Below, piece after piece: positions 1 to 64,000 of a stretch of 64,000 bases of DNA. Position 1 is the first letter of the stretch. Every line of letters starts with the position of its first letter. The position numbers and the translations under genes are program-made. This stretch comes from a virus. Taxonomy: Duplodnaviria > Heunggongvirae > Uroviricota > Caudoviricetes. The notes below the pieces were generated by a model. The model saw nothing but the letters and a program-made list of their open reading frames with translations, was not told where the DNA came from and did not search any database. Location of the stretch: IMG/VR virus record IMGVR_UViG_3300011008_000003, one strand, 5' to 3'.

Positions 1-1428
1 CTTGCCTTTGGAAATATCATACATTATCAGGTACTTGCGGAATTCCGGATTATCGTCTTCCCATTCAGTGTTCTGATAGTAGATTGAACCGTCAGGTTGC
101 GGAATCTTATAACATTCTTCCTTAGCCCACCAGTCTTCATGGTTTTCTTTCTTGTCGTTAAGAACACGGTTAGTCTTGTGCAAGAAACGAAGAATATAAC
201 CAGTAGTGGTCGGAACCTTATTATAAATCTTGTCAAGTGTAACAATGCAATCGTAAGCATATTCGATAATAAGTTCAAAAAGCTTGAGCTTATAGAAGAA
301 TCTTTCAAGAAGGGTAACGTCCTTGATGTTATAGCATACGAAATTGTTCCAGTCATTCTTGTACGCTTCGTTAATAGAACCGTCATATTTTAATTTCTGG
401 TCACCGAGAACAAGGTTAGCAACAAAGTTCAAAGAGTAAGAAGGTAGAGGGTCATGTTTACCGAAAGTCTTATACAATTCCATGAAGTCTATAGAATACA
501 GGCCAGGAATTTCAAATGTAGCACCAAGGTCAACACCTTCAAGTTTTCTATCGCGGATTTCATGCTTGACAGGATCCATACCGAGAGGAGATAAGGCTCT
601 TTCCCAATAGATTGTCTTCTGTGTAATTGCACGAAGCTTTTCGCAACGGTTAATGATATACGGAATATCGTACGAGACAGAGTTCCATCCCGAAATAATA
701 TCGAAATCCATATTCCTAAACCAAGAAACCCATTTCTTAATCAGGTCTTGTTCACTTCTACAATAAACATAAGTAGTATCTTCAAGCTTATCCTTGTCAC
801 CAGTATATGGCTTTAAACCGAACGTAAAGCGCTTCTTTTCACGAGTTGAGTAGCAAGTAATAAGATTTATAGGCCAGTCAGCTTTTTCAGGTGCAGGGAA
901 CTCATATGACGCAAAACAAGAATTATTAAATTTAGTCCAGATATTATTTTCTATATCGAAAACTTCAAATTCATCTTTCGGATATTTCATATCAAAATCG
1001 TAAAGCTCGACTGTCTTGAAAATCTGTTTGTCGAGATTACGTATTTCAATCGGCTGGTCGTCATAATACTTAGAAGAACCAGCAACTTCAATATCGAATA
1101 AGCAAATATTCCAGTCGTTAATATCGACTTCAAGGTTTGCAAAATCGTATCGTTCATGCATGAACTTGACTTCTGGACGAAGGTCAGATTCTGCAATGAT
1201 ACAGTTCGCACTCATCTTATGAGGTTCAATCTGTTCTTTCCTGGTATAAGGAAACTTTTTAACAGGGTTCTTATAAATGTCAGTAATATTTGATTTACCA
1301 GTAGGATCCGAGACATAACACCAAGGCTTATAATCGTATGTGTCCCATGTATTGGAACCTTGTTCCTTTAGCAATATCTTGTTCTTTATCCTATCGTAAT
1401 AACAATTCTTAAAACCAATCTTTGCCAT
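1..1428 (-). CDS. 43: Family B DNA polymerase (T4 gp43-like), N-terminal/3'-5' exonuclease half, runs off the window start
   Basis: Manual translation from ATG at 1428 (MAKIGFKNCYYDR...) stays open to position 1; contains ExoI LFDIEV, ExoII SGWNSVSYDIPYI, SYSLNFVA and ExoIII YNIKDV motifs. Absent from the ORF track because there is no stop in the window. Confidence 0.93.
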   Translation of the reverse strand, partial: MAKIGFKNCYYDRIKNKILLKEQGSNTWDTYDYKPWCYVSDPTGKSNITDIYKNPVKKFPYTRKEQIEPHKMSANCIIAESDLRPEVKFMHERYDFANLEVDINDWNICLFDIEVAGSSKYYDDQPIEIRNLDKQIFKTVELYDFDMKYPKDEFEVFDIENNIWTKFNNSCFASYEFPAPEKADWPINLITCYSTREKKRFTFGLKPYTGDKDKLEDTTYVYCRSEQDLIKKWVSWFRNMDFDIISGWNSVSYDIPYIINRCEKLRAITQKTIYWERALSPLGMDPVKHEIRDRKLEGVDLGATFEIPGLYSIDFMELYKTFGKHDPLPSYSLNFVANLVLGDQKLKYDGSINEAYKNDWNNFVCYNIKDVTLLERFFYKLKLFELIIEYAYDCIVTLDKIYNKVPTTTGYILRFLHKTNRVLNDKKENHEDWWAKEECYKIPQPDGSIYYQNTEWEDDNPEFRKYLIMYDISKGK

Positions 1429-1458
1429 ATATACCTATATATTTTACATAAAATATAG

Positions 1459-1493
1459 AAAAATAACACGGCCCATGAGACCGTGTTATTTTT
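1459..1493. terminator. Intrinsic terminator hairpin
   Basis: AAAAATAACACGG-loop-CCGTGTTATTTTT inverted repeat downstream of the 1511-1717 ORF. Confidence 0.7.
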
Positions 1494-1510
1494 TATTGAG
1501 ATTTCCTCAA

Positions 1511-1717
1511 TTAGATGTGAAGAGCTTTAATGAATGCGGCAATATCAGACATAGCCTGCATATAGCCGTTCTTGAATTCAACCTTTGCTTCAGGAACAGG
1601 GGTCTTCTTAACTTCGTCAAGACGAGCCGGAATAAACTGCTTGATAGCACGGATAGAATTAACAAGGACATCTTCCGAGTCAATAGCATCATTAAAGTTA
1701 TTTGCATTACTGGTCAT
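1511..1717 (-). CDS. Hypothetical protein (68 aa)
   Basis: ORF in the minus-strand operon, GGAG RBS upstream. Confidence 0.7.
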   Translation of the reverse strand: MTSNANNFNDAIDSEDVLVNSIRAIKQFIPARLDEVKKTPVPEAKVEFKNGYMQAMSDIAAFIKALHI

Positions 1718-1730
1718 AGTTTTTCTCCAT

Positions 1731-1961
1731 TTATTTTTTTGTTAACCATATATTATAGATTCGAGTATCTTCTTGTTGCTTCCTGATATTTTCAGGAATG
1801 AACTTTTGATATTCTTCCGGAATATCCGACAAATCAGGTGCCTGTTCGTATTGGGACCATGCATCCTGCTGAGCAATTTGCTGAGCAATCTCGGGCATTC
1901 CCTCGAGAGCTGCTTCAAGGTCAATTGGTCTATCTTTATCGTGTTTGTACTCTGGAATCAT
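1731..1961 (-). CDS. Hypothetical protein (76 aa)
   Basis: ORF co-oriented with and overlapping the infA stop. Confidence 0.6.
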
Positions 1962-2199
1962 ATCTATACTCTATTATACCTTTGGATAAGTCATATTCTG
2001 ATAATTTCACCTGAACCCTATCGTCAGGGAGTATCTTAATACGATTTATCCTGATTTTACCGCATATTGTACATAGTACGACAAAATCGTTGTCAAGTTT
2101 CACGTCAAACATCGCGTTGGCTCGCGCTTCAAGAACTGTGCCATCTACGAAGATTCCGTCTTTGGGCTTTTTAGGACCTTTATTAACTTTCTTCTTCAT
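1936..2199 (-). CDS. infA: Translation initiation factor IF-1
   Basis: [60 protein letters not shown] matches the IF-1 S1/OB-fold pattern throughout. Confidence 0.93.
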
Positions 2200-2202
2200 T
2201 AT

Positions 2203-3318
2203 TTATTTTTTCTTTGTTCGTTTCTTAGTAGTTTTCGTAGATTTTTCCGGTGCCTTGACAATCTCAACCGGGGCGTCGACTACAGGATCATCGACAATTT
2301 CTAAGTCTTCACTAGGAGTTATGCTGTCGTTTTCTACGAGCTGTTCTGTCTGCGGTTCAAGCTGTTTGACTTTCTTACTTGTAGCAGCATCCAGTTTTTC
2401 TCGTAACAGTTGTGCATTAGCTTCTATCTGTGCAAGTTTGCTATTGGCGGTCTGAGCCTGCTTTTCGTTTTGGTAAAGAAGAGCATTGCTCAAAAGACTA
2501 GAATCCGCCATTTCGTTCATCTTGATGAACTGTTGATTTAAAGTTGCAGCCTGTTCATCATCCGGCATTTCGATAGACTCAGGCTCAAGTGCCTGCTCAT
2601 TATTATTATCAAGTTCTCCATTATCAGCGGTTTCGTATGATTCATTAGTCGGAGGAACAGGATTATATACTGGCTTTTCAACTATTCTTTCTACCGGCTT
2701 TTCTACATACTTAACTATTTCTTTCGGCTTCGGGTTAACAATGGCTTCGAAAATCTTGTCAAGATGCTTGTTAATCTTTTCAAGACCAGACATACCATAA
2801 CGATAAAATGCAGTTTCGATTTTCTTCTGCATTTCATTCATCATTACGTATGCTTTTGACAAAGCTGGATTGTTAGCTGATTCTGTAATCCGCGGTTCAC
2901 GACGTTTATTAACAGGCGGCATATACAAATCTTCATCCGGTTCTTCCGGAATTGGAGCCGGTTGCGGTATAGGACGAGGACGCGGGCGAGGCCTTGGCGT
3001 AGGCATTGGAGCTGGTTCAGGTTCAGGTTCCGGAATTGGCTCAGGTCTACGTTGCGGTACAGTACGCGGGCGATTCGGACGATAAGGAATACGAGCACCC
3101 TCATTGATTCGGGTATCATAATCATCATCAAATTCGCTATCGAATTCATCCTCGGTTTCTTCAGATTCTTCAATGGTTTCATTATAGAAATCATCATCGT
3201 CTGCTTCGAAACGTTTTGCCTGGAGTGCTTTTTGTTTTTTGTGCAGCTCAAGCTGTTGTTCTTCAGTCATCGAACGTTTTTGTTCTTCTCGTTTATAAAA
3301 GTCTAAAAAATCACTCAT
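2203..3318 (-). CDS. Hypothetical acidic, Pro-rich protein (371 aa)
   Basis: Long ORF with PEPEPEP/RPRPRP low-complexity tract; TATAAATA upstream at ~3333-3340. Confidence 0.8.
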   Translation of the reverse strand: MSDFLDFYKREEQKRSMTEEQQLELHKKQKALQAKRFEADDDDFYNETIEESEETEDEFDSEFDDDYDTRINEGARIPYRPNRPRTVPQRRPEPIPEPEPEPAPMPTPRPRPRPRPIPQPAPIPEEPDEDLYMPPVNKRREPRITESANNPALSKAYVMMNEMQKKIETAFYRYGMSGLEKINKHLDKIFEAIVNPKPKEIVKYVEKPVERIVEKPVYNPVPPTNESYETADNGELDNNNEQALEPESIEMPDDEQAATLNQQFIKMNEMADSSLLSNALLYQNEKQAQTANSKLAQIEANAQLLREKLDAATSKKVKQLEPQTEQLVENDSITPSEDLEIVDDPVVDAPVEIVKAPEKSTKTTKKRTKKK

Positions 3319-3345
3319 ATTTATACCGTTTTATATTTATAAAGA

Positions 3346-3729
3346 TTATTCCTCAGTTTTGGTAGTAAGCTTTATATAATACGTTTTAGACAAATCATCA
3401 GGTGTCATTACCACGACGAACGGCATTTCGAGAATTCTGGTCAAAGTGTTGATAAGGGCAGTTCCATATATTATGACCTTATAATACATTTCATTGTCTG
3501 TATCTTTCAATTTTACAAGATTATCGATACATTCGTCTGTGATAAAGTATGTATAATAATCTGGGCAGTCATCAGCGGCAATCGACTCGAGAACCTTATC
3601 GAATACCTGCTGGGCTTTCTCAGACGTCACAAAATCAACAATAGACTGAAGAGGATTTGGCTTATCGTGCATAGCCAAATCATGCAAATATTTCAAAATA
3701 TTATTTAACTCAGGTGTTTCCGGTTTCAT
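3346..3729 (-). CDS. Hypothetical protein (127 aa)
   Basis: ORF in tightly packed minus-strand operon. Confidence 0.7.
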   Translation of the reverse strand: MKPETPELNNILKYLHDLAMHDKPNPLQSIVDFVTSEKAQQVFDKVLESIAADDCPDYYTYFITDECIDNLVKLKDTDNEMYYKVIIYGTALINTLTRILEMPFVVVMTPDDLSKTYYIKLTTKTEE

Positions 3730-4000
3730 TCAGTTCTTCCCTTTCAAATGCCTTAATCATCTTATCGAAAAGAAAATCATAGATTTTCGTAAGATATTCA
3801 TCGACATTAGTTACAGTAGTATTAAGAATATTTACATAAATCTTAGCCGCGAAAGAAGGCTTGATGGAAATATAGCCACAGTAAGCCATCTCGGAAATGA
3901 ACAAGGCATAATAATCCTGTAATGTTCTATTCCCGATACCATCAAACACTTCTTCTAGGTTTTCTTCAGCTTCAACAATATTTTTGTATATCTCTTCCAT
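3710..4000 (-). CDS. Hypothetical protein (96 aa)
   Basis: ORF overlapping neighbours, start coupled to the clpP stop. Confidence 0.65.
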   Translation of the reverse strand: MEEIYKNIVEAEENLEEVFDGIGNRTLQDYYALFISEMAYCGYISIKPSFAAKIYVNILNTTVTNVDEYLTKIYDFLFDKMIKAFEREELNETGNT

Positions 4001-4713
4001 TAAATCATCTTTGCTGAAATTTTATCAATTATTCCAAGCTTCTTTGCCTCGCTTGCAGACATATAGTTGTCATACGAGGTAAGCTTTCTAAGTTCATCGA
4101 GGCTCTTGCCAGTCTGCTTCTTAAAAATCTTATTCATCGTATCGGTCCATACCTGCAATTCGTGCTGGATAATATTTATATCGTCAAGCTTGCCACCGAC
4201 TTCGGTAATGCCAGCCTGGTGAATCATAATACGAGAGCTCGGGAAAGCATAGCGGTGACCAATTGTACCGGATGCAAGAATGACAGAAGCCATAGAGCTG
4301 CACGGACCAATACAAATAGTATTAACTTCGATATGCTTAGACTTCAGCTTGTTAATACAGTCGATAATTGCAAATCCAACGTCGCATTCGCCACCTGGAG
4401 ACGAGATATAAATCGTAATCGGACGCTTTGTACCGTCGTCATAGAAACACAACTTCTGAATAATATGAATACCCAATTCCCAAGTAACTGGACCTGTCAT
4501 AAAGATAACACGGTTAGCTTCAAAGTAATTGTTACGAGCCATGTCAAAATAATTACCGAGTTCAGCAAGATTTATCGGCTGACCTTCGCCTTCATTCGGA
4601 TTTTCCGGATTTTCAGGCATACCAGGCATTTCCGGATTTTCCACCGGCTCCTGAACTTCATCATTACGAACTTTCTTGTACTTGCGCTTAGTTAATGTGG
4701 CTTTTAAGGACAT
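4000..4713 (-). CDS. clpP: ATP-dependent Clp protease proteolytic subunit
   Basis: NRVIFMTGPV, IYISSPGG, catalytic Ser motif GPCSSMAS, His motif RIMIHQ, Asp motif DNYMSASEAKKLGIID. Confidence 0.93.
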   Translation of the reverse strand: MSLKATLTKRKYKKVRNDEVQEPVENPEMPGMPENPENPNEGEGQPINLAELGNYFDMARNNYFEANRVIFMTGPVTWELGIHIIQKLCFYDDGTKRPITIYISSPGGECDVGFAIIDCINKLKSKHIEVNTICIGPCSSMASVILASGTIGHRYAFPSSRIMIHQAGITEVGGKLDDINIIQHELQVWTDTMNKIFKKQTGKSLDELRKLTSYDNYMSASEAKKLGIIDKISAKMI

Positions 4714-4981
4714 CTAAATACCTTTCATTATTATTGTTCAACTTATAAACTGCTGGTTGTTTCGGTTTATCAATTTCTGGATCGTCTTGCGGAGTAATAT
4801 TCGCACTTTTGAATAAAACCTTACCGAAAGAAATCGCTGCTTCGACACCACAATACTTGATTATACGGTATCGTTTAGTAGTTTTATTGAAATTAAAAAC
4901 TCCAACATCCCTTTCTCTGGATAACAAGATATACTTGTTACCTTGGGAATCCTTATACAAATGACCTATTTCGAAATTCAT
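4688..4981 (-). CDS. Hypothetical protein (97 aa)
   Basis: ORF in operon. Confidence 0.65.
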   Translation of the reverse strand: MNFEIGHLYKDSQGNKYILLSRERDVGVFNFNKTTKRYRIIKYCGVEAAISFGKVLFKSANITPQDDPEIDKPKQPAVYKLNNNNERYLDVLKSHIN

Positions 4982-5202
4982 ACAAGATTATTCTTCCCTA
5001 AAAAAGTATTAATTTTCTTGTTCAAGTCCATGTTCTTGAGACAAATTGCTTTCTTTTCTTCTTCATTATAATCGTCGTAGTTCTTAATGAAAACTTTGGC
5101 GTAGTCGTCAAAATGTTCAAAGACATCTTCGATTACAGATGCGTAAACGGTTTTTACTGCGTTAAGCGGGGTCACTTCCTTCTGATTCATTTGAATATTC
5201 AT
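4978..5202 (-). CDS. Hypothetical protein (74 aa)
   Basis: ORF in operon, overlapping neighbours. Confidence 0.6.
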   Translation of the reverse strand: MNIQMNQKEVTPLNAVKTVYASVIEDVFEHFDDYAKVFIKNYDDYNEEEKKAICLKNMDLNKKINTFLGKNNLV

Positions 5203-5461
5203 ACACTAATTTTTCCAGTTTTTGAGTGAATTCAGTTTTATTAGCAAAATCCGGCAATTTGGTTTCCGCTATAGCAAACCATTCTTGCAGAGTCTTACAG
5301 GTTTCCAGTTTTTCCGAAACTTTAGCTGCACTGTCGATAACTTCTTTCAGTGCTGCGAACTTTTTCGGATTGTTCGCAATAGAAAGCAAATCCTTATCTC
5401 TCTTAAAGAGAGGCGGGATATTAAACGGTTTGTGCTTTTTCGCCATCGGTTTCTCCTTCAA
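5162..5461 (-). CDS. Hypothetical protein (99 aa)
   Basis: ORF in operon. Confidence 0.65.
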   Translation of the reverse strand: MKEKPMAKKHKPFNIPPLFKRDKDLLSIANNPKKFAALKEVIDSAAKVSEKLETCKTLQEWFAIAETKLPDFANKTEFTQKLEKLVYEYSNESEGSDPA

Positions 5462-5885
5462 CGACTAATGATTCAGTATTATCCGTTTCAGGTCCGACGC
5501 TATCGCCTACGGCAACAGCACAAGTTTCAACACTGTTAGCTTGATGTAGTATTTCAGTTGCTACTTTATGCTGCCAGTCGTCGTAAACTTCCTTAATTGC
5601 GGAATCATAAAAATTACCGTTCTTAATATCGTCATAAGCAGCAAAGAGCTCATTACAGATTGTCTGCTTCAATGTATTGTTCAACGGCTGACAAAAACAA
5701 AGCTTATGCTTGTTATTCATATTTCGTGGATAACGTACATATCTGTAATTGTCCTTGATAATAAGTTCAAGGCCGGTAAGGAGTAGGCAGTTATCAAATG
5801 TAACTTGCCCGACTCCAACCACATCATGGAACTTTTTCTTATACGGGTAAACTTTTACCTTTGTAATTTCCATGATAACCACCAA
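5421..5885 (-). CDS. spoVG: SpoVG-family nucleic-acid-binding protein with acidic tail
   Basis: MEITKVKVYP...GVGQVTFDNCLLLTGLELI...YVRYPR...FCQPLNNTLKQTICNELFAAY follows the SpoVG pattern (ITdVrv...svtfD..fvi.gikvi....fvamPs....di.hPi....R..i...vl.aY). Confidence 0.75.
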   Translation of the reverse strand: MVVIMEITKVKVYPYKKKFHDVVGVGQVTFDNCLLLTGLELIIKDNYRYVRYPRNMNNKHKLCFCQPLNNTLKQTICNELFAAYDDIKNGNFYDSAIKEVYDDWQHKVATEILHQANSVETCAVAVGDSVGPETDNTESLVVEGETDGEKAQTV

Positions 5886-6308
5886 TTACAGACTATTTGC
5901 AAACTGTTCCAATTCGTAACCGGTCCTGTCATAAAGCTTAGGATCCAGAACGCAGTTCTGAGTCGTAATCATGATCAGAAGTTCGAATACATGCTTGATT
6001 TCCTCACGCGGTTCTGCGTCAGAAATGGCAATCATCTTAGTAATGACTTCTTCCGGAATCTTATGAATGAATGTAGATTCATTCTTATAGTCAATGAAAT
6101 GTTCCTTAAAGTCATTGAGATACCAAACAGCTTTTCCCAAATCCTTCTTAGGAGTACCCTTGTCACGATAACGCATACAATATTTCCAGCAATTACCCAA
6201 ATCAAAATTCAACCAACGAGTGACCTCGATTGCTTCAATTCCGGATTCATGAGAACGGTAATGCTTCGGCTTATTAATTTCTTCTTCAAGTGTCTGACCA
6301 TTAATCAT
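5886..6308 (-). CDS. DUF3310-like phage protein (nucleotide-kinase-associated family)
   Basis: INKPKHY..GIEAIEV...FDLGNCWKYCMRYRDKG..KKDLGKAVWYL motif. Confidence 0.8.
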   Translation of the reverse strand: MINGQTLEEEINKPKHYRSHESGIEAIEVTRWLNFDLGNCWKYCMRYRDKGTPKKDLGKAVWYLNDFKEHFIDYKNESTFIHKIPEEVITKMIAISDAEPREEIKHVFELLIMITTQNCVLDPKLYDRTGYELEQFANSL

Positions 6309-6688
6309 ATGGTTTCCTCTTTAGTTAATGCTTCAAGAATTTTCTTCTGTAGCTCTTTTTCGTTATCAGTATGTTCTTGAAGTTTCTGTTCATTTAAATA
6401 ATTAGTTAGGTCTTGTCGATTACGTTCCTTGGCCTGCATTACCCTGATAGGGATAAAGATTACAAGGAAATAACCGAAAGCGATGCCCAGATAAGGCAAG
6501 ATATTTTTGACGAAATATATAAGTGCACTTTGTACTGTATCGCCATATAGGCCAGTAATGCCAAGAACGAATGAATATACAATCGCGCCCGTTATAGAAA
6601 TCACCAAAACTGGTTTGGACGACTTTAGGCCGTCCACTAAATTCTTCTTTAAATTAGAGAGCTTCGTCATCTTCCAGATATGCCTCAA
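6305..6688 (-). CDS. Small membrane protein with two predicted TM helices
   Basis: Hydrophobic stretches VLVISITGAIVYSFVLGITGLY and ILPYLGIAFGYFLVIFIPI followed by a charged coiled tail. Confidence 0.7.
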   Translation of the reverse strand: MRHIWKMTKLSNLKKNLVDGLKSSKPVLVISITGAIVYSFVLGITGLYGDTVQSALIYFVKNILPYLGIAFGYFLVIFIPIRVMQAKERNRQDLTNYLNEQKLQEHTDNEKELQKKILEALTKEETI

Positions 6689-7622
6689 TATCTGTTTCAG
6701 GAATCATATAGCACTTCTTGTTGCTAGAGAGACCAGAAGCAGTCTTAACAGGAATCTTATATTCCTTATTGTTTTCCTTAGCGTCGATGTAGACAATACG
6801 GTCACCAACCTTGGAATGTTCAACACCGTCACCGACAAAAATAATTTCAGCTTCGACCAAATGACCTTCAGTATCGAGTTCTGGCACATAAATGCCAGCA
6901 GAGGTCTTCTTTTCACTAGAATCACGCGTAACGAGTACGTGCTTATCCTTAATCTTGATAATAGATTTCATATTTCCTTTCTCGTCTGTATCAAATACGA
7001 AGTCTACCAGAGAATCCGGAACTTCGTAGAATTTTTCCTTTGTTACCTTACCATCAGCGCCCTTAATCGGAAGCGTAATCTGAATGGAACTCATTTCAGC
7101 AAACGAAACCTTTTCACCAATGTTGCAATGACACGGAACAACAGTATTCGTTTCAGGATTATAAGTACCTGGACCCTGCATAAAGACAGTACCGGAAATA
7201 TTATCGATAGAACGCTTGATTTCAGGAATAACAAGACCACCAAGCGAAACCTTATCATCAGTTGTACGCTTGATGAGCATATAATTCTGAAGAACTTTCT
7301 TTACACCGACAACATTGTTCTCACCATCTTCTTCGAGAACCATAATAGCTTCATTCTGCTTCATCTTGAAAACCGGAGCCTTGGCATTCTTAAGCTTAAT
7401 AGGCTTAGCTACACCTGGATTGTAAACAATAAGGTCACCGACATTAAGATTTACAGAAACATGCTGATTGAATTTCTTATTTACACGACCAGTACCGATA
7501 CCGACCACACGACCATAAGCCATCGGCAAAGTACCGATATTCGGCAAAACAAGTCCACCACTAACAAGCTTGTTAATTGACGTATTTTCTTCGACTAAAA
7601 TATTAAAGTCGACAACTTTCAT
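6654..7622 (-). CDS. groES: Co-chaperonin with three tandem GroES/Cpn10 domains
   Basis: Three repeats with mobile-loop motifs SGGLVLP, LGGLVIP and SAGIYVP, each followed by G.V...G.G and V/IGD.V/I segments. Confidence 0.85.
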   Translation of the reverse strand: MKVVDFNILVEENTSINKLVSGGLVLPNIGTLPMAYGRVVGIGTGRVNKKFNQHVSVNLNVGDLIVYNPGVAKPIKLKNAKAPVFKMKQNEAIMVLEEDGENNVVGVKKVLQNYMLIKRTTDDKVSLGGLVIPEIKRSIDNISGTVFMQGPGTYNPETNTVVPCHCNIGEKVSFAEMSSIQITLPIKGADGKVTKEKFYEVPDSLVDFVFDTDEKGNMKSIIKIKDKHVLVTRDSSEKKTSAGIYVPELDTEGHLVEAEIIFVGDGVEHSKVGDRIVYIDAKENNKEYKIPVKTASGLSSNKKCYMIPETDIEAYLEDDEAL

Positions 7623-7631
7623 TAGTTACCT

Positions 7632-8291
7632 CTATACTTTTAATAGGAAATCTTCTTTGTTAAATTTAGCAAAATTTGCATGGCAATCGTTGGTCAATAA
7701 AATTTTTCCGTCTTTTTCTATAATGCTCTTTTCCGAGCTGTTGCCATAATGCCAAATATTTATATCAGAATAATCAATATTCATTTCGTCAGGATGATAG
7801 TATGTAATAACAATATTAGGAGTAGGTGTAGTATTTATAACGTTTTCTACCCGTGAAACTTCATCGCTAAATATACTTATTTTATCGTCCGTCCACCACT
7901 TCCAGGAGGAAATTTTTTCTTGCATTGAAAAGCCCATAGCACCGCCGATATTGACTCCAAAACGTTCTGTACAAGTACCGTCGAGTCTAACTGGATTACA
8001 TTTAGTTTTCTGTGGGCAACGAAGTCTATTCTTAACATTTTCAAATTTATTAGCAAGCGGTATATCGGAATTCATATCACTACCACCATAAACATAAAAT
8101 ACGCCCCTGTATCTTTGAGCGAGGCGTATTAAAAACGAGGACTCAATCTCGTCGAATTCCGATATACCACCGGCAATGCAGACAAAATCTGCAGGGACGA
8201 AATATTCATCAATAAACTTATCGTAAAGATCACCTTTACGAACCCTATTTGTATAGGGCAAGTTTAGATTATTGATGAAATAACAGTCCAT
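7632..8291 (-). CDS. Metallophosphoesterase-like protein (degenerate)
   Basis: Layout DFVCIAGGI / VFYVYGGSD / IWHYGNS parallels calcineurin-like phosphoesterase motifs, but metal ligands are largely replaced. Confidence 0.45.
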   Translation of the reverse strand: MDCYFINNLNLPYTNRVRKGDLYDKFIDEYFVPADFVCIAGGISEFDEIESSFLIRLAQRYRGVFYVYGGSDMNSDIPLANKFENVKNRLRCPQKTKCNPVRLDGTCTERFGVNIGGAMGFSMQEKISSWKWWTDDKISIFSDEVSRVENVINTTPTPNIVITYYHPDEMNIDYSDINIWHYGNSSEKSIIEKDGKILLTNDCHANFAKFNKEDFLLKV

Positions 8292-8307
8292 AGCCGGTTC
8301 TTACTAA

Positions 8308-8601
8308 TTAAGCAGCCATCTTTGCACGGAGTTCACGCCATGCACGAATTACTGCACGATCCTTAACGGAACGCTTGTGCTTACCACGGCAAATACGTTC
8401 TGCTTCGATGCAGAGACGAGCTTCTTCGTGTGAGAGACGACGAAGATGGGAAACACAAATCTGGATAACTTCCGGACGACGAATTTCCATACCAGTAAGC
8501 TGGCGGCGATTTCGAGTCTGGATAGTGTCTGTGGCAATCATATATGCCTTTCCGGTCTTACAGTTCATAACGTAAGTACCCGCATTCATAAATGTATTCA
8601 T
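8308..8601 (-). CDS. Hypothetical basic protein (97 aa)
   Basis: First ORF of the leftward operon; GAGG RBS and a CTATATT promoter-like motif upstream. Confidence 0.7.
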   Translation of the reverse strand: MNTFMNAGTYVMNCKTGKAYMIATDTIQTRNRRQLTGMEIRRPEVIQICVSHLRRLSHEEARLCIEAERICRGKHKRSVKDRAVIRAWRELRAKMAA

Positions 8602-8646
8602 AATTAACCTCTTTATGGGTGCATTATCGCAACCATGTACTACAAT

Positions 8647-8675
8647 ATAGTAATTTTTATGTAAATCGTAAAGTT
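8647..8675 (-). promoter_or_regulatory. Putative sigma70-type early/middle promoter
   Basis: Minus strand reads TTTACG-N17-TATATT upstream of the leftward operon; the CTATATTT core recurs before other replication/accessory genes. Confidence 0.45.
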
Positions 8676-8702
8676 TACAATATGGACTTTTTCTGGTTTT
8701 CT

Positions 8703-8710
8703 TATAAATA
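8703..8710 (+). promoter_or_regulatory. T4-type late promoter TATAAATA
   Basis: Exact T4 gp55 consensus, 4 nt before ATG 8715. Confidence 0.8.
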
Positions 8711-8714
8711 ATGC

Positions 8715-9482
8715 ATGAGATTGAATGAATTCCTAGAACAGTGTATTCCTGCCTATAAACTCAGAGACGTATTATATAATAACGATGAGTTCTTAATCAA
8801 TTATTTATCGGAACCGGAACATAGTTACGGTGTTGCAAGCTTTTATATTGACCGTGATTCACTTCTGGAAGAATTAGAAAATCATGGAATGAAGATGACA
8901 GGCTTCGATAAGATGATTCAAAAGTATGGCTGGTATATATCGTTCATTCGCGGAAATAAAGTTAGCCTTTTGAAACTTAATGGATATGATGAAGGATTCT
9001 ATGATGTTGCTGGTGCACATTTTAGCAATCTATATCTGCACATTTCTAATGCAGGACCATCTAAAATTAAATCCAATGGATTAATTGCTAAAGATTCATT
9101 AGACCCTGAAATTGATATTTCCGGGACAATGAAACGTGGAATTCTATATCCGAATAAGCGTGTATACTTATGGAAGCTTGAAGATATTTCCGGAAATCTT
9201 ACGAAATCTGCTAAAAATTTCGAGGATAGAGTTATTGCAACATTTAGGTCATTATTACGAGGTCTTAATGCTTCTGGTTACGGTATGTATGTTTATTTAG
9301 TAAGATTGCCGGAAGGTCTTAAAACACATTATGACCAAGAATATGGTCCAGAAAATCCAGCACGTTATGTTACACAGAATGTTCCACCTAGCTACATTAA
9401 ATATATCGGAACTGTAACACGACTTGAAGAAATTGTATTGGCTAAAGATTACAGAAGATTAGAGCAAATTCTCGGAATTTAG
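8715..9482 (+). CDS. Putative ADP-ribosyltransferase/Tpt1-like fold protein
   Basis: C-terminal half has LYLHIS..KIKSNGL, RVYLW, VYLVRLP and YVTQNVPPSYI, the spacing typical of H-type ART/Tpt1-like domains. Confidence 0.5.
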   Translation: MRLNEFLEQCIPAYKLRDVLYNNDEFLINYLSEPEHSYGVASFYIDRDSLLEELENHGMKMTGFDKMIQKYGWYISFIRGNKVSLLKLNGYDEGFYDVAGAHFSNLYLHISNAGPSKIKSNGLIAKDSLDPEIDISGTMKRGILYPNKRVYLWKLEDISGNLTKSAKNFEDRVIATFRSLLRGLNASGYGMYVYLVRLPEGLKTHYDQEYGPENPARYVTQNVPPSYIKYIGTVTRLEEIVLAKDYRRLEQILGI

Positions 9483-9489
9483 TAAAAAC

Positions 9490-9497
9490 TATAAATA
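9490..9497 (+). promoter_or_regulatory. T4-type late promoter TATAAATA
   Basis: Exact consensus, 4 nt before ATG 9502. Confidence 0.8.
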
Positions 9498-9501
9498 ATC
9501 T

Positions 9502-10575
9502 ATGGCATTCGATAACGAAATTATAGAAGAAAATTTACTTCCAGGTAGAGATCCGGTCGGATTCCCTCCGCATCCTGTTCCTCCGCCACCGCCTCCTCCT
9601 TCTGATAGAGGCCGTTTGAAACCTATTCCTCCTGGTCCGAAGCCGCCTGTGCCTCATGGACCTGGACCTGAACCGTTTCCACCTGGTCCTATTCCTCCGG
9701 GACCTGGGCCAAGACCTCCTATGCCTCCTGGTCCTAGCCCATTCCCGCCTGGTCCTCCGAGACCTCGTCCTGTAGAACCTCCTCCTCCGTCACCGAACTG
9801 TGACCCTGTTAGGATGTCTACAGAAATTCAGAATATGGCTCAGATGAGAAACTACATCAAGATGATGCTTGGTTCTCCGGTTATCTGTATCGAAATTAGC
9901 GATGAACAGCTGAATTATATCATCGGTGACGCAGTTCGTTATGTCCAGCGTTATTATTACGGTATGGGTAACTATCGTGACTATCTGGTTATGGAACTTG
10001 TTCCTGGACAGACACATTATAAGATTTGTCAAGAACTAGAAAGTGTTGTAGATTTCCAGACTGCATCATGGATTGGCGATATTAACGAATTGTTCACTTT
10101 GCCGCATAATGCCCTTTATGATTCCGTTATGAGTATGAACAGTTCGACAATCTATCGTGGTGCTTGTTACGGTAACAGTTCTGGTTTCGGTGATGTTCTT
10201 GGTTCCTGGAACGCTGCTTTGATGTGGCTTGAACAGGCTAAAATCGATTTCGGTGAGTCTTATCAGGTACGTTATAACGAAAAAGAAAAGGAATTGTCGA
10301 TATGGCCTTCTCCTCGACACCCAGTTAGAGGAATTATGGAAGTCTATAAGCGCCAACGTTCTGTAAAAATCTTTAACGACATCATGTTTAGAAAGCTCGT
10401 CGTGGCTATGGCTGGTATGAGATGGTGTAATTTCCTTAGAAAGTATTCAATTACGATTGCCGGTGGCGGTCAGTTGAATGCAGATAGCCTCTATTCTAGC
10501 TATAAAGAAGAATATGATGCATGTATTGAACAGATTCGTCTTGAAAGCACCCAGGGTGAATTCTGGATGTCCTAA
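9502..10575 (+). CDS. 13: Neck protein (T4 gp13-like) with ~100-aa Pro-rich N-terminal extension
   Basis: RNYIKMMLGSPVICIEISDEQLNYIIGDAVRYVQRYYYG and C-terminal WCNFLRKYSITIAGGGQLNADSLY match gp13. Confidence 0.85.
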   Translation: MAFDNEIIEENLLPGRDPVGFPPHPVPPPPPPPSDRGRLKPIPPGPKPPVPHGPGPEPFPPGPIPPGPGPRPPMPPGPSPFPPGPPRPRPVEPPPPSPNCDPVRMSTEIQNMAQMRNYIKMMLGSPVICIEISDEQLNYIIGDAVRYVQRYYYGMGNYRDYLVMELVPGQTHYKICQELESVVDFQTASWIGDINELFTLPHNALYDSVMSMNSSTIYRGACYGNSSGFGDVLGSWNAALMWLEQAKIDFGESYQVRYNEKEKELSIWPSPRHPVRGIMEVYKRQRSVKIFNDIMFRKLVVAMAGMRWCNFLRKYSITIAGGGQLNADSLYSSYKEEYDACIEQIRLESTQGEFWMS

Positions 10576-10593
10576 AATCCAAACGTGGATAGA

Positions 10594-10621
10594 TAAATGC
10601 AGGTCTTTTGACCTGCATTTA
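10594..10621 (+). terminator. Intrinsic terminator
   Basis: AAATGCAGGTC-TTTT-GACCTGCATTT hairpin after gp13. Confidence 0.75.
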
Positions 10622-10684
10622 TTTTACAATTTTTTCAATTTTTTCCTCATATATAAAGCATAAATCCTACAGGGAGGAAAAATT

Positions 10685-10840
10685 ATGGATTACGAAGAAG
10701 CATATAATCGCCTACTCGAAAATGATATAGCTACTGCAGATGAAATCGAACTTGTTACTGAAATTAACGGGAAGACACTGGGTACGCTGGTCGATATTTT
10801 AGAGGTCAGGACAGGCTCAAAAGACTTTAATGACATCTAA
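10685..10840 (+). CDS. Small hypothetical protein (51 aa)
   Basis: Manual translation MDYEEAYNRLLENDIATADEIELVTEINGK...; GGAGG RBS upstream; below the ORF-track cutoff. Confidence 0.6.
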   Translation: MDYEEAYNRLLENDIATADEIELVTEINGKTLGTLVDILEVRTGSKDFNDI

Positions 10841-10911
10841 ATTATAAATAATAAAGGTTTTAGCAATGCAAAGGCTAAAAACCTTTGCATTTTTATTTAG
10901 GAGAATTTTAA

Positions 10912-11556
10912 ATGGCAGTAATACCTTTAGACTTGAAAGCCGGTTTTTGCATTGCTTTAGCAAAAAACGCTGAAAATAATACATTAACAATTAATTCTGA
11001 AGATACTCTTACAGTTGGTAAACTGTCACTTGACAGTTCTACTGGTGAGATTGTAACTGCGCCGAAGCAAGCTTTTGACGTAATTATCGTATCACATGAT
11101 GGTTCTAGTTCTAGTTCAAAAACAAGTTATTATGTAAAGTTTAGCAAATCTACTACTGGTGGTCAATATAGTTCGACTACAACCTCTTATATGAAAATCA
11201 GTGGTACTTGTAAATATAACGGCTTAAAATGTATTAAAGTTGATTCGAGTACAGATGACCCAACCTGGTCTGTGGAAGGCGGCATTGATGCTACGCTTCA
11301 ATACGGTGTATATGCAGTTATGGGCGGTTCAAGTGGGGGTACTACAGTAACTCCAAATAATCCAAATGTTCCAATGGTTATCTATATAAATGGTTCCGTC
11401 GGTTCTGGTGCATCAATTAGTTATTATGTAAAAACAAGTTATGCACTTCAAGACGGAGAATTGCTTGGCTGTACTTTTGAAAAAATCGCCGGTGGTTCTC
11501 AGTATAGTAAATTGTCATATAACGGCACTGCTGATCAATGGACATTAATTAACTAA
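10912..11556 (+). CDS. Hypothetical Ser/Thr/Gly-rich late protein
   Basis: ORF with GGAG RBS and TATAAATA at 10843-10850. Confidence 0.75.
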   Translation: MAVIPLDLKAGFCIALAKNAENNTLTINSEDTLTVGKLSLDSSTGEIVTAPKQAFDVIIVSHDGSSSSSKTSYYVKFSKSTTGGQYSSTTTSYMKISGTCKYNGLKCIKVDSSTDDPTWSVEGGIDATLQYGVYAVMGGSSGGTTVTPNNPNVPMVIYINGSVGSGASISYYVKTSYALQDGELLGCTFEKIAGGSQYSKLSYNGTADQWTLIN

Positions 11557-11559
11557 ATT

Positions 11560-11587
11560 AAAAATCCTGCAAAAATGCAGGATTTTT
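11560..11587. terminator. Bidirectional intrinsic terminator
   Basis: AAAATCCTGCA-AAAA-TGCAGGATTTT between convergent genes. Confidence 0.75.
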
Positions 11588-11589
11588 TA

Positions 11590-12291
11590 TTATTTCTTAG
11601 GCTTTTCATACGGATATATGAGCTTGTGCCATAAGTCGTAATGGAAAGTCATTTTACATGTAAGCTTAGATTCACTAGTATAATCCAAATCTTCATTAAA
11701 ACCAAATTCTGTAATTATACAGTTATTATATTCAAAAATCGTACTTAATCCTGGAGATTCATCTTCAGCAGCAACAGTTTTATTTTTAAGGCGAACGTGA
11801 ATCTTATGGAATTTTAAAGCTTCGAGGTCACCGTCACTCCTGTCATGTACATTTTCAAGTTCTGGATGATACATGATATAGTTTCTAGCCATCGTACTAC
11901 TGTTACGAGTTTCGTCTGCCTTTTTAGCTTGTTCAGAAGCATTTTTATGCTTAGCAGATTCATTACGATTAAGTGCATTTACCTGAGTGAGTAAATAAAG
12001 CATATCGTTATCTTCAACATTACTTCTGACATCAAAATTCATTGTACAGTCACCGCCGTAAGTTCTAATTACCGGGAATGATTTTTCTGAGCCGAACCAT
12101 TTCTTTGTAACGATTTCGGTATGATAACTTGGTAAAGTAACAGTAGTAGGAACAAGATACTTTTCTACAATTTCCTGCAATGTTGTGGCTGCACAGTTAT
12201 CAGAATCATTGAAGAAATTAACTTCAAAGAGCCATGCACCTTGTGGGTCAGAAAGGTTGAATATATTTGTGTTTGTAAATATTGATTTCAT
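11590..12291 (-). CDS. Tail tube-like protein (gp19/gp54 family paralog)
   Basis: WLFEVNF...TVTLPSYHTE..KWFGSEKSFPVIRTYGGDCTMNF...YNNCIITEFG..LDY....CKMTFHYD, the tube-fold pattern. Confidence 0.7.
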   Translation of the reverse strand: MKSIFTNTNIFNLSDPQGAWLFEVNFFNDSDNCAATTLQEIVEKYLVPTTVTLPSYHTEIVTKKWFGSEKSFPVIRTYGGDCTMNFDVRSNVEDNDMLYLLTQVNALNRNESAKHKNASEQAKKADETRNSSTMARNYIMYHPELENVHDRSDGDLEALKFHKIHVRLKNKTVAAEDESPGLSTIFEYNNCIITEFGFNEDLDYTSESKLTCKMTFHYDLWHKLIYPYEKPKK

Positions 12292-12294
12292 AGA

Positions 12295-12948
12295 TTAACC
12301 TTTCTTTTTCCTATTAAAGAGCATGTAATTATAGAAGAATGTAACATCACGATTAATTGCTTCGGTACTTTCATAACTGAATTCAATGTCACTTAGACTT
12401 GCAATTTTACAACCATAGAATTCCATTTCTGCAACCGGTGAACGTGGACTTCCTTCAGGATCCCATTTACTATCATCTGGTAAGAGGTTAGGATCAAATA
12501 TTTGTATTTTTATAATCCTAGAATTAAAGTTCGTATATTGTTGTTCTTCTGTAATATTATCGTTATACTTTACATTATTTCCGTTGCCTTCAGTATTGGA
12601 ACTGAACGGATAATTCTGGTTCATATTTTCGAAATTATAAAGTTTTTCAAATATATTAGTTACATCAAAATACTTATTTTCGCTAAATCTTATTGTAAAA
12701 GAATCAGATGTTTTAGCACGAGTAAAGACTTTGCTTTCGACACCGCCATAATAAATCGGAGCAAATTCACTCTCACGTTTTCCTAGACTTACACTTATAA
12801 TGGCTTCGCTGAGTAAATCTGCGTCTTGTTCTTTCAGAAGGTCTTCATTAGATGAAAGAGACTTAATATAATTTGTCATATCAAGCCTATAGACCCATGA
12901 AAGAGCTGGTTGGGCTGTATAGAATGTATTATTCCAAATAGATTTCAT
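12295..12948 (-). CDS. Tail tube-like protein (gp19/gp54 family paralog)
   Basis: WVYRL...SVSLGKRE...YYGG.....DSFTIRFSE...FYGCKIASLSDIEFSYES....DVTFFYNY. Confidence 0.7.
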   Translation of the reverse strand: MKSIWNNTFYTAQPALSWVYRLDMTNYIKSLSSNEDLLKEQDADLLSEAIISVSLGKRESEFAPIYYGGVESKVFTRAKTSDSFTIRFSENKYFDVTNIFEKLYNFENMNQNYPFSSNTEGNGNNVKYNDNITEEQQYTNFNSRIIKIQIFDPNLLPDDSKWDPEGSPRSPVAEMEFYGCKIASLSDIEFSYESTEAINRDVTFFYNYMLFNRKKKG

Positions 12949-12951
12949 AAA

Positions 12952-12965
12952 TTATTTATAAATAA
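12952..12965. promoter_or_regulatory. Palindromic bidirectional late promoter TTATTTATAAATAA
   Basis: Perfect 14-bp palindrome carrying TATAAATA on both strands, each 4 nt from a divergent ATG (12948 and 12969). Confidence 0.8.
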
Positions 12966-12968
12966 TGT

Positions 12969-13460
12969 ATGGAAATCAATTATTACGGCGTAAATAATTT
13001 TGGCGGATATTCAGATATTGCTGACCACGGCAACAGTGCTGATAAATCCATAAAAATAGACAGTATGGTTTGTCCATGCTGTGGTAAACCTGTTCGTTTA
13101 GTCGATTCTAGTAAAAATGAATTCGACGGAGACGACCTTTATACCATAAAAGAATCTAGGTCTATAAACGAGAATAAGCTTGCAGACTATCTGTTGGAAA
13201 TCATAGAAACAGAAGCACGAAATATTTACGAAGATGAGCTTGAATCCAATGAACCAGAAGTTGATGATGCTGGAAATATTGTAAATGATTACGGCGAGCG
13301 ATTCATTTATGTCAATAAAGAATTAAAGAAAATTATCAAGATGAAGGCAAATATGATTTCTAATATTGTCAAGCATCAGGGTATAGAAGTATCACCGTTT
13401 TATATTGAAAATGAACTTTTCCAAACATTGAAAGCCTATGGCTATATGGGAAAAACGTAG
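12969..13460 (+). CDS. Hypothetical protein with CPCC zinc-ribbon-like motif
   Basis: ORF after late promoter; MVCPCCGKPV. Confidence 0.75.
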   Translation: MEINYYGVNNFGGYSDIADHGNSADKSIKIDSMVCPCCGKPVRLVDSSKNEFDGDDLYTIKESRSINENKLADYLLEIIETEARNIYEDELESNEPEVDDAGNIVNDYGERFIYVNKELKKIIKMKANMISNIVKHQGIEVSPFYIENELFQTLKAYGYMGKT

Positions 13461-13501
13461 AATAATTATAAATATATAAGATAATAAAAAGGAATTTACC
13501 C

Positions 13502-14122
13502 ATGAAACGTAATTATAATACATTTGATGCTGCTAGCTGGTTGCTCGAAAACGAAGAGGATGAGGAGACCTTAGATACTGCGGTACCAGAAACCGAAACT
13601 GAAGATTCTGATGAAGATACGGAATCTACTGAAACTGAAGAAACTACCACGGAAGAACCTGAAGAGGAAGAAGATACCGATGGTGAAGTCGATAATTCTT
13701 TAGTTGACGCTGGCGAACTTGCCGACGATACGAGCATTGAAGGCCGTCTCGATACTATCGAAACTAAGCTTGATGATTTGCTCGGTCAAAAGCAGGCAGA
13801 TCCGGCTGCTGAAGACGAATACTATGACCTTGACCTCTCTAACCCGATTTGTCCTCATTGCGGTGCACGTCTGAACATTGTTGACGATAGCGTTGAAACC
13901 AACGATATTGACGACCAGATTATTGACGGCGATTTCGATACTGAAGATGAAACTGATGTCGAACCAGAAGATGGTGAAGATGGTGAAACATTCGGTGAAG
14001 AAATCAGTGTTATGGACGATAATCAGGACACGACACAGGATTTGAACGTTGGCGATGATGATTACGTGAATTTCGATGAAATCATGGCAAGCATTACCGA
14101 CGATGACGACGAAAACAAGTAA
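13502..14122 (+). CDS. Highly acidic protein with CPHC motif
   Basis: D/E-dominated ORF, AAGGA RBS, ICPHCGARL. Confidence 0.8.
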   Translation: MKRNYNTFDAASWLLENEEDEETLDTAVPETETEDSDEDTESTETEETTTEEPEEEEDTDGEVDNSLVDAGELADDTSIEGRLDTIETKLDDLLGQKQADPAAEDEYYDLDLSNPICPHCGARLNIVDDSVETNDIDDQIIDGDFDTEDETDVEPEDGEDGETFGEEISVMDDNQDTTQDLNVGDDDYVNFDEIMASITDDDDENK

Positions 14123-14142
14123 TTGATTTTCATAATAACCTC

Positions 14143-14168
14143 AGACCGGCAGAATTGCCGGTCTTTTT
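14143..14168 (+). terminator. Intrinsic terminator
   Basis: AGACCGGCA-GAAT-TGCCGGTCT followed by T tract. Confidence 0.75.
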
Positions 14169-14219
14169 ATTTAATCATTCGAAAATATTATAAATAATGT
14201 AAGTAAAAATAGGATAAAG

Positions 14220-17200
14220 ATGAGACTTAGCGATTTTTTATACGAAGCAAAAAAGCCTGAAATTGTAGAAATTGAAGTAGCGCCGAGCGTTGCTGTCAAA
14301 GAAGCTGAAGAAATCTACGATAGTGACGAAAAGCTTAAGAAGTTCTTGTCGCGTATTCATAGACCGAAACTTTCTGATGATAGAAGCGGTAGTTTTATTT
14401 ACCGTGTTGAAGAAAAAGACGGGGATAAGGTTAGAAAGGGCGAAACTATTATTCGATTCAACGAAGACAAGGGTAAGAAACCGTCTGAAGTTTTCGCAAA
14501 AATTATTAAGGCAATTAAGACGCCTAAGCCGACTACTTGGGAAAGTATTTTAAAGAAGGCTACTGAAACTCTTGGTGATGCTTCGCAACAAGGGTTCATT
14601 TTGGACTTCTTTATTCCGAAAGTCTCTAATCCTGCTATTAAGCCGAGATCTGAAAAATTACAGTATGTTGAAAATTTACCGGACCGTTATGAAACATTCG
14701 GTAAGGCTATGGTTTTCCGTGCTGGTAAGTGTGTAAGTAAATTGACCGATGTTAATACAAAGATTAACAAGGAAAATTTCCAGGACATCATGCAGAAGTG
14801 CTTCGGTGCAGCTACGGATTCACAAGGTGAAAACGATGCATTCTTGGCACAGTTTGTACGTCTTAAAGAAAAGATGCAGATTGATGCTGCGAAGTTTACG
14901 ATTTATGTTGTAGCTAAAAACGGTGATATTGAAGCTACAGAAGAATCTTTCTATGATTCGTTTACCGCTTTGCTTCCGATGCTTATGGAAGCAGATGATG
15001 ATGAAAACGTTAAGGATTTCATTGACCTTCCTAAAAAAGTTGCTGATTTTGTTAACGATGACATGAAGAAAGCTTTGATTCAGGCATCTAACGTTGCTAA
15101 GAAATATCCAAGGCAGTATAATATTTGTTATAAAAGATTGGAATCGTCTTTTGAAAAAGGCGTTAACGAACAACAAGAACTTGAAAGAAAGACAGACATT
15201 CAGGAATTAGAAGATCCGATTACTCATAAGAAAGTAAAGCGTCACGGTAAGGCTTGGGGTACTGGCGGTCCTAACGGATTTATCCGCGATAATGAAATGC
15301 TGGACCAGCTCTGTAAGGATATTAAAGGCCAGCCATGGACTATGTTCAACTGTGTTGGTAAAACAGTTCTTAAGATTTTCGACGCTATCGAAACTGGTGG
15401 TAAGATTTATCAGAAGCTTTGTGATGATATGGCTGAAGGCTATAAGAATATCATGCATTCTTTCGGTACTACTCGAGGCGATGATTTCGGTAAGCTCGCA
15501 GACCAGTATTCCAAGGACGGTAAGCAGAACAATGCTTTAGGCGCTGACATGGCTGGTGTTGTTTTCGGAATTACGAAAATCTATAAATTACTTGGCGAAG
15601 GTAAAATTGGTACTATTAACGGCAAGTTTAAAACTGTATCTACTATCAATAAGAATAATACTTCTTTAATTCAGGATTCTTTGAATGAACTTGCTGATTC
15701 TATCGCTCGATTCACTAAGAAGGAACCTGAATATAACAAGTGGAAAGAAGATAAAGATAAAGAAATTGAAACCAAGATAAAGAAGTTCGAAGAACAGATT
15801 AAGAAACTTGAAGCGGGTCGTGCTGCTGAAAATCCGAATGCTTCTGAATCTACTAAGTCTTATGTAAATATTCCTAATACACGCACTATCAAACAGCTTA
15901 TTACTGAAGAAGAAGAGAATAAGAAACAAGCTAGTGTCAAGGAAGAAATTGCAAATGCAAAAGAAGAACTTGAAAAACTGAAGAAGAAAAAGAATAGTCA
16001 GGTTCAAGTTAATCTTGAAAACTATTACATGTTGCTTGATGAATATTCTAATGCAGCTGGACATATTGGTGAAATTGCTGATATTCATTCGTTCCTTGTC
16101 AAGATGTTTGATGAAAACGAAGCCAAGGAACAGTATGCTAAGATGTATAACAAGAAAGATTCTAACGAAGGTAGTTCTGAAGAAGAGTCTGGTGAAGAAA
16201 TAACAGATTCTTTCAAGCTGAATATTAAGAATCCGTTTGTTAATGAAGAAGTTGAATTCGAAGAAGATGAAGATCCTGAAGGCGGTGAAGAAGGTTCTAC
16301 TGAAGAAAAGAAGAATGATAAAAAGGAAGAACCTGCAAGCACTCCTAAGGGTGAAGGTAAAGAAGGAAATCTTGACTGGATTGAAACCAAGGCTGGTCAT
16401 AACCTGGTAGAACTTTATCGTCAGTTCGGTGTTAATATCAATAATACAAAACTTGACATTTCTTCTCTGAAGCGTATGGCTAAGGAAAAGAACCAGAAAG
16501 ATATTATTAAGAACTTCTCTACTATCGTCAATTCTCTTAACGAATTCATCAACCATACAGAAATAAACCCGATTACTGACGGCGTTGTTGCGTTCGATTA
16601 TGCCTTTGGTGAAGATGCCGATGAAAATAAATTCAAGACTCTTGCTAATGCATTTAAACTTGAAGGATTCGGTGACGAAGAAGAGGCAAAGAAGAAAGAC
16701 GAAGAAGAAAAGAAAAAGCGTAACGAAAACGGTGTCTTTACTATCGAAGAACTTGAACAGGAAATGAACGAACTTGGTAAGCTTTTGGATTCTAGCAGTA
16801 AGGCTATGAAAACAACGAGCGAACTTAACGGATTCGTAAATACAGCAGAAAACGACCAGTGGGTTACTGAGTACGGTAATAAGATTAAAGAAGTTGAAGC
16901 TATCGAAAAAGAAATTTGGGAAAAGTGCTTCAGAATCTATAATGATAAAGATAAGAATACCAGAAAAGGTAATGAATGGTTGAAGCAGAAACAGTCTGAA
17001 GCTAATAGTCAGGTATTTTTGAATAAGCTTTGGATTACGCTTTCTACTGCAAAGTATATCGGCGAACAGACTAAGAAGAAAATTGAAGCTGCTAAGAAGA
17101 AGGAAGAACATTTCATTGTGATGAATAAGTTCATGCCGCCACTTCTTACAGAAAATGATGATGACAATGATCAGAAGACTGAGCAAGAAGTAGACGGAAC

Positions 17201-17774
17201 GAAAAAGCGTCATACTGTTGAAACAGCTATCAACACTTATAACGATAATCTTTCTAAGCTCGACTTTAATGAATTGGTTCCTAAGGACATCAAGGATGCA
17301 AAGTTTGACATTACAAAGGGTAAGGAATTTAATGCAATGGAAACGAAGATTGCTGAAGGCCGTCTCGGAACCAGGGCAGAAAATGATTCTAACCTTCCTA
17401 AGTCAGTCTTAAAGAATGTTATTGGAGATCCACAGAATAAGGACAATAAAATCTATAAGGCATTGGAATCGAGCTGTAAGCGTATGATGGATTACATTGT
17501 TTACGGTGCTAAGGCTAAGAACCTTAAGGGTGACGATAGAGATATTTATCTTCTAGCTGGTTGTATGATTGGCGTATGTAAGGCAATGCAAAAACTTAAG
17601 AATACACCGGAAGGTCAGGAAGATCACCGTAATCAGACTGCGGCGCATCCTCAACAGGGAGCGGAAGGTACAAAAGTAGAAGCTGGAACACCAAAAACTC
17701 AAAATGCATCCTATATCGATACCCGTTCTAAAAACAGTCTGATAAACGAAATATATAAATATATAAGAGGTTAA
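14220..17774 (+). CDS. Large (1184 aa) helical, charged late protein; candidate internal head/ejection protein
   Basis: Long ORF under TATAAATA; K/E rich; several L/I-x-E sites at domain-like junctions. Confidence 0.85.
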   Translation: MRLSDFLYEAKKPEIVEIEVAPSVAVKEAEEIYDSDEKLKKFLSRIHRPKLSDDRSGSFIYRVEEKDGDKVRKGETIIRFNEDKGKKPSEVFAKIIKAIKTPKPTTWESILKKATETLGDASQQGFILDFFIPKVSNPAIKPRSEKLQYVENLPDRYETFGKAMVFRAGKCVSKLTDVNTKINKENFQDIMQKCFGAATDSQGENDAFLAQFVRLKEKMQIDAAKFTIYVVAKNGDIEATEESFYDSFTALLPMLMEADDDENVKDFIDLPKKVADFVNDDMKKALIQASNVAKKYPRQYNICYKRLESSFEKGVNEQQELERKTDIQELEDPITHKKVKRHGKAWGTGGPNGFIRDNEMLDQLCKDIKGQPWTMFNCVGKTVLKIFDAIETGGKIYQKLCDDMAEGYKNIMHSFGTTRGDDFGKLADQYSKDGKQNNALGADMAGVVFGITKIYKLLGEGKIGTINGKFKTVSTINKNNTSLIQDSLNELADSIARFTKKEPEYNKWKEDKDKEIETKIKKFEEQIKKLEAGRAAENPNASESTKSYVNIPNTRTIKQLITEEEENKKQASVKEEIANAKEELEKLKKKKNSQVQVNLENYYMLLDEYSNAAGHIGEIADIHSFLVKMFDENEAKEQYAKMYNKKDSNEGSSEEESGEEITDSFKLNIKNPFVNEEVEFEEDEDPEGGEEGSTEEKKNDKKEEPASTPKGEGKEGNLDWIETKAGHNLVELYRQFGVNINNTKLDISSLKRMAKEKNQKDIIKNFSTIVNSLNEFINHTEINPITDGVVAFDYAFGEDADENKFKTLANAFKLEGFGDEEEAKKKDEEEKKKRNENGVFTIEELEQEMNELGKLLDSSSKAMKTTSELNGFVNTAENDQWVTEYGNKIKEVEAIEKEIWEKCFRIYNDKDKNTRKGNEWLKQKQSEANSQVFLNKLWITLSTAKYIGEQTKKKIEAAKKKEEHFIVMNKFMPPLLTENDDDNDQKTEQEVDGTKKRHTVETAINTYNDNLSKLDFNELVPKDIKDAKFDITKGKEFNAMETKIAEGRLGTRAENDSNLPKSVLKNVIGDPQNKDNKIYKALESSCKRMMDYIVYGAKAKNLKGDDRDIYLLAGCMIGVCKAMQKLKNTPEGQEDHRNQTAAHPQQGAEGTKVEAGTPKTQNASYIDTRSKNSLINEIYKYIRG

Positions 17775-17777
17775 CTA

Positions 17778-18257
17778 ATGATTCAAGAAGATTTTGAAAA
17801 ACTGGTCGAAAGCATAGCTAACACTGAAAAAGATTTTCAGATTGTTGTAGAAGATGTCGACCTTGATAATATGGATGCATCATCTGATGCTCCGGCTAAG
17901 GATATTCGTGCTGAAATTCGTGACGCGATTAAGCCGCAGGTCGATATTGTTGCTTCCCTTATTACTACTATTAAGGATGCTTTCGACGACAATCTTGACC
18001 AGACTAAGCGAATGAATGACGCAATCGACCAGAATCAGTCCTGGGAACAGACGATTCGTGGTGCATGCGAACAGGTTATTAAAACCGTTGAAGCCAAGGA
18101 TGGAAATATTGACCGGCCGGAATCTATTACACAGGATAGTGCTAAATGTTCTCCGAAAGCTTTCAATAAGTTTATCAAGAACTATACTTCCCGTGACTAT
18201 GGAGTTCTCCAGTTGGCACAGGCTATAATGGTTTTCTACAATTCCCTTGCAGGTTAA
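17778..18257 (+). CDS. Hypothetical protein (159 aa)
   Basis: GAGG RBS; cotranscribed with the preceding ORF. Confidence 0.75.
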   Translation: MIQEDFEKLVESIANTEKDFQIVVEDVDLDNMDASSDAPAKDIRAEIRDAIKPQVDIVASLITTIKDAFDDNLDQTKRMNDAIDQNQSWEQTIRGACEQVIKTVEAKDGNIDRPESITQDSAKCSPKAFNKFIKNYTSRDYGVLQLAQAIMVFYNSLAG

Positions 18258-18277
18258 TTCCACTATATACGAAAAAT

Positions 18278-18301
18278 AAAAGAGCGGTAATCCGCTCTTT
18301 T
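18278..18301. terminator. Bidirectional intrinsic terminator
   Basis: AAAAGAGCGG-TAAT-CCGCTCTTTT between convergent genes. Confidence 0.75.
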
Positions 18302-18302
18302 A

Positions 18303-18719
18303 TTATTTTTTGCTATTCACAAAAATTATGTAATCATGCCATTTCTTAAGAAGTTTTTCTCGAAGCTCGTTATTCAATAATTTATTATATCGTTTAGCTT
18401 CTTTATTTCCGATATTATATTCTTTCTTTATGGCAATCATCAAATCAGGATTTTCTTTTTCAACTTTATAAGCAGTATAGTTAAAATAATGCTTAGTCTT
18501 CTTAACCCAAGTATAAAGAATTGTATAATGTTGCTTATCTGTCAGTTTCTGGATAGAAAGCTCATTGGCAAGCGGAATAAGATATTCATAAGAACTAATA
18601 AAACGGTTAATCATGAACTGTGAATAACCTTTTCTACATTCTTCCGGAAGTTCTTCCCATTTATACTGTTTGGTACAAATAAAATTCAATGTATCAAATA
18701 ACGGATTAGACTTAGCCAT
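18303..18719 (-). CDS. 62: Clamp loader small subunit (T4 gp62-like)
   Basis: LFDTLNFI...YSQFMINRFIS.....ANELS...LTDKQHYTILYTWVKKTKHY matches gp62. Confidence 0.8.
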   Translation of the reverse strand: MAKSNPLFDTLNFICTKQYKWEELPEECRKGYSQFMINRFISSYEYLIPLANELSIQKLTDKQHYTILYTWVKKTKHYFNYTAYKVEKENPDLMIAIKKEYNIGNKEAKRYNKLLNNELREKLLKKWHDYIIFVNSKK

Positions 18720-18883
18720 TATAGTTCCTCAAATTCTATACTCATCTTATTTTGATTAGTATCATCGAAAACGAGTTTCATCTTCATGTTGATACTTTTA
18801 ACCTTAAAAATATAGCAATTTTTTGTGGAGTCTAAAAGCTCATAATCAGTATTATTTGTAAATTCTTCAATAATTTTATTCAT
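18719..18883 (-). CDS. Small hypothetical protein (54 aa)
   Basis: Manual translation MNKIIEEFTNNTDYELL...; fills the gap between the glycosyltransferase and gp62. Confidence 0.55.
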   Translation of the reverse strand: MNKIIEEFTNNTDYELLDSTKNCYIFKVKSINMKMKLVFDDTNQNKMSIEFEEL

Positions 18884-18884
18884 A

Positions 18885-19601
18885 TTAATCCTTATAGAAT
18901 TTACTTAATCTTGAAATCGGCCATTCGCCATGGACTTTCTTATCCCATTTAGCGAAAAATACTTTTCTCAAATCTTCAAAATTTGCAGGCGGTTTACCGA
19001 CACTATAATGTTTTACTTTTAGGTCAATTGTAGAAACTTTATAGCCACGTTCAAGTAATTGAAGACAAATATCGGTATCATAGAAATGATAATCCGTAAG
19101 TGTTTCATCGAAACGTAAACCTTCTTCAAATACACGACGCGGGAAGAACATACAGCATCCGTCTACAGTCGCAAGATGGTCATAGACACCTGGATGTTCA
19201 ATCATTGGATATTCAACAAGGCCGCAGTTATTTGTAATATCGCCTTGAATTATTGCGCCTTCGCCATAAGTTTTTCTACCGCCAGCACTTTTAACACCGG
19301 ACCACCAAGTACAAGTCTTATCTAATGCACTAGTTCCAATCAATCCACAAATACCGATACGATAGTTTTCAAAACGTTTAGTCAATTTATATTCAACAAT
19401 ATCATACGGAACAGCAATATATGAATCCTTGTGACGGAAACATATATTCTGTTCATTCGATTTTAAAACAATATTTTCGATTGCGTAATTGTATTTCTTA
19501 GCTATAGAATCACCGATACTATTATCGATATAAAATTTCTTGTCGGTATCTACATCTACATCTTCTTCACGTTTACTTATCGGTATTATTTCCAGCATCA
19601 C
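18885..19601 (-). CDS. Glycosyltransferase, GT-A fold (GT2-like)
   Basis: NSIGDSIAKKYN, ICFRHKD (DxD-equivalent), TVDGCCMF, FDE.L..YHFYDTDICLQ. Confidence 0.8.
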   Translation of the reverse strand: MMLEIIPISKREEDVDVDTDKKFYIDNSIGDSIAKKYNYAIENIVLKSNEQNICFRHKDSYIAVPYDIVEYKLTKRFENYRIGICGLIGTSALDKTCTWWSGVKSAGGRKTYGEGAIIQGDITNNCGLVEYPMIEHPGVYDHLATVDGCCMFFPRRVFEEGLRFDETLTDYHFYDTDICLQLLERGYKVSTIDLKVKHYSVGKPPANFEDLRKVFFAKWDKKVHGEWPISRLSKFYKD

Positions 19602-20277
19602 TATTTCCTAAAATGTCATTTATCATTCTAACATCAAAACTCATACTTTCACCTTTGATAGCAGCTGCTGCAATCATTAAACGGTTTGCCAAGTTTGAGA
19701 ACATGTTAGATACTCCATCTTTAAAGATTACCAGTTTAGCAAACGGTAATTGTCCTTCAAAAAGATGTTCTTGTTTATCAAGGTCAAGTTCAGGCGCAAT
19801 GGAATCGATGTCAATCGGCAATTCGTTAAATTCAATAGACTTTGAAATAATTGCTTTCTTGACTTCAGGTTTCACTGTATTCGTGAACATATAATAAGCC
19901 AATTTACATTTTGTCTTTTCTTTTTCGATACGCTTAGTGATTTCCTCATCCGACAACGGTTTGTCACCGAATTCTTTCAGGTCAGACATAATCTGTTCCA
20001 ACTGAGTATCAAACAACTGACCTGCTTTGACGTATACGAGCTTATTATCTTTAAAACAAGCCGTCAACGGAAAAACCGAACGATCAAGCATTTCGTTAAC
20101 AATATCTTTTTCCTGTTCGGTTACAACTTCAACAAAATATAAATTGGCGTTATTGATATATGATATTGATTCTTTATAGTCTTGGCAGATATGACACGCA
20201 TCATCTGTGAATACATAAATGCCATGTCGGAAGCTTAATAAAAACTTTTCGAAATTTAACTTTTGAGAATCAAACAT
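19573..20277 (-). CDS. Thioredoxin-like fold protein
   Basis: N-terminal VYVFTDDACHIC (CxxC) and FP.TACFKD (cis-Pro region). Confidence 0.6.
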   Translation of the reverse strand: MFDSQKLNFEKFLLSFRHGIYVFTDDACHICQDYKESISYINNANLYFVEVVTEQEKDIVNEMLDRSVFPLTACFKDNKLVYVKAGQLFDTQLEQIMSDLKEFGDKPLSDEEITKRIEKEKTKCKLAYYMFTNTVKPEVKKAIISKSIEFNELPIDIDSIAPELDLDKQEHLFEGQLPFAKLVIFKDGVSNMFSNLANRLMIAAAAIKGESMSFDVRMINDILGNSDAGNNTDK

Positions 20278-20288
20278 ATACTTATTTA

Positions 20289-20759
20289 TTAGACAACAAT
20301 TTTCGGTTCGCTGAGTTCAGTATGGTAAGTTGCGACAAACTTCTTACCAGATTCAGGATCAGTTTCCTTACGCTTGACATAAAGTGCAAGGGATTTAATC
20401 ATATCCTTATCCGGGTCACAGTTGAATGACAGAACATATTCAGTACGCCAGATACCGTCATTACCTTCCTTACGAGAAACACCGATATTGACAAGCTTTG
20501 CTTCAAGTTCAAGTTCACTGAAATTCATCTGATAAGTAAGATTGTAATCAGCAACCGGAATAGTCATAGAAGTCCAAGCGTCGCGAGTAGCGTTATTGTC
20601 AATTGCACCGTTAAAATCGATGTCGTTACGGAACTGTTGCGGAATCATACGAACGCTGCTATCTTCGACAACCTTCAACTGCATCTGCCAATAAATATCT
20701 TCACCCTTACGAATGAGCTTGAAATTGGTAAGTGTACTTTCAAATGATACATTATTCAT
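20289..20759 (-). CDS. Hypothetical protein (156 aa)
   Basis: ORF with GGA RBS and CTATATTT motif upstream. Confidence 0.75.
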   Translation of the reverse strand: MNNVSFESTLTNFKLIRKGEDIYWQMQLKVVEDSSVRMIPQQFRNDIDFNGAIDNNATRDAWTSMTIPVADYNLTYQMNFSELELEAKLVNIGVSRKEGNDGIWRTEYVLSFNCDPDKDMIKSLALYVKRKETDPESGKKFVATYHTELSEPKIVV

Positions 20760-20854
20760 TTTGATTTTCCTTTTTAAAATTTTCGATAATACAAATATAG
20801 CAAAGTTTTATTTAACAAAAAACCTAAAAAATAATTTTAGGTTTTTCTGAATCT

Positions 20855-22063
20855 TTAGATTATATCCGGATTTTTTGTATCGAAATACATTAGCATTTCG
20901 TTAAGATGTTGTTCTGATTCTAGCCATAATGCGTTATTATTCGCATATTCATATTGCCATTCCAGAACTTCGTTATATTTGTCTTTCTTAGTCAACGGCC
21001 AGAATACCTTATCGATTTCTTCAACTGTTGAAGTATCTTTAATCTTACAGTCTTTATGAATTTCTCGATACGGACTTTCATCATTCTTTTCAAAGATATT
21101 GCCCATGAATACGCATCCACATGCACAAGCTTCTGTAAATCTCAATGAAGACTTAGCCCTATTGAACGGATTATCGACAATTGAAGCAATACTGAAGTCC
21201 GCATTGATTTCCATAAATTTCCTAGGGAATGAATGAGAATCTGTCCAAGGCAAGAACTGAATCTTGTTCTGGATTTCCTGCCAGAAGAACGGTAGTGAAC
21301 CCATTACATAGAAATCAATCTTATCTTCCTTGACATTTTTGATTACCCAGTCACAAAGTCCAGTATTCCAGTCTCCTCTGTCACCAGGTTGTCCAGGATG
21401 GCCTTTAGGGAAGTTTGGGTTCTGTCCTGGGGCCATTTTAGGAATTGGTTGACGGTAATGGGTCGGAGAACCAGAATAGACCACACGCGGCTTTACGAGG
21501 TCCTGTGTGAGTGGCTTCTTTCTAGGAAAATTCCAGAGATAACGCGGAACGACGTTCTTAATAATAACAACATTGCCTGCACCGAATACACGTTCGAACA
21601 TTCTCTTAAGATATGTGGTAGTTACAGAAATAACATCGAGAATATCAACACATTTCTTCATATATTCAAGAATTTCAGGCATGTTCTCATGAATAGAATC
21701 ATGTGCCGGATTATACGGAGGAACGGCGTCATTATTTTCGTCGGCGTCACCGGTAATAAAAGTCAAATCGTCATAATCTGCACAAAGCTTATAACCATAT
21801 TTCGGCTGTAATTCCTTGTAACGCTTAATAATCTCATAATCATGCTTATTTTCCGGTCTCTGGAAAACTATAGACTTAGCACCTCTTAAAAGGTTCGGGT
21901 CATATGTAATTTTCGGAAGAATAATCGGAGTTACACCATGTTCATAACCGTTAATATATTCAGCATTAAATCTTAACCTGTAGTGACTACAGCCACTACG
22001 GTCTTTTGTATACATAATGGCAAGGTCTTTGCCATTTTCATTCAATGAATCAGCACTAAGCAT
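20855..22063 (-). CDS. Glycosyltransferase, GT-B fold (GT4-like)
   Basis: SGCSHYRLRF, SIVFQR, DYDDL, ISVTTTYL, and C-terminal IASIVDNPFNRAKSSLRFTEACACG donor-binding motif. Confidence 0.8.
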   Translation of the reverse strand: MLSADSLNENGKDLAIMYTKDRSGCSHYRLRFNAEYINGYEHGVTPIILPKITYDPNLLRGAKSIVFQRPENKHDYEIIKRYKELQPKYGYKLCADYDDLTFITGDADENNDAVPPYNPAHDSIHENMPEILEYMKKCVDILDVISVTTTYLKRMFERVFGAGNVVIIKNVVPRYLWNFPRKKPLTQDLVKPRVVYSGSPTHYRQPIPKMAPGQNPNFPKGHPGQPGDRGDWNTGLCDWVIKNVKEDKIDFYVMGSLPFFWQEIQNKIQFLPWTDSHSFPRKFMEINADFSIASIVDNPFNRAKSSLRFTEACACGCVFMGNIFEKNDESPYREIHKDCKIKDTSTVEEIDKVFWPLTKKDKYNEVLEWQYEYANNNALWLESEQHLNEMLMYFDTKNPDII

Positions 22064-22066
22064 TTA

Positions 22067-22663
22067 TTAATTATCTCCGCCATACGGGTCGTCGATTGTA
22101 TTAAGATTTTCGTAGAAGTCAAGGCCGCTAATTTCCTTATCCTTATGTTCATTCATTTCATTAAGGTAAAGGTTAATCGCGTTTGTAATCAGCTGAGTTA
22201 CGAATGCGAAGGCGCTTGAATTTCGAGTTTCATCATAACGGTTAATGTACATGAACAAAGTCATCATACATTCTTGACGAATATCTTCAACGTCTTCATA
22301 TGCCGGCGTCTGAATAAGCTTAAACGAAATAATACGGCCGTTAATGACCTTCAAGAACGCGTCACAGATTTCAGCCTTGAGTGCGTCGAATTCTGCATTG
22401 AACTTGCGACGTTCTTCATCACCGAGATTGCGATACTTATTCTGAAGTTCTTCAATTTCTTCACGCTTACGCTTAATAAAGCTCTTCGCGAGAATGTACT
22501 TGTCTTCAGTAACAGTCTTCTTAAGTTTTTTATTTTCGAGCTTACGTTCGTATGGATCACACCATTCGCCTGTATCGTTAATATTCATATGGTTAAATTT
22601 GATTATTAACTCTCTCAGGTACTTATTTGATATGTAACCTTCATCGTTTTTATCCTGCTTCAT
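22067..22663 (-). CDS. 55: Late-transcription sigma factor (T4 gp55-like)
   Basis: YISNKYL at the N-terminus; EDIRQECMMTLFMYINRYD...SAFAFVTQLITNAINLYLNE. Confidence 0.8.
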   Translation of the reverse strand: MKQDKNDEGYISNKYLRELIIKFNHMNINDTGEWCDPYERKLENKKLKKTVTEDKYILAKSFIKRKREEIEELQNKYRNLGDEERRKFNAEFDALKAEICDAFLKVINGRIISFKLIQTPAYEDVEDIRQECMMTLFMYINRYDETRNSSAFAFVTQLITNAINLYLNEMNEHKDKEISGLDFYENLNTIDDPYGGDN

Positions 22664-22758
22664 GTTAAATTCCTTAAATATACTTAATATCGTTTTTAAA
22701 TATAGAAAATAATTGTAAAATAAAATTTACAAAATTTTTTTCTGAATTTTTCTTTAAA

Positions 22759-23673
22759 CTAGAAATGCGGAACAGAAGGAACATTAGGCACACTGACACT
22801 ATGTGCTTGTTGCTTTGCTCTGTTGATTTCAGACTTGTTACGTTCGTTTTCTTCCTGCATCATCTTATCGACAATAGCATTTTCGACTTCTACTTCAACC
22901 CATGTCCAGTCATTTGTAATCTGAACATTCGTATATTTGGCAATTCTCGTAATCATTTCAAGAATTTCCATAAGATTGATTGCCGTGAAGAGATTATTGT
23001 CGTTGACAGTCAACGTAACGGAATGTGCCTTATGGCAATTATCACAGACGATGATATATTCGCTTTTAATTCCGCAATAATTTTCATCAATAATGGATTT
23101 AATCGTGATATAATCATAGGCAGATATATTAGTAACGAATTCTACCTTTTCTTCAAATGTCAATGAATCATCGACTATATACATAGCGACTTCTTCAATT
23201 TCATCTTGCGGAATTATATAAGAATCCTTATATTTCGGAATACTTAATTTTAATTCTATCTTTGTATCTGGTAGATAAACATGGTCGATAAACGGTTTCT
23301 CGAGATGTTTAAACTTTAAAGACTCTAGCGTTATACTTTCTTCAATTGGCTGACCACATTCTGTACATTTTGGAATATTGATAGTATAGCCTGTCTTGGA
23401 AGTAAAGCTATTCAACCTGATCCAGAAAATCAAAAATGCACGGTCCGGTAAATATAAGTCTTCAAATTTTAAATTTTCAAGAATAGTGCACTTTTCAAGA
23501 AGTTCGTTACATACGGTCGTTGCGGTCTGAGGAACTAATGTCGCAAGAAACTTGACTTCAAGTACCGTCATGGCACGAATCTTAATCTTGACATTTTTCG
23601 GGTACATCAAGCCACGTGTAGGTAATTCATGCGGATCTACTTGCCAATAGTTATAATTGTCATAATTATGCAT
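22759..23673 (-). CDS. Baseplate hub assembly protein (gp26/gp51-like)
   Basis: LPTRGLMYP...KIRAMTVLEVKFL...DRAFLIFWIRLNSF, CTECG and CDNC zinc pairs. Confidence 0.7.
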   Translation of the reverse strand: MHNYDNYNYWQVDPHELPTRGLMYPKNVKIKIRAMTVLEVKFLATLVPQTATTVCNELLEKCTILENLKFEDLYLPDRAFLIFWIRLNSFTSKTGYTINIPKCTECGQPIEESITLESLKFKHLEKPFIDHVYLPDTKIELKLSIPKYKDSYIIPQDEIEEVAMYIVDDSLTFEEKVEFVTNISAYDYITIKSIIDENYCGIKSEYIIVCDNCHKAHSVTLTVNDNNLFTAINLMEILEMITRIAKYTNVQITNDWTWVEVEVENAIVDKMMQEENERNKSEINRAKQQAHSVSVPNVPSVPHF

Positions 23674-24293
23674 TAGATACCTTCAGGATTCAAGTTAATT
23701 TCAGCTATACCATTAAATACACCTGGACCAAAAGCACCGACATAAGGAACAGGCGTAGTGACACACATTTTAATCGCACTGTCAAGTCGTTTTTCAATTA
23801 TATTCCAAACTTCCTTTGTAGCATCCGGCGTAACTTCGGGGTCAGGATTAATCTGCTGTAATTCCAGCATCATATCTTCGGCTATAATCGGAAAATGCGA
23901 AGTCACCATTGCACCAGTTGCAATTCCTGGAATTATCGGTGCGGCAGTCCATGTAACAATTTGACCGGTAATCTTAATACCGATATAATTGAATAAATTT
24001 ACGAGACCGCCTGCAGGAACAGAAACTGCAGCAATTACTTCCGGAACAAGTAACATAAAAGATTCGAAAATCGGGCGGCAAATTTTTAACGGCGTTGCAG
24101 GAGTACCGAGAACGGCCGTAGCACCTGAAGGATAAGTTACAGTTCCGTAGATATTACAATAGACTTTTGAAAAATAAATCATCAGCCATTCATTCAATGC
24201 GTCTGTCATTGCCGTAATACTGGCTAACTGATTAGTCGTCGAATCAAGTGCAGAAAATTTAGGTTTCAAGCAATCGTCGTATAAGCTAATCAT
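23673..24293 (-). CDS. Hypothetical protein (206 aa)
   Basis: ORF translationally coupled between terL-C and the hub gene. Confidence 0.75.
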   Translation of the reverse strand: MISLYDDCLKPKFSALDSTTNQLASITAMTDALNEWLMIYFSKVYCNIYGTVTYPSGATAVLGTPATPLKICRPIFESFMLLVPEVIAAVSVPAGGLVNLFNYIGIKITGQIVTWTAAPIIPGIATGAMVTSHFPIIAEDMMLELQQINPDPEVTPDATKEVWNIIEKRLDSAIKMCVTTPVPYVGAFGPGVFNGIAEINLNPEGI

Positions 24294-25045
24294 TTAAAGT
24301 CCGCCCAGAAGTCTTCATTGTATTCGCCCGCATCCGCCATCATATCTATAGTCATTTCATCCTGTTCTTTCTTGTCCTCGACATGTCTGATATTTTCCAT
24401 ATCGATTTCCGGCTGCATAGTTGCATAGACTGCCCAGTAGAGCGCGGAAACAGTATCGTCGTGACAACCCTTAACAGCTTTAAAGACGTTAGGCGTATTT
24501 TGTTCTTCGAATGTTGACAATTCCTTAATAGTAACTGCGTTATGAACTTTAAGGAATCCGGCATCCATAACTCGCTGTAATTCCATACATGCATCAAGCT
24601 TGGAACGCTTGTCTGCCTTGGTACCGAGGCCGTGTCCGGCTTTTTCGGTATTAATCATATTCGTATTCTCGAGCGTATACCAAAGTTCTTCAGCTACCTG
24701 CTTACCGACATCGTTATTTTCAAGGATGTAATAGGCGTTATTGTACATCTTTGAAATAAAGTCGATTTTTCTTGAGAACTCGCCAGGTTTGACGGTATTC
24801 GAACGATAGATTGCAACCTGTTCCATATCGTTCTTCGCACGGATTTCGATAACCTGTACACATGCATAGTCACCGCCGACACCTGAACAACAGTCAACTC
24901 CCATGACATATAAAGCGCCTGGTTTCGGCCTTGCATAAATTTCAAGAGTGAGGTCTTCAAATAATGTTTCGATAGGTTCTGATTCCATAAGCTTCTCGAG
25001 ACATTCAGAAGAAATAAGTGTCGGAGAAGAACCAATGAACGAGCA
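24290..25045 (-). CDS. 17: Large terminase C-terminal nuclease extein (T4 gp17-like); part of ORF 24290-25348
   Basis: CSFIGSSPTLIS junction; RNase H-like motifs MGVDCCSGVGGDY, LENNDVG, HDDTVSALYWA; ATPase domain absent. Confidence 0.9.
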   Translation of the reverse strand, partial: CSFIGSSPTLISSECLEKLMESEPIETLFEDLTLEIYARPKPGALYVMGVDCCSGVGGDYACVQVIEIRAKNDMEQVAIYRSNTVKPGEFSRKIDFISKMYNNAYYILENNDVGKQVAEELWYTLENTNMINTEKAGHGLGTKADKRSKLDACMELQRVMDAGFLKVHNAVTIKELSTFEEQNTPNVFKAVKGCHDDTVSALYWAVYATMQPEIDMENIRHVEDKKEQDEMTIDMMADAGEYNEDFWADFK

Positions 25046-25348
25046 GTTATGATTTATAAGCCCGTTATTCGTAGAATAGAGCCCGCCGTCAACATTTACA
25101 GGAGTATATACGGTTCGTTTTCCGGTTTCCTCTACAGAAATAACCGTACTTTCACTAAACTGTGTATTCTTTACCAAGTCTCCCGGTTTTAACTTGCATG
25201 CCTCAATCTCTCTACCGTCGGGCAATGTAAGCTTATGGTCGTCAGAGCACTTGATTTCGCAATTATCGAAAACTACATGTAATGTATCTGCAAGTTTTTT
25301 AGAGAAGCCTTCGAACTTCTTGTATTTTTCACCGAGTTTGATAAACAT
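25046..25348 (-). mobile_element. C-fragment of an atypically split intein (101 aa) at the N-terminus of terL-C
   Basis: Block B IKCSDDH, block F VYTPVNV, block G terminal HN followed by +1 Cys; block A missing; ORF has its own Met directly after the regA stop. Confidence 0.88.
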
Positions 25349-25355
25349 ATTTTTC

Positions 25356-25781
25356 TTAGGCTAGGTTATTTATATTGAATTTCTTTACTTTCTTATATTC
25401 CTTCGCGTCCTTATATGAAACGATGTCGATTCTTGTATTATGCGGTTCGATGTCTTCGGGATGCATAATCTTAATCATATTCCAGCTAGCAAGCAGGAAA
25501 GCTATAGAATTCCTACGCTGAATATCTTCCAGAGATACATTGCCGAAGCCGTGATAACCGGTTTTGCTCGTACCCATGGTAAAGAGCTGCTTGAAGTGAG
25601 CTAGGTAGAAAGAATCGAAATTCTTATAAAGGTGGCACGACTGGTAAATAATCTTGTTGACCTTATCGACGATGCCGATTCTTGTCAGTGTCTCGTTAAT
25701 AATGCGTTCGTCGACAAGAGGCTTGATAAGAAGTAGTTTGTTAGTTTCGTACATATCAGTATTCCTCAGGTTTCCAGTCAA
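25356..25781 (-). CDS. regA: Translational repressor RegA
   Basis: INETLTRIGIVDKVNKIIYQSCHL....YLAHFKQLF...NVSLEDIQRRNSIAFLLASWNMI. Confidence 0.92.
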   Translation of the reverse strand: MTGNLRNTDMYETNKLLLIKPLVDERIINETLTRIGIVDKVNKIIYQSCHLYKNFDSFYLAHFKQLFTMGTSKTGYHGFGNVSLEDIQRRNSIAFLLASWNMIKIMHPEDIEPHNTRIDIVSYKDAKEYKKVKKFNINNLA

Positions 25782-26178
25782 AATCTTTCATTTCGTTTGC
25801 AAACATGACGTCGGCAACATGGGAAGGATCCAGTTCTTCGGTAATACTTTCAGAAAAGCATTTCATGAGGACATTCTTCGTCCTCGTATATCTTACAATA
25901 TCGGATTCGTCGAGCTTGGAGAACCCGTAACCCGTATAACCCTTTTCCGTATAGACACGGTTGATTTCTTCGACGAGCTTTGTAACGTCGACATATTTGG
26001 AATTATAGAAGAGATATTTTTTATCTCCGATAATCCTTGCTGTCCATACGGCAGGGTTGGCTGACGCTAGAACGTCGTCAACCGTTTCATCTTTGTCGGC
26101 AGGACGGACAATCGTATTTCTTGACATCTCGTCCGTAGTCTTGTCGACTTCTTCACACATGTATTGTTTAAACGTCAT
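25756..26178 (-). CDS. Hypothetical late protein (140 aa)
   Basis: TATAAATA-N4-ATG; N-terminus MTFKQYMCEE. Confidence 0.75.
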   Translation of the reverse strand: MTFKQYMCEEVDKTTDEMSRNTIVRPADKDETVDDVLASANPAVWTARIIGDKKYLFYNSKYVDVTKLVEEINRVYTEKGYTGYGFSKLDESDIVRYTRTKNVLMKCFSESITEELDPSHVADVMFANEMKDFDWKPEEY

Positions 26179-26190
26179 ACATTATTTATA

Positions 26191-26217
26191 AAAAAGACCG
26201 CCTTGTGCAGGCGGTCT
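26191..26217 (-). terminator. Intrinsic terminator
   Basis: AGACCGCCT/AGGCGGTCT stem with A tract on the plus strand, downstream of 26239. Confidence 0.7.
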
Positions 26218-26238
26218 GTTTCAAAATCCAAATAAATA

Positions 26239-27036
26239 CTAGATTTTCGGCAAGAAGAACGACGGAGAGAACGGAATAGGAATTTCGATTTCTTCATCGC
26301 AGTGAGAACACTTGAACTTTCCGTAAGGAGTAGCGATAAACATGTAGTCACTGACAAGATTCGTAAACTTCGTGAACGACATGCCGTCAAGTTCGCTGAC
26401 ATATTCGTATGCGGTAAGCAATGTTACTTCGCGGCCGTTAATCTTTGTAATGTAACTAGAGAAGTCAAGAAGACCCGGGTCGATGTCGAGAAGCGTATTG
26501 GGGTCATTCTTAATCTTTTCTACTGCCATTTCGGTGTTGATAGTCGGATATTCGATAGAAATCTGGTCGCCGTTAATTTCAAAATATTCCGGCAGAGGCT
26601 TTTCATAATAGGAAACAGAAAGATTCTTGAGTACAAAATCATAATGGGCGATTGTACCGCAGTTCTTACATTCGTAACGGACCTTAAAAGGAATATCATT
26701 ATAGGTATAAGAACGAAGGAAGAAAATAAGCCAGATTTTATCTGCTACGAGAATCTTTGTATAGTCGAATCCGTTACCGTCCCAGATGGAAGTCTTAAGG
26801 ATATTGTTGATAACGAAGTTCGAATTCTGTTCTGTAATGGTGGCGAGCTTCTTAATATTGATTGTGGAGAGTTTCTTCACATAAATCTTGTCTGGATAGA
26901 ACATTCCTTTGGAAGGTAATAAACTCTTGTCCAACAGTATAGCGTTCTTAGGCGGCTGATTAACAATTCCAGCAAGGATGTCTTTGACAGAGCCATTTTT
27001 TGGATCGTTACTGATGTCTATTTTTTCTGATTTCAT
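26239..27036 (-). CDS. Baseplate hub assembly protein (second gp26/gp51-like paralog)
   Basis: LPSKGMFYP...VKKLSTINIKKL...DKIWLIFFLRSYTY, CKNCG and CSHC zinc pairs. Confidence 0.7.
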   Translation of the reverse strand: MKSEKIDISNDPKNGSVKDILAGIVNQPPKNAILLDKSLLPSKGMFYPDKIYVKKLSTINIKKLATITEQNSNFVINNILKTSIWDGNGFDYTKILVADKIWLIFFLRSYTYNDIPFKVRYECKNCGTIAHYDFVLKNLSVSYYEKPLPEYFEINGDQISIEYPTINTEMAVEKIKNDPNTLLDIDPGLLDFSSYITKINGREVTLLTAYEYVSELDGMSFTKFTNLVSDYMFIATPYGKFKCSHCDEEIEIPIPFSPSFFLPKI

Positions 27037-27074
27037 ATATTCACCTCAAGTTTTAACAATTTATTTATAAGAAA

Positions 27075-27455
27075 TTTTGTGAATCGATTAATATTCTCAT
27101 CTTTTGGACAATGCGATTGCTCGAGATCTATAGCCTAATGTAGGAAACATTAGACTACGAGACTATTCACACTTTTGGCATAAAGCTTCATGTCTCGATC
27201 CTTGGGATTTACACTGCAGCTTACGGGGCGGTCATCCTGTACTCCGACTACATCTACAGAAACCATGGCGGCTAAATTTACAGATTGTCAGTCTGTAATT
27301 CGCTGACGTTGAGCATTAACCGTAACCTCGAAAGGCTCGAGATAAACCGGTTCATTTCTGGAAAACCCACATCTCAGGTTTTCAATGGCTAACCCTCTAC
27401 CGACAATTCCATTGGATTGGTCTTCGCTCCGAGGAATTAGACTTAGCTATGTTTG
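27075..27455 (-). ncRNA. Putative structured non-coding RNA of unknown class
   Basis: ~400-nt ORF-free interval, more GC-rich than other intergenic DNA, with dense hairpins at 27131-27157, 27278-27298, 27327-27341 and 27361-27383; promoter-like CTATATTT at 27461-27468 on the minus strand. Confidence 0.55.
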
Positions 27456-27515
27456 GTTTCAAATATAGTAAAAAAACTTTTTACGTAAAATTATTTTAAT
27501 AAAAAATCTGAAATT

Positions 27516-29573
27516 TTAACGATGTTTTCTGACTTTTTTCGTTTCTTCTTTATTCAATTCTGAATTTCCACGAAGACCCTGCTTGACAGCGGCGAGAAGC
27601 TGGCGAGCATCATCCGGAGTACCTTCCATCTTTGCAGCAGTTACGTCGAGCATACCGTGAGAATATGCAGAAAGTGAATTGATGTATTCTTCCGTAATGA
27701 TGTTATCGACGGAAACACCCTTACGAGCGGCTTCTTTTTCAGCTTCTGTACGGATTGCGATACCGAAGAGATATGCGGCATTGAGGTTTTCATCAGTAAT
27801 CGCTTCAGAATACATATTTTTGATTTTTATATCAGTATAAGAACCGTCAGAAGTTTTAGCTTCCTTAGTGCCGTTAACACCGTATTCGTAGTTCATCACG
27901 AGTTGCTTGTCGCCTTCCATAGTTTCAGAAGTATATTGCTGACCTTTACGCTTATCGAATTCTTCCTTAGAAATTTCGATATAGTCGACGCCTTTCTTAC
28001 CGGAACCTGCCTGGCGTACATAATACTTACCGTCTTCAGATTCGACGACGGCGACAGCACCGACAAGTTCGAGTGCGACAGGCTTAGTGGGATTTTCGTT
28101 ATTTTTATTAGATTTCGTACCCTTAGCAGCAGCGCTTTTGTTACCGTTATAGAGACGGTCAGTGTCGAATACGATACTACCCTTTTCATCACCTGTACCG
28201 GTAACACCCTGAGAAGCAGAGTTAGTGACAGTAGTACCCATGCTCATACGTGTAGCAGCTTCATTATGGAATACGAAACTAGTCGGAAGTTCAAATGTAA
28301 CGGCGTCGTGCTTATTGTCTTCGACAAATACAATCTTGTTATTACCGACTGTCTTGACGTCAGTAACAGTAATAGAGTTACCGGCACCGTCTGACATAAC
28401 GTCGCCAGTCTTTGTCTTTTCAATCGGGTTGACTTTTTTCTTGCCAGGAGCAGAAGAAGCACCAATCTGGTTGATTGTGTTATATTCTTTTTCGAGTTCG
28501 TCGTATTTCTTGTCGTATACTCCGAGAGCGGCAGTAAACTCGTCGATAACTTTTTCGTCAGCGCCTATTTGTCTCAGGTTTGCAGCTATTGCATCGATTT
28601 CATCTTTGGACAAACCGTCTTCTGCTGTTACATTATCAAGATATTTAGCGATAAATAAGCCCTTATCAGCATTAAATTCTTCGTAAGCAGTTTCGCGTTT
28701 TTTACCCTTATTTCTCTTTGTATATTCATCGATAGCTGCTTGTGCCAACTGCTGTTTACCCTCATCAGAAAGGGAATTGAACATGTTATTATATTGGTCA
28801 GAAACAATCTGTTTTTCAGCGGCTCTAATATCAGCTTGTTCTTCTCTGATTTCTTGCTTACGCTTTTCATTTTTCGGATTTTTCTTAAATCCACCAAGTC
28901 TAGGAGCAGCCTTGATTTCCTGGTCTACAAGGTTTTCAGCATTCTTACCACCGGTAAGATGTTGAGTATAATCGTCTGCATCCATGACATCCTGTATGAA
29001 ACCTTCGCCGTCATGGTTGAGATTAATTTTATCATCAATCTTCTCATTACTAAGTGGTTCATCGTAGACATACAGAACATAGAAATCTGCAGAAATTTCT
29101 ACAGGACTACCGTAGCCGTTATTATTAAATGACGGATTTTCAAAAGATTTTAAGGTAGCTATGTAATGTTTTCTATCAACGACGTTATGCATCGTTTCAT
29201 CGAATTGAGTAACTTCAATGTTTATAAGATTAGAAACAGAACTTCTCATGTAAGCAATTTGCCCGTAACAATCACAGAGAAATCTATATACTTCCATATT
29301 ATCTGTTTCTTCAAATGTGATACTCATTTCAGTATCACCGAACTTAAATACAGGAATTACAAATTGAGTATTACCGTAATATTTCTTTGCTTCAGTATCT
29401 AGTTTAAATGTAGGCTGTGTTATTTTCTTGATAGTAAATGAACGACGTTCATAGCCACCGTCGCTTTCTCTATTATTATCTAAGTAGTTGTACGGCCAAA
29501 TATCGCAATTAAACCTATAGGTTATATGCGGTTTGACAGAACTTAGATAGTTATAGACATTTACTAACGGCAT
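27516..29573 (-). CDS. Tail tube/initiator-like domain fused to a long C-terminal extension (685 aa)
   Basis: N-terminal ~175 aa YRFNCDI...KKITQPTFKL...YYGNTQFVIPV..GDTEMSITFEETDN has the tube fold; the rest is coiled and beta-rich. Confidence 0.6.
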   Translation of the reverse strand: MPLVNVYNYLSSVKPHITYRFNCDIWPYNYLDNNRESDGGYERRSFTIKKITQPTFKLDTEAKKYYGNTQFVIPVFKFGDTEMSITFEETDNMEVYRFLCDCYGQIAYMRSSVSNLINIEVTQFDETMHNVVDRKHYIATLKSFENPSFNNNGYGSPVEISADFYVLYVYDEPLSNEKIDDKINLNHDGEGFIQDVMDADDYTQHLTGGKNAENLVDQEIKAAPRLGGFKKNPKNEKRKQEIREEQADIRAAEKQIVSDQYNNMFNSLSDEGKQQLAQAAIDEYTKRNKGKKRETAYEEFNADKGLFIAKYLDNVTAEDGLSKDEIDAIAANLRQIGADEKVIDEFTAALGVYDKKYDELEKEYNTINQIGASSAPGKKKVNPIEKTKTGDVMSDGAGNSITVTDVKTVGNNKIVFVEDNKHDAVTFELPTSFVFHNEAATRMSMGTTVTNSASQGVTGTGDEKGSIVFDTDRLYNGNKSAAAKGTKSNKNNENPTKPVALELVGAVAVVESEDGKYYVRQAGSGKKGVDYIEISKEEFDKRKGQQYTSETMEGDKQLVMNYEYGVNGTKEAKTSDGSYTDIKIKNMYSEAITDENLNAAYLFGIAIRTEAEKEAARKGVSVDNIITEEYINSLSAYSHGMLDVTAAKMEGTPDDARQLLAAVKQGLRGNSELNKEETKKVRKHR

Positions 29574-29576
29574 ACA

Positions 29577-30458
29577 TTACCAGCCTTCGAATGGGTCATA
29601 ATATTGTGGGTTTTCTACCTTGGTTTCTTGTGATACATATTCTTCATGAGTTCTAACGTTATCGGTAGGTTCGATAACGGAAGGATCCTTTTTAGGAAGT
29701 TCACCTTCATCTGTATCTTTCTTTGCGTCAGTATTTGTCTGAAGCATATCCTTTTCCGGACCAACTGTACTGGTCGGAATATTCTTTTCGTCATTAGTCA
29801 AGTCAAGGTTGAAAGTTTCACCAAGTTCTTCATAATGACGAAGTTCTTCCATCTTATCAGGATTGACGTTTTCTTCGTCGACGTTATCAGTATTGTTGTG
29901 CCAGACACGGAGAATAAAAGTATATGTGGTAGGAACACTAAGGAAACTTGTATTTTCTGCAAATTCCTTAACGTTTACAATCTCATAGAAAGTATCTGAA
30001 TATTCGATGTATACAATATCGCCAATTCTAGGCTCAATCGGCTCATAGATGTCTTGAAGGTCAGGATAGCTGAGCTGACTTGCATCGTAAAAATGCTGGA
30101 TTGTGCACTGACAGGTTATGAGTTCAGTATAAATCATTCCCTGCAGGTTATAGCTTTTCTGCATCTGCGGAATACTGTCAGTATACATCTTGAGGATAAA
30201 TCTACGAACGACATTAGGAATATTGTCTTCACCGAAGAGAATATCTTTCTTCGTATTCATATCCCTTACGTAATATTGTACCTGAAAACCGAAATTTGAG
30301 TATGCTTCAGAAGTAAGTTCAGAAATCAAAGCAGTTTCTGCCTTATAACAGTCATTATTCTGACCGTCGAAATATTTAGGCGCAGTCCAGTCTTTTCCTT
30401 CGACAGAACAGCCTGCCCCGGTAAACAATTTTGTGAATTCTGCAGCATAGTCAGCCAT
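29577..30458 (-). CDS. 14: Neck protein (T4 gp14-like)
   Basis: ISELTSEAYSNFGFQVQYYVR....DILFGED...F.LKMY and PRIGDIVY....FYEIVNV. Confidence 0.85.
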   Translation of the reverse strand: MADYAAEFTKLFTGAGCSVEGKDWTAPKYFDGQNNDCYKAETALISELTSEAYSNFGFQVQYYVRDMNTKKDILFGEDNIPNVVRRFILKMYTDSIPQMQKSYNLQGMIYTELITCQCTIQHFYDASQLSYPDLQDIYEPIEPRIGDIVYIEYSDTFYEIVNVKEFAENTSFLSVPTTYTFILRVWHNNTDNVDEENVNPDKMEELRHYEELGETFNLDLTNDEKNIPTSTVGPEKDMLQTNTDAKKDTDEGELPKKDPSVIEPTDNVRTHEEYVSQETKVENPQYYDPFEGW

Positions 30459-30461
30459 AAC

Positions 30462-30475
30462 TTATTTATAAATAA
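30462..30475. promoter_or_regulatory. Palindromic bidirectional late promoter TTATTTATAAATAA
   Basis: Perfect palindrome between divergent genes 30458 and 30493. Confidence 0.8.
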
Positions 30476-30492
30476 TTAAAAGGACAGAATTA

Positions 30493-30975
30493 ATGCAGTT
30501 AGATGAAGCAAAGAAAATTTTGGAAGATGCTGGCTATACAGTAATTAATGAAGGTAAAGTTACTCGATTTATTGCTGGATTGGCACTTGCAGCAGGTCTT
30601 TTAACACAGGCACAAGCAAAGGAATTTAATGCTCGTGCTAATTCAGATTATAGTAGCAAGGCAACTACGTCAATTTTTGCAAAAGATATTCAGAAGAGCT
30701 ATAATATGGATTCAAATGTCAATATTACAGCGAACATGGTACAGGCTATTGCAGACCAGGCTTCTAAGAAATTGACTGATAAGATGTTAGCCAATAATCT
30801 TTATGACCTTGATGACATGCTTAAGCTTAATGAATTTAAACAGATTATTGAATTCTATAAACAACTTAAGAGTGCAGATGAAAACCTGGCGAATATGTTC
30901 TCTCGCCGCCTTGATAAGTCGTTAACTAAGTCATTAAGTATCGCTCCGAATATTCAACGATACGCTGGAGTATAA
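30493..30975 (+). CDS. Hypothetical protein with shared LxEA..GY leader and internal signal-peptide-like segment
   Basis: MQLDEAKKILEDAGYTVINE then GKVTRFIAGLALAAGLLTQAQA. Confidence 0.75.
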   Translation: MQLDEAKKILEDAGYTVINEGKVTRFIAGLALAAGLLTQAQAKEFNARANSDYSSKATTSIFAKDIQKSYNMDSNVNITANMVQAIADQASKKLTDKMLANNLYDLDDMLKLNEFKQIIEFYKQLKSADENLANMFSRRLDKSLTKSLSIAPNIQRYAGV

Positions 30976-30979
30976 AAAT

Positions 30980-31006
30980 AAATCCTGGTTTAAAACCAGG
31001 ATTTTT
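30980..31006. terminator. Bidirectional intrinsic terminator
   Basis: AAATCCTGGTT-TAA-AACCAGGATTT between convergent genes. Confidence 0.75.
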
Positions 31007-31009
31007 AAT

Positions 31010-31486
31010 TTACATTTTACCGAGTAGTTCAAGTACGTCTTCTTTGGTTTGTTGAGGAGATTCGTACTTTACGATTTGACCACCTGCATCAGCAAAAGCG
31101 TCGCAGTTCTTTCTGAAATCATCGATAAGTAATGCCGAAGGTTCGGCATAATAAGCTTTTTCCTTGCCAAGATTTACGACAATCATGTGGTGTTTGTCTA
31201 ATCCGATATTTTTCTTCAACCAGTTCATTCTACCGATTTTTCCGTCAGAATAATTAACAGAAGTGAGAATGAAAAGGTCAAGATTTTCCTGTGCACAAAG
31301 ATTCTTTACCCATTCGTAAAGTTCTTTTCCCTCAGGAAGCCATTCCATATTTTCCCAAAATTCAGGTGAGTTCTGGTGAATAATTTCCCAGTCAACTGTA
31401 TTACCGTTAATACAGTTGTATTTTTCACATTCACCTCTAAAATTGGCCAGAACACCATCAACATCCAAGTATATCTTGTCAATCAT
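31010..31486 (-). CDS. HAD-family 5'(3')-deoxyribonucleotidase (NT5C-like)
   Basis: IYLDVDGVLANF, FWENMEWLP, FILTS, LLIDDFRKNC. Confidence 0.85.
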   Translation of the reverse strand: MIDKIYLDVDGVLANFRGECEKYNCINGNTVDWEIIHQNSPEFWENMEWLPEGKELYEWVKNLCAQENLDLFILTSVNYSDGKIGRMNWLKKNIGLDKHHMIVVNLGKEKAYYAEPSALLIDDFRKNCDAFADAGGQIVKYESPQQTKEDVLELLGKM

Positions 31487-31562
31487 TATCTAAATCCTTT
31501 TAGTCAAATAAAATATAGCAAATTTTTTGAAAAACTGTTATAGAATTTATTTTACACCATAA

Positions 31563-32237
31563 TTATTTATAGATAAAATCAGAAAGGATAAGTCCACAAG
31601 GATGTTCTTTGGTCTTAGTAAGGAAGCATTCCTGGATATACTTTTCCTGGTTTGCCATAATTTCGATATTGTTCTTGATTCTGAGTTCTTTTCTAAGGAA
31701 TTCACAGATAGCAAAGGCGTCTATAATATCAGAAGTAGGAGAATTACCAGCTTTTCCATTAGTTACTGCTGGCAGGTCAGAAAGGTCAGGTTTGACACCC
31801 TGCCACTTATTGAAAGCATCTCTCATTCCGATTTTATCAGCCGAGCCATAACCAGCAAAGAATTTCTTATTCTGGTTAGGTGTATAGAATTTCAGTTTAC
31901 AACCATGCCTGAACAGGCTAAGTTTTATATTTCCTTCGAATTCTGCAAGGCTGAAAATCATGCCGGATGCACCAGACATAGAATAAGCATAGTCTTCGAC
32001 CCCGATATAATCACAGTCTTTGCACCACCAGATTATATTGTCACAGAAAAACTGATAACGTTCGTAGTCATTCTTAAATTGTGTCGTTTTATAATAAATG
32101 ATATTGTCGGCACTGTTCTTTAAAACTTTAGTAAAACCATGCCGTTCAACTTTAGTGACGTTAAAATTATCGTCAAGTTCTTCAATAATTACACCCGAAG
32201 AGCTAATAGAAAGGTCAAGTCCTGCAATCTTAATCAT
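31563..32237 (-). CDS. RuvC-like Holliday junction resolvase
   Basis: IAGLDLSISSSGV, IGVEDY, ADKIGM, DIIDAFAI acidic catalytic motifs. Confidence 0.8.
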   Translation of the reverse strand: MIKIAGLDLSISSSGVIIEELDDNFNVTKVERHGFTKVLKNSADNIIYYKTTQFKNDYERYQFFCDNIIWWCKDCDYIGVEDYAYSMSGASGMIFSLAEFEGNIKLSLFRHGCKLKFYTPNQNKKFFAGYGSADKIGMRDAFNKWQGVKPDLSDLPAVTNGKAGNSPTSDIIDAFAICEFLRKELRIKNNIEIMANQEKYIQECFLTKTKEHPCGLILSDFIYK

Positions 32238-32247
32238 AAATATATTT

Positions 32248-33498
32248 ATGGCAGCAATAGTCGGATATGAATATAATTTCGCAAAACAGCGAATACAAAA
32301 ATACAGTGATGTAAATAGTACTCCAGTTAAACCTGATGAAAGTAGTAGCAGTACCGAATCTACGGAAGAACAATCCGAAAAAGAGAAGCTAATAGCAGAA
32401 GGTGGTTGGCAGACCCCACAAGAGTATTATGCTAATGCAACTTCTTCGGGCGGTAATAGTAGTTCCGGAGAAGGTGAAAAACAATACAAAGTTGTATCTG
32501 AAAAACTTAATTATTTTTGGATTGAAGATTTAAAGAACTGGGGAGTATATTTTATTGGCAATTTTGAAAATTGTTTCTGTAACTATTTCCATTTATGCTT
32601 ATGGAATGGTAAAGATAATTGGATTCCGATTATTCCTCCTGGCAATGTTGAAAAGGCATTATATCCGAAAAATCTTCTTACACTTCAATTAAATAAAGAC
32701 GATTATAGAATATCGAATTTACAGAATAAATTCTTGGAAAATGACGTAATAGATCCAGTTATTCAACATAGAGGACTTGTTCAGGCAATTCATTCATCGA
32801 ATTCTGATGGAACATCGATATATACGAATCCTACATTTTACAAGACCGATTTGTATCTTCAGGTTGTCCATGCGATAAAGCTTAAGAAACAAGTCAAGTA
32901 TGGAATTAATGATACGAATAATTTCAAGACTATTGCATATAGTACCAACTATATTGATATGATTAAACCTGCACATGTTGGATATTTTGCACAGAGTAAT
33001 TTTAGAGCTCCGGTATTGATTGGCGCTCCTCCAGTCTGGCGTTCTTCTACTGGTGAAGTAACATTATGTACGATATTACAGTGGAACGTTGATAACGGCC
33101 ATGCATATTATTACAAGAAAATAAAGGAAGATAAGGGTTTTAGAAAATATTATAATCCAGATATTTGTAGTAGTAATGGTACTGTTGCAACTAATAAAAT
33201 TATGTCAAGCGATGTTATTGCTAGTATGAACTGGTTAAATGCCCGTTGTGCTAAGTTTTTTGGAAATGGAAACAATAAAACTATAGAATATGACTGGCTT
33301 CAGGAATATAATACGACTGTAGATAAGTCAGAATATAGTAATAGTAGCGGTAAACCGAGCAGCATGTTAAATAGCGAATTGGTGTTCGAACAGCACAATA
33401 TAAATAAAGAAAATTCGTTGAGATGCGGCTTTAAGATAAATCGACCCGTTGTGACGACAACCGAACGTAATGAACAAGAATACGCTAAAAAGTGGTAA
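32248..33498 (+). CDS. Hypothetical protein (likely start 32248, MAAIVGY...)
   Basis: The ORF-track extension to 32098 is antisense to ruvC; coding-like composition begins at ATG 32248. Confidence 0.75.
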   Translation: MAAIVGYEYNFAKQRIQKYSDVNSTPVKPDESSSSTESTEEQSEKEKLIAEGGWQTPQEYYANATSSGGNSSSGEGEKQYKVVSEKLNYFWIEDLKNWGVYFIGNFENCFCNYFHLCLWNGKDNWIPIIPPGNVEKALYPKNLLTLQLNKDDYRISNLQNKFLENDVIDPVIQHRGLVQAIHSSNSDGTSIYTNPTFYKTDLYLQVVHAIKLKKQVKYGINDTNNFKTIAYSTNYIDMIKPAHVGYFAQSNFRAPVLIGAPPVWRSSTGEVTLCTILQWNVDNGHAYYYKKIKEDKGFRKYYNPDICSSNGTVATNKIMSSDVIASMNWLNARCAKFFGNGNNKTIEYDWLQEYNTTVDKSEYSNSSGKPSSMLNSELVFEQHNINKENSLRCGFKINRPVVTTTERNEQEYAKKW

Positions 33499-33501
33499 AT
33501 A

Positions 33502-36500
33502 ATGGAATCTTTTGTTTTCAATAGTTTTAAAGAAAGATTAATGCGTGGTGACGTTAAGTTGAGTGATGTATGGTATCATTACCCAGTTAATAAAAAGTTC
33601 GCTGAAGCATATGAAAATGATATTAAATCCTTGTCATCTACTTCTGCATTTATAATGTATGACATGGCTAATAATAATGCCAGTTATTATAAGACTACAA
33701 CTGATAATGATAAGTTGTTTACAGACTGGTATAATTATTACGGTACACAGATAAATAAGGTCACTTATACCTATAAGCCGATGGATGAAGAAGACTTAGC
33801 GATGAAACCTGAATTTGTTACTAAGGACGGTTGGGATAGTTTTAGTGATAAGGAAAAGTGTCCGTATTTGTATAATTTTTTCTTCTATGATACTACATCT
33901 ATATTTTATCGAGAAACTAACTTAACAGATACTGAAGGTCATAAAAAGCCTAGGGGTTTTTATTATGTCAAGACGAAAGAAGAATTACTTTGGTGTGCAC
34001 AGAAGGTCAATGGTTCTTCTTACGATAATGAGATAAATATTGTCCTTGGTGACAATATCGGATATGAATCTAACTATTCGAATATTAAGACTCCGATTGG
34101 TATAAATCCATCTCAGCCGTTTAACGGAATATTGTTCGGTAATGGTTTTGGTTTTATGAAAATCAGGATGAACTGTGAAAATGATGTTAACGGTATAGTC
34201 GGTTATCTTGGAAAGAATGGTATTATTGACCATCTCTGGGTAAAAGACTGTATGATGTTATGTAAGAAAAATATTTCTTTGACCCATCTGACTACTGGTA
34301 GTTTTGATGTTGTTGCAGGTTTTGTTTGTGGTAAGAATAATGGTGGTCGTATTCAATATGTGTATGTAGCAGACAAGATGGTAGTTAATAACTTCGTGCC
34401 GAAGATGTATAGCGTAGCGAATAAAACAGATATTAATACGGATAGCGAAGCTTTAACTAATCCTGCTGGTAACGTTTTCTATCCAGACTATCTTTGTTAT
34501 AATTCTGTCGGTAATATTATTCCGTATGTTGGATATTTCAATGAAGGTGTTTTCGCAACGTATTCTGGCTGGTCTAAGGCTACTGAGACCATGTACACGT
34601 ATTGGAATACCAAGGGAATGTATGATGGTTATATTATAAAGGAAAATAAAGGAAATACTTCTCCGAAAGAATGGTATTATTGGAATGGTGTTGAATATAA
34701 GAATGAAACTGATAATATCGGTGGATATTTGTTCAGTTATACAGCACCAGCAAATAGGAAAAATATTTTATGGTACGATTCTACGATGATAGAAGAAAGC
34801 TTCAGAATGTATGATGAAGCAGATATGAATTCTGTCGGTATTGGTAAAAACGGAAAAGATTTTGGCCTTGTATTGTTAAAGCAAGCCGGTTATTCTCAGG
34901 AATATCAGGATATTGAATATGCACCGTATTTTAATCAGTCTATTAAAATGAACCAACAGAACCGTGCGGCTTATTATGTATCGCCGGTGGTTGGTGTTAA
35001 TGGTGGTATACTGAATCACGTATATGTTTCTGCAGATATGCAGTTTAGTGGTACGTTTGTTGGTTTTGCTGGCGGTCTTGCCGGTAAGCAGGCAAATGGT
35101 TATATTGCTAACTGTAAGGTAAATTTAAGTGCTTCCGATGTTGTTTCTGGCGGTGAACCGCTTAGAGATTATTTGATTAGTACGGACAATTATGATAATC
35201 AAGCATATAATTATTGTTTTGAAAAGAGAAGTATTAAGAATATTGGCGGTTTATTTGGTTCTATTATTGTCGGTAATAATAGAAGTCTTCAGTTGGAATC
35301 TGTTGATTCATATTTCAGTAATATGATGAACGTTATAAGTGATAACGGTAATACGGTTTATAAGGATTATTACTTCGATAACCGTTTTGCTGGTTTGGCT
35401 GCGATGGTTGAATATAATTCTTCTAATATTGGTGATATTTGGTTCTATAATAGTAGAATCGCTGCAAAATATAAAGCTGGAGAATTTTCTAAGTATGCTC
35501 CTGGCATAGACCCGAATACAATGTATTTGCGTGATATTAATGACTCGACTGGATATTACAGAAGCATTCAGGTATCAAACTGTGATATTAGGTATGCAGA
35601 AAATAAAGATACTCGAATTACAAAGTATACTCCACTGCGTATTGTCGATATTTGTAATAGTGATTTGAACTATAATTATCAATATGGTGTTTCTTCTCCG
35701 ATATTTGGTGAAATAAAGCCGATTTATTTGTCAGTTCCGTCAATTATTACTACTCCTTTCCATAATACGTCTAAACAATATGCTGACAATTCTAGTGTAT
35801 TCTCAGATACTGATACGATTGGTGTTATTGGTATGGACCAGCAGATTGCATGTCCAAGGTCAAATCCTAATTACTGGGCAATAAACACAGAAGTTGATTT
35901 GCCAGGTATTTCTAATGGTGTTGGTCTTTGGGTAACGGATGCAACTAAGGGTGTTGTTGGTTGGAAAGCTGATGGTTATGCCGGTGGTGTTATTGATTGT
36001 CTTAATACAACTTCCGGTGCAAACTTTGATATGGATATTAAGTCTATTGCGAAAATGCTTGCACACTGGAACAATACTTCGATTGGTTCTAATGTTTATA
36101 ATGATTATTTCAAATGTATTAGTGTTCCATATGCAGCAACAATTAGTGAATCTATTGCAGAAGAAATATACATGGATGAACGAAATGCTCTTACGACATC
36201 CGATACAGTTACTAATGAAGAAACATTTGGTAATCAATTCTCGGTTAATGCGAATAATGATACTGAAGGTATAACTTTAAAAACCGGTTATAGAAGAATG
36301 ACGAATGGTATGACTCGTCAGACCGGTTATAGAGCAATTCCGGGCAGTTATAATGGTAACAAGAAATTAACCAGATACCCATATTTTGGTTCTGACCTTT
36401 CTATTATTCCGACTGAAACAGATGGTTATAGCCATCGAGATACATTGAATTTAACTCATGAAGATTTCGATTATGATTTTGTTGAAATAATCTATACGAA

Positions 36501-37890
36501 TGCTCCATATTATGGTGATTATCCTAGTGGTAAGGATGCAGGATGTGGTGTAAAAGATGTCCGAATTAGAATAAAGAAAGAAGCATTTAATTATGCACCA
36601 TTTACCGATAAAGTATTTAGTAATATTACTGAAGCTAATAATTATTATGTAGTACATGCTCGTGCAGATGTAGACTTTCCAAGGATAGGTAAGGAATGGT
36701 CGGCAGCTTGTAATTGGACTGGTGGTGATCTTTCAACTGGAGGTGCATGTAAGCTTGATGACTTTTTTGAAACGAGTAGTAAGGATTCCTTTAATGAGTG
36801 GATAAATACAAATGCATTTGGCGCAAAATATGGTTGGTATTTCTATACTGATTTTGATACTAGAGATCCAAGTACCACAATTTCAATATTCTTGCAAGCA
36901 TTTATTTCATTTGATATGTCACCATATAGTAGGAGAAAAGAATCAGGAGTATCTCCTCCGTTTTTCCCGTTTACTATTGGTTATATTGCAGGTGAAAGTG
37001 ATGGAAGTACAGATGATTATGATGAAGGAACTAAAGATTTTAATTCAAGATGTCGTGCTTATTGTTGTAAACCGTTACCGTTGTCAAAAATTACATCAGT
37101 TAAATTCTATAAAGGCGATATAAATGCCGAATCTGGTTTAACTGAAGTAGTAGTTGATAGAACACTTTATAGTAAGATTCACCCGGAATGGTATACTGAG
37201 TTACAAAATACTGGACTTTTCTTTAATAGTCTTGTAATGTCTTATGGCGGTGATGTTAATGGCGTTACTCAAAACAAAGGCGCTGAACCGGTTAATTATC
37301 CGTCAAGTGCATGGTATGGATATATGTCAGCAGATTCTAACTTTGTAAATATTGCTACCAATGCTTTTGTTGATTCTGGTAATTTGTATAGTACATACTT
37401 CAAGTATACTTACACACGCAATATTGAGAACACTAACAATATAAGCGGTGCTGGTGATTATGAATGGCTTGTCGGTTACGAATATCAAAATGGTCGAGCT
37501 GGTTTCTGGTGTCATAATGATAATGCTAAGTATTCTTCTAGTGCATATAATGATAAGATTGTATATACACCGAATTATATGACTTTTGGTAAAACACTTA
37601 GCGAAGCATGTATTCTTAAATATCTTAACAGAAATGAAACAAATAGAAAGAACGGTTGCAAGGTTGTTGGTTTTTCCGCTGATGATTTCGATGGAATATA
37701 TGTTACAGATAGTGATAGAAATCCAGTAATGTATATTGATGTTGGTATGGGTGAATGTTCTCCTGGTACTTCTTGGTCTTATGAATGTTATCCGAGCACT
37801 ACAGAAAAGTCTGACAGAATGAGTGGTCTATTATTAGAAACTAACCGTGATGATATAATAGATAATACAGAGGAGGATGAAAATGCCTAG
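33502..37890 (+). CDS. Very large (1462 aa) beta-rich protein; putative tail fibre/adhesin with GLUG-like repeats
   Basis: Repeats VNGIVGYLG, VAGFVCGKNNGG.I, VSPVVGVNGG.L, FAGGLAG, NIGGLFG resemble GLUG motifs; Y/N/G rich. Confidence 0.6.
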   Translation: MESFVFNSFKERLMRGDVKLSDVWYHYPVNKKFAEAYENDIKSLSSTSAFIMYDMANNNASYYKTTTDNDKLFTDWYNYYGTQINKVTYTYKPMDEEDLAMKPEFVTKDGWDSFSDKEKCPYLYNFFFYDTTSIFYRETNLTDTEGHKKPRGFYYVKTKEELLWCAQKVNGSSYDNEINIVLGDNIGYESNYSNIKTPIGINPSQPFNGILFGNGFGFMKIRMNCENDVNGIVGYLGKNGIIDHLWVKDCMMLCKKNISLTHLTTGSFDVVAGFVCGKNNGGRIQYVYVADKMVVNNFVPKMYSVANKTDINTDSEALTNPAGNVFYPDYLCYNSVGNIIPYVGYFNEGVFATYSGWSKATETMYTYWNTKGMYDGYIIKENKGNTSPKEWYYWNGVEYKNETDNIGGYLFSYTAPANRKNILWYDSTMIEESFRMYDEADMNSVGIGKNGKDFGLVLLKQAGYSQEYQDIEYAPYFNQSIKMNQQNRAAYYVSPVVGVNGGILNHVYVSADMQFSGTFVGFAGGLAGKQANGYIANCKVNLSASDVVSGGEPLRDYLISTDNYDNQAYNYCFEKRSIKNIGGLFGSIIVGNNRSLQLESVDSYFSNMMNVISDNGNTVYKDYYFDNRFAGLAAMVEYNSSNIGDIWFYNSRIAAKYKAGEFSKYAPGIDPNTMYLRDINDSTGYYRSIQVSNCDIRYAENKDTRITKYTPLRIVDICNSDLNYNYQYGVSSPIFGEIKPIYLSVPSIITTPFHNTSKQYADNSSVFSDTDTIGVIGMDQQIACPRSNPNYWAINTEVDLPGISNGVGLWVTDATKGVVGWKADGYAGGVIDCLNTTSGANFDMDIKSIAKMLAHWNNTSIGSNVYNDYFKCISVPYAATISESIAEEIYMDERNALTTSDTVTNEETFGNQFSVNANNDTEGITLKTGYRRMTNGMTRQTGYRAIPGSYNGNKKLTRYPYFGSDLSIIPTETDGYSHRDTLNLTHEDFDYDFVEIIYTNAPYYGDYPSGKDAGCGVKDVRIRIKKEAFNYAPFTDKVFSNITEANNYYVVHARADVDFPRIGKEWSAACNWTGGDLSTGGACKLDDFFETSSKDSFNEWINTNAFGAKYGWYFYTDFDTRDPSTTISIFLQAFISFDMSPYSRRKESGVSPPFFPFTIGYIAGESDGSTDDYDEGTKDFNSRCRAYCCKPLPLSKITSVKFYKGDINAESGLTEVVVDRTLYSKIHPEWYTELQNTGLFFNSLVMSYGGDVNGVTQNKGAEPVNYPSSAWYGYMSADSNFVNIATNAFVDSGNLYSTYFKYTYTRNIENTNNISGAGDYEWLVGYEYQNGRAGFWCHNDNAKYSSSAYNDKIVYTPNYMTFGKTLSEACILKYLNRNETNRKNGCKVVGFSADDFDGIYVTDSDRNPVMYIDVGMGECSPGTSWSYECYPSTTEKSDRMSGLLLETNRDDIIDNTEEDENA

Positions 37891-38767
37891 TTGCATGTTA
37901 AATTCATACATAACTCTTGCTAGGAATCTATCGTCGAAAAAAGACCTATTATATGATCCAACATATTATGATGTTTGGTTATGTCCTAGAAATATATCGT
38001 TGTCTGGAATCAACGGTACTAATGAAACGTTATATACTTTGAGAAATACTTTTTATCAAGATGCAATGACACATCTTGGTATGTTGGGAAATCTTCATAT
38101 GGAAACATATGATACTGACGGCATGCCATCTGAAAAAACATATCAGGAAATTTATAATATACCAGTTTCTGCGTATATGTTTTCTAAGACAGAATGTACA
38201 TCGCCGACATTCATGCAGGATTCTTGTTATCCGGATTTTAGCTATAGTGTTTATGATAAGCGTTTACATTATGCAGCAAGCGGAGATTATTATCTTTATG
38301 GTTCTGGTAGTTTGAAAAACTGGCAGAATAGACAGTCATATTTCAAGACTGAATATAATTTTTCGAATGATTATGACAAAGGTGAATATTTGAGATTTGA
38401 TGGACCGAAAGATTACTTATGTGAAGAAAATACAGCATTAGTATCTGACGCAGTATCGTTAAATACGGATGTTCATAATGCACAAGGCGGAGCATTATTA
38501 TTGACTTGGTATTCTGGTAGAAGAGTAGCAAATGTATCTGCTGATTATGTAAATACGATAAGTAAATGTGATACTATTGAACATACGAGAGCATGGAGTG
38601 CTTGTTCTGGTACTTATATGCTTACGTCTGCAAGACCGGTTGATGCTTTTACTTATGGTACAGCAGCAATTCCATGTATCTATTATGAATTACCGTTGAA
38701 TTATAAGCTCAAGAATGCAGTAGTTAATATTCAATGGTCTGAAAACGGGTTATATACATTTAGTTAA
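37877..38767 (+). CDS. Hypothetical protein, probably virion-associated
   Basis: Cotranscribed with the preceding large ORF; similar Y/S/T-rich composition. Confidence 0.7.
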   Translation: MKMPSCMLNSYITLARNLSSKKDLLYDPTYYDVWLCPRNISLSGINGTNETLYTLRNTFYQDAMTHLGMLGNLHMETYDTDGMPSEKTYQEIYNIPVSAYMFSKTECTSPTFMQDSCYPDFSYSVYDKRLHYAASGDYYLYGSGSLKNWQNRQSYFKTEYNFSNDYDKGEYLRFDGPKDYLCEENTALVSDAVSLNTDVHNAQGGALLLTWYSGRRVANVSADYVNTISKCDTIEHTRAWSACSGTYMLTSARPVDAFTYGTAAIPCIYYELPLNYKLKNAVVNIQWSENGLYTFS

Positions 38768-38768
38768 T

Positions 38769-39308
38769 ATGTCGATTTATTCTAAAAATTACGTAAAGGG
38801 ATATTTTATCCCTAAGCATCCGGAAAAATGTCTGAATATTCATCCGGAAAATTCAAAATACATTGTCGGGCGCAATGCAAAAGTTTCGAATTGTACTTAT
38901 CGTAGTTCTTGGGAATTGAAGTTTATGAAGTTCTGTGATAAGTTTGATTCGATTCTTGAATGGGGTTCTGAAATACTTGAAGTTCCATATATTAACGAAG
39001 TTGATGGAAAACAGCATACGTATGTTACTGATTTCTTTTTTGTTTGTCGTGATAAATTAGGGGCAATAAATAAGTATATTTTAGAAGTAAAGCCTAAGTG
39101 TCAGATTGCTGTTCTGAATGAGAATAACCAGATAATATATCCTGACCCGCCGAAGAAAAAGTCTCAGAAAGCTATACGTAACTGGCAAGAACGTTGTAAT
39201 GTTTTGAGAATCAATAATTCTAAATGGACATATGCACGTAAGTGGTGTAAAGAAAACGGATATATTTTTAAGGTTCTTTCAGAGGAAGAAATCGGAATAA
39301 AATATTAA
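38769..39308 (+). CDS. 4: Head completion nuclease (T4 gp4-like, TnsA-N fold)
   Basis: YRSSWELKFMKFCD....EWGSE...PY....H.YVTDF...LEVKPK...N..KW..AR.WC..NG..FKVLSE. Confidence 0.9.
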   Translation: MSIYSKNYVKGYFIPKHPEKCLNIHPENSKYIVGRNAKVSNCTYRSSWELKFMKFCDKFDSILEWGSEILEVPYINEVDGKQHTYVTDFFFVCRDKLGAINKYILEVKPKCQIAVLNENNQIIYPDPPKKKSQKAIRNWQERCNVLRINNSKWTYARKWCKENGYIFKVLSEEEIGIKY

Positions 39309-39350
39309 AATAAATATTTTAAAAAATTTTTACTATATTTTATAGAGTTT

Positions 39351-39896
39351 ATGGACGCATTTCAGAGTTTAAAAGAAGAATTTAATTTAGATGAAGCAGA
39401 AGCCGAAGTAAAGAATGCTTTGGTTAAAGCTGATGAAAAGATTGCCGAAGTTAGAGAAGGCATTAAGTCTCAAAAATATAATCTTGAAGATAAAGAATAT
39501 ATTATTACTGAATTACAAGACTTGATTGCATCTGACCGTGAAGTTATGTCTACCTTAAAGGATATGATTACACAAGGTGCAGGTAATCCTGCTATGTATG
39601 CTGTTTATGCTACACTTTCAAAATCCGTTCGTGAAAATGTGGCAAAGCTTAGCGATGTAGAAAAAGAGATTACTGACTATCAGGTTATTGAATCTAACGA
39701 AGAATATCGAGAAAAAGTTCTTGCATCCAAAGAACGTATGGCAGAGCGTAAGGCTGTTACTAATTCTGGAGGAACTCCAGGCCAGCTTACACAGAATAAT
39801 ACTTATATATTTACCCCTGCTGAACAGTTCGAAATTATGAAAAATGCTAATGTTAAACCTATTGAAGTCGAACAGCCTAAATTTGATTTGTCGTAA
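39351..39896 (+). CDS. 16: Small terminase subunit (T4 gp16-like)
   Basis: NPAMYAVYATLSKSV parallels the gp16 PR..EVFATL motif and TQNNTYIFTPAEQFEIMK parallels its TNNNVFVGS.AEL tail. Confidence 0.6.
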   Translation: MDAFQSLKEEFNLDEAEAEVKNALVKADEKIAEVREGIKSQKYNLEDKEYIITELQDLIASDREVMSTLKDMITQGAGNPAMYAVYATLSKSVRENVAKLSDVEKEITDYQVIESNEEYREKVLASKERMAERKAVTNSGGTPGQLTQNNTYIFTPAEQFEIMKNANVKPIEVEQPKFDLS

Positions 39897-39907
39897 GGAT
39901 TGTAAAA

Positions 39908-40216
39908 GTGTTATTTTCAATATATTATAAGATTGAGCATAGGGAAGAATTTTTAGAAAAACAGCTCATAAAGGCATATAGAACTTGCGACATTGACGAT
40001 CGTGAGATTATGGCTGAACGTATGACTGATTTAATGGAATTGATAGTAAATATGCTCTTAAATGAAGATAAACAGGGGCTTTATATGCTTTTGACGTCAA
40101 AAAATTCAAAAAGTACTCGAGTTTTCTTCAATTATTTAACTTGCTCAAATCTTCGTAGTATAAATAAAGAGATAGTTAAGAATCGTCTTAACGAAATATT
40201 TAAGGCAAATAAATAA
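39908..40216 (+). CDS. Hypothetical protein (102 aa, GTG start)
   Basis: ORF in operon, AGGA RBS. Confidence 0.65.
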   Translation: MLFSIYYKIEHREEFLEKQLIKAYRTCDIDDREIMAERMTDLMELIVNMLLNEDKQGLYMLLTSKNSKSTRVFFNYLTCSNLRSINKEIVKNRLNEIFKANK

Positions 40217-40219
40217 GAT

Positions 40220-41020
40220 ATGAAGACATTAAAAGATATATTTGACGAAACATTCAAGCCTATTAGTCTTTCAGAATCTGAAGATTTTAATAACTTCTTG
40301 ACAGAAGAGGCTGATTTTACGCCAGTTCCGGTTATTAGCGAAGCTGACGACCCGTTTGGCGGTGATGATACAGCCGGCGGCGGAGACGCTGGTGGAGATG
40401 CAGGCGGAGACCTCGGCGGTGACGCAGGCGGTGATCCGTTTGGCGGAGATGCTGGCGGAGCTGATCCGTTTGGTGGTCCAGATGGTGGTGCCGGTGGCGG
40501 CGGAGCTGGTGGTGGCGCCGGCGGAGAAGGCGGTGCAGCTGCTGGTGAAGATAAGGATAAGGACGAGGATGAAGATACTGTTGATTTCGATGCTCATGAA
40601 GATGACCCGGAATTTAACCAGGGAACAAATAATCCGAACGATGTAACCTTGTCTGATACTCCGGGTGCAAAGGCAGTATTCGATATTGAAAATATCATGA
40701 AGACTGTAACCTCTGTAATCCAGACACTGAGCGAAGACCAGTTGGTTGAAATCGAAAAGGTTAAGGCTTGTATCGAGCTCATCTTTAACGGTAAGCTTCT
40801 GAACGAAGAAGATTTAGAGTTTGAAAACATTAAGAACGCTATATTCTTGGTCAAGAAGATTTCTGCTAAGCTCGATATTAAGGCTAGGGCATATTTGAAC
40901 AGAAAGCTCAAGGAACCGTTGATTAAGAAACGCGATAAGATTAAGCAAGACATTGCTTCTAAGAAGGGTGAACTTAATAATACGCGTGATTTACTAACGA
41001 AACTTGATACAGAAGTTTAA
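40220..41020 (+). CDS. Hypothetical protein with Gly/Asp-rich GGD(A/P) repeat linker
   Basis: DDPFGGDDTAGGGDAGGDAGGDLGGDAGGDPFGGDAGGADPFGG tract; basic helical C-terminus. Confidence 0.8.
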   Translation: MKTLKDIFDETFKPISLSESEDFNNFLTEEADFTPVPVISEADDPFGGDDTAGGGDAGGDAGGDLGGDAGGDPFGGDAGGADPFGGPDGGAGGGGAGGGAGGEGGAAAGEDKDKDEDEDTVDFDAHEDDPEFNQGTNNPNDVTLSDTPGAKAVFDIENIMKTVTSVIQTLSEDQLVEIEKVKACIELIFNGKLLNEEDLEFENIKNAIFLVKKISAKLDIKARAYLNRKLKEPLIKKRDKIKQDIASKKGELNNTRDLLTKLDTEV

Positions 41021-41024
41021 AAAG

Positions 41025-41052
41025 AAAACCGGTTGAAAAACCGGTTTTTTAT
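41025..41052. terminator. Bidirectional intrinsic terminator
   Basis: AAAACCGGTT-GAAA-AACCGGTTTT between convergent genes. Confidence 0.8.
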
Positions 41053-41067
41053 TTTATTTAATTTTTA

Positions 41068-41553
41068 TTAGGTTAAATCAAATTCAGGAAGTTCAGACTT
41101 TTCTTCTTCAACAGGAGCTTCAGTTTGTACTTCTACTTGTTTAGCCTTTTTCTTTTTTGTCGGCTTTGTTTCTACAACCGGTGTTTCAACAACTTCTTCA
41201 GCAACAGTTTCTTCGACGACAGGAGCAGTTTCTTCAACTACTGGTTCAACCTGTTCTTGAACAGCTTCTTCCTGTGCCTTCTTGTTAGCCTTGAGCATAT
41301 TGATGAAATTCTGATATTCCTGTTCGAATTCATCAAGATTAACCTGCTGGACAGGGCGTCTACGTGATGAGAATGAACGGAAGTGACGAGCGGCCGGAAT
41401 AACCGGAGCTGGAATTTCCGGGTGAATAAGTTTAAGATGTTCAACGTCTTGCTGAGAATATTGAGGCGTTGTATCTCTACGATAACGTTCTGCAAATTTG
41501 TTTTGCAGATTCTGCTTAAAAAGCATATATTGTGAATTTACATGTCTTGCCAT
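41068..41553 (-). CDS. Hypothetical protein (161 aa), basic N-half and acidic C-half
   Basis: ORF with AAGGA RBS. Confidence 0.75.
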   Translation of the reverse strand: MARHVNSQYMLFKQNLQNKFAERYRRDTTPQYSQQDVEHLKLIHPEIPAPVIPAARHFRSFSSRRRPVQQVNLDEFEQEYQNFINMLKANKKAQEEAVQEQVEPVVEETAPVVEETVAEEVVETPVVETKPTKKKKAKQVEVQTEAPVEEEKSELPEFDLT

Positions 41554-41567
41554 GATTTGTTTTTTCC

Positions 41568-41945
41568 TTATTTTATATGATTCAACATCGTTTCTGGTAC
41601 ATTATGTACTACATATCCAGGAGGATTAGCCTTATTTCCCTTTTCGATTCTTAATGTATAGAGGTTAACTCCGTCGATAGGGTCAGATTGTTCTAATATC
41701 CTATAAAGACATTTATCATCCTTGACATTACTAACGACACATTCATTAATTTCAAACGGGCGTACAGTATAGTCTACAGTATATTCAGAAAATTCTTCTA
41801 CTTCTGGTGGTTCATTACCTAGAGTTTTTGCACGCTTTACACCGTCTGCTAATTTACGAGCTACCCAGTCAGGGCAAGTCTTCGCCTTGATTACGTCTCT
41901 CATAGTTTCCATGAGAATATTTAGTTGCTGGGTTTTTAAATCCAT
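41568..41945 (-). CDS. Hypothetical protein (125 aa)
   Basis: Start overlaps the stop of the 41945-42232 ORF. Confidence 0.75.
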   Translation of the reverse strand: MDLKTQQLNILMETMRDVIKAKTCPDWVARKLADGVKRAKTLGNEPPEVEEFSEYTVDYTVRPFEINECVVSNVKDDKCLYRILEQSDPIDGVNLYTLRIEKGNKANPPGYVVHNVPETMLNHIK

Positions 41946-42232
41946 TAGTGTTTTACCAAACGTTTCTTCTTTTTCTTTTTCTTCTTAATCTGCCTTAACC
42001 AGTATTCAGGATGATGTGCATCTGGAACGCCTTTGTAAAGCGGGTTGATAGAGTACGGAGATCTCTGATAAAGAAGACCCATACGCTGTGGACAACATCC
42101 CTTACAGTCACCGCCGTGAGGAATGCCTTGGTCAAGGCCACAAGGAGAACCAACGCCCATGGTGAAATCTTCATTGAGCTGGACTTCATAGCCGTTTTCT
42201 TCTAAAATTTCTAATGCTTCGTCTAAAGTCAT
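41945..42232 (-). CDS. Small protein carrying a copy of the major capsid N-arm peptide and a poly-Lys tail
   Basis: LNEDFTMGVGSPCGLDQGIPHGGDCKG vs MCP LTEDFTQGVGAPLGLDQGIPHGGDARG; C-terminal IKKKKKKKKRLVKH. Confidence 0.85.
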   Translation of the reverse strand: MTLDEALEILEENGYEVQLNEDFTMGVGSPCGLDQGIPHGGDCKGCCPQRMGLLYQRSPYSINPLYKGVPDAHHPEYWLRQIKKKKKKKKRLVKH

Positions 42233-42251
42233 AATTTATTTATGTTTCCTT

Positions 42252-42524
42252 TTAATAGGCGTCGTATTCACGCCATGATGATTTTAAAAATTCTTCTCTA
42301 GTTCTTGTATATTGTTTTCCATTATATTCTACAATTACATTATTGCCGATAGTTTCTTTTATTACTACCTTGATTGGACAACATGCTTTTACTTCTTTGA
42401 TATGTGTCCAGTATTTACCGCCAACTTCTATATTGAATCCGAATCTATCGAATTCTCGCATATTTCGTTTTTCACATTCTGGACATGGTACCGGTGGCGG
42501 TGGAGGAGGCGGATAATAATGCAT
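42252..42524 (-). CDS. Hypothetical protein (poly-Pro, CPEC, SH3-like C-terminus)
   Basis: ORF in operon. Confidence 0.65.
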   Translation of the reverse strand: MHYYPPPPPPPVPCPECEKRNMREFDRFGFNIEVGGKYWTHIKEVKACCPIKVVIKETIGNNVIVEYNGKQYTRTREEFLKSSWREYDAY

Positions 42525-42525
42525 G

Positions 42526-43065
42526 TTAATGTTTCCTTAAAATTGTGTCCAACTCATCGTTGAGCCTGTGAATGATATACTGTTTCGATAAGCTTTCGGT
42601 ATTGGTAAGGCAGTTCTGAAGTCGAATATCACCCATTGCACTGTTCAGCCAGTTAACTGACATGAGACAAGACATTCTGGGTTTCAGCCATTCTCTAAGC
42701 TTGAACATCAAGAGGTCGAGATTGGAAATTGCGTCTTCTTCTTGCTGGTTTACCGGATTTCTTACAAGCTTACCGTTTTTATCGATAAGACCAAGTTTGA
42801 AAGCTTTGGTTTTCGATGGAATTGTAGTAATCGATTTTAAAAATATGTAGACAAGAATATTGTCTATTGTCCTGTTATGATTTGTGAGGCTTATTTTCTT
42901 ATTTTTGATTTTAAGAGATTTGACAGTCTTACGTGCTTCAGTAAGAATGTTATCTGCTTCAAAATAATCAGAAATCGTCTCTGCGTTATTCACGAGACGA
43001 GAAAGCCCTTTGACAGGGTTTGGATCTTCAAGAGAATAGTAGAATCGTTCCCATAGTTTTTCCAT
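42526..43065 (-). CDS. Conserved T4-like hypothetical protein
   Basis: TKAFKLGLIDKNGKLVR..EEDAISNLDLLMFKLREWL motif, which I recall from T4-like phage hypotheticals; late promoter 4 nt upstream. Confidence 0.65.
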   Translation of the reverse strand: MEKLWERFYYSLEDPNPVKGLSRLVNNAETISDYFEADNILTEARKTVKSLKIKNKKISLTNHNRTIDNILVYIFLKSITTIPSKTKAFKLGLIDKNGKLVRNPVNQQEEDAISNLDLLMFKLREWLKPRMSCLMSVNWLNSAMGDIRLQNCLTNTESLSKQYIIHRLNDELDTILRKH

Positions 43066-43068
43066 ACA

Positions 43069-43082
43069 TTATTTATAAATAA
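43069..43082. promoter_or_regulatory. Palindromic bidirectional late promoter TTATTTATAAATAA
   Basis: Perfect palindrome between divergent genes 43065 and 43090. Confidence 0.8.
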
Positions 43083-43089
43083 TTTTGCT

Positions 43090-43947
43090 ATGGGTATAGA
43101 ATGTAAGATATGTCATAACTGGTTTAACGATGTCAACGAATTGACTTTGCATATAAGAAGGGACCATAAAATAACGGTCCAATCTTATTATGATACTTAT
43201 GTTAGAAAACCAGATGAGGGTAAATGTAAGAATTGCGGGAAACCGACGAAATTTAATGGTTATAGTAAGGGATATTCTGAATTCTGTTCGGTATCATGTG
43301 CAAGAACGAAACAGATTGAAGACCAAGCTTCAGAATATACGTGTGCGATATGCGATGAAGTAATTAAAGGAAAGAACGTGAGAGCTACGATGATTGCATT
43401 CGCGACTCATATTCGAAATGCACATGGGATTTATGAACCTAGATTGTATTACGATAAATTTGTTAAGAAAGAAGGCGAAGGAAAATGTCCGATTTGCGGT
43501 AAGGAAACAAAGTTCCAGTCTATCTCGAAAGGATATGACCAGTATTGTTCTGTAGAATGTGCCGCCGCTGGTGCAAAACAAGACGAGAATTCCCATAATT
43601 CAAAAGTTCATTTGACAGCAGTGCTTAAAGAAAAAGCAAGAAATTTTGCGGAGAAAGTTGCTGAAAAGTACCGTAACTTTTTACGTAAAGAAAAGAAATC
43701 GGGTTTTTCTGATGTTCGTGAAAATACGATTGTACAAGAAAATATAAAAGACGAAAGAATGGTCGAGACTGTTGACGGAAGTATGGCACAGGTTAAAACC
43801 GAAATTTCTATGTCGACACAACGTGACCCATGGATGGGAACACAGACCAAATATACTCCTAGAATGGAAAATTGCTATAAAAATCCATATTTTGATGAGA
43901 TTATCGACGACGGCGAAGGTATCAACGAAACAGAGTGGTGTCGGTAA
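43090..43947 (+). CDS. Tandem zinc-finger protein
   Basis: Two copies of CxxC..H...H followed by YYD.(Y/F)V.K..EGKC..CGK.TKF....KGY..(F/Y)CS..CA. Confidence 0.8.
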   Translation: MGIECKICHNWFNDVNELTLHIRRDHKITVQSYYDTYVRKPDEGKCKNCGKPTKFNGYSKGYSEFCSVSCARTKQIEDQASEYTCAICDEVIKGKNVRATMIAFATHIRNAHGIYEPRLYYDKFVKKEGEGKCPICGKETKFQSISKGYDQYCSVECAAAGAKQDENSHNSKVHLTAVLKEKARNFAEKVAEKYRNFLRKEKKSGFSDVRENTIVQENIKDERMVETVDGSMAQVKTEISMSTQRDPWMGTQTKYTPRMENCYKNPYFDEIIDDGEGINETEWCR

Positions 43948-43984
43948 TATTATAAATAATATAAAAATAAAGGCTTAAAGAAAT

Positions 43985-46900
43985 ATGGAAGTTGAAAAGA
44001 AGTTTATATTTACCGATGAAGGTCGTAATCTTTTAATTTCTCAAGATGGTGGCGTAAGGTTTGCTACAATTGGCGGTATTCTCGTTCAAGGCCTTGCTCC
44101 TGTTCCGGCAGATATGCTTTGGGAGACTTATAGGGGTTTGACGTTTGAACAGTTACTGGATAACGACAATGTTATGATCGGTATGCCGGATGTGGCATAT
44201 AAGTCGATAAATACTGGACTTATTGAACCGGTAAATGAAGAACAGTACGAAGCTGCATTGGAAGATATTAAATCTGGTACTGGTTTACAACATATGTTCG
44301 GTACATATTATAAGCCGAACAGGGAATTAGAAGGCGATAGCGGCTCTCATTACGGTACATATGAATTTACATATGACAAGACTTCTCTCGCTTGGGACAT
44401 GCAGAATGATGTGTCATTTAGCATGCTTATTTTGATTGGTAAGCAGTATGCTGAAACTGACGACGCTACATTTAATGTTGATAAAACACAGCGTCCTGTA
44501 ATTGTTGGTATTGCTCAGCTTCCTGGTATTTACGATGATGAAATTGGTCCGTCAAGTTTTGAAGGTGGTATTGAATTCCTTGCTGAACAGAATAAGTATA
44601 TCTGTACAAGTCTTCGACTTCAGTTCACTCTTACCGATGCAGACCATGACGCAACTGAAATCTTCATGGATGAAGAAAAATATGAAGATTATATGGACAT
44701 GATGAGTAAGATGTCTGTCATTAATGACGGTCTTAAAACAAAGGATGAAGTCCATATTGTCGATACGAATCAGCCTAAAGAAACTCTTGAAAAACTTGAT
44801 GACGCATTAAGTAATACTGATACATTATTACGAGTTGCCCCGTCTCCTGGTAGTGTTGCTACTCAGCGTACTATGATGATTGCTGACCCGTATTATGCAA
44901 CAGATTTGGAAAACCAGTGGAATGCTGGTGCTCAGGTTCATATTGTCAATAAGAAGGTTGATAAAGATAATAAGACAAGGTATAAGGAGCAGATTGTCCT
45001 TACTACATTGGAAGCACCAGAAGATATTGAAGATTTGACTGCTGAAGAATTAACAGCATATTATGCTGGTATTATGCTTCGCGGTAAAGGTGCTGAAATT
45101 AAGGGAGAAACAAGTAAGGGTGCTGGTCCTGAATATATTCCGACACCAGGCACTTCAGGTACATCTGCAACTTATATTGATATTCATTATAATGGTTTTG
45201 AATCCCCAATTTTCCGACAGGTTGCGGTTCCTGAATATGATAAGTATGCAGTAGATATTTTCGGTATTGAGAATAAGATTCTCGACGCAGATAATATTGA
45301 TAAATTCTTGTTCTCTCAACGTAACGTATCTTTTATGCCAGCAGGTCCAGAAGAATACGGTTATGAAGATGATACAGTTAACTACGGTTATAATGTAGTT
45401 TTGAATTCTCATGAAAACATTATGAACGCAAACACGAACAATATGTTTGTTCGTTCTAACGGAAATATTCTTTCTGGTTATTCTAACTGTAACTTGCTTT
45501 TCGCATCTGATAGAAACCTATTTACAAACGGTGCTAATACTAACCTTGTGTTCGGATCCGATTTGAACATGTTCGACGGTGAAAATTCTCAAGGTAACAT
45601 AATAATTGGTGGTAGTGAAAACTTTATTGATGGTACAGTTCACAGTATTTACTTCGGCGGTACCGGATTAAAGAGCTTCGGTCTTGATGAAAAGATTTTG
45701 ATGGGTAACTATAATGCCTATAGTACGGCAGATGTAGTTTATGGTTGCGGTACAAGTAATGACGACCGTCGTAATGCATTGGAATTCTTCCCGTCTACTG
45801 GTACGTTGAATCTTTATAATAATGGTAGCTTGGCAATTACGCTTGGCGGTACTAATGGTATTTTGATGCCGCAAGGCAAGGTTCTGTCAGTTGACAAGTT
45901 ACATGCAAGTGATTTCTTGTGGACTAGTAATTTAAAGGTTAGCCCGGAAGTTGATAGTGCTGGTTATATTACAATGTCTGTGTCAAGGCAGCAAAATGGT
46001 ACTTTGACTCCGTATATGGCTATGCGTACGAGCACTTTGAATAACAAGTCTGGTTATTTTGAATTCTCTACTGCAAAAACTGCTATCGAATTAGGTTTTG
46101 ATGATGCTTCTGATGAAGAAACTACAAGAGAATTTAGAAGCTATCTCGATACTGGTATGGCTGGTTTTGTTAGAAACTACTATTCGAGAATGCCGAGTGT
46201 TAACGGTATTGGTATTAATAGTAAGTATAACAATACAACCAGGAAGATGGAAGAGCAAGCAGGTACTATTGATATTTTCGAAGGTAATAGAAATTCAAAT
46301 GCACGCCTTACTTTGGATGCAAGAGGAATGACATTTACCGAATCTGAAGTTGAAAGGGTTAAGCTTTCTCCAGAGGGACTTGAATTCTTTGATGAGAACC
46401 ATAATTCTGTATTGACATTAACTGAAGATACTCAGATTTATCAAAAGTTAACTATGGATGTTACTATCAATATCTACGGGAATCCAGACTGTGGTGATGC
46501 TCATAATGAACCAGCTACTAGAGGATGGCGTCCTATTATTACAAGTATTGACGGTCCAGAATTTTATAAAAAGTGGATTAAGAATATATTTAAGGGTGCA
46601 GCACCTATTTGTATGATGGCTGGTAATCATGCTCCTAAATATGAAAATAAGGCACTTTCTGTTGTTGGTTCTACTACTGCTGGTGCTTGGAATAGTCAGC
46701 AAATTCACTATTTGTCTAAGAACAACGCTGCTAATGTTACATCATTCTCTAATATTGTAGCTGGACAGGGTAATTTCTTCGGTTATAGAAAGAATGAAAC
46801 TAGTTATGTTGCTGATACAGGTGACAATGCTGTAATGTTCTATGCGATTAAGGTTCCTACAGATACTAATGGTAGAATGATTAATGAAATCGAAATCAAT

Positions 46901-47278
46901 TTGTATCTTGAAGATTATAGTGGTTATGATTATTCGTTCCCGGCAGTATTTTATGTTGAAGCAGGTCAGGGTGATTTTACTGAAATGATTCGTCCATTGA
47001 TAAAGCTTAATGTAAGTTTACATGATTCTGGCGACGGAAATGATAATAATGAAGACTTCTGGATTTGGACTTATAATCATAATGACCCATCTGCACAACA
47101 GGATAATAGAGATTATAATTTGTATAGACATGTTAAATATAAAGAAACAATTAAAGAATATACAATCCATCAAGATAAGATAACCAGATTTACTAGCCGT
47201 GCAGCTGTATGTAGTACAGGAATATGGCCAGCAAAATGGAATAATAATCCTGCAGGATGGATAATAAACGAACAATAA
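43985..47278 (+). CDS. Large (1097 aa) putative tail fibre/baseplate-attached protein
   Basis: N-terminus FIFTDEGRNLL typical of baseplate-attachment domains; central Asn/Gly-rich beta-solenoid-like repeats; adjacent to gp6. Confidence 0.6.
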   Translation: MEVEKKFIFTDEGRNLLISQDGGVRFATIGGILVQGLAPVPADMLWETYRGLTFEQLLDNDNVMIGMPDVAYKSINTGLIEPVNEEQYEAALEDIKSGTGLQHMFGTYYKPNRELEGDSGSHYGTYEFTYDKTSLAWDMQNDVSFSMLILIGKQYAETDDATFNVDKTQRPVIVGIAQLPGIYDDEIGPSSFEGGIEFLAEQNKYICTSLRLQFTLTDADHDATEIFMDEEKYEDYMDMMSKMSVINDGLKTKDEVHIVDTNQPKETLEKLDDALSNTDTLLRVAPSPGSVATQRTMMIADPYYATDLENQWNAGAQVHIVNKKVDKDNKTRYKEQIVLTTLEAPEDIEDLTAEELTAYYAGIMLRGKGAEIKGETSKGAGPEYIPTPGTSGTSATYIDIHYNGFESPIFRQVAVPEYDKYAVDIFGIENKILDADNIDKFLFSQRNVSFMPAGPEEYGYEDDTVNYGYNVVLNSHENIMNANTNNMFVRSNGNILSGYSNCNLLFASDRNLFTNGANTNLVFGSDLNMFDGENSQGNIIIGGSENFIDGTVHSIYFGGTGLKSFGLDEKILMGNYNAYSTADVVYGCGTSNDDRRNALEFFPSTGTLNLYNNGSLAITLGGTNGILMPQGKVLSVDKLHASDFLWTSNLKVSPEVDSAGYITMSVSRQQNGTLTPYMAMRTSTLNNKSGYFEFSTAKTAIELGFDDASDEETTREFRSYLDTGMAGFVRNYYSRMPSVNGIGINSKYNNTTRKMEEQAGTIDIFEGNRNSNARLTLDARGMTFTESEVERVKLSPEGLEFFDENHNSVLTLTEDTQIYQKLTMDVTINIYGNPDCGDAHNEPATRGWRPIITSIDGPEFYKKWIKNIFKGAAPICMMAGNHAPKYENKALSVVGSTTAGAWNSQQIHYLSKNNAANVTSFSNIVAGQGNFFGYRKNETSYVADTGDNAVMFYAIKVPTDTNGRMINEIEINLYLEDYSGYDYSFPAVFYVEAGQGDFTEMIRPLIKLNVSLHDSGDGNDNNEDFWIWTYNHNDPSAQQDNRDYNLYRHVKYKETIKEYTIHQDKITRFTSRAAVCSTGIWPAKWNNNPAGWIINEQ

Positions 47279-47283
47279 AATTA

Positions 47284-47311
47284 AAAAGCTTCAGATTTTT
47301 CTGAAGCTTTT
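47284..47311. terminator. Bidirectional intrinsic terminator
   Basis: AAAAGCTTCAGA-TTTT-TCTGAAGCTTTT between convergent genes. Confidence 0.8.
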
Positions 47312-47328
47312 CTTTTAATTAAACAAGA

Positions 47329-50091
47329 TTAATTATCTTGATAATATTGAACGTTAATTATATTACGTAAGCAAGCACGTTCCATTTGTGTGCTGAAATT
47401 CGTAATATTATTGTTATTGTCGAGAATGGAGTCACAAATACCAGGTTTAATCTTCGGATAAATATCCATAATCAAATTAGTGATATGTTCCCATTCACCG
47501 TCATAGATATTAGAATCTGCCTTAATTTTACCAGCATAATAGGTATCGATAATCTTCGGAACAAGGTAGTTCCAGAAAGAATTTTCAGATAATGTCATTT
47601 CATTATCGAGACTAATGCTACCTTTACGCATAATGGTTTCTTCACGTGTATTAACATTACTGGAAGTAACAGTATAAGGCAAATAAATTGCACGCTGGGC
47701 AGAAGTAATAGTATAAAGCTTATTAGCAAGCCAGTCATCGACAAGCGATTGAATAGATTTAATTTGGTCAGGAGCCAGATTATATTCATCGGTCTTATAC
47801 GGAGAGAATGTCGTACTAGAATAGAAGTCATTAGTATTCGGAAGAACGATGTTGAATTGTTCAATATTATCAAAATCAACCGTACCATCTTGTAATGCTT
47901 TCGGAGTCAAGACGATAAAGTTTTCATTTTCTGAAACTTCAGCAGAGAATGTATTAGTTTGAATAATAACTTTAGTATCAGCACCGCTTTTAGTTTCGGT
48001 TTTTAGAATGTCGATTTCGATATTTCTTTCTTCAAACATCTTAGCGAACATCTTATTACCGTAAGCATCAATATTCGGAATCTTAACTTCATTCCACCAG
48101 AAATCACCATGGTCTCTTTTCAATTGTGCTTCTTTTGTAAGTCCACCAGCAGATTCAGTATAGCTATTGAGAACTGTTGTATAGGTTTCAAGAGATTTGT
48201 TCTGAATGAATTCATAACCCGGAGAAACCTTCTTATTCCAGAAATACTTCTTAAGGTCAGATTTAATAAGTTCAGAAACTTTGAAATCAATATCAGTAGA
48301 AACAGTTGCCGGATGTTCGTTATAAAGCTTTATAATTTCAGATTTATAAATCTTTTTATGCGTAGAAACACGAGAATCGAGATATTCATAAACACGATTC
48401 TTCATTTCGTTCATGTATGCTTCAATATCAGTTAACGGCTTAACATAGACAGTACCGACAGCATCAAAATATTGAACATATGGAGGCAAAGAGAAGATAA
48501 CAGAGTTAATTTCAGAATTAAATTGACAATTCTTATTGATTAACTGAATATTACGTAGCCATTGGTCTTGCGGATTTTCAGAATATTGACAATTATAGAA
48601 ACCCTGATAAGACTTTAGCAATTTGATATAGTCGCAAAGATGTTCAAGATACTTGTTGCCATAAAGCGAGAATGTATCTGTTGTATTGTAGTCGTCTTCT
48701 GTAAGAACATTTCTAACTGTCCAGTTACCATTTGGGTTCTTAAGATATAAATGACCCATGAGGCAGTAAATAATGTTATTCTGACAAAGCGGATGCAGGA
48801 ATCCGATTGTATCTTCAATATCGTGCTGACCGAATACCATGGCAGTCTGAACTGTCATCGGGCTAGAAAGTGCACGGAAGTAAGACATATAATCGTCACG
48901 TGTAATAAGCTTGCCACGAGAAGAGAAATATGCAGGAGCATTGATTTTCATGCTTGCCTGACTTTCAAAATTTTCACCACCGTAAATGTCAGAATTGATA
49001 ATGAACTGAACGTTATTAGTTAAAGAAACAATACTACCCTTGACAGAAACGTTAATCTGGTTGTTATGCGTCATAACGGCACCATTTACGCCGACAGTAT
49101 TAGCTTCCTTGCCTTTTGTAGTAAGATATTTAACATAAAGATTATCCTTATCAGACTTTAAACCGATACTAGCAATATTCGGTTCAGAACTGAAAGTAAC
49201 ACGAACAGTTTTATCCGGGTTCGTATCGATGAGACAAATTTTAAGCGGTTCTTCTGGAAGAGTACCATTTAAATTGATAATGTCGTCACTGAGGTAAATG
49301 GATTGGGTTTCAATCTTATAGATATTTTCCTTATTGAATGCGTCAACTTCGTCAGCGCCGATACCTACCTGACACCAGCTGAGGGTTGGGTCATAGACAT
49401 TTTCAATAAATGCATACGGGTCACGCTTACCATACCAGTTAGAGAAATTGACATCATCGACATCATAGAACTGACAAGGTTCGCCAAGTTTCTTGATATT
49501 GGCAGTTCCGAGGAATTCAACAATTTTCTGTTCTGCCTGGAAACATTTAATCGGGGTTGTATTAACTGTATTATAAAGGTTGATGCCGATTAACGGGATA
49601 TATTCGCTTGATTCTTGTGGAACGGCAAAAGTCAAATCTCTATACCAGTCAGAAGAGGTACCGTTGATAATATCTTCTTCGGTAAATACATAGCTATATC
49701 CGTTGTCGAGAATAAACGGATTTCCGTTGAACATAAGCTTCGTAGTATCACGGTTAAAGAAAACTTCAGTACCAGCAGTCAATGTAGCTGGAAGAGGACC
49801 TTTAATTCTGATAACAAGTTCACAACGTGCAGGTACTGGACGTCTCGGATTATATCCAAGATTTTTACAATGCTTGATTATGCTAGAATCGAGCTTAGCC
49901 GTAGAAATAAAACCTTCTTCAGCGGTACGCTGGATATAGAAGTTGGTCATATCGGTAACAGCGGCAAGCATTTCAGTGAACATGCCGAAAATCGTTGCCG
50001 AGGTTATGTTTTTAAAGCGCGGATCTGATTTTAATCTTGCTTGAAACTGCTGTACAAGCTGATTATATGTAACGTTCAAGTAATTAAGCAT
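47329..50091 (-). CDS. 6: Baseplate wedge subunit (T4 gp6-like)
   Basis: FGMFTEMLA..TDMTNFYIQRTAEEGFISTAKL.SSIIKHCKNLGYNPRRPVPA; GGENFESQASMKINAPAYFSSRGKLITRDDY. Confidence 0.9.
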   Translation of the reverse strand: MLNYLNVTYNQLVQQFQARLKSDPRFKNITSATIFGMFTEMLAAVTDMTNFYIQRTAEEGFISTAKLDSSIIKHCKNLGYNPRRPVPARCELVIRIKGPLPATLTAGTEVFFNRDTTKLMFNGNPFILDNGYSYVFTEEDIINGTSSDWYRDLTFAVPQESSEYIPLIGINLYNTVNTTPIKCFQAEQKIVEFLGTANIKKLGEPCQFYDVDDVNFSNWYGKRDPYAFIENVYDPTLSWCQVGIGADEVDAFNKENIYKIETQSIYLSDDIINLNGTLPEEPLKICLIDTNPDKTVRVTFSSEPNIASIGLKSDKDNLYVKYLTTKGKEANTVGVNGAVMTHNNQINVSVKGSIVSLTNNVQFIINSDIYGGENFESQASMKINAPAYFSSRGKLITRDDYMSYFRALSSPMTVQTAMVFGQHDIEDTIGFLHPLCQNNIIYCLMGHLYLKNPNGNWTVRNVLTEDDYNTTDTFSLYGNKYLEHLCDYIKLLKSYQGFYNCQYSENPQDQWLRNIQLINKNCQFNSEINSVIFSLPPYVQYFDAVGTVYVKPLTDIEAYMNEMKNRVYEYLDSRVSTHKKIYKSEIIKLYNEHPATVSTDIDFKVSELIKSDLKKYFWNKKVSPGYEFIQNKSLETYTTVLNSYTESAGGLTKEAQLKRDHGDFWWNEVKIPNIDAYGNKMFAKMFEERNIEIDILKTETKSGADTKVIIQTNTFSAEVSENENFIVLTPKALQDGTVDFDNIEQFNIVLPNTNDFYSSTTFSPYKTDEYNLAPDQIKSIQSLVDDWLANKLYTITSAQRAIYLPYTVTSSNVNTREETIMRKGSISLDNEMTLSENSFWNYLVPKIIDTYYAGKIKADSNIYDGEWEHITNLIMDIYPKIKPGICDSILDNNNNITNFSTQMERACLRNIINVQYYQDN

Positions 50092-50200
50092 CTATAACCT
50101 TCAATTTTATATTATTTATAGTATTTGGTATAGAGGCTAAGAAAATGACGTAATCAAAAGGAGGATATTATAAATAATACAAAACAGTTAAGGTAAAAAC

Positions 50201-51826
50201 GTGAATTTAAATTTTCTTAATCCATTTAGTAGCAGCTTCTTAAAAACTTCGCCGGAACACAGTGAAATCCGTGCAAGGGAGGCAGCTCGTAACTCATACG
50301 GTAAAATCGAAGACACCATTGACTGGTCTGCTTTGTCAAACGCCTACGGGAATACATTTGATGATCCCGCTAATCCGCGAGACACAACCCAGATTTATTT
50401 TGACCAAATTTATATAAACAAGTGGCAGAAGATTAGCTGGTATCGTTCCATGGCGATGTACCCGCTTATCGGTAAAGGTTTGAATATTATTACCGACGAA
50501 GCAGTTTGCCCAGACGCACTTGGTAATGTCGCAATGTTTGACATCAAGGAACCGTATAAGCAGAAGTTTACTGCTACAGAATATGCAACCTTGAAGATGG
50601 AATTTGATTATATTGTTGAATGTGTATTTGGACAGGAAAATATATGGAATTTGTTCCATAAGTGGTTACAGGATGCCGAACTCTTTTTGGAAATTGCGTT
50701 GAATGACAATGGAGATAAAGTGGTCGGCATTAATACATTGGCACCTTATGCGATGTTGGTCATTTATGACAGGGATTCCGATAATATTAACGGATTTATC
50801 GAAAATGTAAACTATCTTAATCAGGCACAGATACAAGACAAGAATACTGAAATTCGTCGTTTCTTGCCGAACCAGATTGCATATGTTCGTTATCCGATTA
50901 CTTGGAATAACCGTAATGACGTTCGCGGACATTTGGAACGTTCTATTCGACCGTTGAACCAGCTTAGAAATATTGAAGATGCATTGACGGTTTATCGTAT
51001 TACTCGTGCAACTGAACACCGTGTATTTAACATTTATACTGGTCGTCGTCCGCCTGACAAGGCTGCTGCTTATGTTCAGGAAGTTCGTAATAAGTATCGT
51101 AAGAATTTGACTCTCGATAATACTACTGGTATGGTCAATGCAGTCAAGAATACTCAGGCTATGACTGAAGACTTCTTCTTCTCGAAGGACGACTCTGGCC
51201 AGCAGTCCTCTGTTGAAACATTTGCTTCCGGTTCTACATTTGACGGTCAGATTCAAGACCTTTATATGTTCCAGAAGATGGTTATGGACGGTATGTTTAT
51301 TCCGCAAAATCGTTGGAAGTCTGATGAACTTAGCGGTGCAAATTATAATCAGGGTATTGAATCTGCAAACCTTGAAGAAGTCGCATTCCAGCGTTGCTGC
51401 CGTCGTCTTCGTAGGGCTTTTGCTGATGTAATTAGGCAGGTATTCCTTGTTCATCTTCGTGTTCGTGGATATAAGGAAAAGTTCCTCGATAAGGCAATCT
51501 ATAATATCGATCTTCATCCGGCAACTGACTTCGAACGTATGCGTGACCTTGCTCTTGCAGAAAAACGTGGTTCTGTTCTTTCTATGCTTTCTCAGTTCTT
51601 GCCGACGACAACGAATATTAAGCCGGGTAGTGAAGAACTTGCTCCGTTGTTCTCTAAGCAATACTTCATGGAAAAGATTCTTGGTATGTCCACACAGGAT
51701 ATTCTTATGAATAATAAGATGCTTGAACAGGAAATCAAGCAGATGAATGAAGAAGCTGAAGCCGCAGCTGCTGCAGGTGGCGGAGAAGGTGAAAATCCTG
51801 ATGAAGGCGGAGACTTAGGATTTTAA
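50201..51826 (+). CDS. 20: Portal protein (T4 gp20-like), GTG start
   Basis: YRSMAMYP.I..G..II.DEAV, LERSIRPLNQLRNIEDALTVYRITRATEHRVFNIYTG, MTEDFFF. Confidence 0.95.
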   Translation: MNLNFLNPFSSSFLKTSPEHSEIRAREAARNSYGKIEDTIDWSALSNAYGNTFDDPANPRDTTQIYFDQIYINKWQKISWYRSMAMYPLIGKGLNIITDEAVCPDALGNVAMFDIKEPYKQKFTATEYATLKMEFDYIVECVFGQENIWNLFHKWLQDAELFLEIALNDNGDKVVGINTLAPYAMLVIYDRDSDNINGFIENVNYLNQAQIQDKNTEIRRFLPNQIAYVRYPITWNNRNDVRGHLERSIRPLNQLRNIEDALTVYRITRATEHRVFNIYTGRRPPDKAAAYVQEVRNKYRKNLTLDNTTGMVNAVKNTQAMTEDFFFSKDDSGQQSSVETFASGSTFDGQIQDLYMFQKMVMDGMFIPQNRWKSDELSGANYNQGIESANLEEVAFQRCCRRLRRAFADVIRQVFLVHLRVRGYKEKFLDKAIYNIDLHPATDFERMRDLALAEKRGSVLSMLSQFLPTTTNIKPGSEELAPLFSKQYFMEKILGMSTQDILMNNKMLEQEIKQMNEEAEAAAAAGGGEGENPDEGGDLGF

Positions 51827-51838
51827 TAATTAGGAGTA

Positions 51839-52174
51839 ATGATGTTTGAAGCAATAAATCAAAAATATAAAAAGCAACGTATGCTGGCAGAAGCGAAAGA
51901 ACTGTTAAAAGAAAACGGTTATACGCTTTTGCTGGAAACTCCAGTAGAAAAATTTGAAGATACTGAAAGCAAACAATTTCTTCTTGACGTTATAGACAAT
52001 TTGGAAACATATGGTTATACAGAAAAAGAAGAAATTGACCATTTAGATAGTCTTAAAGGATATATCTGGAATGAGTTGAATAAATTGGCAAGAAGCTTTA
52101 GTATTCAGAAAATAATTCAATATCTAGCTAGATTAGGATTATATCATGATAATGGAGCTGCTCAGCATGCATAA
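51839..52174 (+). CDS. Hypothetical protein with shared LxEA..GY leader
   Basis: MLAEAKELLKENGYTLLLET; GGAG RBS. Confidence 0.75.
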   Translation: MMFEAINQKYKKQRMLAEAKELLKENGYTLLLETPVEKFEDTESKQFLLDVIDNLETYGYTEKEEIDHLDSLKGYIWNELNKLARSFSIQKIIQYLARLGLYHDNGAAQHA

Positions 52175-52179
52175 TTAAA

Positions 52180-52203
52180 AAGACCGGTTATTTAACCGGT
52201 CTT
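52180..52203. terminator. Bidirectional intrinsic terminator
   Basis: AAGACCGGTTA/TAACCGGTCTT between convergent genes. Confidence 0.75.
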
Positions 52204-52208
52204 AATTT

Positions 52209-53210
52209 TTAAGATTCATAATATTTTAGTAGTGATTTTAGCGGCATATCGAAATAACTTAATTCAGAATTTTCATTTTCGCCGCAATAATGGTAATAAT
52301 GCCAGAGTAGTTTATAAATTGTTTCATCACTAGAATTTTTAGAAACGAATAAGTTATAAAGGTCAAATACTGGTATAGGGAACCATACATAATCTTCCTC
52401 ATTATCAGTATCAAGGTCTGGCGTATGCTCAAGCATGAATTCAAGAGCACTGTTGATATTATGACCCTCACAAGTCAGTAAGCGATAGTCATCACCACCG
52501 AATTCATCCATATACTGTTTATCCCAAGGAATACGTTCAGTATCATCAGAATCGCCTGTAATTTTAGAAAGCGGAATTCCATTTTCATAATAATCTTCAA
52601 GTGTTTCGATGTCATTCTTGGAAATAGCATATGCGATAGGATCACGAGGAGTAGCAGCTACTCCGTCAGCACCAGTTGGTTGACCAAGAAGTTCAGTACC
52701 GCAATGATGTAATTGACGCAATTTATCGAAATTTTCATCCGGTTCTGGGTCTTCCGGTTTGCCGCATTCATATTCAAATTCGCGTCTTGCTTCTTCTTCA
52801 TCTTCAAGGAAACCTTCATTTGCACTATAAAGATTGGCAAGTTCCTTCGCAACAGAAATAGGATCAGCACCATCTTCAATAAATTGCTTGATTTGTTCAC
52901 GATGATTTCTGTAATAATTATATGGTCCATCTTCGCCCATATCGAAGAGTTCATCAAGAACACCATCGATGAAATCTGCATCAGATTCTACAGATTCACG
53001 AATTCCATGGAATTTATAATTTCCGATACCGCGGCCAATTTCAAATTTGATACATTGTGCGGCAAAATCCGGCGAGACAGTAGAAGAATCATTGCTAAAA
53101 TAATCAGTAATGAGGTTCATGATAGCATTGAGATTCTTTGAGGTATCAACTCCGTATTTCTTGAGCCAATGCATTACTTTTGCCGTATATTTTTCAAAGG
53201 CTGTTCTCAT
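52209..53210 (-). CDS. Hypothetical acidic protein, possible degenerate ankyrin-like repeats
   Basis: DPIAYAISKNDIETLEDYYENGIPL and NSALEFMLEHTPDLD segments. Confidence 0.65.
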   Translation of the reverse strand: MRTAFEKYTAKVMHWLKKYGVDTSKNLNAIMNLITDYFSNDSSTVSPDFAAQCIKFEIGRGIGNYKFHGIRESVESDADFIDGVLDELFDMGEDGPYNYYRNHREQIKQFIEDGADPISVAKELANLYSANEGFLEDEEEARREFEYECGKPEDPEPDENFDKLRQLHHCGTELLGQPTGADGVAATPRDPIAYAISKNDIETLEDYYENGIPLSKITGDSDDTERIPWDKQYMDEFGGDDYRLLTCEGHNINSALEFMLEHTPDLDTDNEEDYVWFPIPVFDLYNLFVSKNSSDETIYKLLWHYYHYCGENENSELSYFDMPLKSLLKYYES

Positions 53211-53977
53211 AGTAAGTTCCTATATTGTTCATTAAATGTTTTAAAGATATTGGCATAAAGTTGAATATTACTTGCCGTTTCTTTAGAACTAAACTTGCTT
53301 ACACCGGTTTCATCCGGTTCAAGGAAGTCAATCCTTAATTTTACAGTACAAAAGACAGAAGTACGATTAAGTGTATATCCGAGAATTTCTAAACGGTTTG
53401 CATTATCGACATTCTGTTTGATATATGGACGAAAATACTTGTCAAGTTGCATAAGATAGCTCTTGACGTCAGTATTGATTTCATTAGCCATATCGAAAAG
53501 CTTGATACGAAGAATGGCAAATGCTTCACCTTTCTTAGTTTCTACATCCTTAAGTGCAACACCGTCAATGTTATGGACAATGAAAAGCAACTTATTACGG
53601 AGAAGAACATCGTCAATCTGGAGCTGTTTGCCAACTTTTACAGTATTTTTGTCGAGCTGTTCAAGAATATAATCTGCACATTCTGTACTATTATAGCCGT
53701 CATTGTACATGTCAATAACGTCTTCGTTAAGCTCGCGTGGCATTTTCTTGATAGTATAGCCGGATTTCTTAACGATATTGGCGACTGACTTGAGATAGCG
53801 GTTGAACATTTTTTCAATATTACTGCTTTCGTTCATACTACGCAATGACATGACATAGTTTTTCGGGTCGACACCGTTGATGTACGACTCGAAAAGCCCG
53901 TCAAGGTCAAGCTTTATATCTGTATGCTTACGGGAAATAATTTTTTCAACAGTAGATTTATATTGAAGAAAATCCAT
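53207..53977 (-). CDS. Hypothetical protein (256 aa)
   Basis: Cotranscribed after the tail tube gene. Confidence 0.75.
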   Translation of the reverse strand: MDFLQYKSTVEKIISRKHTDIKLDLDGLFESYINGVDPKNYVMSLRSMNESSNIEKMFNRYLKSVANIVKKSGYTIKKMPRELNEDVIDMYNDGYNSTECADYILEQLDKNTVKVGKQLQIDDVLLRNKLLFIVHNIDGVALKDVETKKGEAFAILRIKLFDMANEINTDVKSYLMQLDKYFRPYIKQNVDNANRLEILGYTLNRTSVFCTVKLRIDFLEPDETGVSKFSSKETASNIQLYANIFKTFNEQYRNLL

Positions 53978-53979
53978 TA

Positions 53980-54582
53980 TTACTCGTCAGTTCTGATAAT
54001 TTCGAAGTTAGAGTATGAGAATGTTGCAGAACGTGTAACCTTACCATCGGCATTGTGGTCAAGACCGAAATCAGAGATGGTCTTCGGCCAGCAACGGTAG
54101 AGATACCATTTAACCGGAAGAGCCTTCTTCAAGGTAGAGTCATAGAGCTTGATTTCGATAGTAGCGCAATAGTCGGCTGCGATGTTAGAAATAGCACCAC
54201 CGGTCATTTCATTGCTACCGCCACCAATATCCTGGCTGAAACCCTGGTTCATCAAGCAGTTTGCCCACTTGTGAAGCTGCTGAGAAACCATCATATCCTG
54301 GAATTCATCCCAAAGGATAGTCAAGTCACCAGAAACAGTTGCACGACCAGGATAGAGGAGCTTAGTGCCCATGTACTGGGTATCAAGTTCAGTAAAAGAC
54401 TTAGCCGGTAAAGAAGCCTGCCTTGCACGAATCATCAATTCGTTAGAATCGAGGATAGAAGCCAGTTCAGAACGAGTTTCAAAAATAAAACGGGTCTGGA
54501 AGAGGTATTGCTTGGCAAGGTCCGGCAAGGTAGAAAGATGTCCAAACACGGACATACTAGTATCAAAACGCTGATTCGCCAT
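53980..54582 (-). CDS. 19: Major tail tube protein (T4 gp19-like)
   Basis: KQYLFQTRF, RARQASLPAKS..ELDTQYMG....PGRATVSGDLTILW, LYRCWPKTISDFGLD....VTRSATFSY; highly expressed codon usage, GGAG RBS. Confidence 0.9.
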   Translation of the reverse strand: MANQRFDTSMSVFGHLSTLPDLAKQYLFQTRFIFETRSELASILDSNELMIRARQASLPAKSFTELDTQYMGTKLLYPGRATVSGDLTILWDEFQDMMVSQQLHKWANCLMNQGFSQDIGGGSNEMTGGAISNIAADYCATIEIKLYDSTLKKALPVKWYLYRCWPKTISDFGLDHNADGKVTRSATFSYSNFEIIRTDE

Positions 54583-54758
54583 TATAATTTCTCCTAAATT
54601 ATTTCTTTTTATTATTTATAATGGTGAACAGATATTTAGAGTTTTCATAAAAACATTTAGAAATTTTATAAATAATTTATATAAATCCAAATTTGTGAGT
54701 GAGTGAAATTCTGTTTATTTGTGTTTATTTAAGTTTATAAAATTATTTAGGAGAATTT

Positions 54759-57700
54759 ATGGCTAAATATTCAGTTCCAGGAATCCGTTTTACTGAGATA
54801 GATAACACTATCCGTGCGGAATCCGATCCGGGCTTGGGCATTGGTGCAATCGTTATGGCATCAAATAAAGGCCCTGTTAACCAGCGTGTGGTTACGAAGA
54901 ATTATAACGAATTTACCGAAATCTTCGGTAAACCGGAAACTCTTGAGAGTTACGGTCACTTCGCTGCTGAGAATTACTTCGCTAATTCCAACCAGCTTTT
55001 CGCAGTTCGTGCCACAATGGGTGACGAACAGTATGCACAGATTCAGTATAGCTACCGTGGCGCTCCGGTGACTGCTACCAACCAGTCTATCGATACTGCC
55101 AAGTTGACTTACGTCGACAAGGAAGCTGACAATAATCTTGTACTTTTGCAGCCGCTTTCTGCGGTTACTGTCGTTCAGTCTATGATTTCTGGCGGCGACT
55201 GGCAGTACGATGGCGGTGAAGAAGACCCGGATGGTGGTCAGTATGGTTTTGCTCTTAAGCAGAAGGCTTATTACAACCTGTTCTCTGACTTCAAGAAGGA
55301 AACTGAAGACCTTATCGTTTTCAAGGGTACAACCGACGACGGTTGGAAGGGCACTATCACTGAAGAAGGTGTTCGTGTTATTTACCCGACTTCTGTCGAT
55401 GTTAACGGTAATGACCCGCAGCTCGATACTAAGTTGAACTTCAGTGACGAAGGTTGGGAATCTTCCGCTGCACCTGAAAGCATTAGCATTGTTCCGAAGG
55501 GAAGCTTGTATAATATTGTCAGCATTGATGTCCCGGCATCTGCAACGCTTGACAAGGAACGCAACAAGATTACATTCTATAGCGATATTTCTGCAACTTC
55601 TGCTATTAGCGGTTGGACAGTTTCTGGTGTCGATTTCAAGGATGTCTTCAAGGATGATTATTTCCTTGGTGATTATGACTTCGAAACCGCTGACCCGGCT
55701 ACTGACAATTACGGTATTCTTGAAGCTCAGCGTATGGAAATCATGGACTGGGATCAGCCGGACCTTAAGAAGACTTACTACGTCGATAGCAAGGCATTTG
55801 AAGATACCTGTGCTCAGGCTTTCGGTATCAAGTATACTGAATGGTTCAATATCGATTCTAGCTATGCTATTGTCGGTAAGAAAGAACTTGACGAAGATGA
55901 AGGAACAGACTTCGTATTCTGTTCTGCAGTCTCTGCGATGTATACCAACAAGACTCAGAAGGAAGAATGGCTCGGTAACGATGATATTAAGGAACGTACT
56001 CCGCGTGAAGTTATCGTCGACATGATGGATTCTTACGGATGTAACGACATTTCTGATATTAACGATTACTACTACATGAAGTATCACGATGTATTTGCTG
56101 ACGCTACCATCGAAAAGATTGTCAAGGAACGTCCGGATTACTACAGCTCCAAGAAGCCGAAGAACCCGCCTGCAGACTATAATCCGCAGAATTTCCGTGA
56201 ACATGTTGAAGAATATCTGTTCTGGCTTTATTCCGAAAAGGGAACAAACGTTCTTACTAAGGAAAGCGTCTATCTCGCTGACGATACAGAACTTGTTAAG
56301 TTGCCAATCCAGGCCGGCTATACTATCAAGAAGGCCGATGACGAATATGTTACTTTGAATAATATTGTTGCTAGCCCGACTTCGTTCCTTGTCAACTCTG
56401 TCGATAAGACTTATGCTGACGGTTATACGGTTACGACCGACGCTGAAGATGAACCGGGTATCGGCGATATTGAACGTTATAATTCTGTGTTTGCTGACCA
56501 GCTTGTTATCGCTTCTATCGGACCTGGTGAATACGGTAACGACATCGGTGTTTCTATTATCACGACTGAATGTGAAAACATTCCGGCTCTTCATCACCAG
56601 AATGCCTTCCAGTGGAAGGATAAGTATGATGATGAAGACCAGATTAAGAAGGACACTTCTCCGTATAATCAGAACCCGCTCAACCTCATTTGGAAGAAGG
56701 TTTTCCGTATCAATGTCTACATCAAGACTAAGACTCAGACCGCTGAAGCCGCTTGGGGTACAGGTATGGATGCTCTCTTGAAGGATCCTGCAGAATCTTG
56801 GTGGGTTTCTACTGACCCGTATGCAAAGGACGGCGAAGGTAACAGCCTTTACGCTCCGGTTGTAATTAACGGTCATTCTGACTACATCTATGTTTCTCGT
56901 TCTTCTGCATCCGCCGCTGCTAACAAGAAGGGTGAATACGTCCAGCCGAACCAGACTTTCGCAATTTACAACCTCACCGGTGGTAAGAATTCTACCAAGA
57001 ATACGATTTCTGAAAAGGCTGCTGCTCTTAACTTCTATAACGATAGACAGCGTGCTAAGTTTGATATTCTCTTCAACGTCGACGCGGTTGATACCTTCAA
57101 CGGTCGTCAGAAGTATAACGCTCTCCAGCGTAAGATTGCTCAGATTGCTGCATCTCGTACCCAGGATATTGGTGTTGTTCAGGTTACTTCCAAGGCTGCA
57201 AAGACTGCTAAGCAGATGATTTCGGAAGCAAAGAACTTCTCCTTCAACAAGGGTGATTACGTAGCTGAATACGGTGGTTATGATAAGTATTACAACTCTG
57301 ACCTCGCTGCATGGATTTACCTGCCGAAGTCTGTTGCTGGTGCTTGCTCTATGGCTTACTGTGATAATTACTTCTATCCGTGGATGGCTCCGGCTGGTGT
57401 CGAACGCGGTACGATTAATTACACTAACGGTCAGTTGCTCCGTCTTACCGACGACGAAATCGGTCAGCTCTATGACAATAACGTTAACACGACTCGTGAC
57501 TGTGGCGGTTACGGTGTGGTTCTTTGGGGTCAGAGAACGGCTCTCAAGAAGAACAGCCTGCTCAACCGTATCAATGTCCGTCGTTGCTTGAACTATATCG
57601 AGAAGATTCTTGAAAACAAGATGACTCCGTACCTCTTCATGCAGAATAGTGTTAACACTCGTAGCTCCGCAAGAAATGATATTCGTAGCTTCCTCGAAAG

Positions 57701-57872
57701 AGTCAAGGCTGCTGAAGGTATCTATGACTTCGACTTGAGTGTTACTGCGGACCCGGATGATCCGACAATCATGAACGTTGCAATTCAGATTCAGCCGACA
57801 AGCGCAATCGAATTCATCGACATCAAGATTATCGTCAACCGTCAGTCTGGTGTTACTGTTGCTGAAGAGTAA
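54759..57872 (+). CDS. 18: Tail sheath protein (T4 gp18-like) with large insertion
   Basis: SVPGIRFTEID, KGPV, IFGKP; C-terminal WMAPAGVERG, LYDNNVN, VVLWGQRT, RINVRRCLNYIEK, PTSAIEFI. Confidence 0.95.
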   Translation: MAKYSVPGIRFTEIDNTIRAESDPGLGIGAIVMASNKGPVNQRVVTKNYNEFTEIFGKPETLESYGHFAAENYFANSNQLFAVRATMGDEQYAQIQYSYRGAPVTATNQSIDTAKLTYVDKEADNNLVLLQPLSAVTVVQSMISGGDWQYDGGEEDPDGGQYGFALKQKAYYNLFSDFKKETEDLIVFKGTTDDGWKGTITEEGVRVIYPTSVDVNGNDPQLDTKLNFSDEGWESSAAPESISIVPKGSLYNIVSIDVPASATLDKERNKITFYSDISATSAISGWTVSGVDFKDVFKDDYFLGDYDFETADPATDNYGILEAQRMEIMDWDQPDLKKTYYVDSKAFEDTCAQAFGIKYTEWFNIDSSYAIVGKKELDEDEGTDFVFCSAVSAMYTNKTQKEEWLGNDDIKERTPREVIVDMMDSYGCNDISDINDYYYMKYHDVFADATIEKIVKERPDYYSSKKPKNPPADYNPQNFREHVEEYLFWLYSEKGTNVLTKESVYLADDTELVKLPIQAGYTIKKADDEYVTLNNIVASPTSFLVNSVDKTYADGYTVTTDAEDEPGIGDIERYNSVFADQLVIASIGPGEYGNDIGVSIITTECENIPALHHQNAFQWKDKYDDEDQIKKDTSPYNQNPLNLIWKKVFRINVYIKTKTQTAEAAWGTGMDALLKDPAESWWVSTDPYAKDGEGNSLYAPVVINGHSDYIYVSRSSASAAANKKGEYVQPNQTFAIYNLTGGKNSTKNTISEKAAALNFYNDRQRAKFDILFNVDAVDTFNGRQKYNALQRKIAQIAASRTQDIGVVQVTSKAAKTAKQMISEAKNFSFNKGDYVAEYGGYDKYYNSDLAAWIYLPKSVAGACSMAYCDNYFYPWMAPAGVERGTINYTNGQLLRLTDDEIGQLYDNNVNTTRDCGGYGVVLWGQRTALKKNSLLNRINVRRCLNYIEKILENKMTPYLFMQNSVNTRSSARNDIRSFLERVKAAEGIYDFDLSVTADPDDPTIMNVAIQIQPTSAIEFIDIKIIVNRQSGVTVAEE

Positions 57873-57891
57873 TAGATTATGACAGAAATAC

Positions 57892-57918
57892 AAAAGGCAT
57901 CCGAAAGGATGTCCTTTT
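57892..57918 (+). terminator. Intrinsic terminator
   Basis: AAAAGG-CATCC-GAAA-GGATG-T-CCTTTT after the sheath gene. Confidence 0.75.
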
Positions 57919-57947
57919 GTTTTATATAAATAATTAGAGGTTTATAA

Positions 57948-60900
57948 ATGGCTAATTTTGTCAAAGATGTCGATTTTACTGTAAATGATAAGAGTACAAT
58001 AGATAGATTTCATGTCGAGCTGACTTTTGCTTTTGACGTATCGAACTATCTTGAAAATGACGGATTTAGAATCACGATTGAAGACTTATTGACTCATAAG
58101 AATCTTTTAATCACGTCTGAAGATTTACTGTATGGTGACGGTTATGGTCTTGTTCCAATACAAGGCGATGAAATAAATGAAGAGACAAAAGCTAAGCAAA
58201 TTAATGATAGTCTTATTGAAAATGAAGGTTTAGTTATTTTTCTTACCGGATATAATATATTGACTATCATAATGATACCGAAATGTACAAATGGTAATAA
58301 AACAATCGGATTTTATTCTTCTAATGTCTATGTTCAGTTTACCGAAGAAGAAGAAATTAATAGCATTAAGTTCTTTGCTAATCTTTTTCCGAAAATGATT
58401 AGAAATGAGACTATCGTACAGAATGAAGAAATTGATGACCCTGTTTTGAAAGAAATGAATATTAGACCGGCATTTGATTTTAATAAGAATGTTGATAAAA
58501 ATGTAAATAGGTCATTTAAATACGATACTAAGAAAATCTTTTATGCCAATACAACTTCTAAAGAATACATTGATGAAGAGGTTCCAGCATATATAAGCAC
58601 TATTTCGGCAATGGGTATTGACGATTTAGATAAGGCGATATTTGATTTCCAATATAATTGGGAAAAGGCAGAATCTTATCTTGTTGACGAAAGCACTGAT
58701 AAGAAATATGATATTGATTATACGGTAAATGAACCTGATTCTTATACATTTGAACCTGTTCCTGATTATACGACTACAGTCGATGATTATTTGATAACTC
58801 AGTATATCTACAAGGAAACTCCGGGTTTCTATAAGAATAAGCTCGTATTTAATCTCGAAAATATTCCGACTGGTACTTCATTAGAAAATCTTGTTGTAAC
58901 AATCGAAGATCTTAATCCAAAACGATTCAATAGTATGGATATTAGCGGTACAGGTACGGTTAAAATCTATAACCCGAACGTTGATTACCGTTCTCTTGAT
59001 ATTTTAACGTCTGGATTTATTGAAGATTTGTTTGAAAATCTTGACGTAGAGATTGATTATGAAGGTATAGATACATCTAAGTATGAAACTTATGGTGAAG
59101 TTACGATTCCGTTAAAGAATATTTGTTTTGATTTGCCTGAAGGCACAAAGAAGGCTGTTGGCAAATTTGGTTATTCAGCATATCTTGACATTCAGAATAT
59201 AGAAAGACTTACTCCGGAAGAAATTAGAGATATTACTTATGGTTGGGATTCTGTAGCAATAGATTATTATACAGAAGCACCTAAATTAGTTCCATTATCT
59301 GCAGAAATTGTTAGTGCTTCTCCTAATTATGCAGATAATACTATAATGCTTAATGACCCAGAAACGATTTCGGTTAAGATTACCAATTTAAATCTTGATT
59401 ATATTTCTGATGATTATCCAATTGCAATTAGTTGTACTTGGAATGGTGAAGATAAAGAGAGATCTATTATAAATGAAGATAAGTCTCATTATGCAACAGA
59501 TCATTATATTACATTCGATGTAACAGGTCTTGAAGCGACTGAAACCATAGATACATATGATTTTGTTGTTGCAGGTTATATTCAGGGTGAAGACCCAGAT
59601 GTGGAACCGCCTATTACAAAAGAACAGATGAAAACAGAAACTACCGGTTCAACCAGTATGCAATTTAAACTGTTTATTGATACTCTTGAACATTTGGTAT
59701 TTGATGAAAATTCTATTGTATATGACCCAGAATTACAGGTTGATGAAGAAGGAAATCTTGTTAAGCAGATTAAGAAAGATTTTACTCAATCATTTACAAT
59801 AGTATTAAAGAATCCAAATATTAAGTATAGAGATTCTGTTGCTTATCCGGTAAAAGTTGAAGTTGTACAAGGTGTAGACTTTTTCAATGATGCTGAAGTA
59901 TCTTGGACATATGATGCTAATTATTCAGATATGGGTGAAACTGGCGGTAAGATTATCGTAACAGTAACGAATATGCATATTGATGTTCCTAATGTTAAGA
60001 AAACTATTAGCCTTTATGCTTATATCGATGCTGATGATGCACATCATACACAAGAAGAAATTAAATACCAGACAGACGCTTCGTATGAAGATGAAGAATG
60101 GTGGATGATGGAAGACCCAGTTATTCCGTATATCTGGGAATTCATGAAGAATTATGTCATTTATACTGACTCTGTTCTTGAAACCGAAAACTCATATATT
60201 GGTGCAAGAGATATTCGTTGTGCCGGTGCAAATTTCAGCTTTACTAACGTTGAATCTAACATTTATGCTATCGGTAATTTGAACATTAACAATCATAATA
60301 GAAATCCAGATTTGCCGTATTATTTAGGAGATGAACAAGTTAATCCTGGTTCTACGTCTACTGGTCAAAGCCCAGAGCTTAATTTCTATAATAACAATAC
60401 TATTAGATATAATCTTACCGGCGAAAATAAGCCAATGCTTTATTACTATTACAACCCGGAAGATCCAGATGGAAATAATAGATTTACAAATACGAATGTT
60501 TCTGTAATTGGTGGCGACCCATTTGATGGAAGCATGATTTTGACCGATAAGATGATTCGTGAAATCCCGCAGCTTCCAGTTTATCCTGGTACTAAGGTAA
60601 TTGATATTGGACAAAATGCTACATATGATTTTGATGCAAATAAAGATACAGATTTTGATTATGATGAAGAATTGAAGATTTATAGAGCAAAATCATTTAC
60701 TGCTGGTAATAATTGTAGACTTGAATTGTGTGCTGGTGAATTCCATCTTGAAAACTTTAATGCAGATACATTTTTGGTAATCCATGTGCCTGTGTTAGAA
60801 GATGGGCAATACGTAAAATTGATGGTACAGGGCAATATTAGAATAAGTAATAACTTGACTATCATAAATGACAATGACAGGATGGATTCATTACTGTTCT

Positions 60901-61100
60901 ATAGCTATGAAGGCGATATATCGTTTGCTGCTGCTGGAGATAGTCAGGGAACTGACCGCCAGATTGGTCTTGCAGTTGCGCCTAAGGGAACTATTTCGTT
61001 AAGTAATAAGTTTATCTGGAAGGGCGGAACTTGGGCCAAGAAAGTTATTGTTCAGGCAAGGGCTGAATATCACTTACTTCCTGAAGTTGATGATGAATAA
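57948..61100 (+). CDS. Large (1050 aa) acidic structural protein with C-terminal beta-helix (choice-of-anchor A/ice-binding-like) domain
   Basis: Ig-like acidic repeats; C-terminus GLAVAPKGTISLSNKFIWKGGTWAKKVIVQARAEY resembles beta-solenoid C-ends. Confidence 0.6.
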   Translation: MANFVKDVDFTVNDKSTIDRFHVELTFAFDVSNYLENDGFRITIEDLLTHKNLLITSEDLLYGDGYGLVPIQGDEINEETKAKQINDSLIENEGLVIFLTGYNILTIIMIPKCTNGNKTIGFYSSNVYVQFTEEEEINSIKFFANLFPKMIRNETIVQNEEIDDPVLKEMNIRPAFDFNKNVDKNVNRSFKYDTKKIFYANTTSKEYIDEEVPAYISTISAMGIDDLDKAIFDFQYNWEKAESYLVDESTDKKYDIDYTVNEPDSYTFEPVPDYTTTVDDYLITQYIYKETPGFYKNKLVFNLENIPTGTSLENLVVTIEDLNPKRFNSMDISGTGTVKIYNPNVDYRSLDILTSGFIEDLFENLDVEIDYEGIDTSKYETYGEVTIPLKNICFDLPEGTKKAVGKFGYSAYLDIQNIERLTPEEIRDITYGWDSVAIDYYTEAPKLVPLSAEIVSASPNYADNTIMLNDPETISVKITNLNLDYISDDYPIAISCTWNGEDKERSIINEDKSHYATDHYITFDVTGLEATETIDTYDFVVAGYIQGEDPDVEPPITKEQMKTETTGSTSMQFKLFIDTLEHLVFDENSIVYDPELQVDEEGNLVKQIKKDFTQSFTIVLKNPNIKYRDSVAYPVKVEVVQGVDFFNDAEVSWTYDANYSDMGETGGKIIVTVTNMHIDVPNVKKTISLYAYIDADDAHHTQEEIKYQTDASYEDEEWWMMEDPVIPYIWEFMKNYVIYTDSVLETENSYIGARDIRCAGANFSFTNVESNIYAIGNLNINNHNRNPDLPYYLGDEQVNPGSTSTGQSPELNFYNNNTIRYNLTGENKPMLYYYYNPEDPDGNNRFTNTNVSVIGGDPFDGSMILTDKMIREIPQLPVYPGTKVIDIGQNATYDFDANKDTDFDYDEELKIYRAKSFTAGNNCRLELCAGEFHLENFNADTFLVIHVPVLEDGQYVKLMVQGNIRISNNLTIINDNDRMDSLLFYSYEGDISFAAAGDSQGTDRQIGLAVAPKGTISLSNKFIWKGGTWAKKVIVQARAEYHLLPEVDDE

Positions 61101-61104
61101 AAAG

Positions 61105-61131
61105 AAAACCGGTCAAAATGACCGGTTTTTT
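61105..61131. terminator. Bidirectional intrinsic terminator
   Basis: AAAACCGGTCA-AAA-TGACCGGTTTT between convergent genes. Confidence 0.8.
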
Positions 61132-61152
61132 ATTTAACAAGGAGATAAAGAT

Positions 61153-61533
61153 TTAAGAGTTGACACCCGGAATCGGAGTCAAGTTATTGCAATCGCAACC
61201 GTTGCAGCTGAAAATCTTTGTATCTGCGTCAATCTTCTTCGGCGGGAGAAGCTTATGAGTATGTCCGTCACCTGCCGGCTGGACGACACCATTGTTGATG
61301 AAATGGATATGTCCGCCAACCTGTGTTATAGGAGTAGGCTCATTGAGATTCGACGGTTCACAGATGGAATCACTGGTACGACCGTAACCAGTTTCGTCAA
61401 AAATCCAGTATTCGTGATGATGCGGACCCATAACATTGGAACCGCTAAATACGTCAGTTACACCGATTTGCGAGGTATTTTCGTTGAGCGCCATCTGCAT
61501 TTGTTCGCCAACATAATCTGTAAATTTCTTCAT
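61153..61533 (-). CDS. His-motif protein (HxH repeats, YmaF-like)
   Basis: HHHEY, GHIH and GHTH motifs plus CNGCDC. Confidence 0.6.
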   Translation of the reverse strand: MKKFTDYVGEQMQMALNENTSQIGVTDVFSGSNVMGPHHHEYWIFDETGYGRTSDSICEPSNLNEPTPITQVGGHIHFINNGVVQPAGDGHTHKLLPPKKIDADTKIFSCNGCDCNNLTPIPGVNS

Positions 61534-61561
61534 TTTGCTAATTCCTCAATATTTTACTTCT

Positions 61562-61575
61562 TTATTTATAAATAA
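61562..61575. promoter_or_regulatory. Palindromic bidirectional late promoter TTATTTATAAATAA
   Basis: Perfect palindrome between divergent genes 61533 and 61603. Confidence 0.8.
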
Positions 61576-61602
61576 TACAGATATAAAATTGGAGAAATTG
61601 TC

Positions 61603-62166
61603 ATGACACTTTATGAAGCAAAACAGCTAGTTGAACGTGCGGGCTATTCCGTCGTCAAGAAGAATCACGAAGTTACTAAGAAAGACTTCGTTACAAAGAA
61701 ATACGACAAGGATTCTGTCGAAATCGATGATAATCATGATATTGTGGTAAAGAAGAAGCAGCGTAAGCTTGCTCGTAAGTGCCCTTGCTGTGGTCGTTCA
61801 CATTGTATTTGTTCTAGTGCGGTTAAGGAAGCTCTTGCCGTTGCTGAAAAGGCTGGTTTCCAGGTTATTTCTGAACGTATTGGTGACAGCGCTGGTACGA
61901 AGCTTTCTGAAGTCTGCGAAAAGTGGCTCAGAAACGCATTTTTTGAAAAGGTTGCAAATGCTGCATCTCTCGAAGTAGCAAAGGCACAGTTCCTTGAAGA
62001 CGTTTCCAAGCTTGTCGACCATGGTGTTTCTGGTCCGAAATACAATGAAATCTGTTTTCACATAGACGAAAGCCCAAATCTCAATAAGACCTTGCTCTAT
62101 ATTGCAGGCCTTATGCAGACTGCTCAGGGACGTGGTTTGCGCCGTGACCCTCGCCGTGGCTGGTAA
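61603..62166 (+). CDS. Hypothetical protein with two copies of the LxEA..GY leader and a Cys cluster
   Basis: MTLYEAKQLVERAGYSVV and VKEALAVAEKAGFQVISE flank KCPCCGRSHCIC. Confidence 0.75.
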   Translation: MTLYEAKQLVERAGYSVVKKNHEVTKKDFVTKKYDKDSVEIDDNHDIVVKKKQRKLARKCPCCGRSHCICSSAVKEALAVAEKAGFQVISERIGDSAGTKLSEVCEKWLRNAFFEKVANAASLEVAKAQFLEDVSKLVDHGVSGPKYNEICFHIDESPNLNKTLLYIAGLMQTAQGRGLRRDPRRGW

Positions 62167-62183
62167 TAGCTGAAATCTTTAAC

Positions 62184-62212
62184 AAAACCGACCGTAATAG
62201 GCCGGTTTTTTT
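62184..62212 (+). terminator. Intrinsic terminator
   Basis: AAAACCGACC/GGCCGGTTTT stem plus T tract. Confidence 0.7.
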
Positions 62213-62284
62213 AACGAATGACAGAAAAAACTCAAACGACCTTATAAATAAAATATAGAAAAAATAATAATTTGGAGGAATCAA

Positions 62285-63259
62285 ATGGATAAAATCCTTG
62301 AAACACTCGCTCAGAAATTTACGGCCGAAGAGCTCAATGAAGTCAAGAAAATCATTGAGTCATCTGTCGACGAAAAAGTACAGGCGAAGTTAGATGCAGA
62401 AACAAAAATCGTTGCTAAGAAGGCAGAAGAATTCTGTCAGAAGAAGATTAAGGAAGCTGTAGAGAAGAAGACCGCTGAAATTGAAGAAATTGCCAATAAG
62501 TTCTGCGCAGAACGTTGCGAAGCTTTGAGCAAGGAAGCAAATGAAAAGGTCGAATCTTACAAGAAAAAGCTCGAAGAAACTTCTGAACAGTATATCTTCG
62601 AATACTTCGATCAGAAATTCCAGGAAAAGTACGGTAAGGAACTTGAAGCTATTGAAGAAAAGGTCATTACCGGTCTTGACAAGTATTTGGAATTCAACAT
62701 CAACGAAAAGATTAGCCCGGCTCTTATCCAGAAGACTGCCCTTTCTGAAACCTATGCTCCGATTATCGAAGGTATCAAGCGTCTCTTCGAAGACGAATAT
62801 GTCCCGATGGACCAGAGCGGTTCCAAGAAGATTCGTGAACTCAAGGCTGAAAATACTCACCTTGAAGAATCTCTCAAGAAGCAGCTTGACGAAAATATGC
62901 GTCTTGCTGAACTTGTAGAAAGCACTGGCAAGCGTTCTTTGATTTCCGAAAAGACTTCCGACCTCACTGCCGCTCAGCGTGTCAAGGTTAAGAAGTTCTT
63001 CAAGGAAAAGAGCCTTAACGAAACCAAGAAAGATATTGATGCGTACATCGAGATGATTCAGGAACAGACCGATTCTGTCGCTGCAATGCGTTATGAAAAG
63101 GACCGTCTCTTCGAACATCGCGAACGTCCTGTTCGCAAGACAAGCTATGTCGAAGATCGTACGAACGACCCGCTTAACGAAAAACGTGTCTCCAAGAAGC
63201 CTGAATTGAGCGCTCGCGAACGCATGTTGCTTGGTTCTGCAAACCTTTTGGACGACTAG
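62285..63259 (+). CDS. 22: Prohead core scaffold protein (T4 gp22-like)
   Basis: Coiled-coil K/E-rich protein directly upstream of gp23; VITGLDKYLE, IIEGIKRLFEDEYV, LISEKTSDLT. Confidence 0.85.
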   Translation: MDKILETLAQKFTAEELNEVKKIIESSVDEKVQAKLDAETKIVAKKAEEFCQKKIKEAVEKKTAEIEEIANKFCAERCEALSKEANEKVESYKKKLEETSEQYIFEYFDQKFQEKYGKELEAIEEKVITGLDKYLEFNINEKISPALIQKTALSETYAPIIEGIKRLFEDEYVPMDQSGSKKIRELKAENTHLEESLKKQLDENMRLAELVESTGKRSLISEKTSDLTAAQRVKVKKFFKEKSLNETKKDIDAYIEMIQEQTDSVAAMRYEKDRLFEHRERPVRKTSYVEDRTNDPLNEKRVSKKPELSARERMLLGSANLLDD

Positions 63260-63353
63260 TTACAAAAAAACGAAAAATTCAAAAAGTCGTTTATAAATAA
63301 AATATAGAATTTGAATGAAAGTTCGAAAAAATTAATTATAGGAGAATTAATAA

Positions 63354-64000
63354 ATGAAAATTACGAAATCTCAGGCCGGTATGATGGACCGTTGGAGCCA
63401 GGCTCCGAAGGGCCTCTCAGTCGCTGGCATCAAGGACAATCTCGTCCGTTATAATACTGCACGTCTTCTTGAAAACCAGCAGACTAAGAACCTCGGTACT
63501 GAACTGTTGACTGAAGACTTCACTCAGGGTGTTGGTGCTCCGCTCGGTCTCGACCAGGGTATTCCTCATGGTGGTGACGCTAGGGGTGTGTTCGCTCCGA
63601 TTTCTCTTGCCCTCGTCCGCCGCGTGTTCCCGCAGCTCTTCGCTAACGTCCTCGTTGGTGTTCAGCCGTTGACTGGCCCGGTTGGCTTGGCATTCGCCCT
63701 CCGTTACATTTACAAGACCAATAACCCGAACGAACTCGTTGAAGCCGCATGGAAGGCAGTTCCGCGCTTCTCTGGCTTTACTGGTTCTACCGCCAACAAC
63801 GACGGTGAATGGGATGCAGGTACTGGTGTTGATACTCAGTCTGCAGAAGGTTGGAAGATCACTGGCCCGACGTTTGGTTCTGATGACCCGTCTGTAAGCC
63901 GTAAGATGCCGGAAATCGGCCTTATGCTCAGCCGTCAGTCTATCGTTGCTAAGACTCGTAAGCTCGCTGCTTCCTTCTCTCTCGAATCTGCTGCCGACAT
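63354..64000 (+). CDS. 23: Major capsid protein (T4 gp23-like), 5' partial in window
   Basis: Manual translation MKITKSQAG...ARLLENQ...LVRRVFPQLFANVLVGVQPLTGPVGLAFALRY...IVAKTRKLAASFSLESA; runs off the window end. Confidence 0.96.
   Translation, partial: MKITKSQAGMMDRWSQAPKGLSVAGIKDNLVRYNTARLLENQQTKNLGTELLTEDFTQGVGAPLGLDQGIPHGGDARGVFAPISLALVRRVFPQLFANVLVGVQPLTGPVGLAFALRYIYKTNNPNELVEAAWKAVPRFSGFTGSTANNDGEWDAGTGVDTQSAEGWKITGPTFGSDDPSVSRKMPEIGLMLSRQSIVAKTRKLAASFSLESAAD

Follow-up and report, generated by a model that had tools for sequence, protein, structure and literature searches.

A single phage-encoded chain of three GroES domains in T4-like megaphages, probably part of the lid of a group I chaperonin

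GroES lids are textbook homo-heptamers. To our knowledge, exceptions have been studied only among the two-domain co-chaperonins of plastids, and it took years to explain how these fit seven positions. The tandem co-chaperonins of plastids and apicoplasts (Cpn20/Cpn21; Cpn20 and Cpn23 with Cpn11 in Chlamydomonas; PDB entry 7EKQ) consist of head-to-tail Cpn10 domains with a mobile loop in each, and in Chlamydomonas the sevenfold fit is achieved by combining subunits of two domains with subunits of one (10.1101/432013; 7ekq). Among T4-like myoviruses, T4 gp31 and RB49 CocO are encoded as GroES substitutes that serve host GroEL; gp31 assembles from single-domain subunits into homoheptamers and has a lengthened mobile loop and no roof hairpin. 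Group I chaperonin genes are also carried by the phages of virioplankton (Marine et al. 2017, PMC5649160) and by EL (gp146), OBP and AR9, whose chaperonins are reported to be independent of a co-chaperonin. In PMC5649160, virioplankton GroES is described as single-domain and mostly in an operon with groEL; deletion of the roof hairpin and a mobile-loop triplet with polar residues are also reported, and the viral GroEL closely resembles the Bacteroidetes protein. Fused or tandem forms are unmentioned in PMC5649160, the counts for 'fused' and 'tandem' both being 0.

The window analysed here, a stretch of 64,000 nucleotides of phage DNA, contains a Cpn10 gene (P0001; Table 1) whose product resembles each of these systems in part. 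With the plastid tandem proteins it shares the head-to-tail arrangement, the mobile loop in each domain and the same sevenfold fitting problem, whereas it has three domains rather than two, is viral rather than organellar, has one roofless domain and has no single-domain partner gene in its complete relatives; it therefore falls outside the plastid-type Cpn20 class, which is organellar and has exactly two domains. Like gp31 and CocO, it is a putative GroES substitute encoded by a T4-like myovirus, and like gp31 its domain 3 has no roof hairpin; in contrast to gp31, it combines three domains with loops of GroES length and a recognizable Cpn10 sequence, and, as seen in complete relatives, these phages also bring their own GroEL. 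Unlike the virioplankton genes, the present ones encode two or three domains and, in the complete relatives, lie about 74 kb from groEL, whereas closeness to Bacteroidetes GroEL is common to both sets.

Table 1. Positions of the three-domain Cpn10 gene, its parts and its neighbours in the window.
Feature	Positions	Strand	Description and basis
Three-domain Cpn10/GroES gene (P0001)	6654..7622	-	322 aa; stop codon 6654-6656; ORF translation, Pfam, 21 homologous clusters
Domain 1, A-type GroES (aa 1-103)	7314..7622	-	mobile loop ~aa 17-34 (SGGLVLP); 37.4 bits; tree
Domain 2, B-type GroES (aa 104-217)	6972..7313	-	mobile loop LGGLVIP; 32.6 bits; tree
Domain 3, second B-type, B' (aa 218-322)	6657..6971	-	mobile loop SAGIYVP; 30.2 bits; roofless
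Invariant ATG (Met218, 6969-6971) and preceding purine-rich run GAGAAAGGAAAT	6969..6983	-	domain 3 start
Ribosome-binding site (TAGAGGTAACTA before ATG)	7623..7640	-	within the last codons of the upstream gene and the 9-nt gap
Upstream neighbour, 219 aa, calcineurin-like metallophosphoesterase fold	7632..8291	-	structure match
Downstream neighbour, ~121 aa	6305..6670	-	5' end overlaps the 3' end of the Cpn10 gene; ORF list
ClpP-family protease gene	4000..4713	-	2 kb downstream; Pfam CLP_protease 151.5 bits, profile positions 14-180 of 182

The 322-aa frame on the minus strand is open and free of stop codons throughout, and the Pfam Cpn10 family (PF00166) matched three stretches of the protein, with 84.6 bits in total. 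When each third was also scanned alone, residues 1–105, 100–215 and 210–322 scored 37.4, 32.6 and 30.2 bits, respectively, each above the curated cut-off of 21.1 bits; PHROG 3188 ('co-chaperonin GroES') likewise gave three matches. The preliminary description had read the gene as one chain of three complete Cpn10 units and anticipated three Pfam hits, and this is confirmed: the product is a single phage-encoded chain of three complete GroES domains. Three separate genes or a frameshift artefact were ruled out by the continuous ORF, which is full-length in 21 clusters. A longer antisense ORF (6507–7580, plus strand, 357 aa) overlaps the gene and was rejected as a shadow ORF, since the Pfam matches and the homologues sit in the minus-strand frame.

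The 21 clusters of the homologous family show 48–98% identity and lengths of 319–329 aa, except for two that are shorter pieces; two of the clusters comprise 298 and 110 member sequences. The family is carried by T4-like phages of roughly 415–435 kb from gut and rumen metagenomes, and P0001 itself is carried by the record WOLF17 scaffold_2 (424,080 bp). The mean pairwise identity is 0.61 for domain 1, 0.59 for domain 2 and 0.62 for domain 3; the three domains thus evolve at an equal rate and none of them is decaying. Searches of GenBank phages with the protein (tblastn) and with the surrounding 8 kb (megablast) gave no match, so that the family is known only from metagenomes. Unrelated three-domain Cpn10 proteins also exist outside this family; beside one of them (L143) lies a 541-aa gene that is not a Cpn60 by Pfam, and L143 therefore provides no independent operon with GroEL next to a triple GroES. 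In the literature, searches for phage GroES with triple or tandem domains returned no description of this architecture, which is weak evidence of absence as these searches cover subscription journals poorly.

The loop motifs given in Table 1, which had been picked out beforehand, are present and align with the canonical GroES mobile loop, with GGLVL, GGLVI and AGIYV falling on GGIVL of Escherichia coli GroES, and all three loops have the canonical GroES length in the alignment. The GG of the domain 2 loop (G128 and G129) and the G-I-Y of the domain 3 loop are invariant across the family, and the hydrophobic triplets are kept as LVL in domain 1, as LVI and variants in domain 2 and as IYV or IYL in domain 3; the middle position of the domain 1 triplet is polar or charged in certain lineages (LEL or LTI). 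In the same alignment, the roof β-hairpin that closes the dome has normal length in domains 1 and 2 and is absent from domain 3, where 12 residues are deleted. This departs from the earlier proposal that extended roof loops in domains 2 and 3 could enlarge the folding chamber: the extra residues lie in the C-terminal β-hairpin, which in domain 2 is longer than its counterpart in canonical GroES, and the argument for a larger chamber now rests on the gp31-like loss of the roof instead. A roof hairpin is not universal among accepted members of the Cpn10/GroES family, since gp31 and some viral GroES proteins are without one. At its C-terminus, domain 3 ends in the acidic tail LEDDEAL.

AlphaFold2 models of the protein (pLDDT 83–84; pLDDT 83 and pTM 0.80 at full length) show the GroES β-barrel fold. 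In the full-length model, residues 1–210 superpose on 7ekq_Q, a two-domain Cpn23 chain from a seven-domain co-chaperonin ring, with Z 13.0 and an r.m.s.d. of 3.4 Å over 176 aa, and a separate model of domains 2 and 3 superposes on the same chain with Z 10.4 and an r.m.s.d. of 3.4 Å over 161 aa, a deviation at which sevenfold packing cannot be separated from sixfold or eightfold packing. Both neighbouring domain pairs are thus predicted to pack as in the ring-derived Cpn23 chain, an arrangement in which AlphaFold2 may merely reproduce learned ring packing. Domain 2 matches GroES chains with Z 7.5–8.2 in the full-length model and Z 9–10 in the two-domain model, with r.m.s.d. values down to 1.2–2.1 Å over 75–83 aa. 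Domain 3 matches T4 gp31 (1g31) with Z 7.5–7.6 and an r.m.s.d. of 5.2 Å over 90–91 aa; its sequence match to the gp31 family (PHROG 931) is weak (E 0.0044), ordinary Cpn10 being the better sequence match.

One and the same syntenic slot is occupied, depending on the lineage, by two separate 109-aa GroES genes, by a two-domain fusion (P0025) or by the three-domain form, the split form being found in relatives of 424–428 kb. In a tree of the domains, domains 1, 2 and 3 are each monophyletic with 97–100% support (100/100 for domain 3); domain 1 groups with the A-type single-domain phage GroES proteins P0337 and P0030, and domains 2 and 3 group with the B-type single-domain protein P0028, with which domain 2 forms a clade. 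As read from this tree, the order is genes A and B, then the A-B fusion and then A-B-B'. Genes A and B, neighbours that each encoded a single phage GroES domain, would have fused to give an A-B protein, the B domain would subsequently have been duplicated, and the ancestral acidic C-terminal tails would have become the linkers between the domains. The origin, which looks independent of plastid Cpn20, would then lie in phage single-domain genes, on a tree from which plastid Cpn20 was left out. Related megaphages thus offer, in one gene slot, a natural series that runs from a split pair of genes through a fusion of two domains to a fusion of three, each form accompanied by a canonical GroEL with which it could be co-expressed.

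A trace of the former gene boundary is seen at the start of domain 3. M218 is invariant in 19 of 19 aligned sequences, and its ATG, together with an AGGA/GAGG-like run before it, is retained in the lineages examined; the equivalent start at the junction of domains 1 and 2 has been lost (GTA/ATT). For comparison, the ancestral intergenic sequence in L144 reads AAGGAAATTTAACT-ATG. The Met218 codon descends from the start codon of the ancestral gene and might still serve as an internal site of translation initiation.

Since separate genes are the ancestral state and the linkers are former C-terminal tails, the chain could be imagined as a precursor whose acidic linkers are cut, releasing three separate GroES subunits that would assemble into ordinary mixed heptamers, the fusion serving only to couple expression. 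A protease gene lies nearby, and the linker between domains 1 and 2 retains an L-x-E motif (L96 invariant and E98 nearly so), which we take to resemble the cleavage motif of the T4 prohead protease. However, stand-alone domains also have L-x-E in their final strand and tail, which explains the motif without cleavage, and the linker between domains 2 and 3 has no such motif. The fusion has persisted over deep divergence in the two-domain and three-domain forms alike, and in the models the linkers are ordered, packed strands. Processing of this kind appears most improbable.

A phage groEL elsewhere in the genome, which the preliminary description had named as something to look for, was found: each of two complete relatives, G002 with the three-domain form (415,750 bp) and G003 with the two-domain form (424,163 bp), encodes one canonical GroEL, at about 74 kb from the Cpn10 gene in both. 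Neither of these genomes contains another Cpn10/GroES or gp31-like gene, and the 64-kb window contains no Cpn60 and no second Cpn10 copy. The GroEL of the relatives scores 684 bits to a GroEL of the FCB group and 602 bits to E. coli GroEL, and has a GGM-like tail. The hydrophobic residues that we take to line the GroES-binding groove (Y199, Y203, F204, L234, L237, L259 and V263 in E. coli numbering) are kept, with V264 replaced by isoleucine. A metagenome scan for Cpn60 returned only the clades of G002 and G003 and bacterial GroELs, and exact look-ups placed two Cpn60 proteins, P0294 and P0323, on contigs of 421–424 kb; an assignment of one Cpn60 clade to the lineage of the window was rejected, as these contigs are not provably the record that carries P0001.

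Taken with the domain architecture, these genes make it likely that the product is a phage co-chaperonin that contributes to the lid of a group I chaperonin (GroEL), that of the phage or of the host. We infer that the three-domain protein binds GroEL. Its three domains, side by side, would form an arc of a GroES-like ring, each offering the hydrophobic triplet of its mobile loop to the GroEL apical domains, and the likely partner would be the canonical GroEL encoded by these megaphages. Host GroEL is a possible further partner but not the only one to consider, as the complete relatives encode a canonical GroEL of their own. The clients can only be guessed at and may be phage structural proteins, for example the T4-like capsid protein. 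In an engineered tandem groES, covalently linked GroES modules reportedly still worked with GroEL; head-to-tail linking would then be compatible with function, with the difference that the engineered chain is said to have seven modules, so that the ring closes exactly, whereas the phage chain has three. According to the abstract of PMC5575113, GroES mutated at I25 in all seven subunits no longer binds GroEL. Against a role as a GroEL lid stands the report, cited in PMC5649160, that characterized phage chaperonins (EL gp146) work without a co-chaperonin.

The difficulty raised in the preliminary description, that three-domain chains do not fill seven positions, is real, and the complete relatives contain no single-domain GroES gene that could supply the missing unit. 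Two chains completed by one single domain, either host GroES or a free domain 3 started at the internal ATG, are ranked first as a live option for ring closure. Ranked second, by analogy, is a mismatched oligomer that GroEL would tolerate, as it reportedly does with plastid Cpn20 homo-oligomers. A more specific and doubtful version of the first option has the gene yield two products, the full chain and a free roofless domain 3 from Met218, which would form a seven-membered 2×3+1 lid without host GroES; with three of its positions roofless, such a lid would lack symmetry and its dome might stay partly open, and it would act with the phage GroEL and might cap the ClpP encoded nearby as well. Three domains alone make no normal lid, and covalent linkage raises avidity, which could also fit a lid that binds host GroEL abnormally tightly or incompletely and, without normal cycling, blocks host folding or redirects GroEL to phage clients; T4 gp31 likewise retargets host GroEL. 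Such a take-over is very unlikely, however, as the phages' own GroEL points to a self-contained folding system and all three loops have normal GroES length and motifs. With a co-chaperonin of GroEL as the preferred reading, the series of gene forms makes it testable to what extent a group I chaperonin tolerates a symmetry mismatch, whether lids of mixed viral and host origin form and whether an asymmetric, partly roofless lid alters the chamber for large phage proteins.

The best structural match of the models, 7ekq, is itself a multi-domain co-chaperonin seated on ClpP and inhibiting it, the Cpn11/20/23 co-chaperonin acting in this way on the chloroplast ClpP of Chlamydomonas (bioRxiv 10.1101/2021.07.26.453741). 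The three-domain protein might similarly cap a heptameric phage or host ClpP via its mobile loops and regulate proteolysis, as its sole role or as a second one beside GroEL. In all lineages examined, a genuine ClpP gene (151 bits) follows 2 kb downstream, on the strand of the Cpn10 gene, the linkage between the two being conserved in G002, G003, L032, L036 and L144, and in the complete relatives no Clp-type AAA+ partner (PF07724) is encoded. In the window, a T4-type scaffold gene (62285–63259) suggests that the head-maturation module lies elsewhere, so that the prohead protease may be a protein other than this ClpP. Nevertheless, gene proximity is the sole link between the two proteins, PHROGs assign this ClpP to the 'head maturation proteases', GroEL, the standard partner of GroES, is also carried by these phages and the sevenfold tiling problem is the same for ClpP. 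We therefore regard a ClpP cap as unlikely and retain the co-chaperonin of GroEL as the preferred reading. In either case, the megaphage repertoire gains a proteostasis set of GroEL, multi-domain GroES and ClpP.

A scan for promoters and terminators around the operon performed no better than on shuffled sequence. The downstream neighbour, which has no family match, has a hydrophobic sequence that we read as that of a membrane protein, and in relatives it is called with a 17-nt overlap. The 219-aa neighbour lies directly upstream in every lineage, whether the split, the two-domain or the three-domain form is present, and is probably co-transcribed with the Cpn10 gene. It has no Pfam or PHROG match, and its fold is assigned from an Atlas structure match to Metallophos clusters (TM 0.85); the usual metal-binding motifs are not visible on reading the sequence. 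The AGAGGT motif of the ribosome-binding site, part of which lies in the last codons of this neighbour, is likewise found 5' of the start codon in relatives.

P0001, the 322-residue Cpn10/GroES protein with domains D1, D2 and D3, is matched by the Cpn10 profile PF00166 in three stretches, and each of its thirds scanned singly exceeds the curated cut-off of 21.1 bits (37.4, 32.6 and 30.2 bits); PHROG 3188, 'co-chaperonin GroES', also gives three matches. The three fused GroES domains claimed in the preliminary description, with three matches expected in a Pfam Cpn10 scan, are thus borne out, and all three of the mobile-loop motifs that it quoted are found in the protein. P0001 is a Cpn10 family member by its sequence, predicted fold and loop motif, and automatic pipelines label it 'co-chaperonin GroES (HSP10)'. 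We regard the antisense ORF overlapping the gene as a shadow, since profile hits and homologous proteins alike fall in the minus-strand frame; a longest-ORF rule would choose the wrong strand here.

In the domain alignment, the mobile loops of D1, D2 and D3 have the canonical GroES length and retain a hydrophobic triplet after a Gly. The triplet of D1 is LVL in P0001 and LTI, LEL or LTL in other lineages, that of D2 is LVI, IVI, IIM, IYI or IHI preceded by an invariant GG, and in D3 an invariant G-I-Y is followed by V, L or I. Extended roof loops had been proposed for the second and third domains; instead, the extra residues are located in the C-terminal β-hairpin, which is 7–9 residues longer than in canonical GroES. 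The roof hairpin is of normal length in D1 and D2 and is absent from D3 owing to a 12-residue deletion; it has also been lost in T4 gp31 and some virioplankton GroES proteins (PMC5649160). The ancestral acidic tail still closes each internal domain (…VLEEDGENN and …FDTDEKGN), and the linkers are therefore old C-termini.

The AlphaFold2 model of the whole chain, with the family alignment as input, has a pLDDT of 83 and a pTM of 0.80, and an independent model of D2–D3 has values of 84 and 0.77, respectively. Residues 1–210 (D1 and D2) were superimposed onto the two-domain Cpn23 chain of PDB entry 7EKQ, a component of the seven-domain Cpn11/20/23 ring, with a Z-score of 13.0 and an r.m.s.d. of 3.4 Å over 176 residues, and the D2–D3 model onto the same chain with a Z-score of 10.4 and an r.m.s.d. 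of 3.4 Å over 161 residues, an accuracy that does not separate sevenfold from sixfold or eightfold packing. As both pairs superimpose on this chain, D1–D2 and D2–D3 are predicted to pack like adjacent positions in a GroES-type ring, a packing that AlphaFold2 may favour as a learned one, and the P0001 chain would therefore cover, as an arc, about three sevenths of such a ring. D3 as a single domain matches T4 gp31 (PDB entry 1g31) with a Z-score of 7.6 and an r.m.s.d. of 5.2 Å over 90 residues; P0001 shares a roofless domain and a T4-like setting with gp31, but does not appear to belong to the gp31 family by sequence, ordinary Cpn10 being the better match.

P0001 is probably the co-chaperonin of a group I chaperonin, namely the phage's own GroEL and possibly also that of the host. 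Three does not divide seven, which makes the stoichiometry the difficulty. The lid may consist of two P0001 chains and one single domain, which would be either a host GroES subunit or a free D3 translated from Met218. The ATG of Met218 is invariant in 19 of the 19 aligned sequences and is a relic of the ancestral start codon of B′, the second B-type domain. It is preceded by a purine-rich run (GAGAAAGGAAAT in the window and AAAGAGGGTACT in the 56% clade) that resembles this phage's real ribosome-binding sites (AGAGGT, AAGGAAA); at the D1–D2 junction the equivalent start has decayed to GTA or ATT and lacks such a run. Three features speak against a start at Met218: most lineages have only a short spacing, linker codons for Lys, Glu and Gly would be rich in purines anyway, and no internal ATG occurs in the two-domain relatives. 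Free subunits could also be released by cleavage of P0001, which we regard as highly improbable. Alternatively, the oligomer forming the lid may be mismatched and nevertheless accepted by GroEL, as is reported for Cpn20 homo-oligomers (10.1101/432013).

A phage groEL, which it had been suggested to look for, is present in both complete relatives, G002 (415,750 bp, with a three-domain Cpn10) and G003 (424,163 bp, with a two-domain Cpn10), which have direct terminal repeats and a CheckV completeness of 100%. Searches of the whole records found a single Cpn60 gene in each, separated from that for Cpn10 by about 74 kb, and neither a second Cpn10 (PF00166, E-values up to 1) nor a gp31-like gene (PHROG 931); no Cpn60 was found within the 64 kb window. 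The two phage GroELs (P0023 and P0024) score 684 bits against a reconstructed Fibrobacteres–Chlorobi–Bacteroidetes GroEL and 602 bits against E. coli GroEL, have a Met/Gly-rich C-terminal tail and are canonical group I proteins. In E. coli GroEL numbering, the hydrophobic positions Y199, Y203, F204, L234, L237, L259 and V263 of the GroES/substrate groove are kept, and V264 is replaced by Ile. That P0001 is a factor for taking over the host GroEL is very unlikely. Phage Cpn60 proteins form a large family that comprises many clades (65–99% identity). One Cpn60, P0237, is 94% identical to the GroEL of G002 and carries the NCBI title 'MAG: chaperonin GroEL [Methanobrevibacter sp.]'; the longest contig bearing it is 418,880 bp, and the title most likely reflects the binning of a megaphage contig into a MAG of an archaeon; it is no evidence for an archaeal host. 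About 4.5 kb upstream of a phage groEL, next to gp46/gp47-like genes, a stretch of some 790 nt is free of genes (L146:4636-5427; ENA XIEF21-1 scaffold_1).

The best structural match, 7EKQ, shows a multi-domain co-chaperonin that caps the ClpP core of the chloroplast and inhibits it, and P0001 might likewise cap ClpP, which would be compatible with its being a co-chaperonin. In every lineage examined, the Cpn10 gene is followed 2 kb downstream by a genuine ClpP gene (one each in G002 and G003), and no Clp-type ATPase (AAA+, PF07724) was found in these two complete relatives. However, proximity is the sole link to ClpP, and we therefore consider such a cap unlikely and prefer GroEL as the partner of P0001.

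A search among 5.8 billion proteins gave 21 clusters with 48–98% identity and lengths of 319–329 residues, except for two shorter pieces; two of the clusters have 298 and 110 members. The alignment of 19 cluster sequences contains 63 invariant columns, and the mean pairwise identities of D1, D2 and D3 (0.61, 0.59 and 0.62) indicate equal divergence rates, so that none looks like a decaying remnant. Nothing similar to P0001 was found among GenBank phages. A profile search run exhaustively over 1.84 billion representatives brought in relatives of two further kinds: two-domain proteins of 224 residues (P0026 and P0027) and complete single-domain proteins of 102–109 residues with the same acidic tail (P0028, P0030, P0035 and P0039). 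The same syntenic slot is occupied by a two-domain protein (P0025) in G003 and, in 424 and 428 kb contigs, by two adjacent, separate genes for 109-residue Cpn10 proteins, P0337 and P0028, 14 nt apart. P0028 is very abundant, being listed in 517 blocks of the collection. In a maximum-likelihood tree with individual domains as tips, D1, D2 and D3 are each monophyletic (support 97/91, 100/99 and 100/100, respectively); D1 clusters with the A-type singles and with domain 1 of the two-domain proteins, and D2 and D3 cluster with domain 2 of the latter and with the B-type single. The simplest history suggested by these sequences is that genes A and B fused to A–B and that B was then duplicated to give A–B–B′.

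P0001 may be likened in its working to the plastid tandem co-chaperonins, but it has three domains and is viral, and its fusion appears to have arisen apart from theirs, from phage genes. No description of a three-domain Cpn10 architecture in phages was found in the literature searched. Unrelated three-domain Cpn10 proteins exist in metagenomes, so that this architecture is not unique in itself: P0036 (368 residues) may be eukaryotic, as it is Ala/Gly-rich with an N-terminus resembling a targeting peptide, and P0042 and P0114 (300 and 307 residues) are encoded on contigs about 10 kb long, without recognisable neighbours. The interest of P0001 is mainly in the symmetry problem and in the natural series of one, two and three domains.

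The source of the window is, by its gene content, a T4-like myovirus. The exact P0001 protein is encoded on a 424,080 bp metagenomic scaffold and near-identical proteins on contigs of 353–425 kb, which makes it a megaphage; the sample series suggests animal gut and rumen as the habitat. The P0001 gene lies within a tightly packed minus-strand operon conserved across all relatives, in the order 97-residue gene, 219-residue gene, Cpn10 gene, an overlapping gene of about 121 residues that reads as a membrane protein, DUF3310, SpoVG-like, three small genes and ClpP. In the 219-residue protein no DxH, GD or GNH metal-binding motif is visible on reading by eye; its gene is found together with that or those for GroES in all lineages. 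Further along come an eIF-1A-like gene, which follows in the relatives L032 and L144, and DNA polymerase B.

Coordinates of the features discussed (positions in the window unless a locus is named)
Feature	Position	Strand	Remarks
P0001 gene	6654-7622	-	uninterrupted 322-aa ORF
Antisense ORF	6507-7580	+	357 aa; overlaps P0001 gene and exceeds its length
ClpP-family protease	4000-4713	-	151.5 bits, nearly full profile; same operon-like block in all relatives
SpoVG-like gene	5421-5873	-	38 bits; between the genes for co-chaperonin and ClpP; conserved throughout the relatives
DUF3310 gene	5886-6308	-	PHROG 'nucleotide kinase'; between the genes for co-chaperonin and ClpP; conserved throughout the relatives
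Metallophosphoesterase-like gene, 219 aa	7632-8291	-	calcineurin-like fold, Atlas TM 0.85; directly upstream, 9-nt gap
gp13-like neck protein	9502-10575		
Terminase-like	24290-25348		
TnsA-like endonuclease domain protein	38769-39308	+	60.6 bits; inside structural gene region
Homing-endonuclease-like protein	43090-43947	+	inside structural gene region
Baseplate wedge	47329-50091		
Portal	50450-51826		
Tail sheath	54759-57872		
T4-type scaffold protein	62285-63259		
Split pair, A-type P0337 and B-type P0028	L144:5657-6330		ENA LIUQ22-1 scaffold_4, 428,078 bp; also L145
P0114	L143:6001-6924		three Cpn10 domains

Follow-up and report, generated by a model that had tools for sequence, protein, structure and literature searches.

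INTRODUCTION

The closest described relatives of the locus reported here are the atypically split inteins of phage large terminases (TerL). AceL-TerL, with an N-piece (IntN) of 25 aa, GOS-TerL, with one of 37 aa, and the consensus intein Cat (30 plus 104 aa) are characterized trans-splicing members of this family (PMC11766414), in which IntN comprises about 25 to 37 aa and the C-piece (IntC) about 100 to 122 aa (PMC11766414, PMC2677866). The corresponding gene arrangement was described by Dassa in 2009: a gp17-like terminase is "fractured" at an unusual point, with a long C-part that holds all N-motifs except N1, and in such fractured genes the two parts lie next to each other, separated by a gene for a free-standing homing endonuclease (PMC2677866). 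We found the adjacent layout in two contigs (L065 and L066), in which a Terminase_6N gene is followed by a NUMOD3 or DUF723 gene and then by an IntC-Terminase_6C gene, and also in Providencia phage PSTRCR_127 and in Vibrio phages.

A second point of reference is DnaE of cyanobacteria, an essential enzyme whose two parts are encoded by distant genes of the same chromosome and must be ligated by protein trans-splicing. DnaE is a cellular gene, and the break in its intein is at the canonical site of endonuclease insertion, which leaves a long IntN and a short IntC.

Here, we analyzed a 64-kb stretch of DNA of a tailed phage from IMG/VR (in the following, "the window"), on which one gene had been predicted to encode the second half of a large terminase fused to an intein fragment. 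The locus shares with GOS-TerL, AceL-TerL, and Cat a short IntN that holds block A only (here 36 aa), a long IntC of about 101 to 104 aa with blocks B, F, and G, a T4-type large terminase as carrier, and a Cys at position +1. As in the fractured gene of Dassa, a split intein interrupts the gene of a phage enzyme, and the break in the terminase has the same unusual position. However, position 4 of block F (F:4) is occupied by Thr instead of Asp, the halves are 45 to 58 kb apart in relatives, with no endonuclease gene between them, and they lie in different genome modules and mostly on opposite strands. Furthermore, the carriers are a clade of phages of about 410 to 424 kb. With DnaE, the locus has in common that the genes of an essential enzyme are far apart on one chromosome, whereas the split site and the host protein are different and DnaE is a cellular gene.

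RESULTS

A terminase nuclease gene that starts with an intein piece

The gene and its surroundings comprise the following features, all on the minus strand.

24290..25348, minus strand: TerL C-half gene (IntC plus gp17-type nuclease domain), 352 aa plus stop; from the ORF list and the translation
25046..25348, minus strand: IntC, the long C-piece of an atypically split mini-intein, residues 1-101; from the CatC match, the fold model, and selection
25235..25252, minus strand: block B, KCSDDH, in which S35 and H38 make up the T/S-x-x-H motif; from the translation
25085..25114, minus strand: block F, TVYTPVNVDG, with Thr82 at F:4, where Asp is usual; from the translation
25043..25066, minus strand: block G and the first extein residue, NGLINHN/C (H100, N101, and C+1 = C102); from the translation
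24293..25045, minus strand: C-extein, residues 102-352, the terminase nuclease domain; from PF17289 and the profile match to gp17 structures
24428-24904, minus strand: match to Terminase_6C (PF17289), residues 149-307; Pfam, E 1.4e-13
25367..25374, minus strand: T4-type late promoter consensus TATAAATA, 19-26 nt upstream of the C-half ATG, inside the 3' end of regA
25356..25781, minus strand: regA (translational repressor), a conserved upstream neighbor outside the terminase; PF01818, E 3e-24; phrog_242

The translation agrees with the original prediction of a 101-aa N-terminal intein fragment that holds blocks B, F, and G but not block A and is followed by the gp17 nuclease domain, and the gene immediately upstream is regA, as had been stated, with only 7 nt between its end and the ATG of the C-half. 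The frame of the C-half has four open codons above the ATG (stop-to-stop 24293-25360), and therefore block A cannot be encoded upstream of it. Its neighbors are regA and a 206-aa ORF; there is no homing endonuclease adjacent to the gene. A GIY-YIG-like endonuclease suggested by a weak tblastn match at 1749-1835 of the window (E 0.031) was discarded, as the ORFs at this place have no endonuclease features.

A profile of the clade matched the gp17 structures of RB49 and T4 (3c6a, 3ezk, and 3cpe; E 1e-25 to 9e-24), with the matches starting at profile positions 99-110, and in this alignment the C-extein begins at about residue 351 of the T4 gp17 chain 3ezk_A. The insertion point is thus the ATPase-nuclease linker of T4-type TerL: Terminase_6N stops at IntN, and Terminase_6C follows IntC.

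Identity and fold of IntC

The best match of residues 1-125 in a sequence search of the PDB was the "Consensus engineered intein CatC" (6dsl_B; phmmer, E 1.3e-5, residues 8-105). In the alignment, EIKCSDDH stands opposite EIKCSDNH and NGLINHNC opposite NGIVSHAC, so that the motifs EIKCSDxH and NG(L/I)xxH are common to both; compared with the clade profile, CatC scored an E of 1.4e-4. An AlphaFold model of residues 1-104 had a mean pLDDT of 75, and its final 10 residues were disordered, as expected for an IntC without its partner. When this model was compared with the PDB by Foldseek, the top 36 matches were all structures of inteins or HINT domains (VidaL, gp41-1, NpuDnaB, Cat, and others). 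The leading match was VidaL (6vgv; E 3.2e-5, TMq 0.67), whose split topology is likewise atypical, although the two have only about 20% of their residues in common and match weakly at the sequence level (E 0.75). The IntN of VidaL is much shorter. No intein model of Pfam matched IntC, even at E values up to 10. On the basis of the PDB match, the family search described below, and the fold, IntC is an intein piece.

A family profile of IntC retrieved 646 clusters (at 50% identity) among 1.84 billion proteins; the residue counts given here refer to the 135 profile matches in hand that cover the domain. The IntC-like domain is N-terminal in 86 of these and internal in 49. Among the family proteins of 340-400 aa, 9 of 10 sampled consist of IntC and Terminase_6C, and the long family proteins are contiguous terminases that hold Intein_splicing domains. 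Block B had been regarded as peculiar, but CSDDH turned out to conform to the family norm ("CSxDH"): the Cys is present in 101 of the 135 matches, the next residue is Ser in 61 and Thr in 68, the His is present in 134, and Cat itself has CSDNH. The Thr in block F is indeed unusual, as had been noted: F:4 is Asp in 101 of the 135 matches and Thr in 22, and each of the 22 proteins with Thr comes from this clade or its fringe and carries IntC at its N-terminus. Asp at F:4 is common in inteins, not universal, and helps to coordinate the splicing steps in the inteins studied. With Thr at this position, splicing kinetics or even splicing competence may differ.

The ATPase half lies on the same chromosome in related phages

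As the original prediction had it, the window holds no terminase ATPase gene: tblastn with three N-halves gave nothing, and a clade-specific HMM run over all six frames (--max) had a best E of 0.76. Terminase_6N was then searched on four whole related IMG/VR records (G002-G005). Each has a Terminase_6N ORF of 306-308 aa that ends in QEYA/CL..E.ITV...ELW.DGF.K and a stop, in which the part after the slash is a 36-aa IntN, and hence the gp17 ATPase ORF with a Cys-initiated IntN that had been proposed as a check exists in the relatives. The positions of the two halves are as follows.

G005, a 69-kb contig with a C-half 97% identical to that of the window: N-half starts at 54,658 (plus strand), C-half at 9,310 (minus strand); 45.3 kb apart, divergent
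G003, 411 kb: N-half on the minus strand, C-half on the plus strand; 58.5 kb apart, divergent
G004, 291 kb: N-half on the plus strand, C-half on the minus strand; 58.5 kb apart, divergent
G002, 424 kb, with terminal repeats and rated complete: N-half 185,460-186,380 (plus strand), C-half from 239,806 (plus strand); 53.4 kb apart, same strand

The halves had been called unlinked; instead, one phage chromosome carries both of them, 45 to 58 kb apart in these relatives. Collinearity between the window and G005 extends to the last position of the window (64,000, which pairs with position 47,705 of G005), and therefore the N-half is expected a few kilobases beyond the right end of the window. Synteny thus suggests that the N-half of this genome lies on the strand opposite to the C-half, in the head-morphogenesis module just past the right end. 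A more distant relative (P0043) has the downstream synteny of the window and a TnpB gene, with no N-half upstream.

The partner gene carries block A, with C273 and L274 (QEYA/CL) invariant in seven N-halves. The representative N-half (P0002, 308 aa) is from contig L036, which comes from the same metagenome as the 99%-identical contig G001. A PDB sequence search with the 47-aa tail of the N-half gave only chance matches to HMG proteins, as IntN is too short for such a search. The intein belongs to the atypically split TerL family, as is evident from its sequence, its host protein, and the sites at which it is split and inserted. The short-IntN/long-IntC architecture that had been likened to the AceL-TerL type is thereby borne out, with an IntN of 36 aa, an IntC of 101 aa, and the CatC match.

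Conservation and selection

In IMG/VR, 21 related contigs were found, at identities of 57 to 99%; the beginning of the C-half gene is present in 20 of them. The C-half is intact as far as the contig reaches in all 20, and regA is found upstream, directly or within about 3 kb, in 18 of the 18 that have upstream sequence. These data bear on the rival explanation that the split is an assembly artefact and that the true gene is contiguous, with a cis-intein. The C-half is present in 20 independent contigs from many metagenomes, with regA upstream wherever the sequence reaches, and about 20 independent contigs have an N-half that stops right after IntN. A search of the clade for longer proteins with this IntC, that is, for a contiguous cis-form, found none, which is weak evidence in itself. 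Misassembly, which the original prediction had named as a way in which it could fail, is practically excluded by the independent contigs.

Down to 57% identity, C34, S35, D37, H38, T82, P83, V84, and the stretch from N95 to S108 are invariant in the C-halves of the clade, as is QEYA-C273-L274 in the N-halves. In terms of catalysis, this means that C1, S35, H38, H100, N101, and C102 do not vary across the clade. Both intein pieces are under purifying selection, with dN/dS values of 0.06-0.25 for IntC and about 0.05 for IntN; the nuclease extein had values of 0.015-0.14.

The complete genome G002 has a single Terminase_6C above the Pfam cut-off, which is the IntC-fused one, and hence the IntC-fused gene supplies the terminase nuclease of this phage. 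A second Terminase_6N paralogue, which is 41% identical to the N-half, comprises the ATPase only and ends at the intein insertion site, is present in G002, G003, and G004. Its presence would fit a situation in which packaging relies on another terminase and the two halves are independent of each other or the C-half is in decay. However, the paralogue has no nuclease domain to go with its ATPase, only one Terminase_6C is available in the complete genome, and no contig that spans the entire C-half shows it disrupted, its extein being under the constraint given above. We therefore regard independent or decaying halves as very unlikely.

A different question is whether the conserved intein pieces still splice. 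It is imaginable that they serve as a tight, noncovalent docking module and that the terminase works as an ATPase chain plus a nuclease chain. A two-chain enzyme is physically conceivable, as the split is at the boundary of the ATPase and nuclease domains, and one report offers a precedent for domains derived from mobile elements that merely assemble a split enzyme (PMC3045599). Furthermore, Thr replaces the Asp at F:4 throughout the clade, and the penultimate His is lost in some Thr-bearing outliers (NKNC, NYNC, and HRNC). Docking, however, would need none of the residues Cys1, S35/H38, H100, N101, and Cys+1, and these do not vary among lineages in which about 40% of all residues differ. Moreover, the position of Asn101 is Asn in all 135 family matches, and Cys+1 is present in all 22 Thr forms but one, which is truncated. 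On balance, docking without splicing appears improbable, and trans-splicing is the reading that we favor.

Fit of the two halves

When residues 1-272 of the N-half and 102-352 of the C-half were joined in silico, the product of 523 aa could be aligned across the junction without a gap to TerL of Synechococcus phage S-P4, which is contiguous (QTFMQEYA/CSFIGSSPTLIS versus QQFRVEFE/CEFLGSVDTLIS in S-P4). The TerL of S-P4 has a native Cys at the position corresponding to +1 (RVEFE/CEFLGS). In addition, when the N-half was compared with contiguous phage TerLs by tblastn, the matches extended no further than residue 273, the first residue of the intein.

The complex of IntC (residues 1-130) and the end of the N-half (residues 255-308) was also modeled. 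The score was 0.70, compared with 0.01 for the best of three controls; of the solved complexes, 58 of 80 attained this mark, as did 2 of 110 mismatched pairs, which is a rough guide only, as the alignments used for our model were our own. Three runs shared at least 71% of the contacts, and the pLDDT of the partner was at least 69. In the model, IntN residues 269-285 are packed against IntC residues 1-4, block B (32-39), block F (78-84), and block G with the +1 position (99-104). The model supports binding of IntN and IntC, short of proof; as the similar Cat complex (6DSL) has been solved, the score is to be read as likeness to it and may reflect reproduction of a known structure.

Expression signals

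The motif TATAAATA occurs 33 times in the window, compared with 8.8 expected occurrences, and none of 100 shuffles reached 33. In most related lineages, TATAAATA or CATAAATA is found 26-47 nt upstream of both halves. A gene for a weakly gp55-like sigma factor lies near the C-half (22067-22663; Sigma70_r2, E 3.5e-4, below the Pfam cut-off). From these motifs, late co-expression of both halves is plausible. Another motif common to both upstream regions, TATATTATTTATAG, was rejected as a signal of its own; it is merely the reverse complement of a late promoter facing the other way.

DISCUSSION

Our data point to a gene that encodes the C-half of the only large terminase of this phage, and we infer, with high confidence, that this half is joined to a distant ATPase-IntN half by protein trans-splicing. 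In our model, two precursors would be made, one consisting of IntC (101 aa) and the nuclease and the other of the ATPase domain (272 aa) and a 36-aa IntN that begins with CL, and each half would be transcribed late from a TATAAATA promoter of its own. After translation, the short IntN would dock into the partly folded IntC and complete the HINT fold, and the intein would then excise itself by protein trans-splicing. The chemistry would involve formation of a thioester at Cys1, attack by Cys+1, and cyclization of Asn101, aided by S35/H38 of block B and H100 of block G. The predicted product is a contiguous terminase of 523 aa in which the ATPase-nuclease linker contains the junction FMQEYA-CSFIGSS, and the tryptic peptide expected to span the junction of the spliced terminase is DLGIQTFMQEYACSFIGSSPTLISSECLEK.

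One may speculate further that the split has been co-opted as an assembly checkpoint. The separate late transcription units, a splicing reaction retuned or slowed by the Thr at F:4, and a paralogue that competes or cooperates with the N-half would together set the amount of nuclease-competent terminase posttranslationally. We consider such a checkpoint unlikely.

The intein family as such is known from the work of Dassa in 2009 and from AceL-TerL, GOS-TerL, and Cat, and other lineages keep the adjacent layout of N-half, endonuclease, and C-half. What is new is the scattering of the halves without an endonuclease, together with the clade-specific Thr at F:4. In the literature searched, we found no paper on scattered terminase halves in a phage; as coverage was incomplete, this is weak evidence of novelty.

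The intein had also been put forward as a candidate for a new protein-ligation tool. It does add another member to the family, and for engineering it offers diverged atypical split inteins that are possibly orthogonal and have a natural Thr at F:4. However, the gain is modest, because the family has already been exploited and an IntN of 36 aa is not shorter than the 25-aa IntN of AceL-TerL (PMC11766414).

In sum, protein trans-splicing appears to be indispensable for making the sole DNA-packaging motor throughout a clade of very large T4-like phages, in which the halves of the terminase gene have been carried into different genome modules. Together with the lineages in which the halves are adjacent and accompanied by an endonuclease, the scattered halves without an endonuclease described here provide a natural series for the fixation of a split intein. 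If the model is true, this terminase would represent, in a virus, what DnaE represents in cyanobacteria.

Gene neighborhood of the terminase C-half

In the window, the block of regA and the C-half gene (IntC plus nuclease domain) lies between a pair of T4 baseplate-hub-like ORFs that are paralogues of each other (PF12322 and phrog_150) and that each match phrog_13792. The stop codon of the C-half gene lies in a 4-nt overlap (ATGA) with an ORF of 206 aa that had no match in Pfam or PHROG.

26239-27036 (-), baseplate-hub-like ORF
22759-23673 (-), baseplate-hub-like ORF
23673-24293 (-), 206-aa ORF

Between the window and the related locus L007, the 206-aa ORF is only 57% identical, whereas the adjoining C-half and regA are 97% identical in the same pair. 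Its locus is a local hot spot of divergence or exchange. In the more distant relative that carries the IntC-nuclease protein P0043, the gene for this protein is preceded, at a distance of ~600 nt, by an IS605-type OrfB/TnpB gene (L062:4147-5403, -), in the place held by regA in the window's clade.

Across the whole window there is a strong excess of the T4 late-promoter consensus TATAAATA (33 sites versus 8.8 expected), with sites frequently back to back in divergent intergenic regions, and a weak match to a gp55-like sigma gene is present.

25367-25374, 26183-26190 and 27062-27069, examples of late-promoter sites
22067-22663, weak match to a gp55-like sigma gene

Variation of the N-half and a terminase paralogue

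In one lineage, from metagenome 3300001598 (L044:224-1270, +), the N-half tail after QEYA/CLWGDEKITV comprises 59 instead of 36 aa, with a Lys/Glu-rich extension past the intein-like part. Furthermore, three related phages have a second terminase paralogue of 267 to 308 aa that consists of the ATPase domain only (Terminase_6N, E = 1.9e-16), without intein and nuclease, and is 41% identical to the N-half.

L030:1342-2268 (-), paralogue in G002
L031, paralogue in G004
L032, paralogue in G003

It ends at or slightly beyond the intein insertion site (...NSEF/SGKFKEE* or ...QEYDTQFLGS...) and was found neither in the window nor in the 69-kb contig G005.

A phage-encoded initiation factor

The window also contains an ORF of 87 aa with a match to translation initiation factor IF-1 (PF01176, E = 9.8e-20).

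1936-2199 (-), IF-1

By virtue of this match, the phage has an IF-1 of its own.

Follow-up and report, generated by a model that had tools for sequence, protein, structure and literature searches.

The window considered here, the entire 64,000-nt stretch of DNA that was analyzed, comes from a T4-like phage. Among its predicted products are a regA-type translational repressor, a baseplate hub, a head-closure protein and a terminase-like protein, the last of these being 30-34% identical to its counterparts in T4-type phages of Vibrio, Aeromonas and enterobacteria. When the open reading frames of the whole window were listed, a 479-nt gap (27037-27515) was found to hold no ORF longer than 38 aa, and the description of this region in an initial annotation as the sole long ORF-free stretch of the window is thereby borne out; the other two gaps comprise a gene truncated at the edge of the window (1-1428) and a 336-nt stretch holding a 51-aa ORF. 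The gap is also more GC-balanced than its surroundings, as had been claimed, with a G+C content of 0.43-0.47 versus 0.32-0.33 in adjoining spacers. The ORFs on either side, both on the minus strand, are complete genes, distinct from one another, and the signals that delimit them (stop codon; promoter, ribosome-binding site and start codon) are their own. Downstream lies the gene for a 265-aa baseplate hub protein (26239-27036; phrog_150, E = 4e-7), and upstream a gene for a 685-aa protein of no known family (27516-29573), for which profile and sequence searches of PHROGs, Pfam and PDB sequences gave no match. Homologs of the 685-aa protein vary in length from 530 to 685 aa, an unusual range for a conserved spot flanked by head-closure and baseplate-hub genes. 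The regA-type gene (25356-25781, minus strand; phrog_242, E = 3e-30) is surrounded by genes for structure and packaging and is the third gene downstream from the RNA described below, a placement that differs from that in T4.

When all of the window was searched with Rfam 15, a single above-threshold match emerged, to RF02947 (cow-rumen-2), at 27304-27200 and on the minus strand only (97.6 bits versus a gathering score of 66; E = 2e-19), in which model positions 1-106 are all covered. Since this full-length, above-threshold match lies at its center, the candidate is not unclassified, and the initial annotation, which had envisaged a new class of ncRNA, is corrected by the very scan that it had proposed as a check: the RNA belongs to a catalogued family. 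The hallmarks of RF02947 are all present at 27298-27205, including the P1 hairpin, the AGCCGCCA junction and the P2 and P3 stems. P2 and P3 of the window carry GAUGUAGYCGGAGUACAGGAUGACC...CCGUAAGC, and P3 retains ACAGGAUGACC...CCGUAAG, as in RF02947. At E-values up to 10, the gap and 13 homologous loci matched only cow-rumen-2 and tRNAs in Rfam, and the 5' and 3' domains that flank this core had no Rfam match of their own. The more familiar classes that had been discounted on inspection were likewise absent from these searches: ARAGORN identified no tRNA or tmRNA in the window and no Rfam tRNA or tmRNA model matched in the gap; no RNase P family gave an E-value of 10 or less in either the window or the 13 homologous loci; and no group I or group II intron model matched at E up to 10, nor is any gene interrupted.

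The cow-rumen-2 motif was reportedly first described in the supplement of Weinberg et al. 2017. In a full-text literature search the motif was named only in the Rfam 15 papers, without a function; Rfam 15 lists it (PMC11701678), with RF02947 typed as 'Gene; sRNA'. P1, the junction, P2 and P3 are all common to the catalogued motif and the window, and the homologs come from rumen metagenomes. The catalogued motif spans 106 nt, with no genomic setting stated, whereas here it forms the center of a phage-borne, multi-copy RNA predicted to measure ~320-370 nt. Judged by sequence comparison, the 106-nt motif is only the middle of a ~360-nt RNA. The RNA of the window is a further member of the catalogued family and adds no new kind; it is the catalogue that under-describes the family.

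From viral and metagenome contigs of the rumen, ~170 homologous loci were gathered, and after removal of near-duplicates we retained 52 representatives with <95% identity, which are 54-94% identical to the window. An exact pattern of the core occurred at 29 IMG/VR loci, and a pattern taken from the sequence 5' of the core at 58 IMG/VR loci and at 116 loci in metagenomes, with the rumen as the source of almost all; in every locus the two patterns share a strand, with 160-194 nt between them. Rumen metagenomes and viromes account for nearly all of the homologous contigs. The core was found in all loci tested with Rfam (14/14 and 13/13), two of them below threshold. Every homolog examined possesses a 5' domain, the core and a 3' domain, in RNAs of ~320-370 nt. 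Conservation extends over 27517-27092, promoter included, and reaches 0.6-0.94 across the RNA, compared with 0.3-0.55 in flanking coding DNA. On this basis we infer a whole RNA of ~360 nt (27092-27455, minus strand), placing its 5' end by the position of the promoter and its 3' end by the limit of conservation and by the terminators that stand behind an A-rich tail at other loci. Aligned with MAFFT (alignment A1), the 52 sequences show 45 invariant and 32 nearly invariant columns, many of which are unpaired. No reading frame is shared within the gap or its homologs; the open frames that occur in homologs are antisense and not common to them.

The RNA gene has a predicted host-type promoter at 27460-27489 on the minus strand, located by consensus scan and conserved across homologs. 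A -35-like TTTACG (27489-27484) is followed, after a spacing of N16, by a -10-like TATATT (27467-27462) that extends to TATATTTG (27467-27460). This corresponds to the promoter-like element recorded on the minus strand in the initial annotation, and its position is kept across homologs: the -10 element stands 25-29 nt before CCUCGG in 43/52 representatives, taking the form TAnnTTTG in 34 and being accompanied by TTTACA/G in 21; TTTACA often lies 17 nt upstream of the -10-like TATATTTG. TAnnTTTG is the Bacteroidota-type -7 promoter motif, and its use here hints at Bacteroidota as the host group. The late-type sequence TATAAATA was found upstream of the RNA in none of the 52 representatives. It does occur beyond the other end of the RNA and outside it, at 27069-27062 on the minus strand, as a T4-type late promoter of the hub gene that is conserved in hub-adjacent homologs; the late promoter said to follow the RNA is thus present. 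An intrinsic terminator directly after the A-rich tail could be discerned at 10 of 51 loci, in some of which a convergent gene comes next. None was recognizable after the RNA at the remaining 41, this window included, and for that reason the 3' end is placed here by comparison and read-through into downstream genes is possible.

Pairs were identified from mutual information and then counted on alignment A1. Across the 52 sequences, 79.6% of cells are paired, versus 62.4% in shuffled alignments and 39-41% with slid partners; the covariation score is 0.449, versus 0.160 when shuffled, and 0/500 shuffles reach the observed values. The energy of single-sequence folds is ordinary (z = -1.07 for the minus strand, -0.58 for the plus strand), so that the structural evidence consists in this covariation and the density of stems proves nothing by itself. 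The test of covariation among homologs that had been recommended therefore comes out positive, and with the one-strand match to RF02947 and the gene's own promoter it sustains the original view of a structured ncRNA gene on the minus strand. Altogether, we show that seven covarying helices (H1-H4 and P1-P3) and four pseudoknots join the 5' domain to the core.

Within the 5' domain, helix H1 (27389-27440, minus strand), supported by covariation, pairs 27440-27437 with 27392-27389 and 27435-27431 with 27397-27393, leaving U27436 bulged, and encloses the invariant loops CCUCGGARCGAA, CAAYYCAAUG and URUCGGUAGAGGG. Its cells are 98.1% paired in the 52 sequences, and three of its pairs show 19-30 double changes. 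One U.G pair of H1 is invariant (52/52) and would be A.C on the opposite strand, which identifies the minus strand as the functional one. A long-range pairing of AATTCC with GGAATT, suggested at the outset, is 65% paired with zero compensatory changes and is not upheld; AAUUCC instead pairs with GGGUU in H1 (98% paired, strongly covarying). A three-way junction of H4, H2 and H3 follows (27314-27387, minus strand), as indicated by mutual information and compensatory changes, which were seen in all three helices: H4 joins 27387-27384 with 27317-27314 (86% paired), hairpin H2 joins 27383-27377 with 27367-27361 (73% paired, a value limited by the alignment), and H3 joins 27351-27348 with 27322-27319 (96% paired). 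Two stems proposed from the single sequence find their place here, GAAAACC/GGTTTTC being hairpin H2 (27383-27361) and CTCGA/TCGAG an insert hairpin inside H3 (27341-27327) that is specific to the lineage of the window. In pseudoknot PK-A (27305-27373, minus strand), the H2 loop (27373-27369) pairs with linker nucleotides 27309-27305, immediately 5' to the Rfam motif; it is 72% paired with double changes at 5/5 pairs, and it engages nucleotides outside the Rfam cow-rumen-2 model.

The core is laid out as P1 (27298-27278), the junction (27273-27266), P2 (27264-27254 with 27219-27205) and P3 (27246-27236 with 27231-27224), with pairing in the 52 homologs of 91% for P1, 81-98% for P2 and 99% for P3. 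P1 is the stem TTACAGA/TCTGTAA that had been picked out previously. Pair counts further disclosed three tertiary pairings (27228-27303, minus strand): PK-B, between 27303-27302 and 27229-27228 (90% paired; GC 19, UA 18, AU 6, CG 3); PK-C, between the P1 loop at 27288-27287 and 27248-27247 (97% paired; GC 37, AU 13); and PK-D, between CAU of the junction (27267-27265) and AUG of the P3 loop (27235-27233; 91% paired; AU 42, UA 7, CG 2). Two further pairings were considered and dropped: one proposed by RNAalifold between AGCC (27273-27270) and GGCU (27135-27132), both strands of which are invariant, and a long-range match of 27342-27332 with 27203-27193, which is lost in the closest relative, L170.

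The 3' domain (27131-27199, minus strand), delineated by comparison of homologs, consists of hairpins Ha and Hb. Ha is a putative variable hairpin, at 27197-27158 in the window, in a domain that aligns poorly; the CGAGAC/GTCTCG pair that spans it, also listed in the initial annotation, is present in the window, and 46% of its cells are paired in this poorly aligned region. A candidate single outer helix closing the domain, UCGAGA with UCUCGA, has 50% of its cells paired, again where the alignment is poor. Hb (27157-27131) is better conserved, in its loop UUUCCUA and in its 3' strand UAGGCU, and it is the stem TAGCCTAATG/CATTAGACTA of the initial annotation, the fourth of the six stems proposed there to be borne out by homologs: a perfect 6-bp version exists in 24/52 homologs, compared with 2.6 expected from shuffles, and the L035 lineage has a compensatory change of UA to CG. 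Beyond Hb comes a conserved UCUC (27126-27123), and then the A-rich tail.

Flanking Hb is a direct repeat (27092-27178, minus strand) composed of X1, CCAAAAGUGUGAAUA (27178-27164), which lies in or next to Ha, and X2, CCAAAAGAUGAGAAUA (27107-27092). The two copies change in concert between lineages (L001-L182), A-run length included, and their score is 17.8 within a molecule versus 12.7 between distant RNAs. No complement of X1/X2 was found in cis. An alternative-pairing switch was rejected for them, the longest shared third-strand complements measuring 4.6-4.75 versus 4.4 in shuffles. The simplest ideas are that X1 and X2 could both be docking sites of a single partner, or could stem from the duplication of a module.

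Several resemblances to well-known RNAs were entertained and discarded. The RNase P hallmarks, CR-I (GAGGAAAGUCC) and a P4 pseudoknot in a P1-P3 frame, were not found in the RNA. An RNase P-like P4 (AAGUC/GGCUU, or AAGUCUA with UAGGCUU) was set aside because AAGUC-CUAA is already used by the covarying H1, a U-to-A change in three lineages is uncompensated, and no P1-P3 exists upstream. The sequence GAUAUAGUCGGA has what we take to be a likeness to the P7/S element of group I introns, which likewise fell in view of the lack of a model match or an interrupted gene. Presumed likenesses to the sarcin-ricin loop and to the L11-binding region of rRNA are incompatible with the covarying pairs. Finally, the invariant GUACAGGAUGA (27241-27231, minus strand) resembles what we take to be the CsrA SELEX consensus, RUACARGGAUGU; with its GG and AUG tied up in P3 and PK-D, the likeness does not suit the covarying pairs and is a lead at most.

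The genes adjoining the RNA vary from locus to locus and include those for hub, tail tube, wedge, a DHH phosphoesterase and a Rad50-like protein, as well as the end of a tRNA array. The hub gene lies downstream in 10/52 representative loci, and homologs of the 685-aa protein lie upstream in 11/52. Clustering of neighbors revealed no linked protein gene, only locus-specific genes. At most loci the RNA and the downstream gene have the same orientation. In one lineage an array of 10-25 tRNA genes on the same strand immediately precedes the RNA, tRNA-Gly(UCC) being the gene next to it, and the RNA has its own promoter upstream and an intrinsic terminator and then a convergent gene downstream; loci L048, L088, L090, L106 and L173 belong to this lineage, as does L124 at a distance of 2.5 kb. 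The stable RNAs of T4, species 1 and 2 (bands C and D), are encoded in a tRNA cluster, measure ~120-140 nt and are single-copy. They share with the present family their origin in T4-type phage and, for part of the family, adjacency to tRNA genes, but the T4 RNAs are much smaller and occur once per genome, and the two are not known to be related in sequence.

Four dispersed copies are present in each of two complete phage genomes (424 and 416 kb), and a 98%-complete phage genome of 411 kb has three. In a FastTree sketch of the 52 RNAs, the hub-adjacent copies fall into four separate clades, mixed with other loci, and two copies from the one 424-kb genome share a clade; within the limits of such a sketch, this suggests exchange or gene conversion between paralogous copies. 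BLAST searches of 50,697 deposited phage genomes yielded no homolog even at E = 10, from which it follows that no cultured phage among them carries the RNA, and the nearest record to the window (G001, 27 kb) contains no copy. When 185,579 prokaryote species, represented by one genome each, were interrogated with the core pattern, 16 hits were obtained, 14 attributable to chance and two true. The latter (L065, JAFQXD010000042.1, 191 kb; L066, JAFRFB010000097.1, 173 kb) are binned as Methanobrevibacter MAGs from goat gut, and their RNAs are at least 95% identical to a copy in the 416-kb phage; they are probably phage contigs in the wrong bin. Phage DNA, that of uncultured T4-like and giant rumen phages, is the only place where the RNA family was found, and a single genome can hold as many as four copies that have diverged from one another.

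Taken as a whole, the invariant unpaired nucleotides, the four pseudoknots and the covarying helices suggest that the RNA works through its three-dimensional fold, and the large number of invariant nucleotides left unpaired speaks for tertiary folding, or for a surface that binds something, and against antisense action. Action in trans is suggested by the differing gene neighborhoods, by the promoter that the RNA has to itself and by its presence in several copies. We accordingly favor, while judging the case for it to be evenly balanced, a reading in which this is a free-standing gene of an uncultured T4-like rumen phage for a folded ncRNA of ~360 nt that acts by means of a partner-binding fold. 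Host RNA polymerase would presumably transcribe the RNA early, and the product would operate in trans as a compactly folded particle, on which the invariant nucleotides of junctions and loops make up a binding surface for a conserved partner. That partner would most probably be a protein of the host or phage machinery for gene expression or RNA handling, and the RNA might thereby serve as an RNP or a decoy, with neither antisense pairing nor regulation of a neighboring gene involved; the duplicated A-rich 3' element may be a double binding site. Since no protein gene was found to accompany the RNA, an RNP stands beside other possibilities, among them a ribozyme and a small-molecule binder, which the anatomy would suit as well.

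A more far-reaching proposal, which we regard as doubtful though worth some credence, is that the extended cow-rumen-2 RNA constitutes a new functional class that works by its fold alone, as a ribozyme, a sponge or a self-assembling RNA, and that is deployed early, from four copies, to seize control of the host or disarm it. If true, giant rumen phages would possess a ribozyme, a sponge for a host signaling molecule, or a particle like ROOL or GOLLD. Few RNAs are at once large, highly structured and rich in invariant nucleotides, and several of those have proved to be ribozymes, ligand sensors or self-assembling particles. The catalogue covers only the central 106 nt and gives no function; the full-length gene is now defined, and its promoter, boundaries, helices and pseudoknots provide a construct for transcription, probing, imaging and pull-downs, by which function becomes testable.

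Catalysis, or tight binding of a small molecule, is one specific form that such activity could take, whether in the processing or repair of RNA or as a sink for a host signaling nucleotide. A length of ~360 nt, four pseudoknots and many invariant junction nucleotides are features of the kind by which candidates for ribozymes and aptamers have been nominated among large bacterial RNAs (PMC5737381); the position of one lineage at the end of tRNA arrays and the lack of a linked protein gene are also in keeping with this. We nevertheless think it rather unlikely, given that no known ribozyme or riboswitch family matched at E up to 10, that neither a cleavage site nor a substrate or ligand can be pointed to, and that the evidence fits protein binding equally well.

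The lack of a terminator at 41/51 loci means that the transcript may run on and that the RNA could act in cis, and a cis-acting RNA might head a long transcript that reads into structural genes, either as an element that modifies polymerase for antitermination or as a structured leader. HK022 put and the Bacillus EAR are such polymerase-modifying cis RNAs, of 70-120 nt, and like them the present RNA is folded, would lie at the start of a transcript and precedes co-oriented genes, with no terminator at most loci. Every dispersed copy has its own promoter, moreover, and a surface that does not vary is what one would expect for binding to a target as conserved as RNA polymerase. On the other hand, put and EAR lack the present fold, and no Rfam match to them, or to any cis-regulatory family, was obtained in the gap; at 13 homologous loci, too, no cis-regulatory family matched. 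Downstream genes are unrelated from locus to locus and sometimes convergent, some copies end at terminators, as in the tRNA-array lineage, and the hub gene has its own late promoter; the RNA thus lacks the consistent downstream gene expected of a riboswitch or cis-regulatory leader. We consider a role in cis unlikely, and the partner-binding RNA acting in trans remains our preferred reading.

Self-assembly into a multimer resembling the RNA-only cages of ROOL and GOLLD, the duplicated 3' element supplying contacts between subunits, seems to us improbable. The likeness to those RNAs is partly one of setting and complexity: they too are large, intricate and pseudoknotted, borne by phages or prophages and often adjacent to tRNA genes (PMC5737381), as the present RNA is in one lineage. 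A recent cryo-EM preprint describes homo-oligomers of ROOL, GOLLD and OLE (bioRxiv 10.1101/2024.12.08.627333). The concerted change of X1 and X2, with no partner in cis, would fit contacts of this kind. Against this, the window and 13 loci gave no match to the ROOL and GOLLD Rfam models at either the gathering or the E-value threshold; at ~360 nt versus ~580-800 nt the present RNA is about half their size; it occurs only in lytic-type T4-like phage contigs and not in bacterial genomes; and it has no conserved palindromic kissing loop, CCAUGG being present in part of the family only.

A DNA-level element such as a replication origin or packaging site, or else a decayed coding gene, might be imagined from the gene-free interval between structural genes and its palindromes CTCGAG and AGATCT, but is scarcely credible, and the possibility of a dead gene or origin raised in the initial annotation is contradicted by strand-specific covariation, in that compensatory changes occur, an invariant G.U would be A.C on the other strand, the covariance-model match is single-stranded, the promoter is conserved, and no frame is conserved, the longest ORF being 38 aa and those of homologs antisense and unshared.

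A second gene-poor spot in the window (10576-10911) contains the 51-aa ORF mentioned above (10686-10841), which is flanked on both sides by terminator-like sites, each a hairpin plus a T-run, and is preceded by a promoter-like TTTACA...TATATAAA.

What the first reader, a model, noticed from the sequence alone, without database searches (positions are those of the whole stretch)
30493..62166. Portable ~20-aa leader (LxEA-x2-[IL][LV]-x3-G[YF]-x-[VL]...xE) on unrelated small late proteins
Four otherwise dissimilar ORFs share it: 30493 MQLDEAKKILEDAGYTVINE, 41945(-) MTLDEALEILEENGYEVQLNE, 51839 MLAEAKELLKENGYTLLLE, and 61603 MTLYEAKQLVERAGYSVV with a second internal copy VKEALAVAEKAGFQVISE. A weaker copy lies in 53207 (NIVKKSGYTI..LNE). 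Most end in an I/L-x-E site. T4 internal proteins use a cleavable capsid-targeting sequence, but its sequence differs (MKT[YF]xEF..E). Inference: a second, distinct capsid-targeting module shuffled onto cargo proteins; if true it is a usable packaging tag.
Basis: partly seen in the sequence, partly recalled or inferred. Interest (0 to 1): 0.8.

Follow-up and report, generated by a model that had tools for sequence, protein, structure and literature searches.

The report
Shared capsid-loading leader in rumen megaphage
Many unrelated small late proteins of a ~420-kb T4-like rumen phage start with the same 20-residue tag ending in the cut site of the phage's head protease. The tag is most likely an address label that loads proteins into the capsid, as in phage T4 but with a new, longer sequence; packaging itself is unproven.

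Summary
Four ORFs in the window carry five copies of a ~20-residue motif, M-[NT]-L-x-E-A-K-x-[IL]-L-x-x-N/A-G-Y-x-[VIL]-[IL]-x-E. The proposed sixth copy in ORF 53207 is at noise level.

The window belongs to a T4-like megaphage with relatives of 415-424 kb in rumen-type metagenomes.
- Complete relatives carry about 13-26 and 7-20 copies, spread across the genome.
- 329 protein clusters in a 1.84-billion-protein library match the motif.
- Among the best 150 hits, 132 of 150 copies start at residue 1.
- 127 of 150 end in [IL]-x-E, the T4 gp21 protease motif, against 7.5% in control stretches.
- The bodies fall into at least 78 unrelated clusters.

Other support:
- The lineage encodes a gp21-family protease.
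- A small paralog of the major capsid protein (MCP) has the leader in place of the MCP's 54-residue propeptide, joined at the predicted cleavage junction (E|DF).
- 76% of carriers have a T4-type late promoter box upstream.
- Carriers flank the portal, scaffold and protease genes.

Best reading (about 0.6): a protease-removable capsid-targeting leader, analogous to the T4 capsid targeting sequence (CTS) but unrelated to it in sequence. No virion proteomics exists. Most bodies are acidic, unlike T4 internal proteins.

The scan has found CTS-like leaders of other sequence on other phage DNA. I class this as a new variant of a known kind.

The parts
30493..30552 (+). Leader copy, residues 1-20 of the 160-aa ORF 30493-30975. 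The predicted cut is after INE20, and a hydrophobic segment follows.
   Evidence: 38.9 bits. A late box TATAAATA lies 26 nt upstream. The G003 ortholog keeps the leader.
42170..42232 (-). Leader copy, residues 1-21 of the 95-aa ORF 41945-42232. The predicted cut is after LNE21. The body is a copy of the mature N-terminal arm of the major capsid protein, followed by a 9-Lys tail.
   Evidence: 42% identity to MCP residues 52-124, E 2e-15; alignment A4; E-D-F junction invariant.
51878..51937 (+). Leader copy, residues 14-33 of the 111-aa ORF 51839-52174, which lies directly after the portal gene. The predicted cut is after LLE33.
   Evidence: The slot is variable between near-identical phages.
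61603..61662 (+). First leader copy (residues 1-20) of the 187-aa ORF 61603-62166, directly upstream of the scaffold gene. This copy lacks [IL]xE.
61819..61875 (+). Second, internal leader copy (residues 73-91) of the same ORF, ending ISE91. The conserved, confidently folded helical body begins a few residues later.
   Evidence: an [IL]xE before the body is conserved, also in the G002 version; pLDDT 34-56 for residues 1-97 and 80-92 for residues 100-172.
62285..63259 (+). gp22-like head scaffolding protein, with 22 [IL]xE sites.
   Evidence: phrog_237; 22 sites against 8.0 +/- 2.4 in shuffles; most conserved in orthologs.
63354..63998 (+). Major capsid protein (gp23-like, runs off the window end). 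It has a 54-residue propeptide and a predicted cut at LTE54|D55.
   Evidence: An ungapped register puts LLTE on T4 FLTE65|A66. T4 mature chains are 456 aa against 521 aa for the precursor.
50201..51826 (+). T4 gp20-type portal protein. It marks the head module.
   Evidence: PF07230, E 3e-73.
53207..53977 (-). It is not a supported member.
   Evidence: 2.8 bits, E 3.1; 7.4 bits, E 0.22.

Best explanation
The motif is a lineage-specific capsid-targeting propeptide.

Its parts (inferred):
- The N-terminal amphipathic helix (M-N-L-x-E-A-K-x-I-L-K) docks the protein onto a component of the prohead core during head assembly.
- The following short strand (G-Y-x-[VIL]-[IL]-x-E) presents an L/I-x-E site to the gp21-type prohead protease.
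- The protease cuts after the Glu and frees the mature cargo inside the head.

Likely cargo (inferred):
- head-core accessory proteins encoded beside the portal, scaffold and protease genes, some with 2-6 tandem leaders;
- a mimic of the MCP N-terminal arm;
- a lytic transglycosylase;
- dozens of orphan small proteins that are probably ejected with the DNA.

Shown here: the motif, its Met1 position, the terminal [IL]xE, the protease gene in the lineage, the junction with the MCP cleavage site, the late promoter boxes and the body diversity.

Not shown: docking, cleavage and packaging.
For: 1. Position. In 29 of 41 carrier frames from the window and relatives, motif column 1 is the first ATG of the frame. 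In the 1.84-billion-protein library, 329 clusters match at E<=1e-3, and 132 of the 150 best copies start at residue 1.

2. Cleavage site. 127 of 150 copies have a strict [IL]xE with the Glu at position 18-21, against 43 of 575 control stretches. The Glu sits at position 18, 19 or 20 in three length classes, so the tripeptide is kept rather than a fixed register. The residue after the Glu is mostly S, D, G or A.

3. Protease. A Peptidase_S77 (PF03420) gene is present in G002, G003 and G004. G004 is the contig with a 98%-identical portal and 99%-identical MCP and scaffold. T4 gp21 cuts after L/I-X-E (PMC9026906).

4. MCP junction. The MCP propeptide ends LLTE54|DF, in register with T4 FLTE65|AE. 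The MCP paralog reads leader-LNE|DF..GVG.P.G.DQGIPHGGD, with E-D-F invariant across the MCP and its paralogs. T4 shows the same logic: gp24 starts MAKINELLRE and IPII/IPIII start MKTYQEFIAE.

5. Late expression. 31 of 41 carriers (28 of 37 after de-duplication) have [TCA]ATAAATA within 45 nt upstream. The figure for window genes is 27 of 64 (Fisher p about 0.001-0.002).

6. Location. Carriers lie after the portal, before the scaffold and beside the protease in all relatives examined.

7. Portability.
- 29 body clusters among 41 local carriers, and 78 among 109 library carriers.
- Polyprotein-like [leader-body]x2 forms with swapped C-terminal bodies.
- The slot after the portal holds different leader ORFs in phages with 98%-identical portals.

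8. Protein-level selection. Invariant Ala6, Gly14 and Leu3 each use 4-5 different codons.

9. Structure. AlphaFold2 puts leader segments in low-confidence regions outside the folded bodies.

10. Scaffold. It carries 22 [IL]xE sites against 8 expected.

11. Cargo type. One carrier has an SLT lytic transglycosylase domain, a class known among ejected phage proteins (my own knowledge, for example T7 gp16).
Against: - There are no proteomic or N-terminal data for any member, and no cultured relative. The best cultured portal match is about 25% identical.
- The tag is twice the length of the T4 CTS and shows no sequence likeness to it.
- About 12% of copies are internal or C-terminal. Some lack a following [IL]xE, so N-terminal position is not obligatory.
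- 75% of bodies are acidic (median pI 5.0). T4 internal proteins are basic.
- [IL]xE may partly be a structural feature of the strand. The search profile included those columns, which inflates the count somewhat.
- Enrichment of [IL]xE in the scaffold can also arise from coiled-coil heptads.
- Several carrier clusters sit among non-structural genes such as RNA ligase and DHFR. The T4 ipII and ipIII genes, beside denV and e, do the same.
Confidence: 0.6

Rival explanations
1. The leader is a protease-removed propeptide but not the address. It might keep cargo inactive or unfolded until head maturation, or simply supply a cleavage site, while entry into the prohead depends on other features.
For: - The [IL]xE end and the MCP junction bear on cleavage, not on targeting.
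- Internal copies at module junctions look like polyprotein cut sites.
Against: - Cleavage needs only the tripeptide, yet 17 further residues are conserved on at least 78 unrelated bodies.
- In T4 the equivalent propeptide is both address and cut site (PMC9026906).
- A prohead protease acts inside proheads, so its substrates must get there.
Confidence: 0.13
2. The leader is a general docking or oligomerisation module for some other late complex (tail, baseplate, membrane or a host factor), unrelated to the capsid. On this view the terminal Glu is structural.
For: - It is a helix-strand unit with weak likeness to PASTA and ribosomal L12 C-terminal elements.
- C-terminal and internal copies exist.
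- Proteins with 3-6 tandem copies could be multivalent adaptors.
- The bodies are acidic.
Against: - The Pfam hits are below their thresholds.
- The Met1 bias is strong.
- [IL]xE is retained in three different registers.
- The leader replaces the MCP propeptide exactly.
- Carriers cluster beside the portal, scaffold and protease genes rather than the tail genes.
Confidence: 0.15
3. The leader is a recognition sequence for a modifying enzyme, in the manner of RiPP leaders. An earlier finding of this scan proposed this for a shared tag in phage RB43, linked to a radical-SAM enzyme.
For:
- This genome is reported to hold radical-SAM and ATP-grasp genes in a sugar locus (unchecked).
Against: - The RB43 genome has only a chance-level match, in the UvsY C-terminus at 14.9 bits, so this is not that tag.
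- No radical-SAM or other modifying enzyme was seen among the neighbours checked beside one carrier cluster; the larger ones are an RNA ligase, an ADP-ribosylglycohydrolase and DHFR.
- This reading does not explain the MCP junction.
Confidence: 0.05
4. The repeats reflect chance, composition, or a nucleotide-level element such as a translation-initiation region or a recombination box.
For: The genome is AT-rich, and the sites lie at gene starts close to late promoters.
Against: - Everything except the five copies in the window is at noise.
- Invariant residues use 4-5 synonymous codons, and third-position identity at identical residues is only 56%.
- 329 library clusters match at E<=1e-3.
Confidence: 0.01

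Closest known systems
T4 capsid targeting sequence (CTS) of internal proteins IPI/IPII/IPIII and Alt, removed by the prohead protease gp21 (Mullaney & Black 1996, as summarised in PMC9026906 and PMC3012670)
   Same: - An N-terminal propeptide on otherwise unrelated, fast-evolving proteins.
- It ends in L/I-x-E.
- The phage has a gp21-family protease.
- A capsid-protein paralog carries the short leader in place of the long MCP propeptide (T4 gp24 MAKINELLRE; here ORF 41945).
- The genes are scattered, some in small clusters.
   Different: - 20 residues rather than 10, with a helix plus a G-Y strand.
- No sequence likeness: the T4 genome gives no match at E<=10.
- Roughly 13-26 and 7-20 copies per genome, against about 4-8 carriers in T4.
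- Tandem, internal and C-terminal copies occur.
- The bodies are mostly acidic.
- There is no experimental proof.
Propeptides of head and inner-body proteins of giant phages phiKZ, 201phi2-1 and SPN3US, removed by gp175/gp245 proteases (PMC9026906, PMC5694885)
   Same: - Many head-packaged or ejected proteins in a very large phage.
- They are processed after Glu by a gp21-related protease.
- Propeptides can hold several sites.
   Different: According to those papers, cleavage there follows a short motif with few determinants and no shared 20-residue leader. Here a single conserved tag is reused. This phage is T4-like in its portal, MCP and sheath, not phiKZ-like.
Other CTS-like leaders found earlier in this scan on uncultured T4-like phages (for example 10-residue tags of the M-I-K-L-K-x-L-L-x-E type; e1-1621284, e1-1842526, e1-1844225, e1-1718485)
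   Same: The same logic: a shared N-terminal tag ending in [IL]xE on many unrelated proteins of T4-related phages.
   Different: A different sequence and double the length, in a rumen megaphage lineage. Here the MCP-paralog junction gives an internal control for the cut site. I did not re-test those notes.
Encapsulin cargo-loading peptides
   Same: A short, portable peptide that loads diverse cargo into an HK97-fold shell (my own knowledge).
   Different: They are usually C-terminal, bind the shell protein directly and are not removed by a protease. No homology was tested.

Membership tests
T4-type CTS / gp21-removed propeptide | Located at the extreme N-terminus (starts at Met1) | tested here: met
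   29 of 41 local carriers and 132 of 150 library copies. A minority are internal or C-terminal.
T4-type CTS / gp21-removed propeptide | Ends in the gp21 cleavage motif L/I-x-E | tested here: met
   127 of 150 against 43 of 575 background stretches, and 4 of 5 window copies.
T4-type CTS / gp21-removed propeptide | The phage encodes a gp21-family (Peptidase_S77) prohead protease | tested here: met
   PF03420 scores 99-121 bits in G002, G003 and G004. By synteny with G004 the gene lies about 4 kb beyond the window end, so it is not in the window itself.
T4-type CTS / gp21-removed propeptide | Carried by otherwise unrelated proteins that vary between related phages | tested here: met
   29 and 78 body clusters. 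The slot after the portal is variable.
T4-type CTS / gp21-removed propeptide | Sequence and length like the T4 CTS (10 residues, MKTYQEFIAE) | tested here: not met
   T4 IPII and IPIII N-termini were read from NC_000866. The leader profile finds nothing in T4 at E<=10.
T4-type CTS / gp21-removed propeptide | Sufficient for encapsidation of a foreign protein and cleaved in the head | not testable with these tools
   This needs virion proteomics or fusion experiments. There is no cultured relative.
T4 internal proteins (IP class of cargo) | Small basic proteins packed with the DNA | tested here: not met
   75% of 102 bodies have pI below 6. Three of the four window bodies are basic (pI 8.7-9.7).
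PASTA domain (PF03793) / Ribosomal L12 C-terminal domain (PF00542) | Score above the Pfam gathering threshold over the domain | tested here: not met
   Hits of 14 bits against a 23-bit cut-off, covering only a helix-strand piece. Among 78 carriers, 2 matched PASTA and 1 matched L12, at E about 1e-4.
Radical-SAM-linked shared tag (earlier finding e1-127136) | The same tag sequence, with a radical-SAM enzyme encoded nearby | tested here: not met
   RB43 gives only a 14.9-bit chance match in UvsY. No such enzyme was seen among the neighbours checked beside one carrier cluster.

The most novel reading that the evidence does not exclude
The 20-residue helix-strand tag would define the whole set of packaged and injected proteins of a clade of ~420-kb rumen megaphages: more than 20 cargo proteins per genome and more than 300 families in metagenomes. 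It would work by a mechanism not described for T4. Core proteins bearing 2-6 tandem tags, encoded beside the scaffold and protease genes, would act as multivalent hubs that co-assemble tagged cargo. Polyprotein cargo arrays would be cut apart at internal tags. If so, the injected anti-host arsenal of uncultured megaphages could be read from sequence, and the tag would be a ready-made packaging handle.
Probability: 0.25. Interest if true: 0.75.

Novelty: new variant of a known kind. Interest (0 to 1): 0.55.

Why it matters
If the tag is a capsid address, it lists from sequence alone the proteins that a 420-kb uncultured rumen phage packs into its head and probably injects. Those proteins are mostly orphans and are candidate anti-defence or host-takeover factors. 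The probable host is Fibrobacter, according to an earlier unchecked note of this scan and one carrier with a Fib_succ_major domain.

It would also show that T4-like phages have re-invented the CTS with different sequences and lengths. That gives comparative material on what a CTS needs: a helix plus an [IL]xE strand.

It would offer a second, orthogonal packaging tag for phage-capsid delivery work.

The MCP-paralog junction is a useful internal marker for predicting protease cut sites in uncultured T4-like phages.

Tried and rejected
- Complex prediction, scaffold alignment A6 with leader alignment A2: no verdict (score 0.00, controls not run). This is not evidence either way.
- tblastn of a 24-residue leader against cultured phages: no match. 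Short queries have little power here.
- A strict degenerate DNA pattern found only 7 IMG/VR contigs, six of them from sample series that also gave the portal relatives.
- The protein-atlas search on the leader: no usable hit.
- The look-up of encoding contigs for three library hits gave only contigs of 3-6 kb with uninformative neighbours.
- PHROGs and Pfam on the carriers: almost nothing.
- Idea that ORF 41945 is a frameshifted half of a 195-aa gene: rejected. The downstream ORF 41568-41945 is not homologous to the C-terminal domain of the G002 version, and the two ORFs overlap in a TAATG coupling.
- The 53207 'weak copy': rejected as noise.
- A nucleotide-level element: rejected on codon diversity.
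- Identity with the RB43 radical-SAM tag: rejected.
- No whole genome is held for the window. Counts per genome therefore come from relatives G002 and G003.
- Literature searches found no paper on these rumen phages, and no metagenomic survey of CTS variants in the held library.

Full report
**What is in the window**

A regex scan of all 364 ORFs of 40 aa or more finds the core pattern only in these four ORFs, five times.

An HMM built from the five copies scores them at 28-36 bits. Every other six-frame piece of the 64 kb scores 2.8 bits or less, and that includes the proposed weak copy in ORF 53207. A second profile, built mainly from library hits, gives the four ORFs domain E-values of 3e-11 to 6e-7 and gives 53207 an E of 0.22.

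In ORF 51839 the motif begins at residue 14, not at the start codon. In ORF 61603 there is a second copy at residues 73-91. Four of the five copies end in [IL]-x-E.

**What the phage is**

The window encodes:
- a T4 gp20-type portal (PF07230, E 3e-73);
- a tail sheath, a tail tube and a gp6-like baseplate wedge;
- head-closure proteins;
- a gp22-like scaffold;
- the start of a gp23-like major capsid protein (MCP).

Portal relatives in IMG/VR include complete contigs of 415,750 and 424,163 bp with terminal repeats (G002, G003) and a 69-kb fragment whose portal is 98% identical (G004). Earlier notes of this scan describe the same genome as a ~430-kb rumen phage with a probable Fibrobacter host (unchecked by me). 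The nearest cultured phages share only about 25% portal identity, so no virion proteomics applies.

**How widespread the motif is**

The motif profile finds 26 matches in G002 and 20 in G003 at E<=10 per genome (13 and 7 at E<1e-3). They are spread from 49 to 360 kb, and in G002 they include tandem clusters at 151-153, 216-217 and 272-274 kb.

In 29 of 41 distinct carrier frames, motif column 1 is the first ATG of the open frame. With the motif masked, the 41 carriers fall into 29 BLAST-unrelated body clusters.

A profile search of 1.84 billion cluster representatives gives 329 proteins at E<=1e-3. Among the best 150:
- 132 of 150 strong copies start at residue 1;
- 127 of 150 have a strict [IL]xE with the Glu at position 18-21, against 43 of 575 control stretches from the same proteins;
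- the Glu occupies position 18, 19 or 20 in three length classes, so it is the tripeptide that is kept;
- the next residue is mostly S, D, G or A;
- 109 carriers of 70 aa or more give 78 body clusters, almost none with a Pfam family.

Conservation is at the protein level. The invariant Ala, Gly and Leu positions use four or five codons each.

A strict DNA pattern finds the tag in IMG/VR on only seven contigs, six of them from sample series that also gave the portal relatives. T4 and RB43 lack it.

**Link to the prohead protease**

All three related records encode a Peptidase_S77 (gp21) protease at 99-121 bits. By synteny with G004 the gene lies about 4 kb beyond the window's end. T4 gp21 cuts after L/I-X-E (PMC9026906).

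The MCP propeptide ends LLTE54|DF. Counting back 25 residues from the conserved block (FAPISLALVRR here, IGPAVMGMVRR in T4) puts this exactly on T4 FLTE65|AE. PDB mature gp23 chains are 456 aa against 521 aa for the precursor.

ORF 41945 is a small paralog of the mature MCP N-terminal arm (42% identity, E 2e-15). In it and in its relatives, the 20-residue leader stands where the MCP has its 54-residue propeptide, and the junction E|D-F is invariant. T4 does the same thing: gp24 starts MAKINELLRE, IPII and IPIII start MKTYQEFIAE, and gp21 starts MNEPQLLIE.

The scaffold has 22 [IL]xE sites against 8.0 +/- 2.4 in shuffles, and most are conserved. Coiled-coil heptads may contribute to that excess.

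The protease N-termini of this lineage read MEAKKLLNE or MEAKKLLCE, which resembles the first half of the leader.

**Context and expression**

Carriers lie directly after the portal (window ORF 51839; a different 74-aa ORF in G004; none in G002 or G003). They also lie directly before the scaffold in every relative and beside the protease.

Of 41 carriers, 31 have a T4-type late box [TCA]ATAAATA within 45 nt upstream, usually followed by AGGAG. The figure for window genes of 80 aa or more is 27 of 64 (p about 0.001). Those without a box are mostly downstream members of tandem clusters.

Other clusters sit among non-structural genes such as RNA ligase, an ADP-ribosylglycohydrolase and DHFR. The T4 ipII and ipIII genes, which lie beside denV and e, are placed similarly.

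**Architecture**

- The protein encoded before the scaffold has two leaders in the window clade and three in another clade (P0018). One library protein (P0021) has six, separated by acidic linkers, and all but one end in [ILV]xE.
- Some proteins are [leader-body]x2, with the second body exchanged between relatives (P0026 and P0028; alignment A7).
- A few copies are C-terminal.
- AlphaFold2 places leader segments as a short helix, sometimes with a strand, in low-confidence regions. The bodies that begin just after the [IL]xE fold confidently: ORF 61603 has pLDDT 34-56 for residues 1-97 and 80-92 for residues 100-172. P0066 behaves likewise.
- One carrier bears an SLT lytic transglycosylase.
- Bodies are mostly acidic (median pI 5.0).

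**Interpretation**

The simplest account is a capsid-targeting propeptide of the T4 kind with a new sequence. A helix serves for docking, and a strand presents [IL]xE to the prohead protease. In T4, diverse internal proteins share only such a tag (PMC3012670; PMC9026906).

I put this at about 0.6. Cleavage by the prohead protease alone I would put near 0.7.

The rivals are:
- a cleavage-only propeptide;
- a docking module for another complex;
- a recognition tag for a modifying enzyme, a caution raised by earlier finding e1-127136, which I checked and found to be a different motif;
- a nucleotide-level or chance feature, which is excluded.

A complex prediction of the leader with the scaffold gave no verdict and is not used as evidence.

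**Novelty**

The principle is known from T4. This scan has already reported other CTS-like tags on other uncultured T4-like phages. What is new here:
- the 20-residue helix-strand sequence;
- its scale in a megaphage lineage;
- the multi-tag and polyprotein forms;
- the MCP-paralog junction that pins the cut site.

I found no paper on it in the held library.

Noticed in passing
window 51839-53977; L002:11641-11865; L006 and L014 around 11600-12300: The slot just after the portal gene is hypervariable. The window has a 111-aa leader ORF plus two minus-strand ORFs. A contig with a 98%-identical portal has a different 74-aa ORF with a degenerate leader. G002 and G003 go straight from the portal to the tail tube.
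   Followed up: partly
window 41945-42232 (-): A 95-aa protein made of the leader, a copy of the mature N-terminal arm of the major capsid protein (with extra cysteines) and a tail of nine lysines. The G002 and G003 versions are 195 aa with an added C-terminal domain. The role of a free MCP N-arm mimic is unknown.
   Followed up: partly
L080:5150-7849 (-) and L080:7920-10661 (-) (G002, about 273-278 kb): Two adjacent proteins of ~900 aa begin with a degenerate form of the leader (MNL-D/E-YAAYLLNE..ILNE|D) and have no Pfam family. They may be large packaged proteins.
   Followed up: no
L060:1504-2172 (+), L061, L062 (prohead protease genes of G004, G003, G002): The protease N-termini read MEAKKLLNE or MEAKKLLCE followed by a second [IL]xE. 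This resembles the first half of the leader and parallels T4 gp21 MNEPQLLIE. The protease may use a cut-down version of the same address.
   Followed up: partly
L060:582-1397 (+) (G004, directly upstream of the protease): A 271-aa, very acidic, low-complexity protein with an internal leader copy (residues 163-182, ending INE) and a Cys/Lys-rich linker. The protein beside the protease in G002 shares that linker. It looks like a core protein assembled from shuffled modules.
   Followed up: partly
window 57948-61100 (+): A 1050-aa ORF between the sheath gene and the head genes has no PHROG or Pfam match.
   Followed up: no
window 54861-57893 (-): A 1010-aa open frame runs antisense to the tail sheath gene. 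It is most likely a shadow ORF.
   Followed up: no
window 43090-43947 (+): An ORF resembling a homing endonuclease (phrog_3339, E 6e-7) is inserted among structural genes.
   Followed up: no
window 30553-30620 (residues 21-42 of ORF 30493): Directly after the predicted cut site comes a hydrophobic stretch ending AQA, like a membrane or signal segment. It is conserved in the G003 ortholog.
   Followed up: no
L086:2282-2524 (T4 gene 67): T4 prohead core protein gp67 starts MEGLIEAIKSNDL, a faint likeness to the megaphage leader (L-x-E-A-x-K). It may be chance.
   Followed up: no
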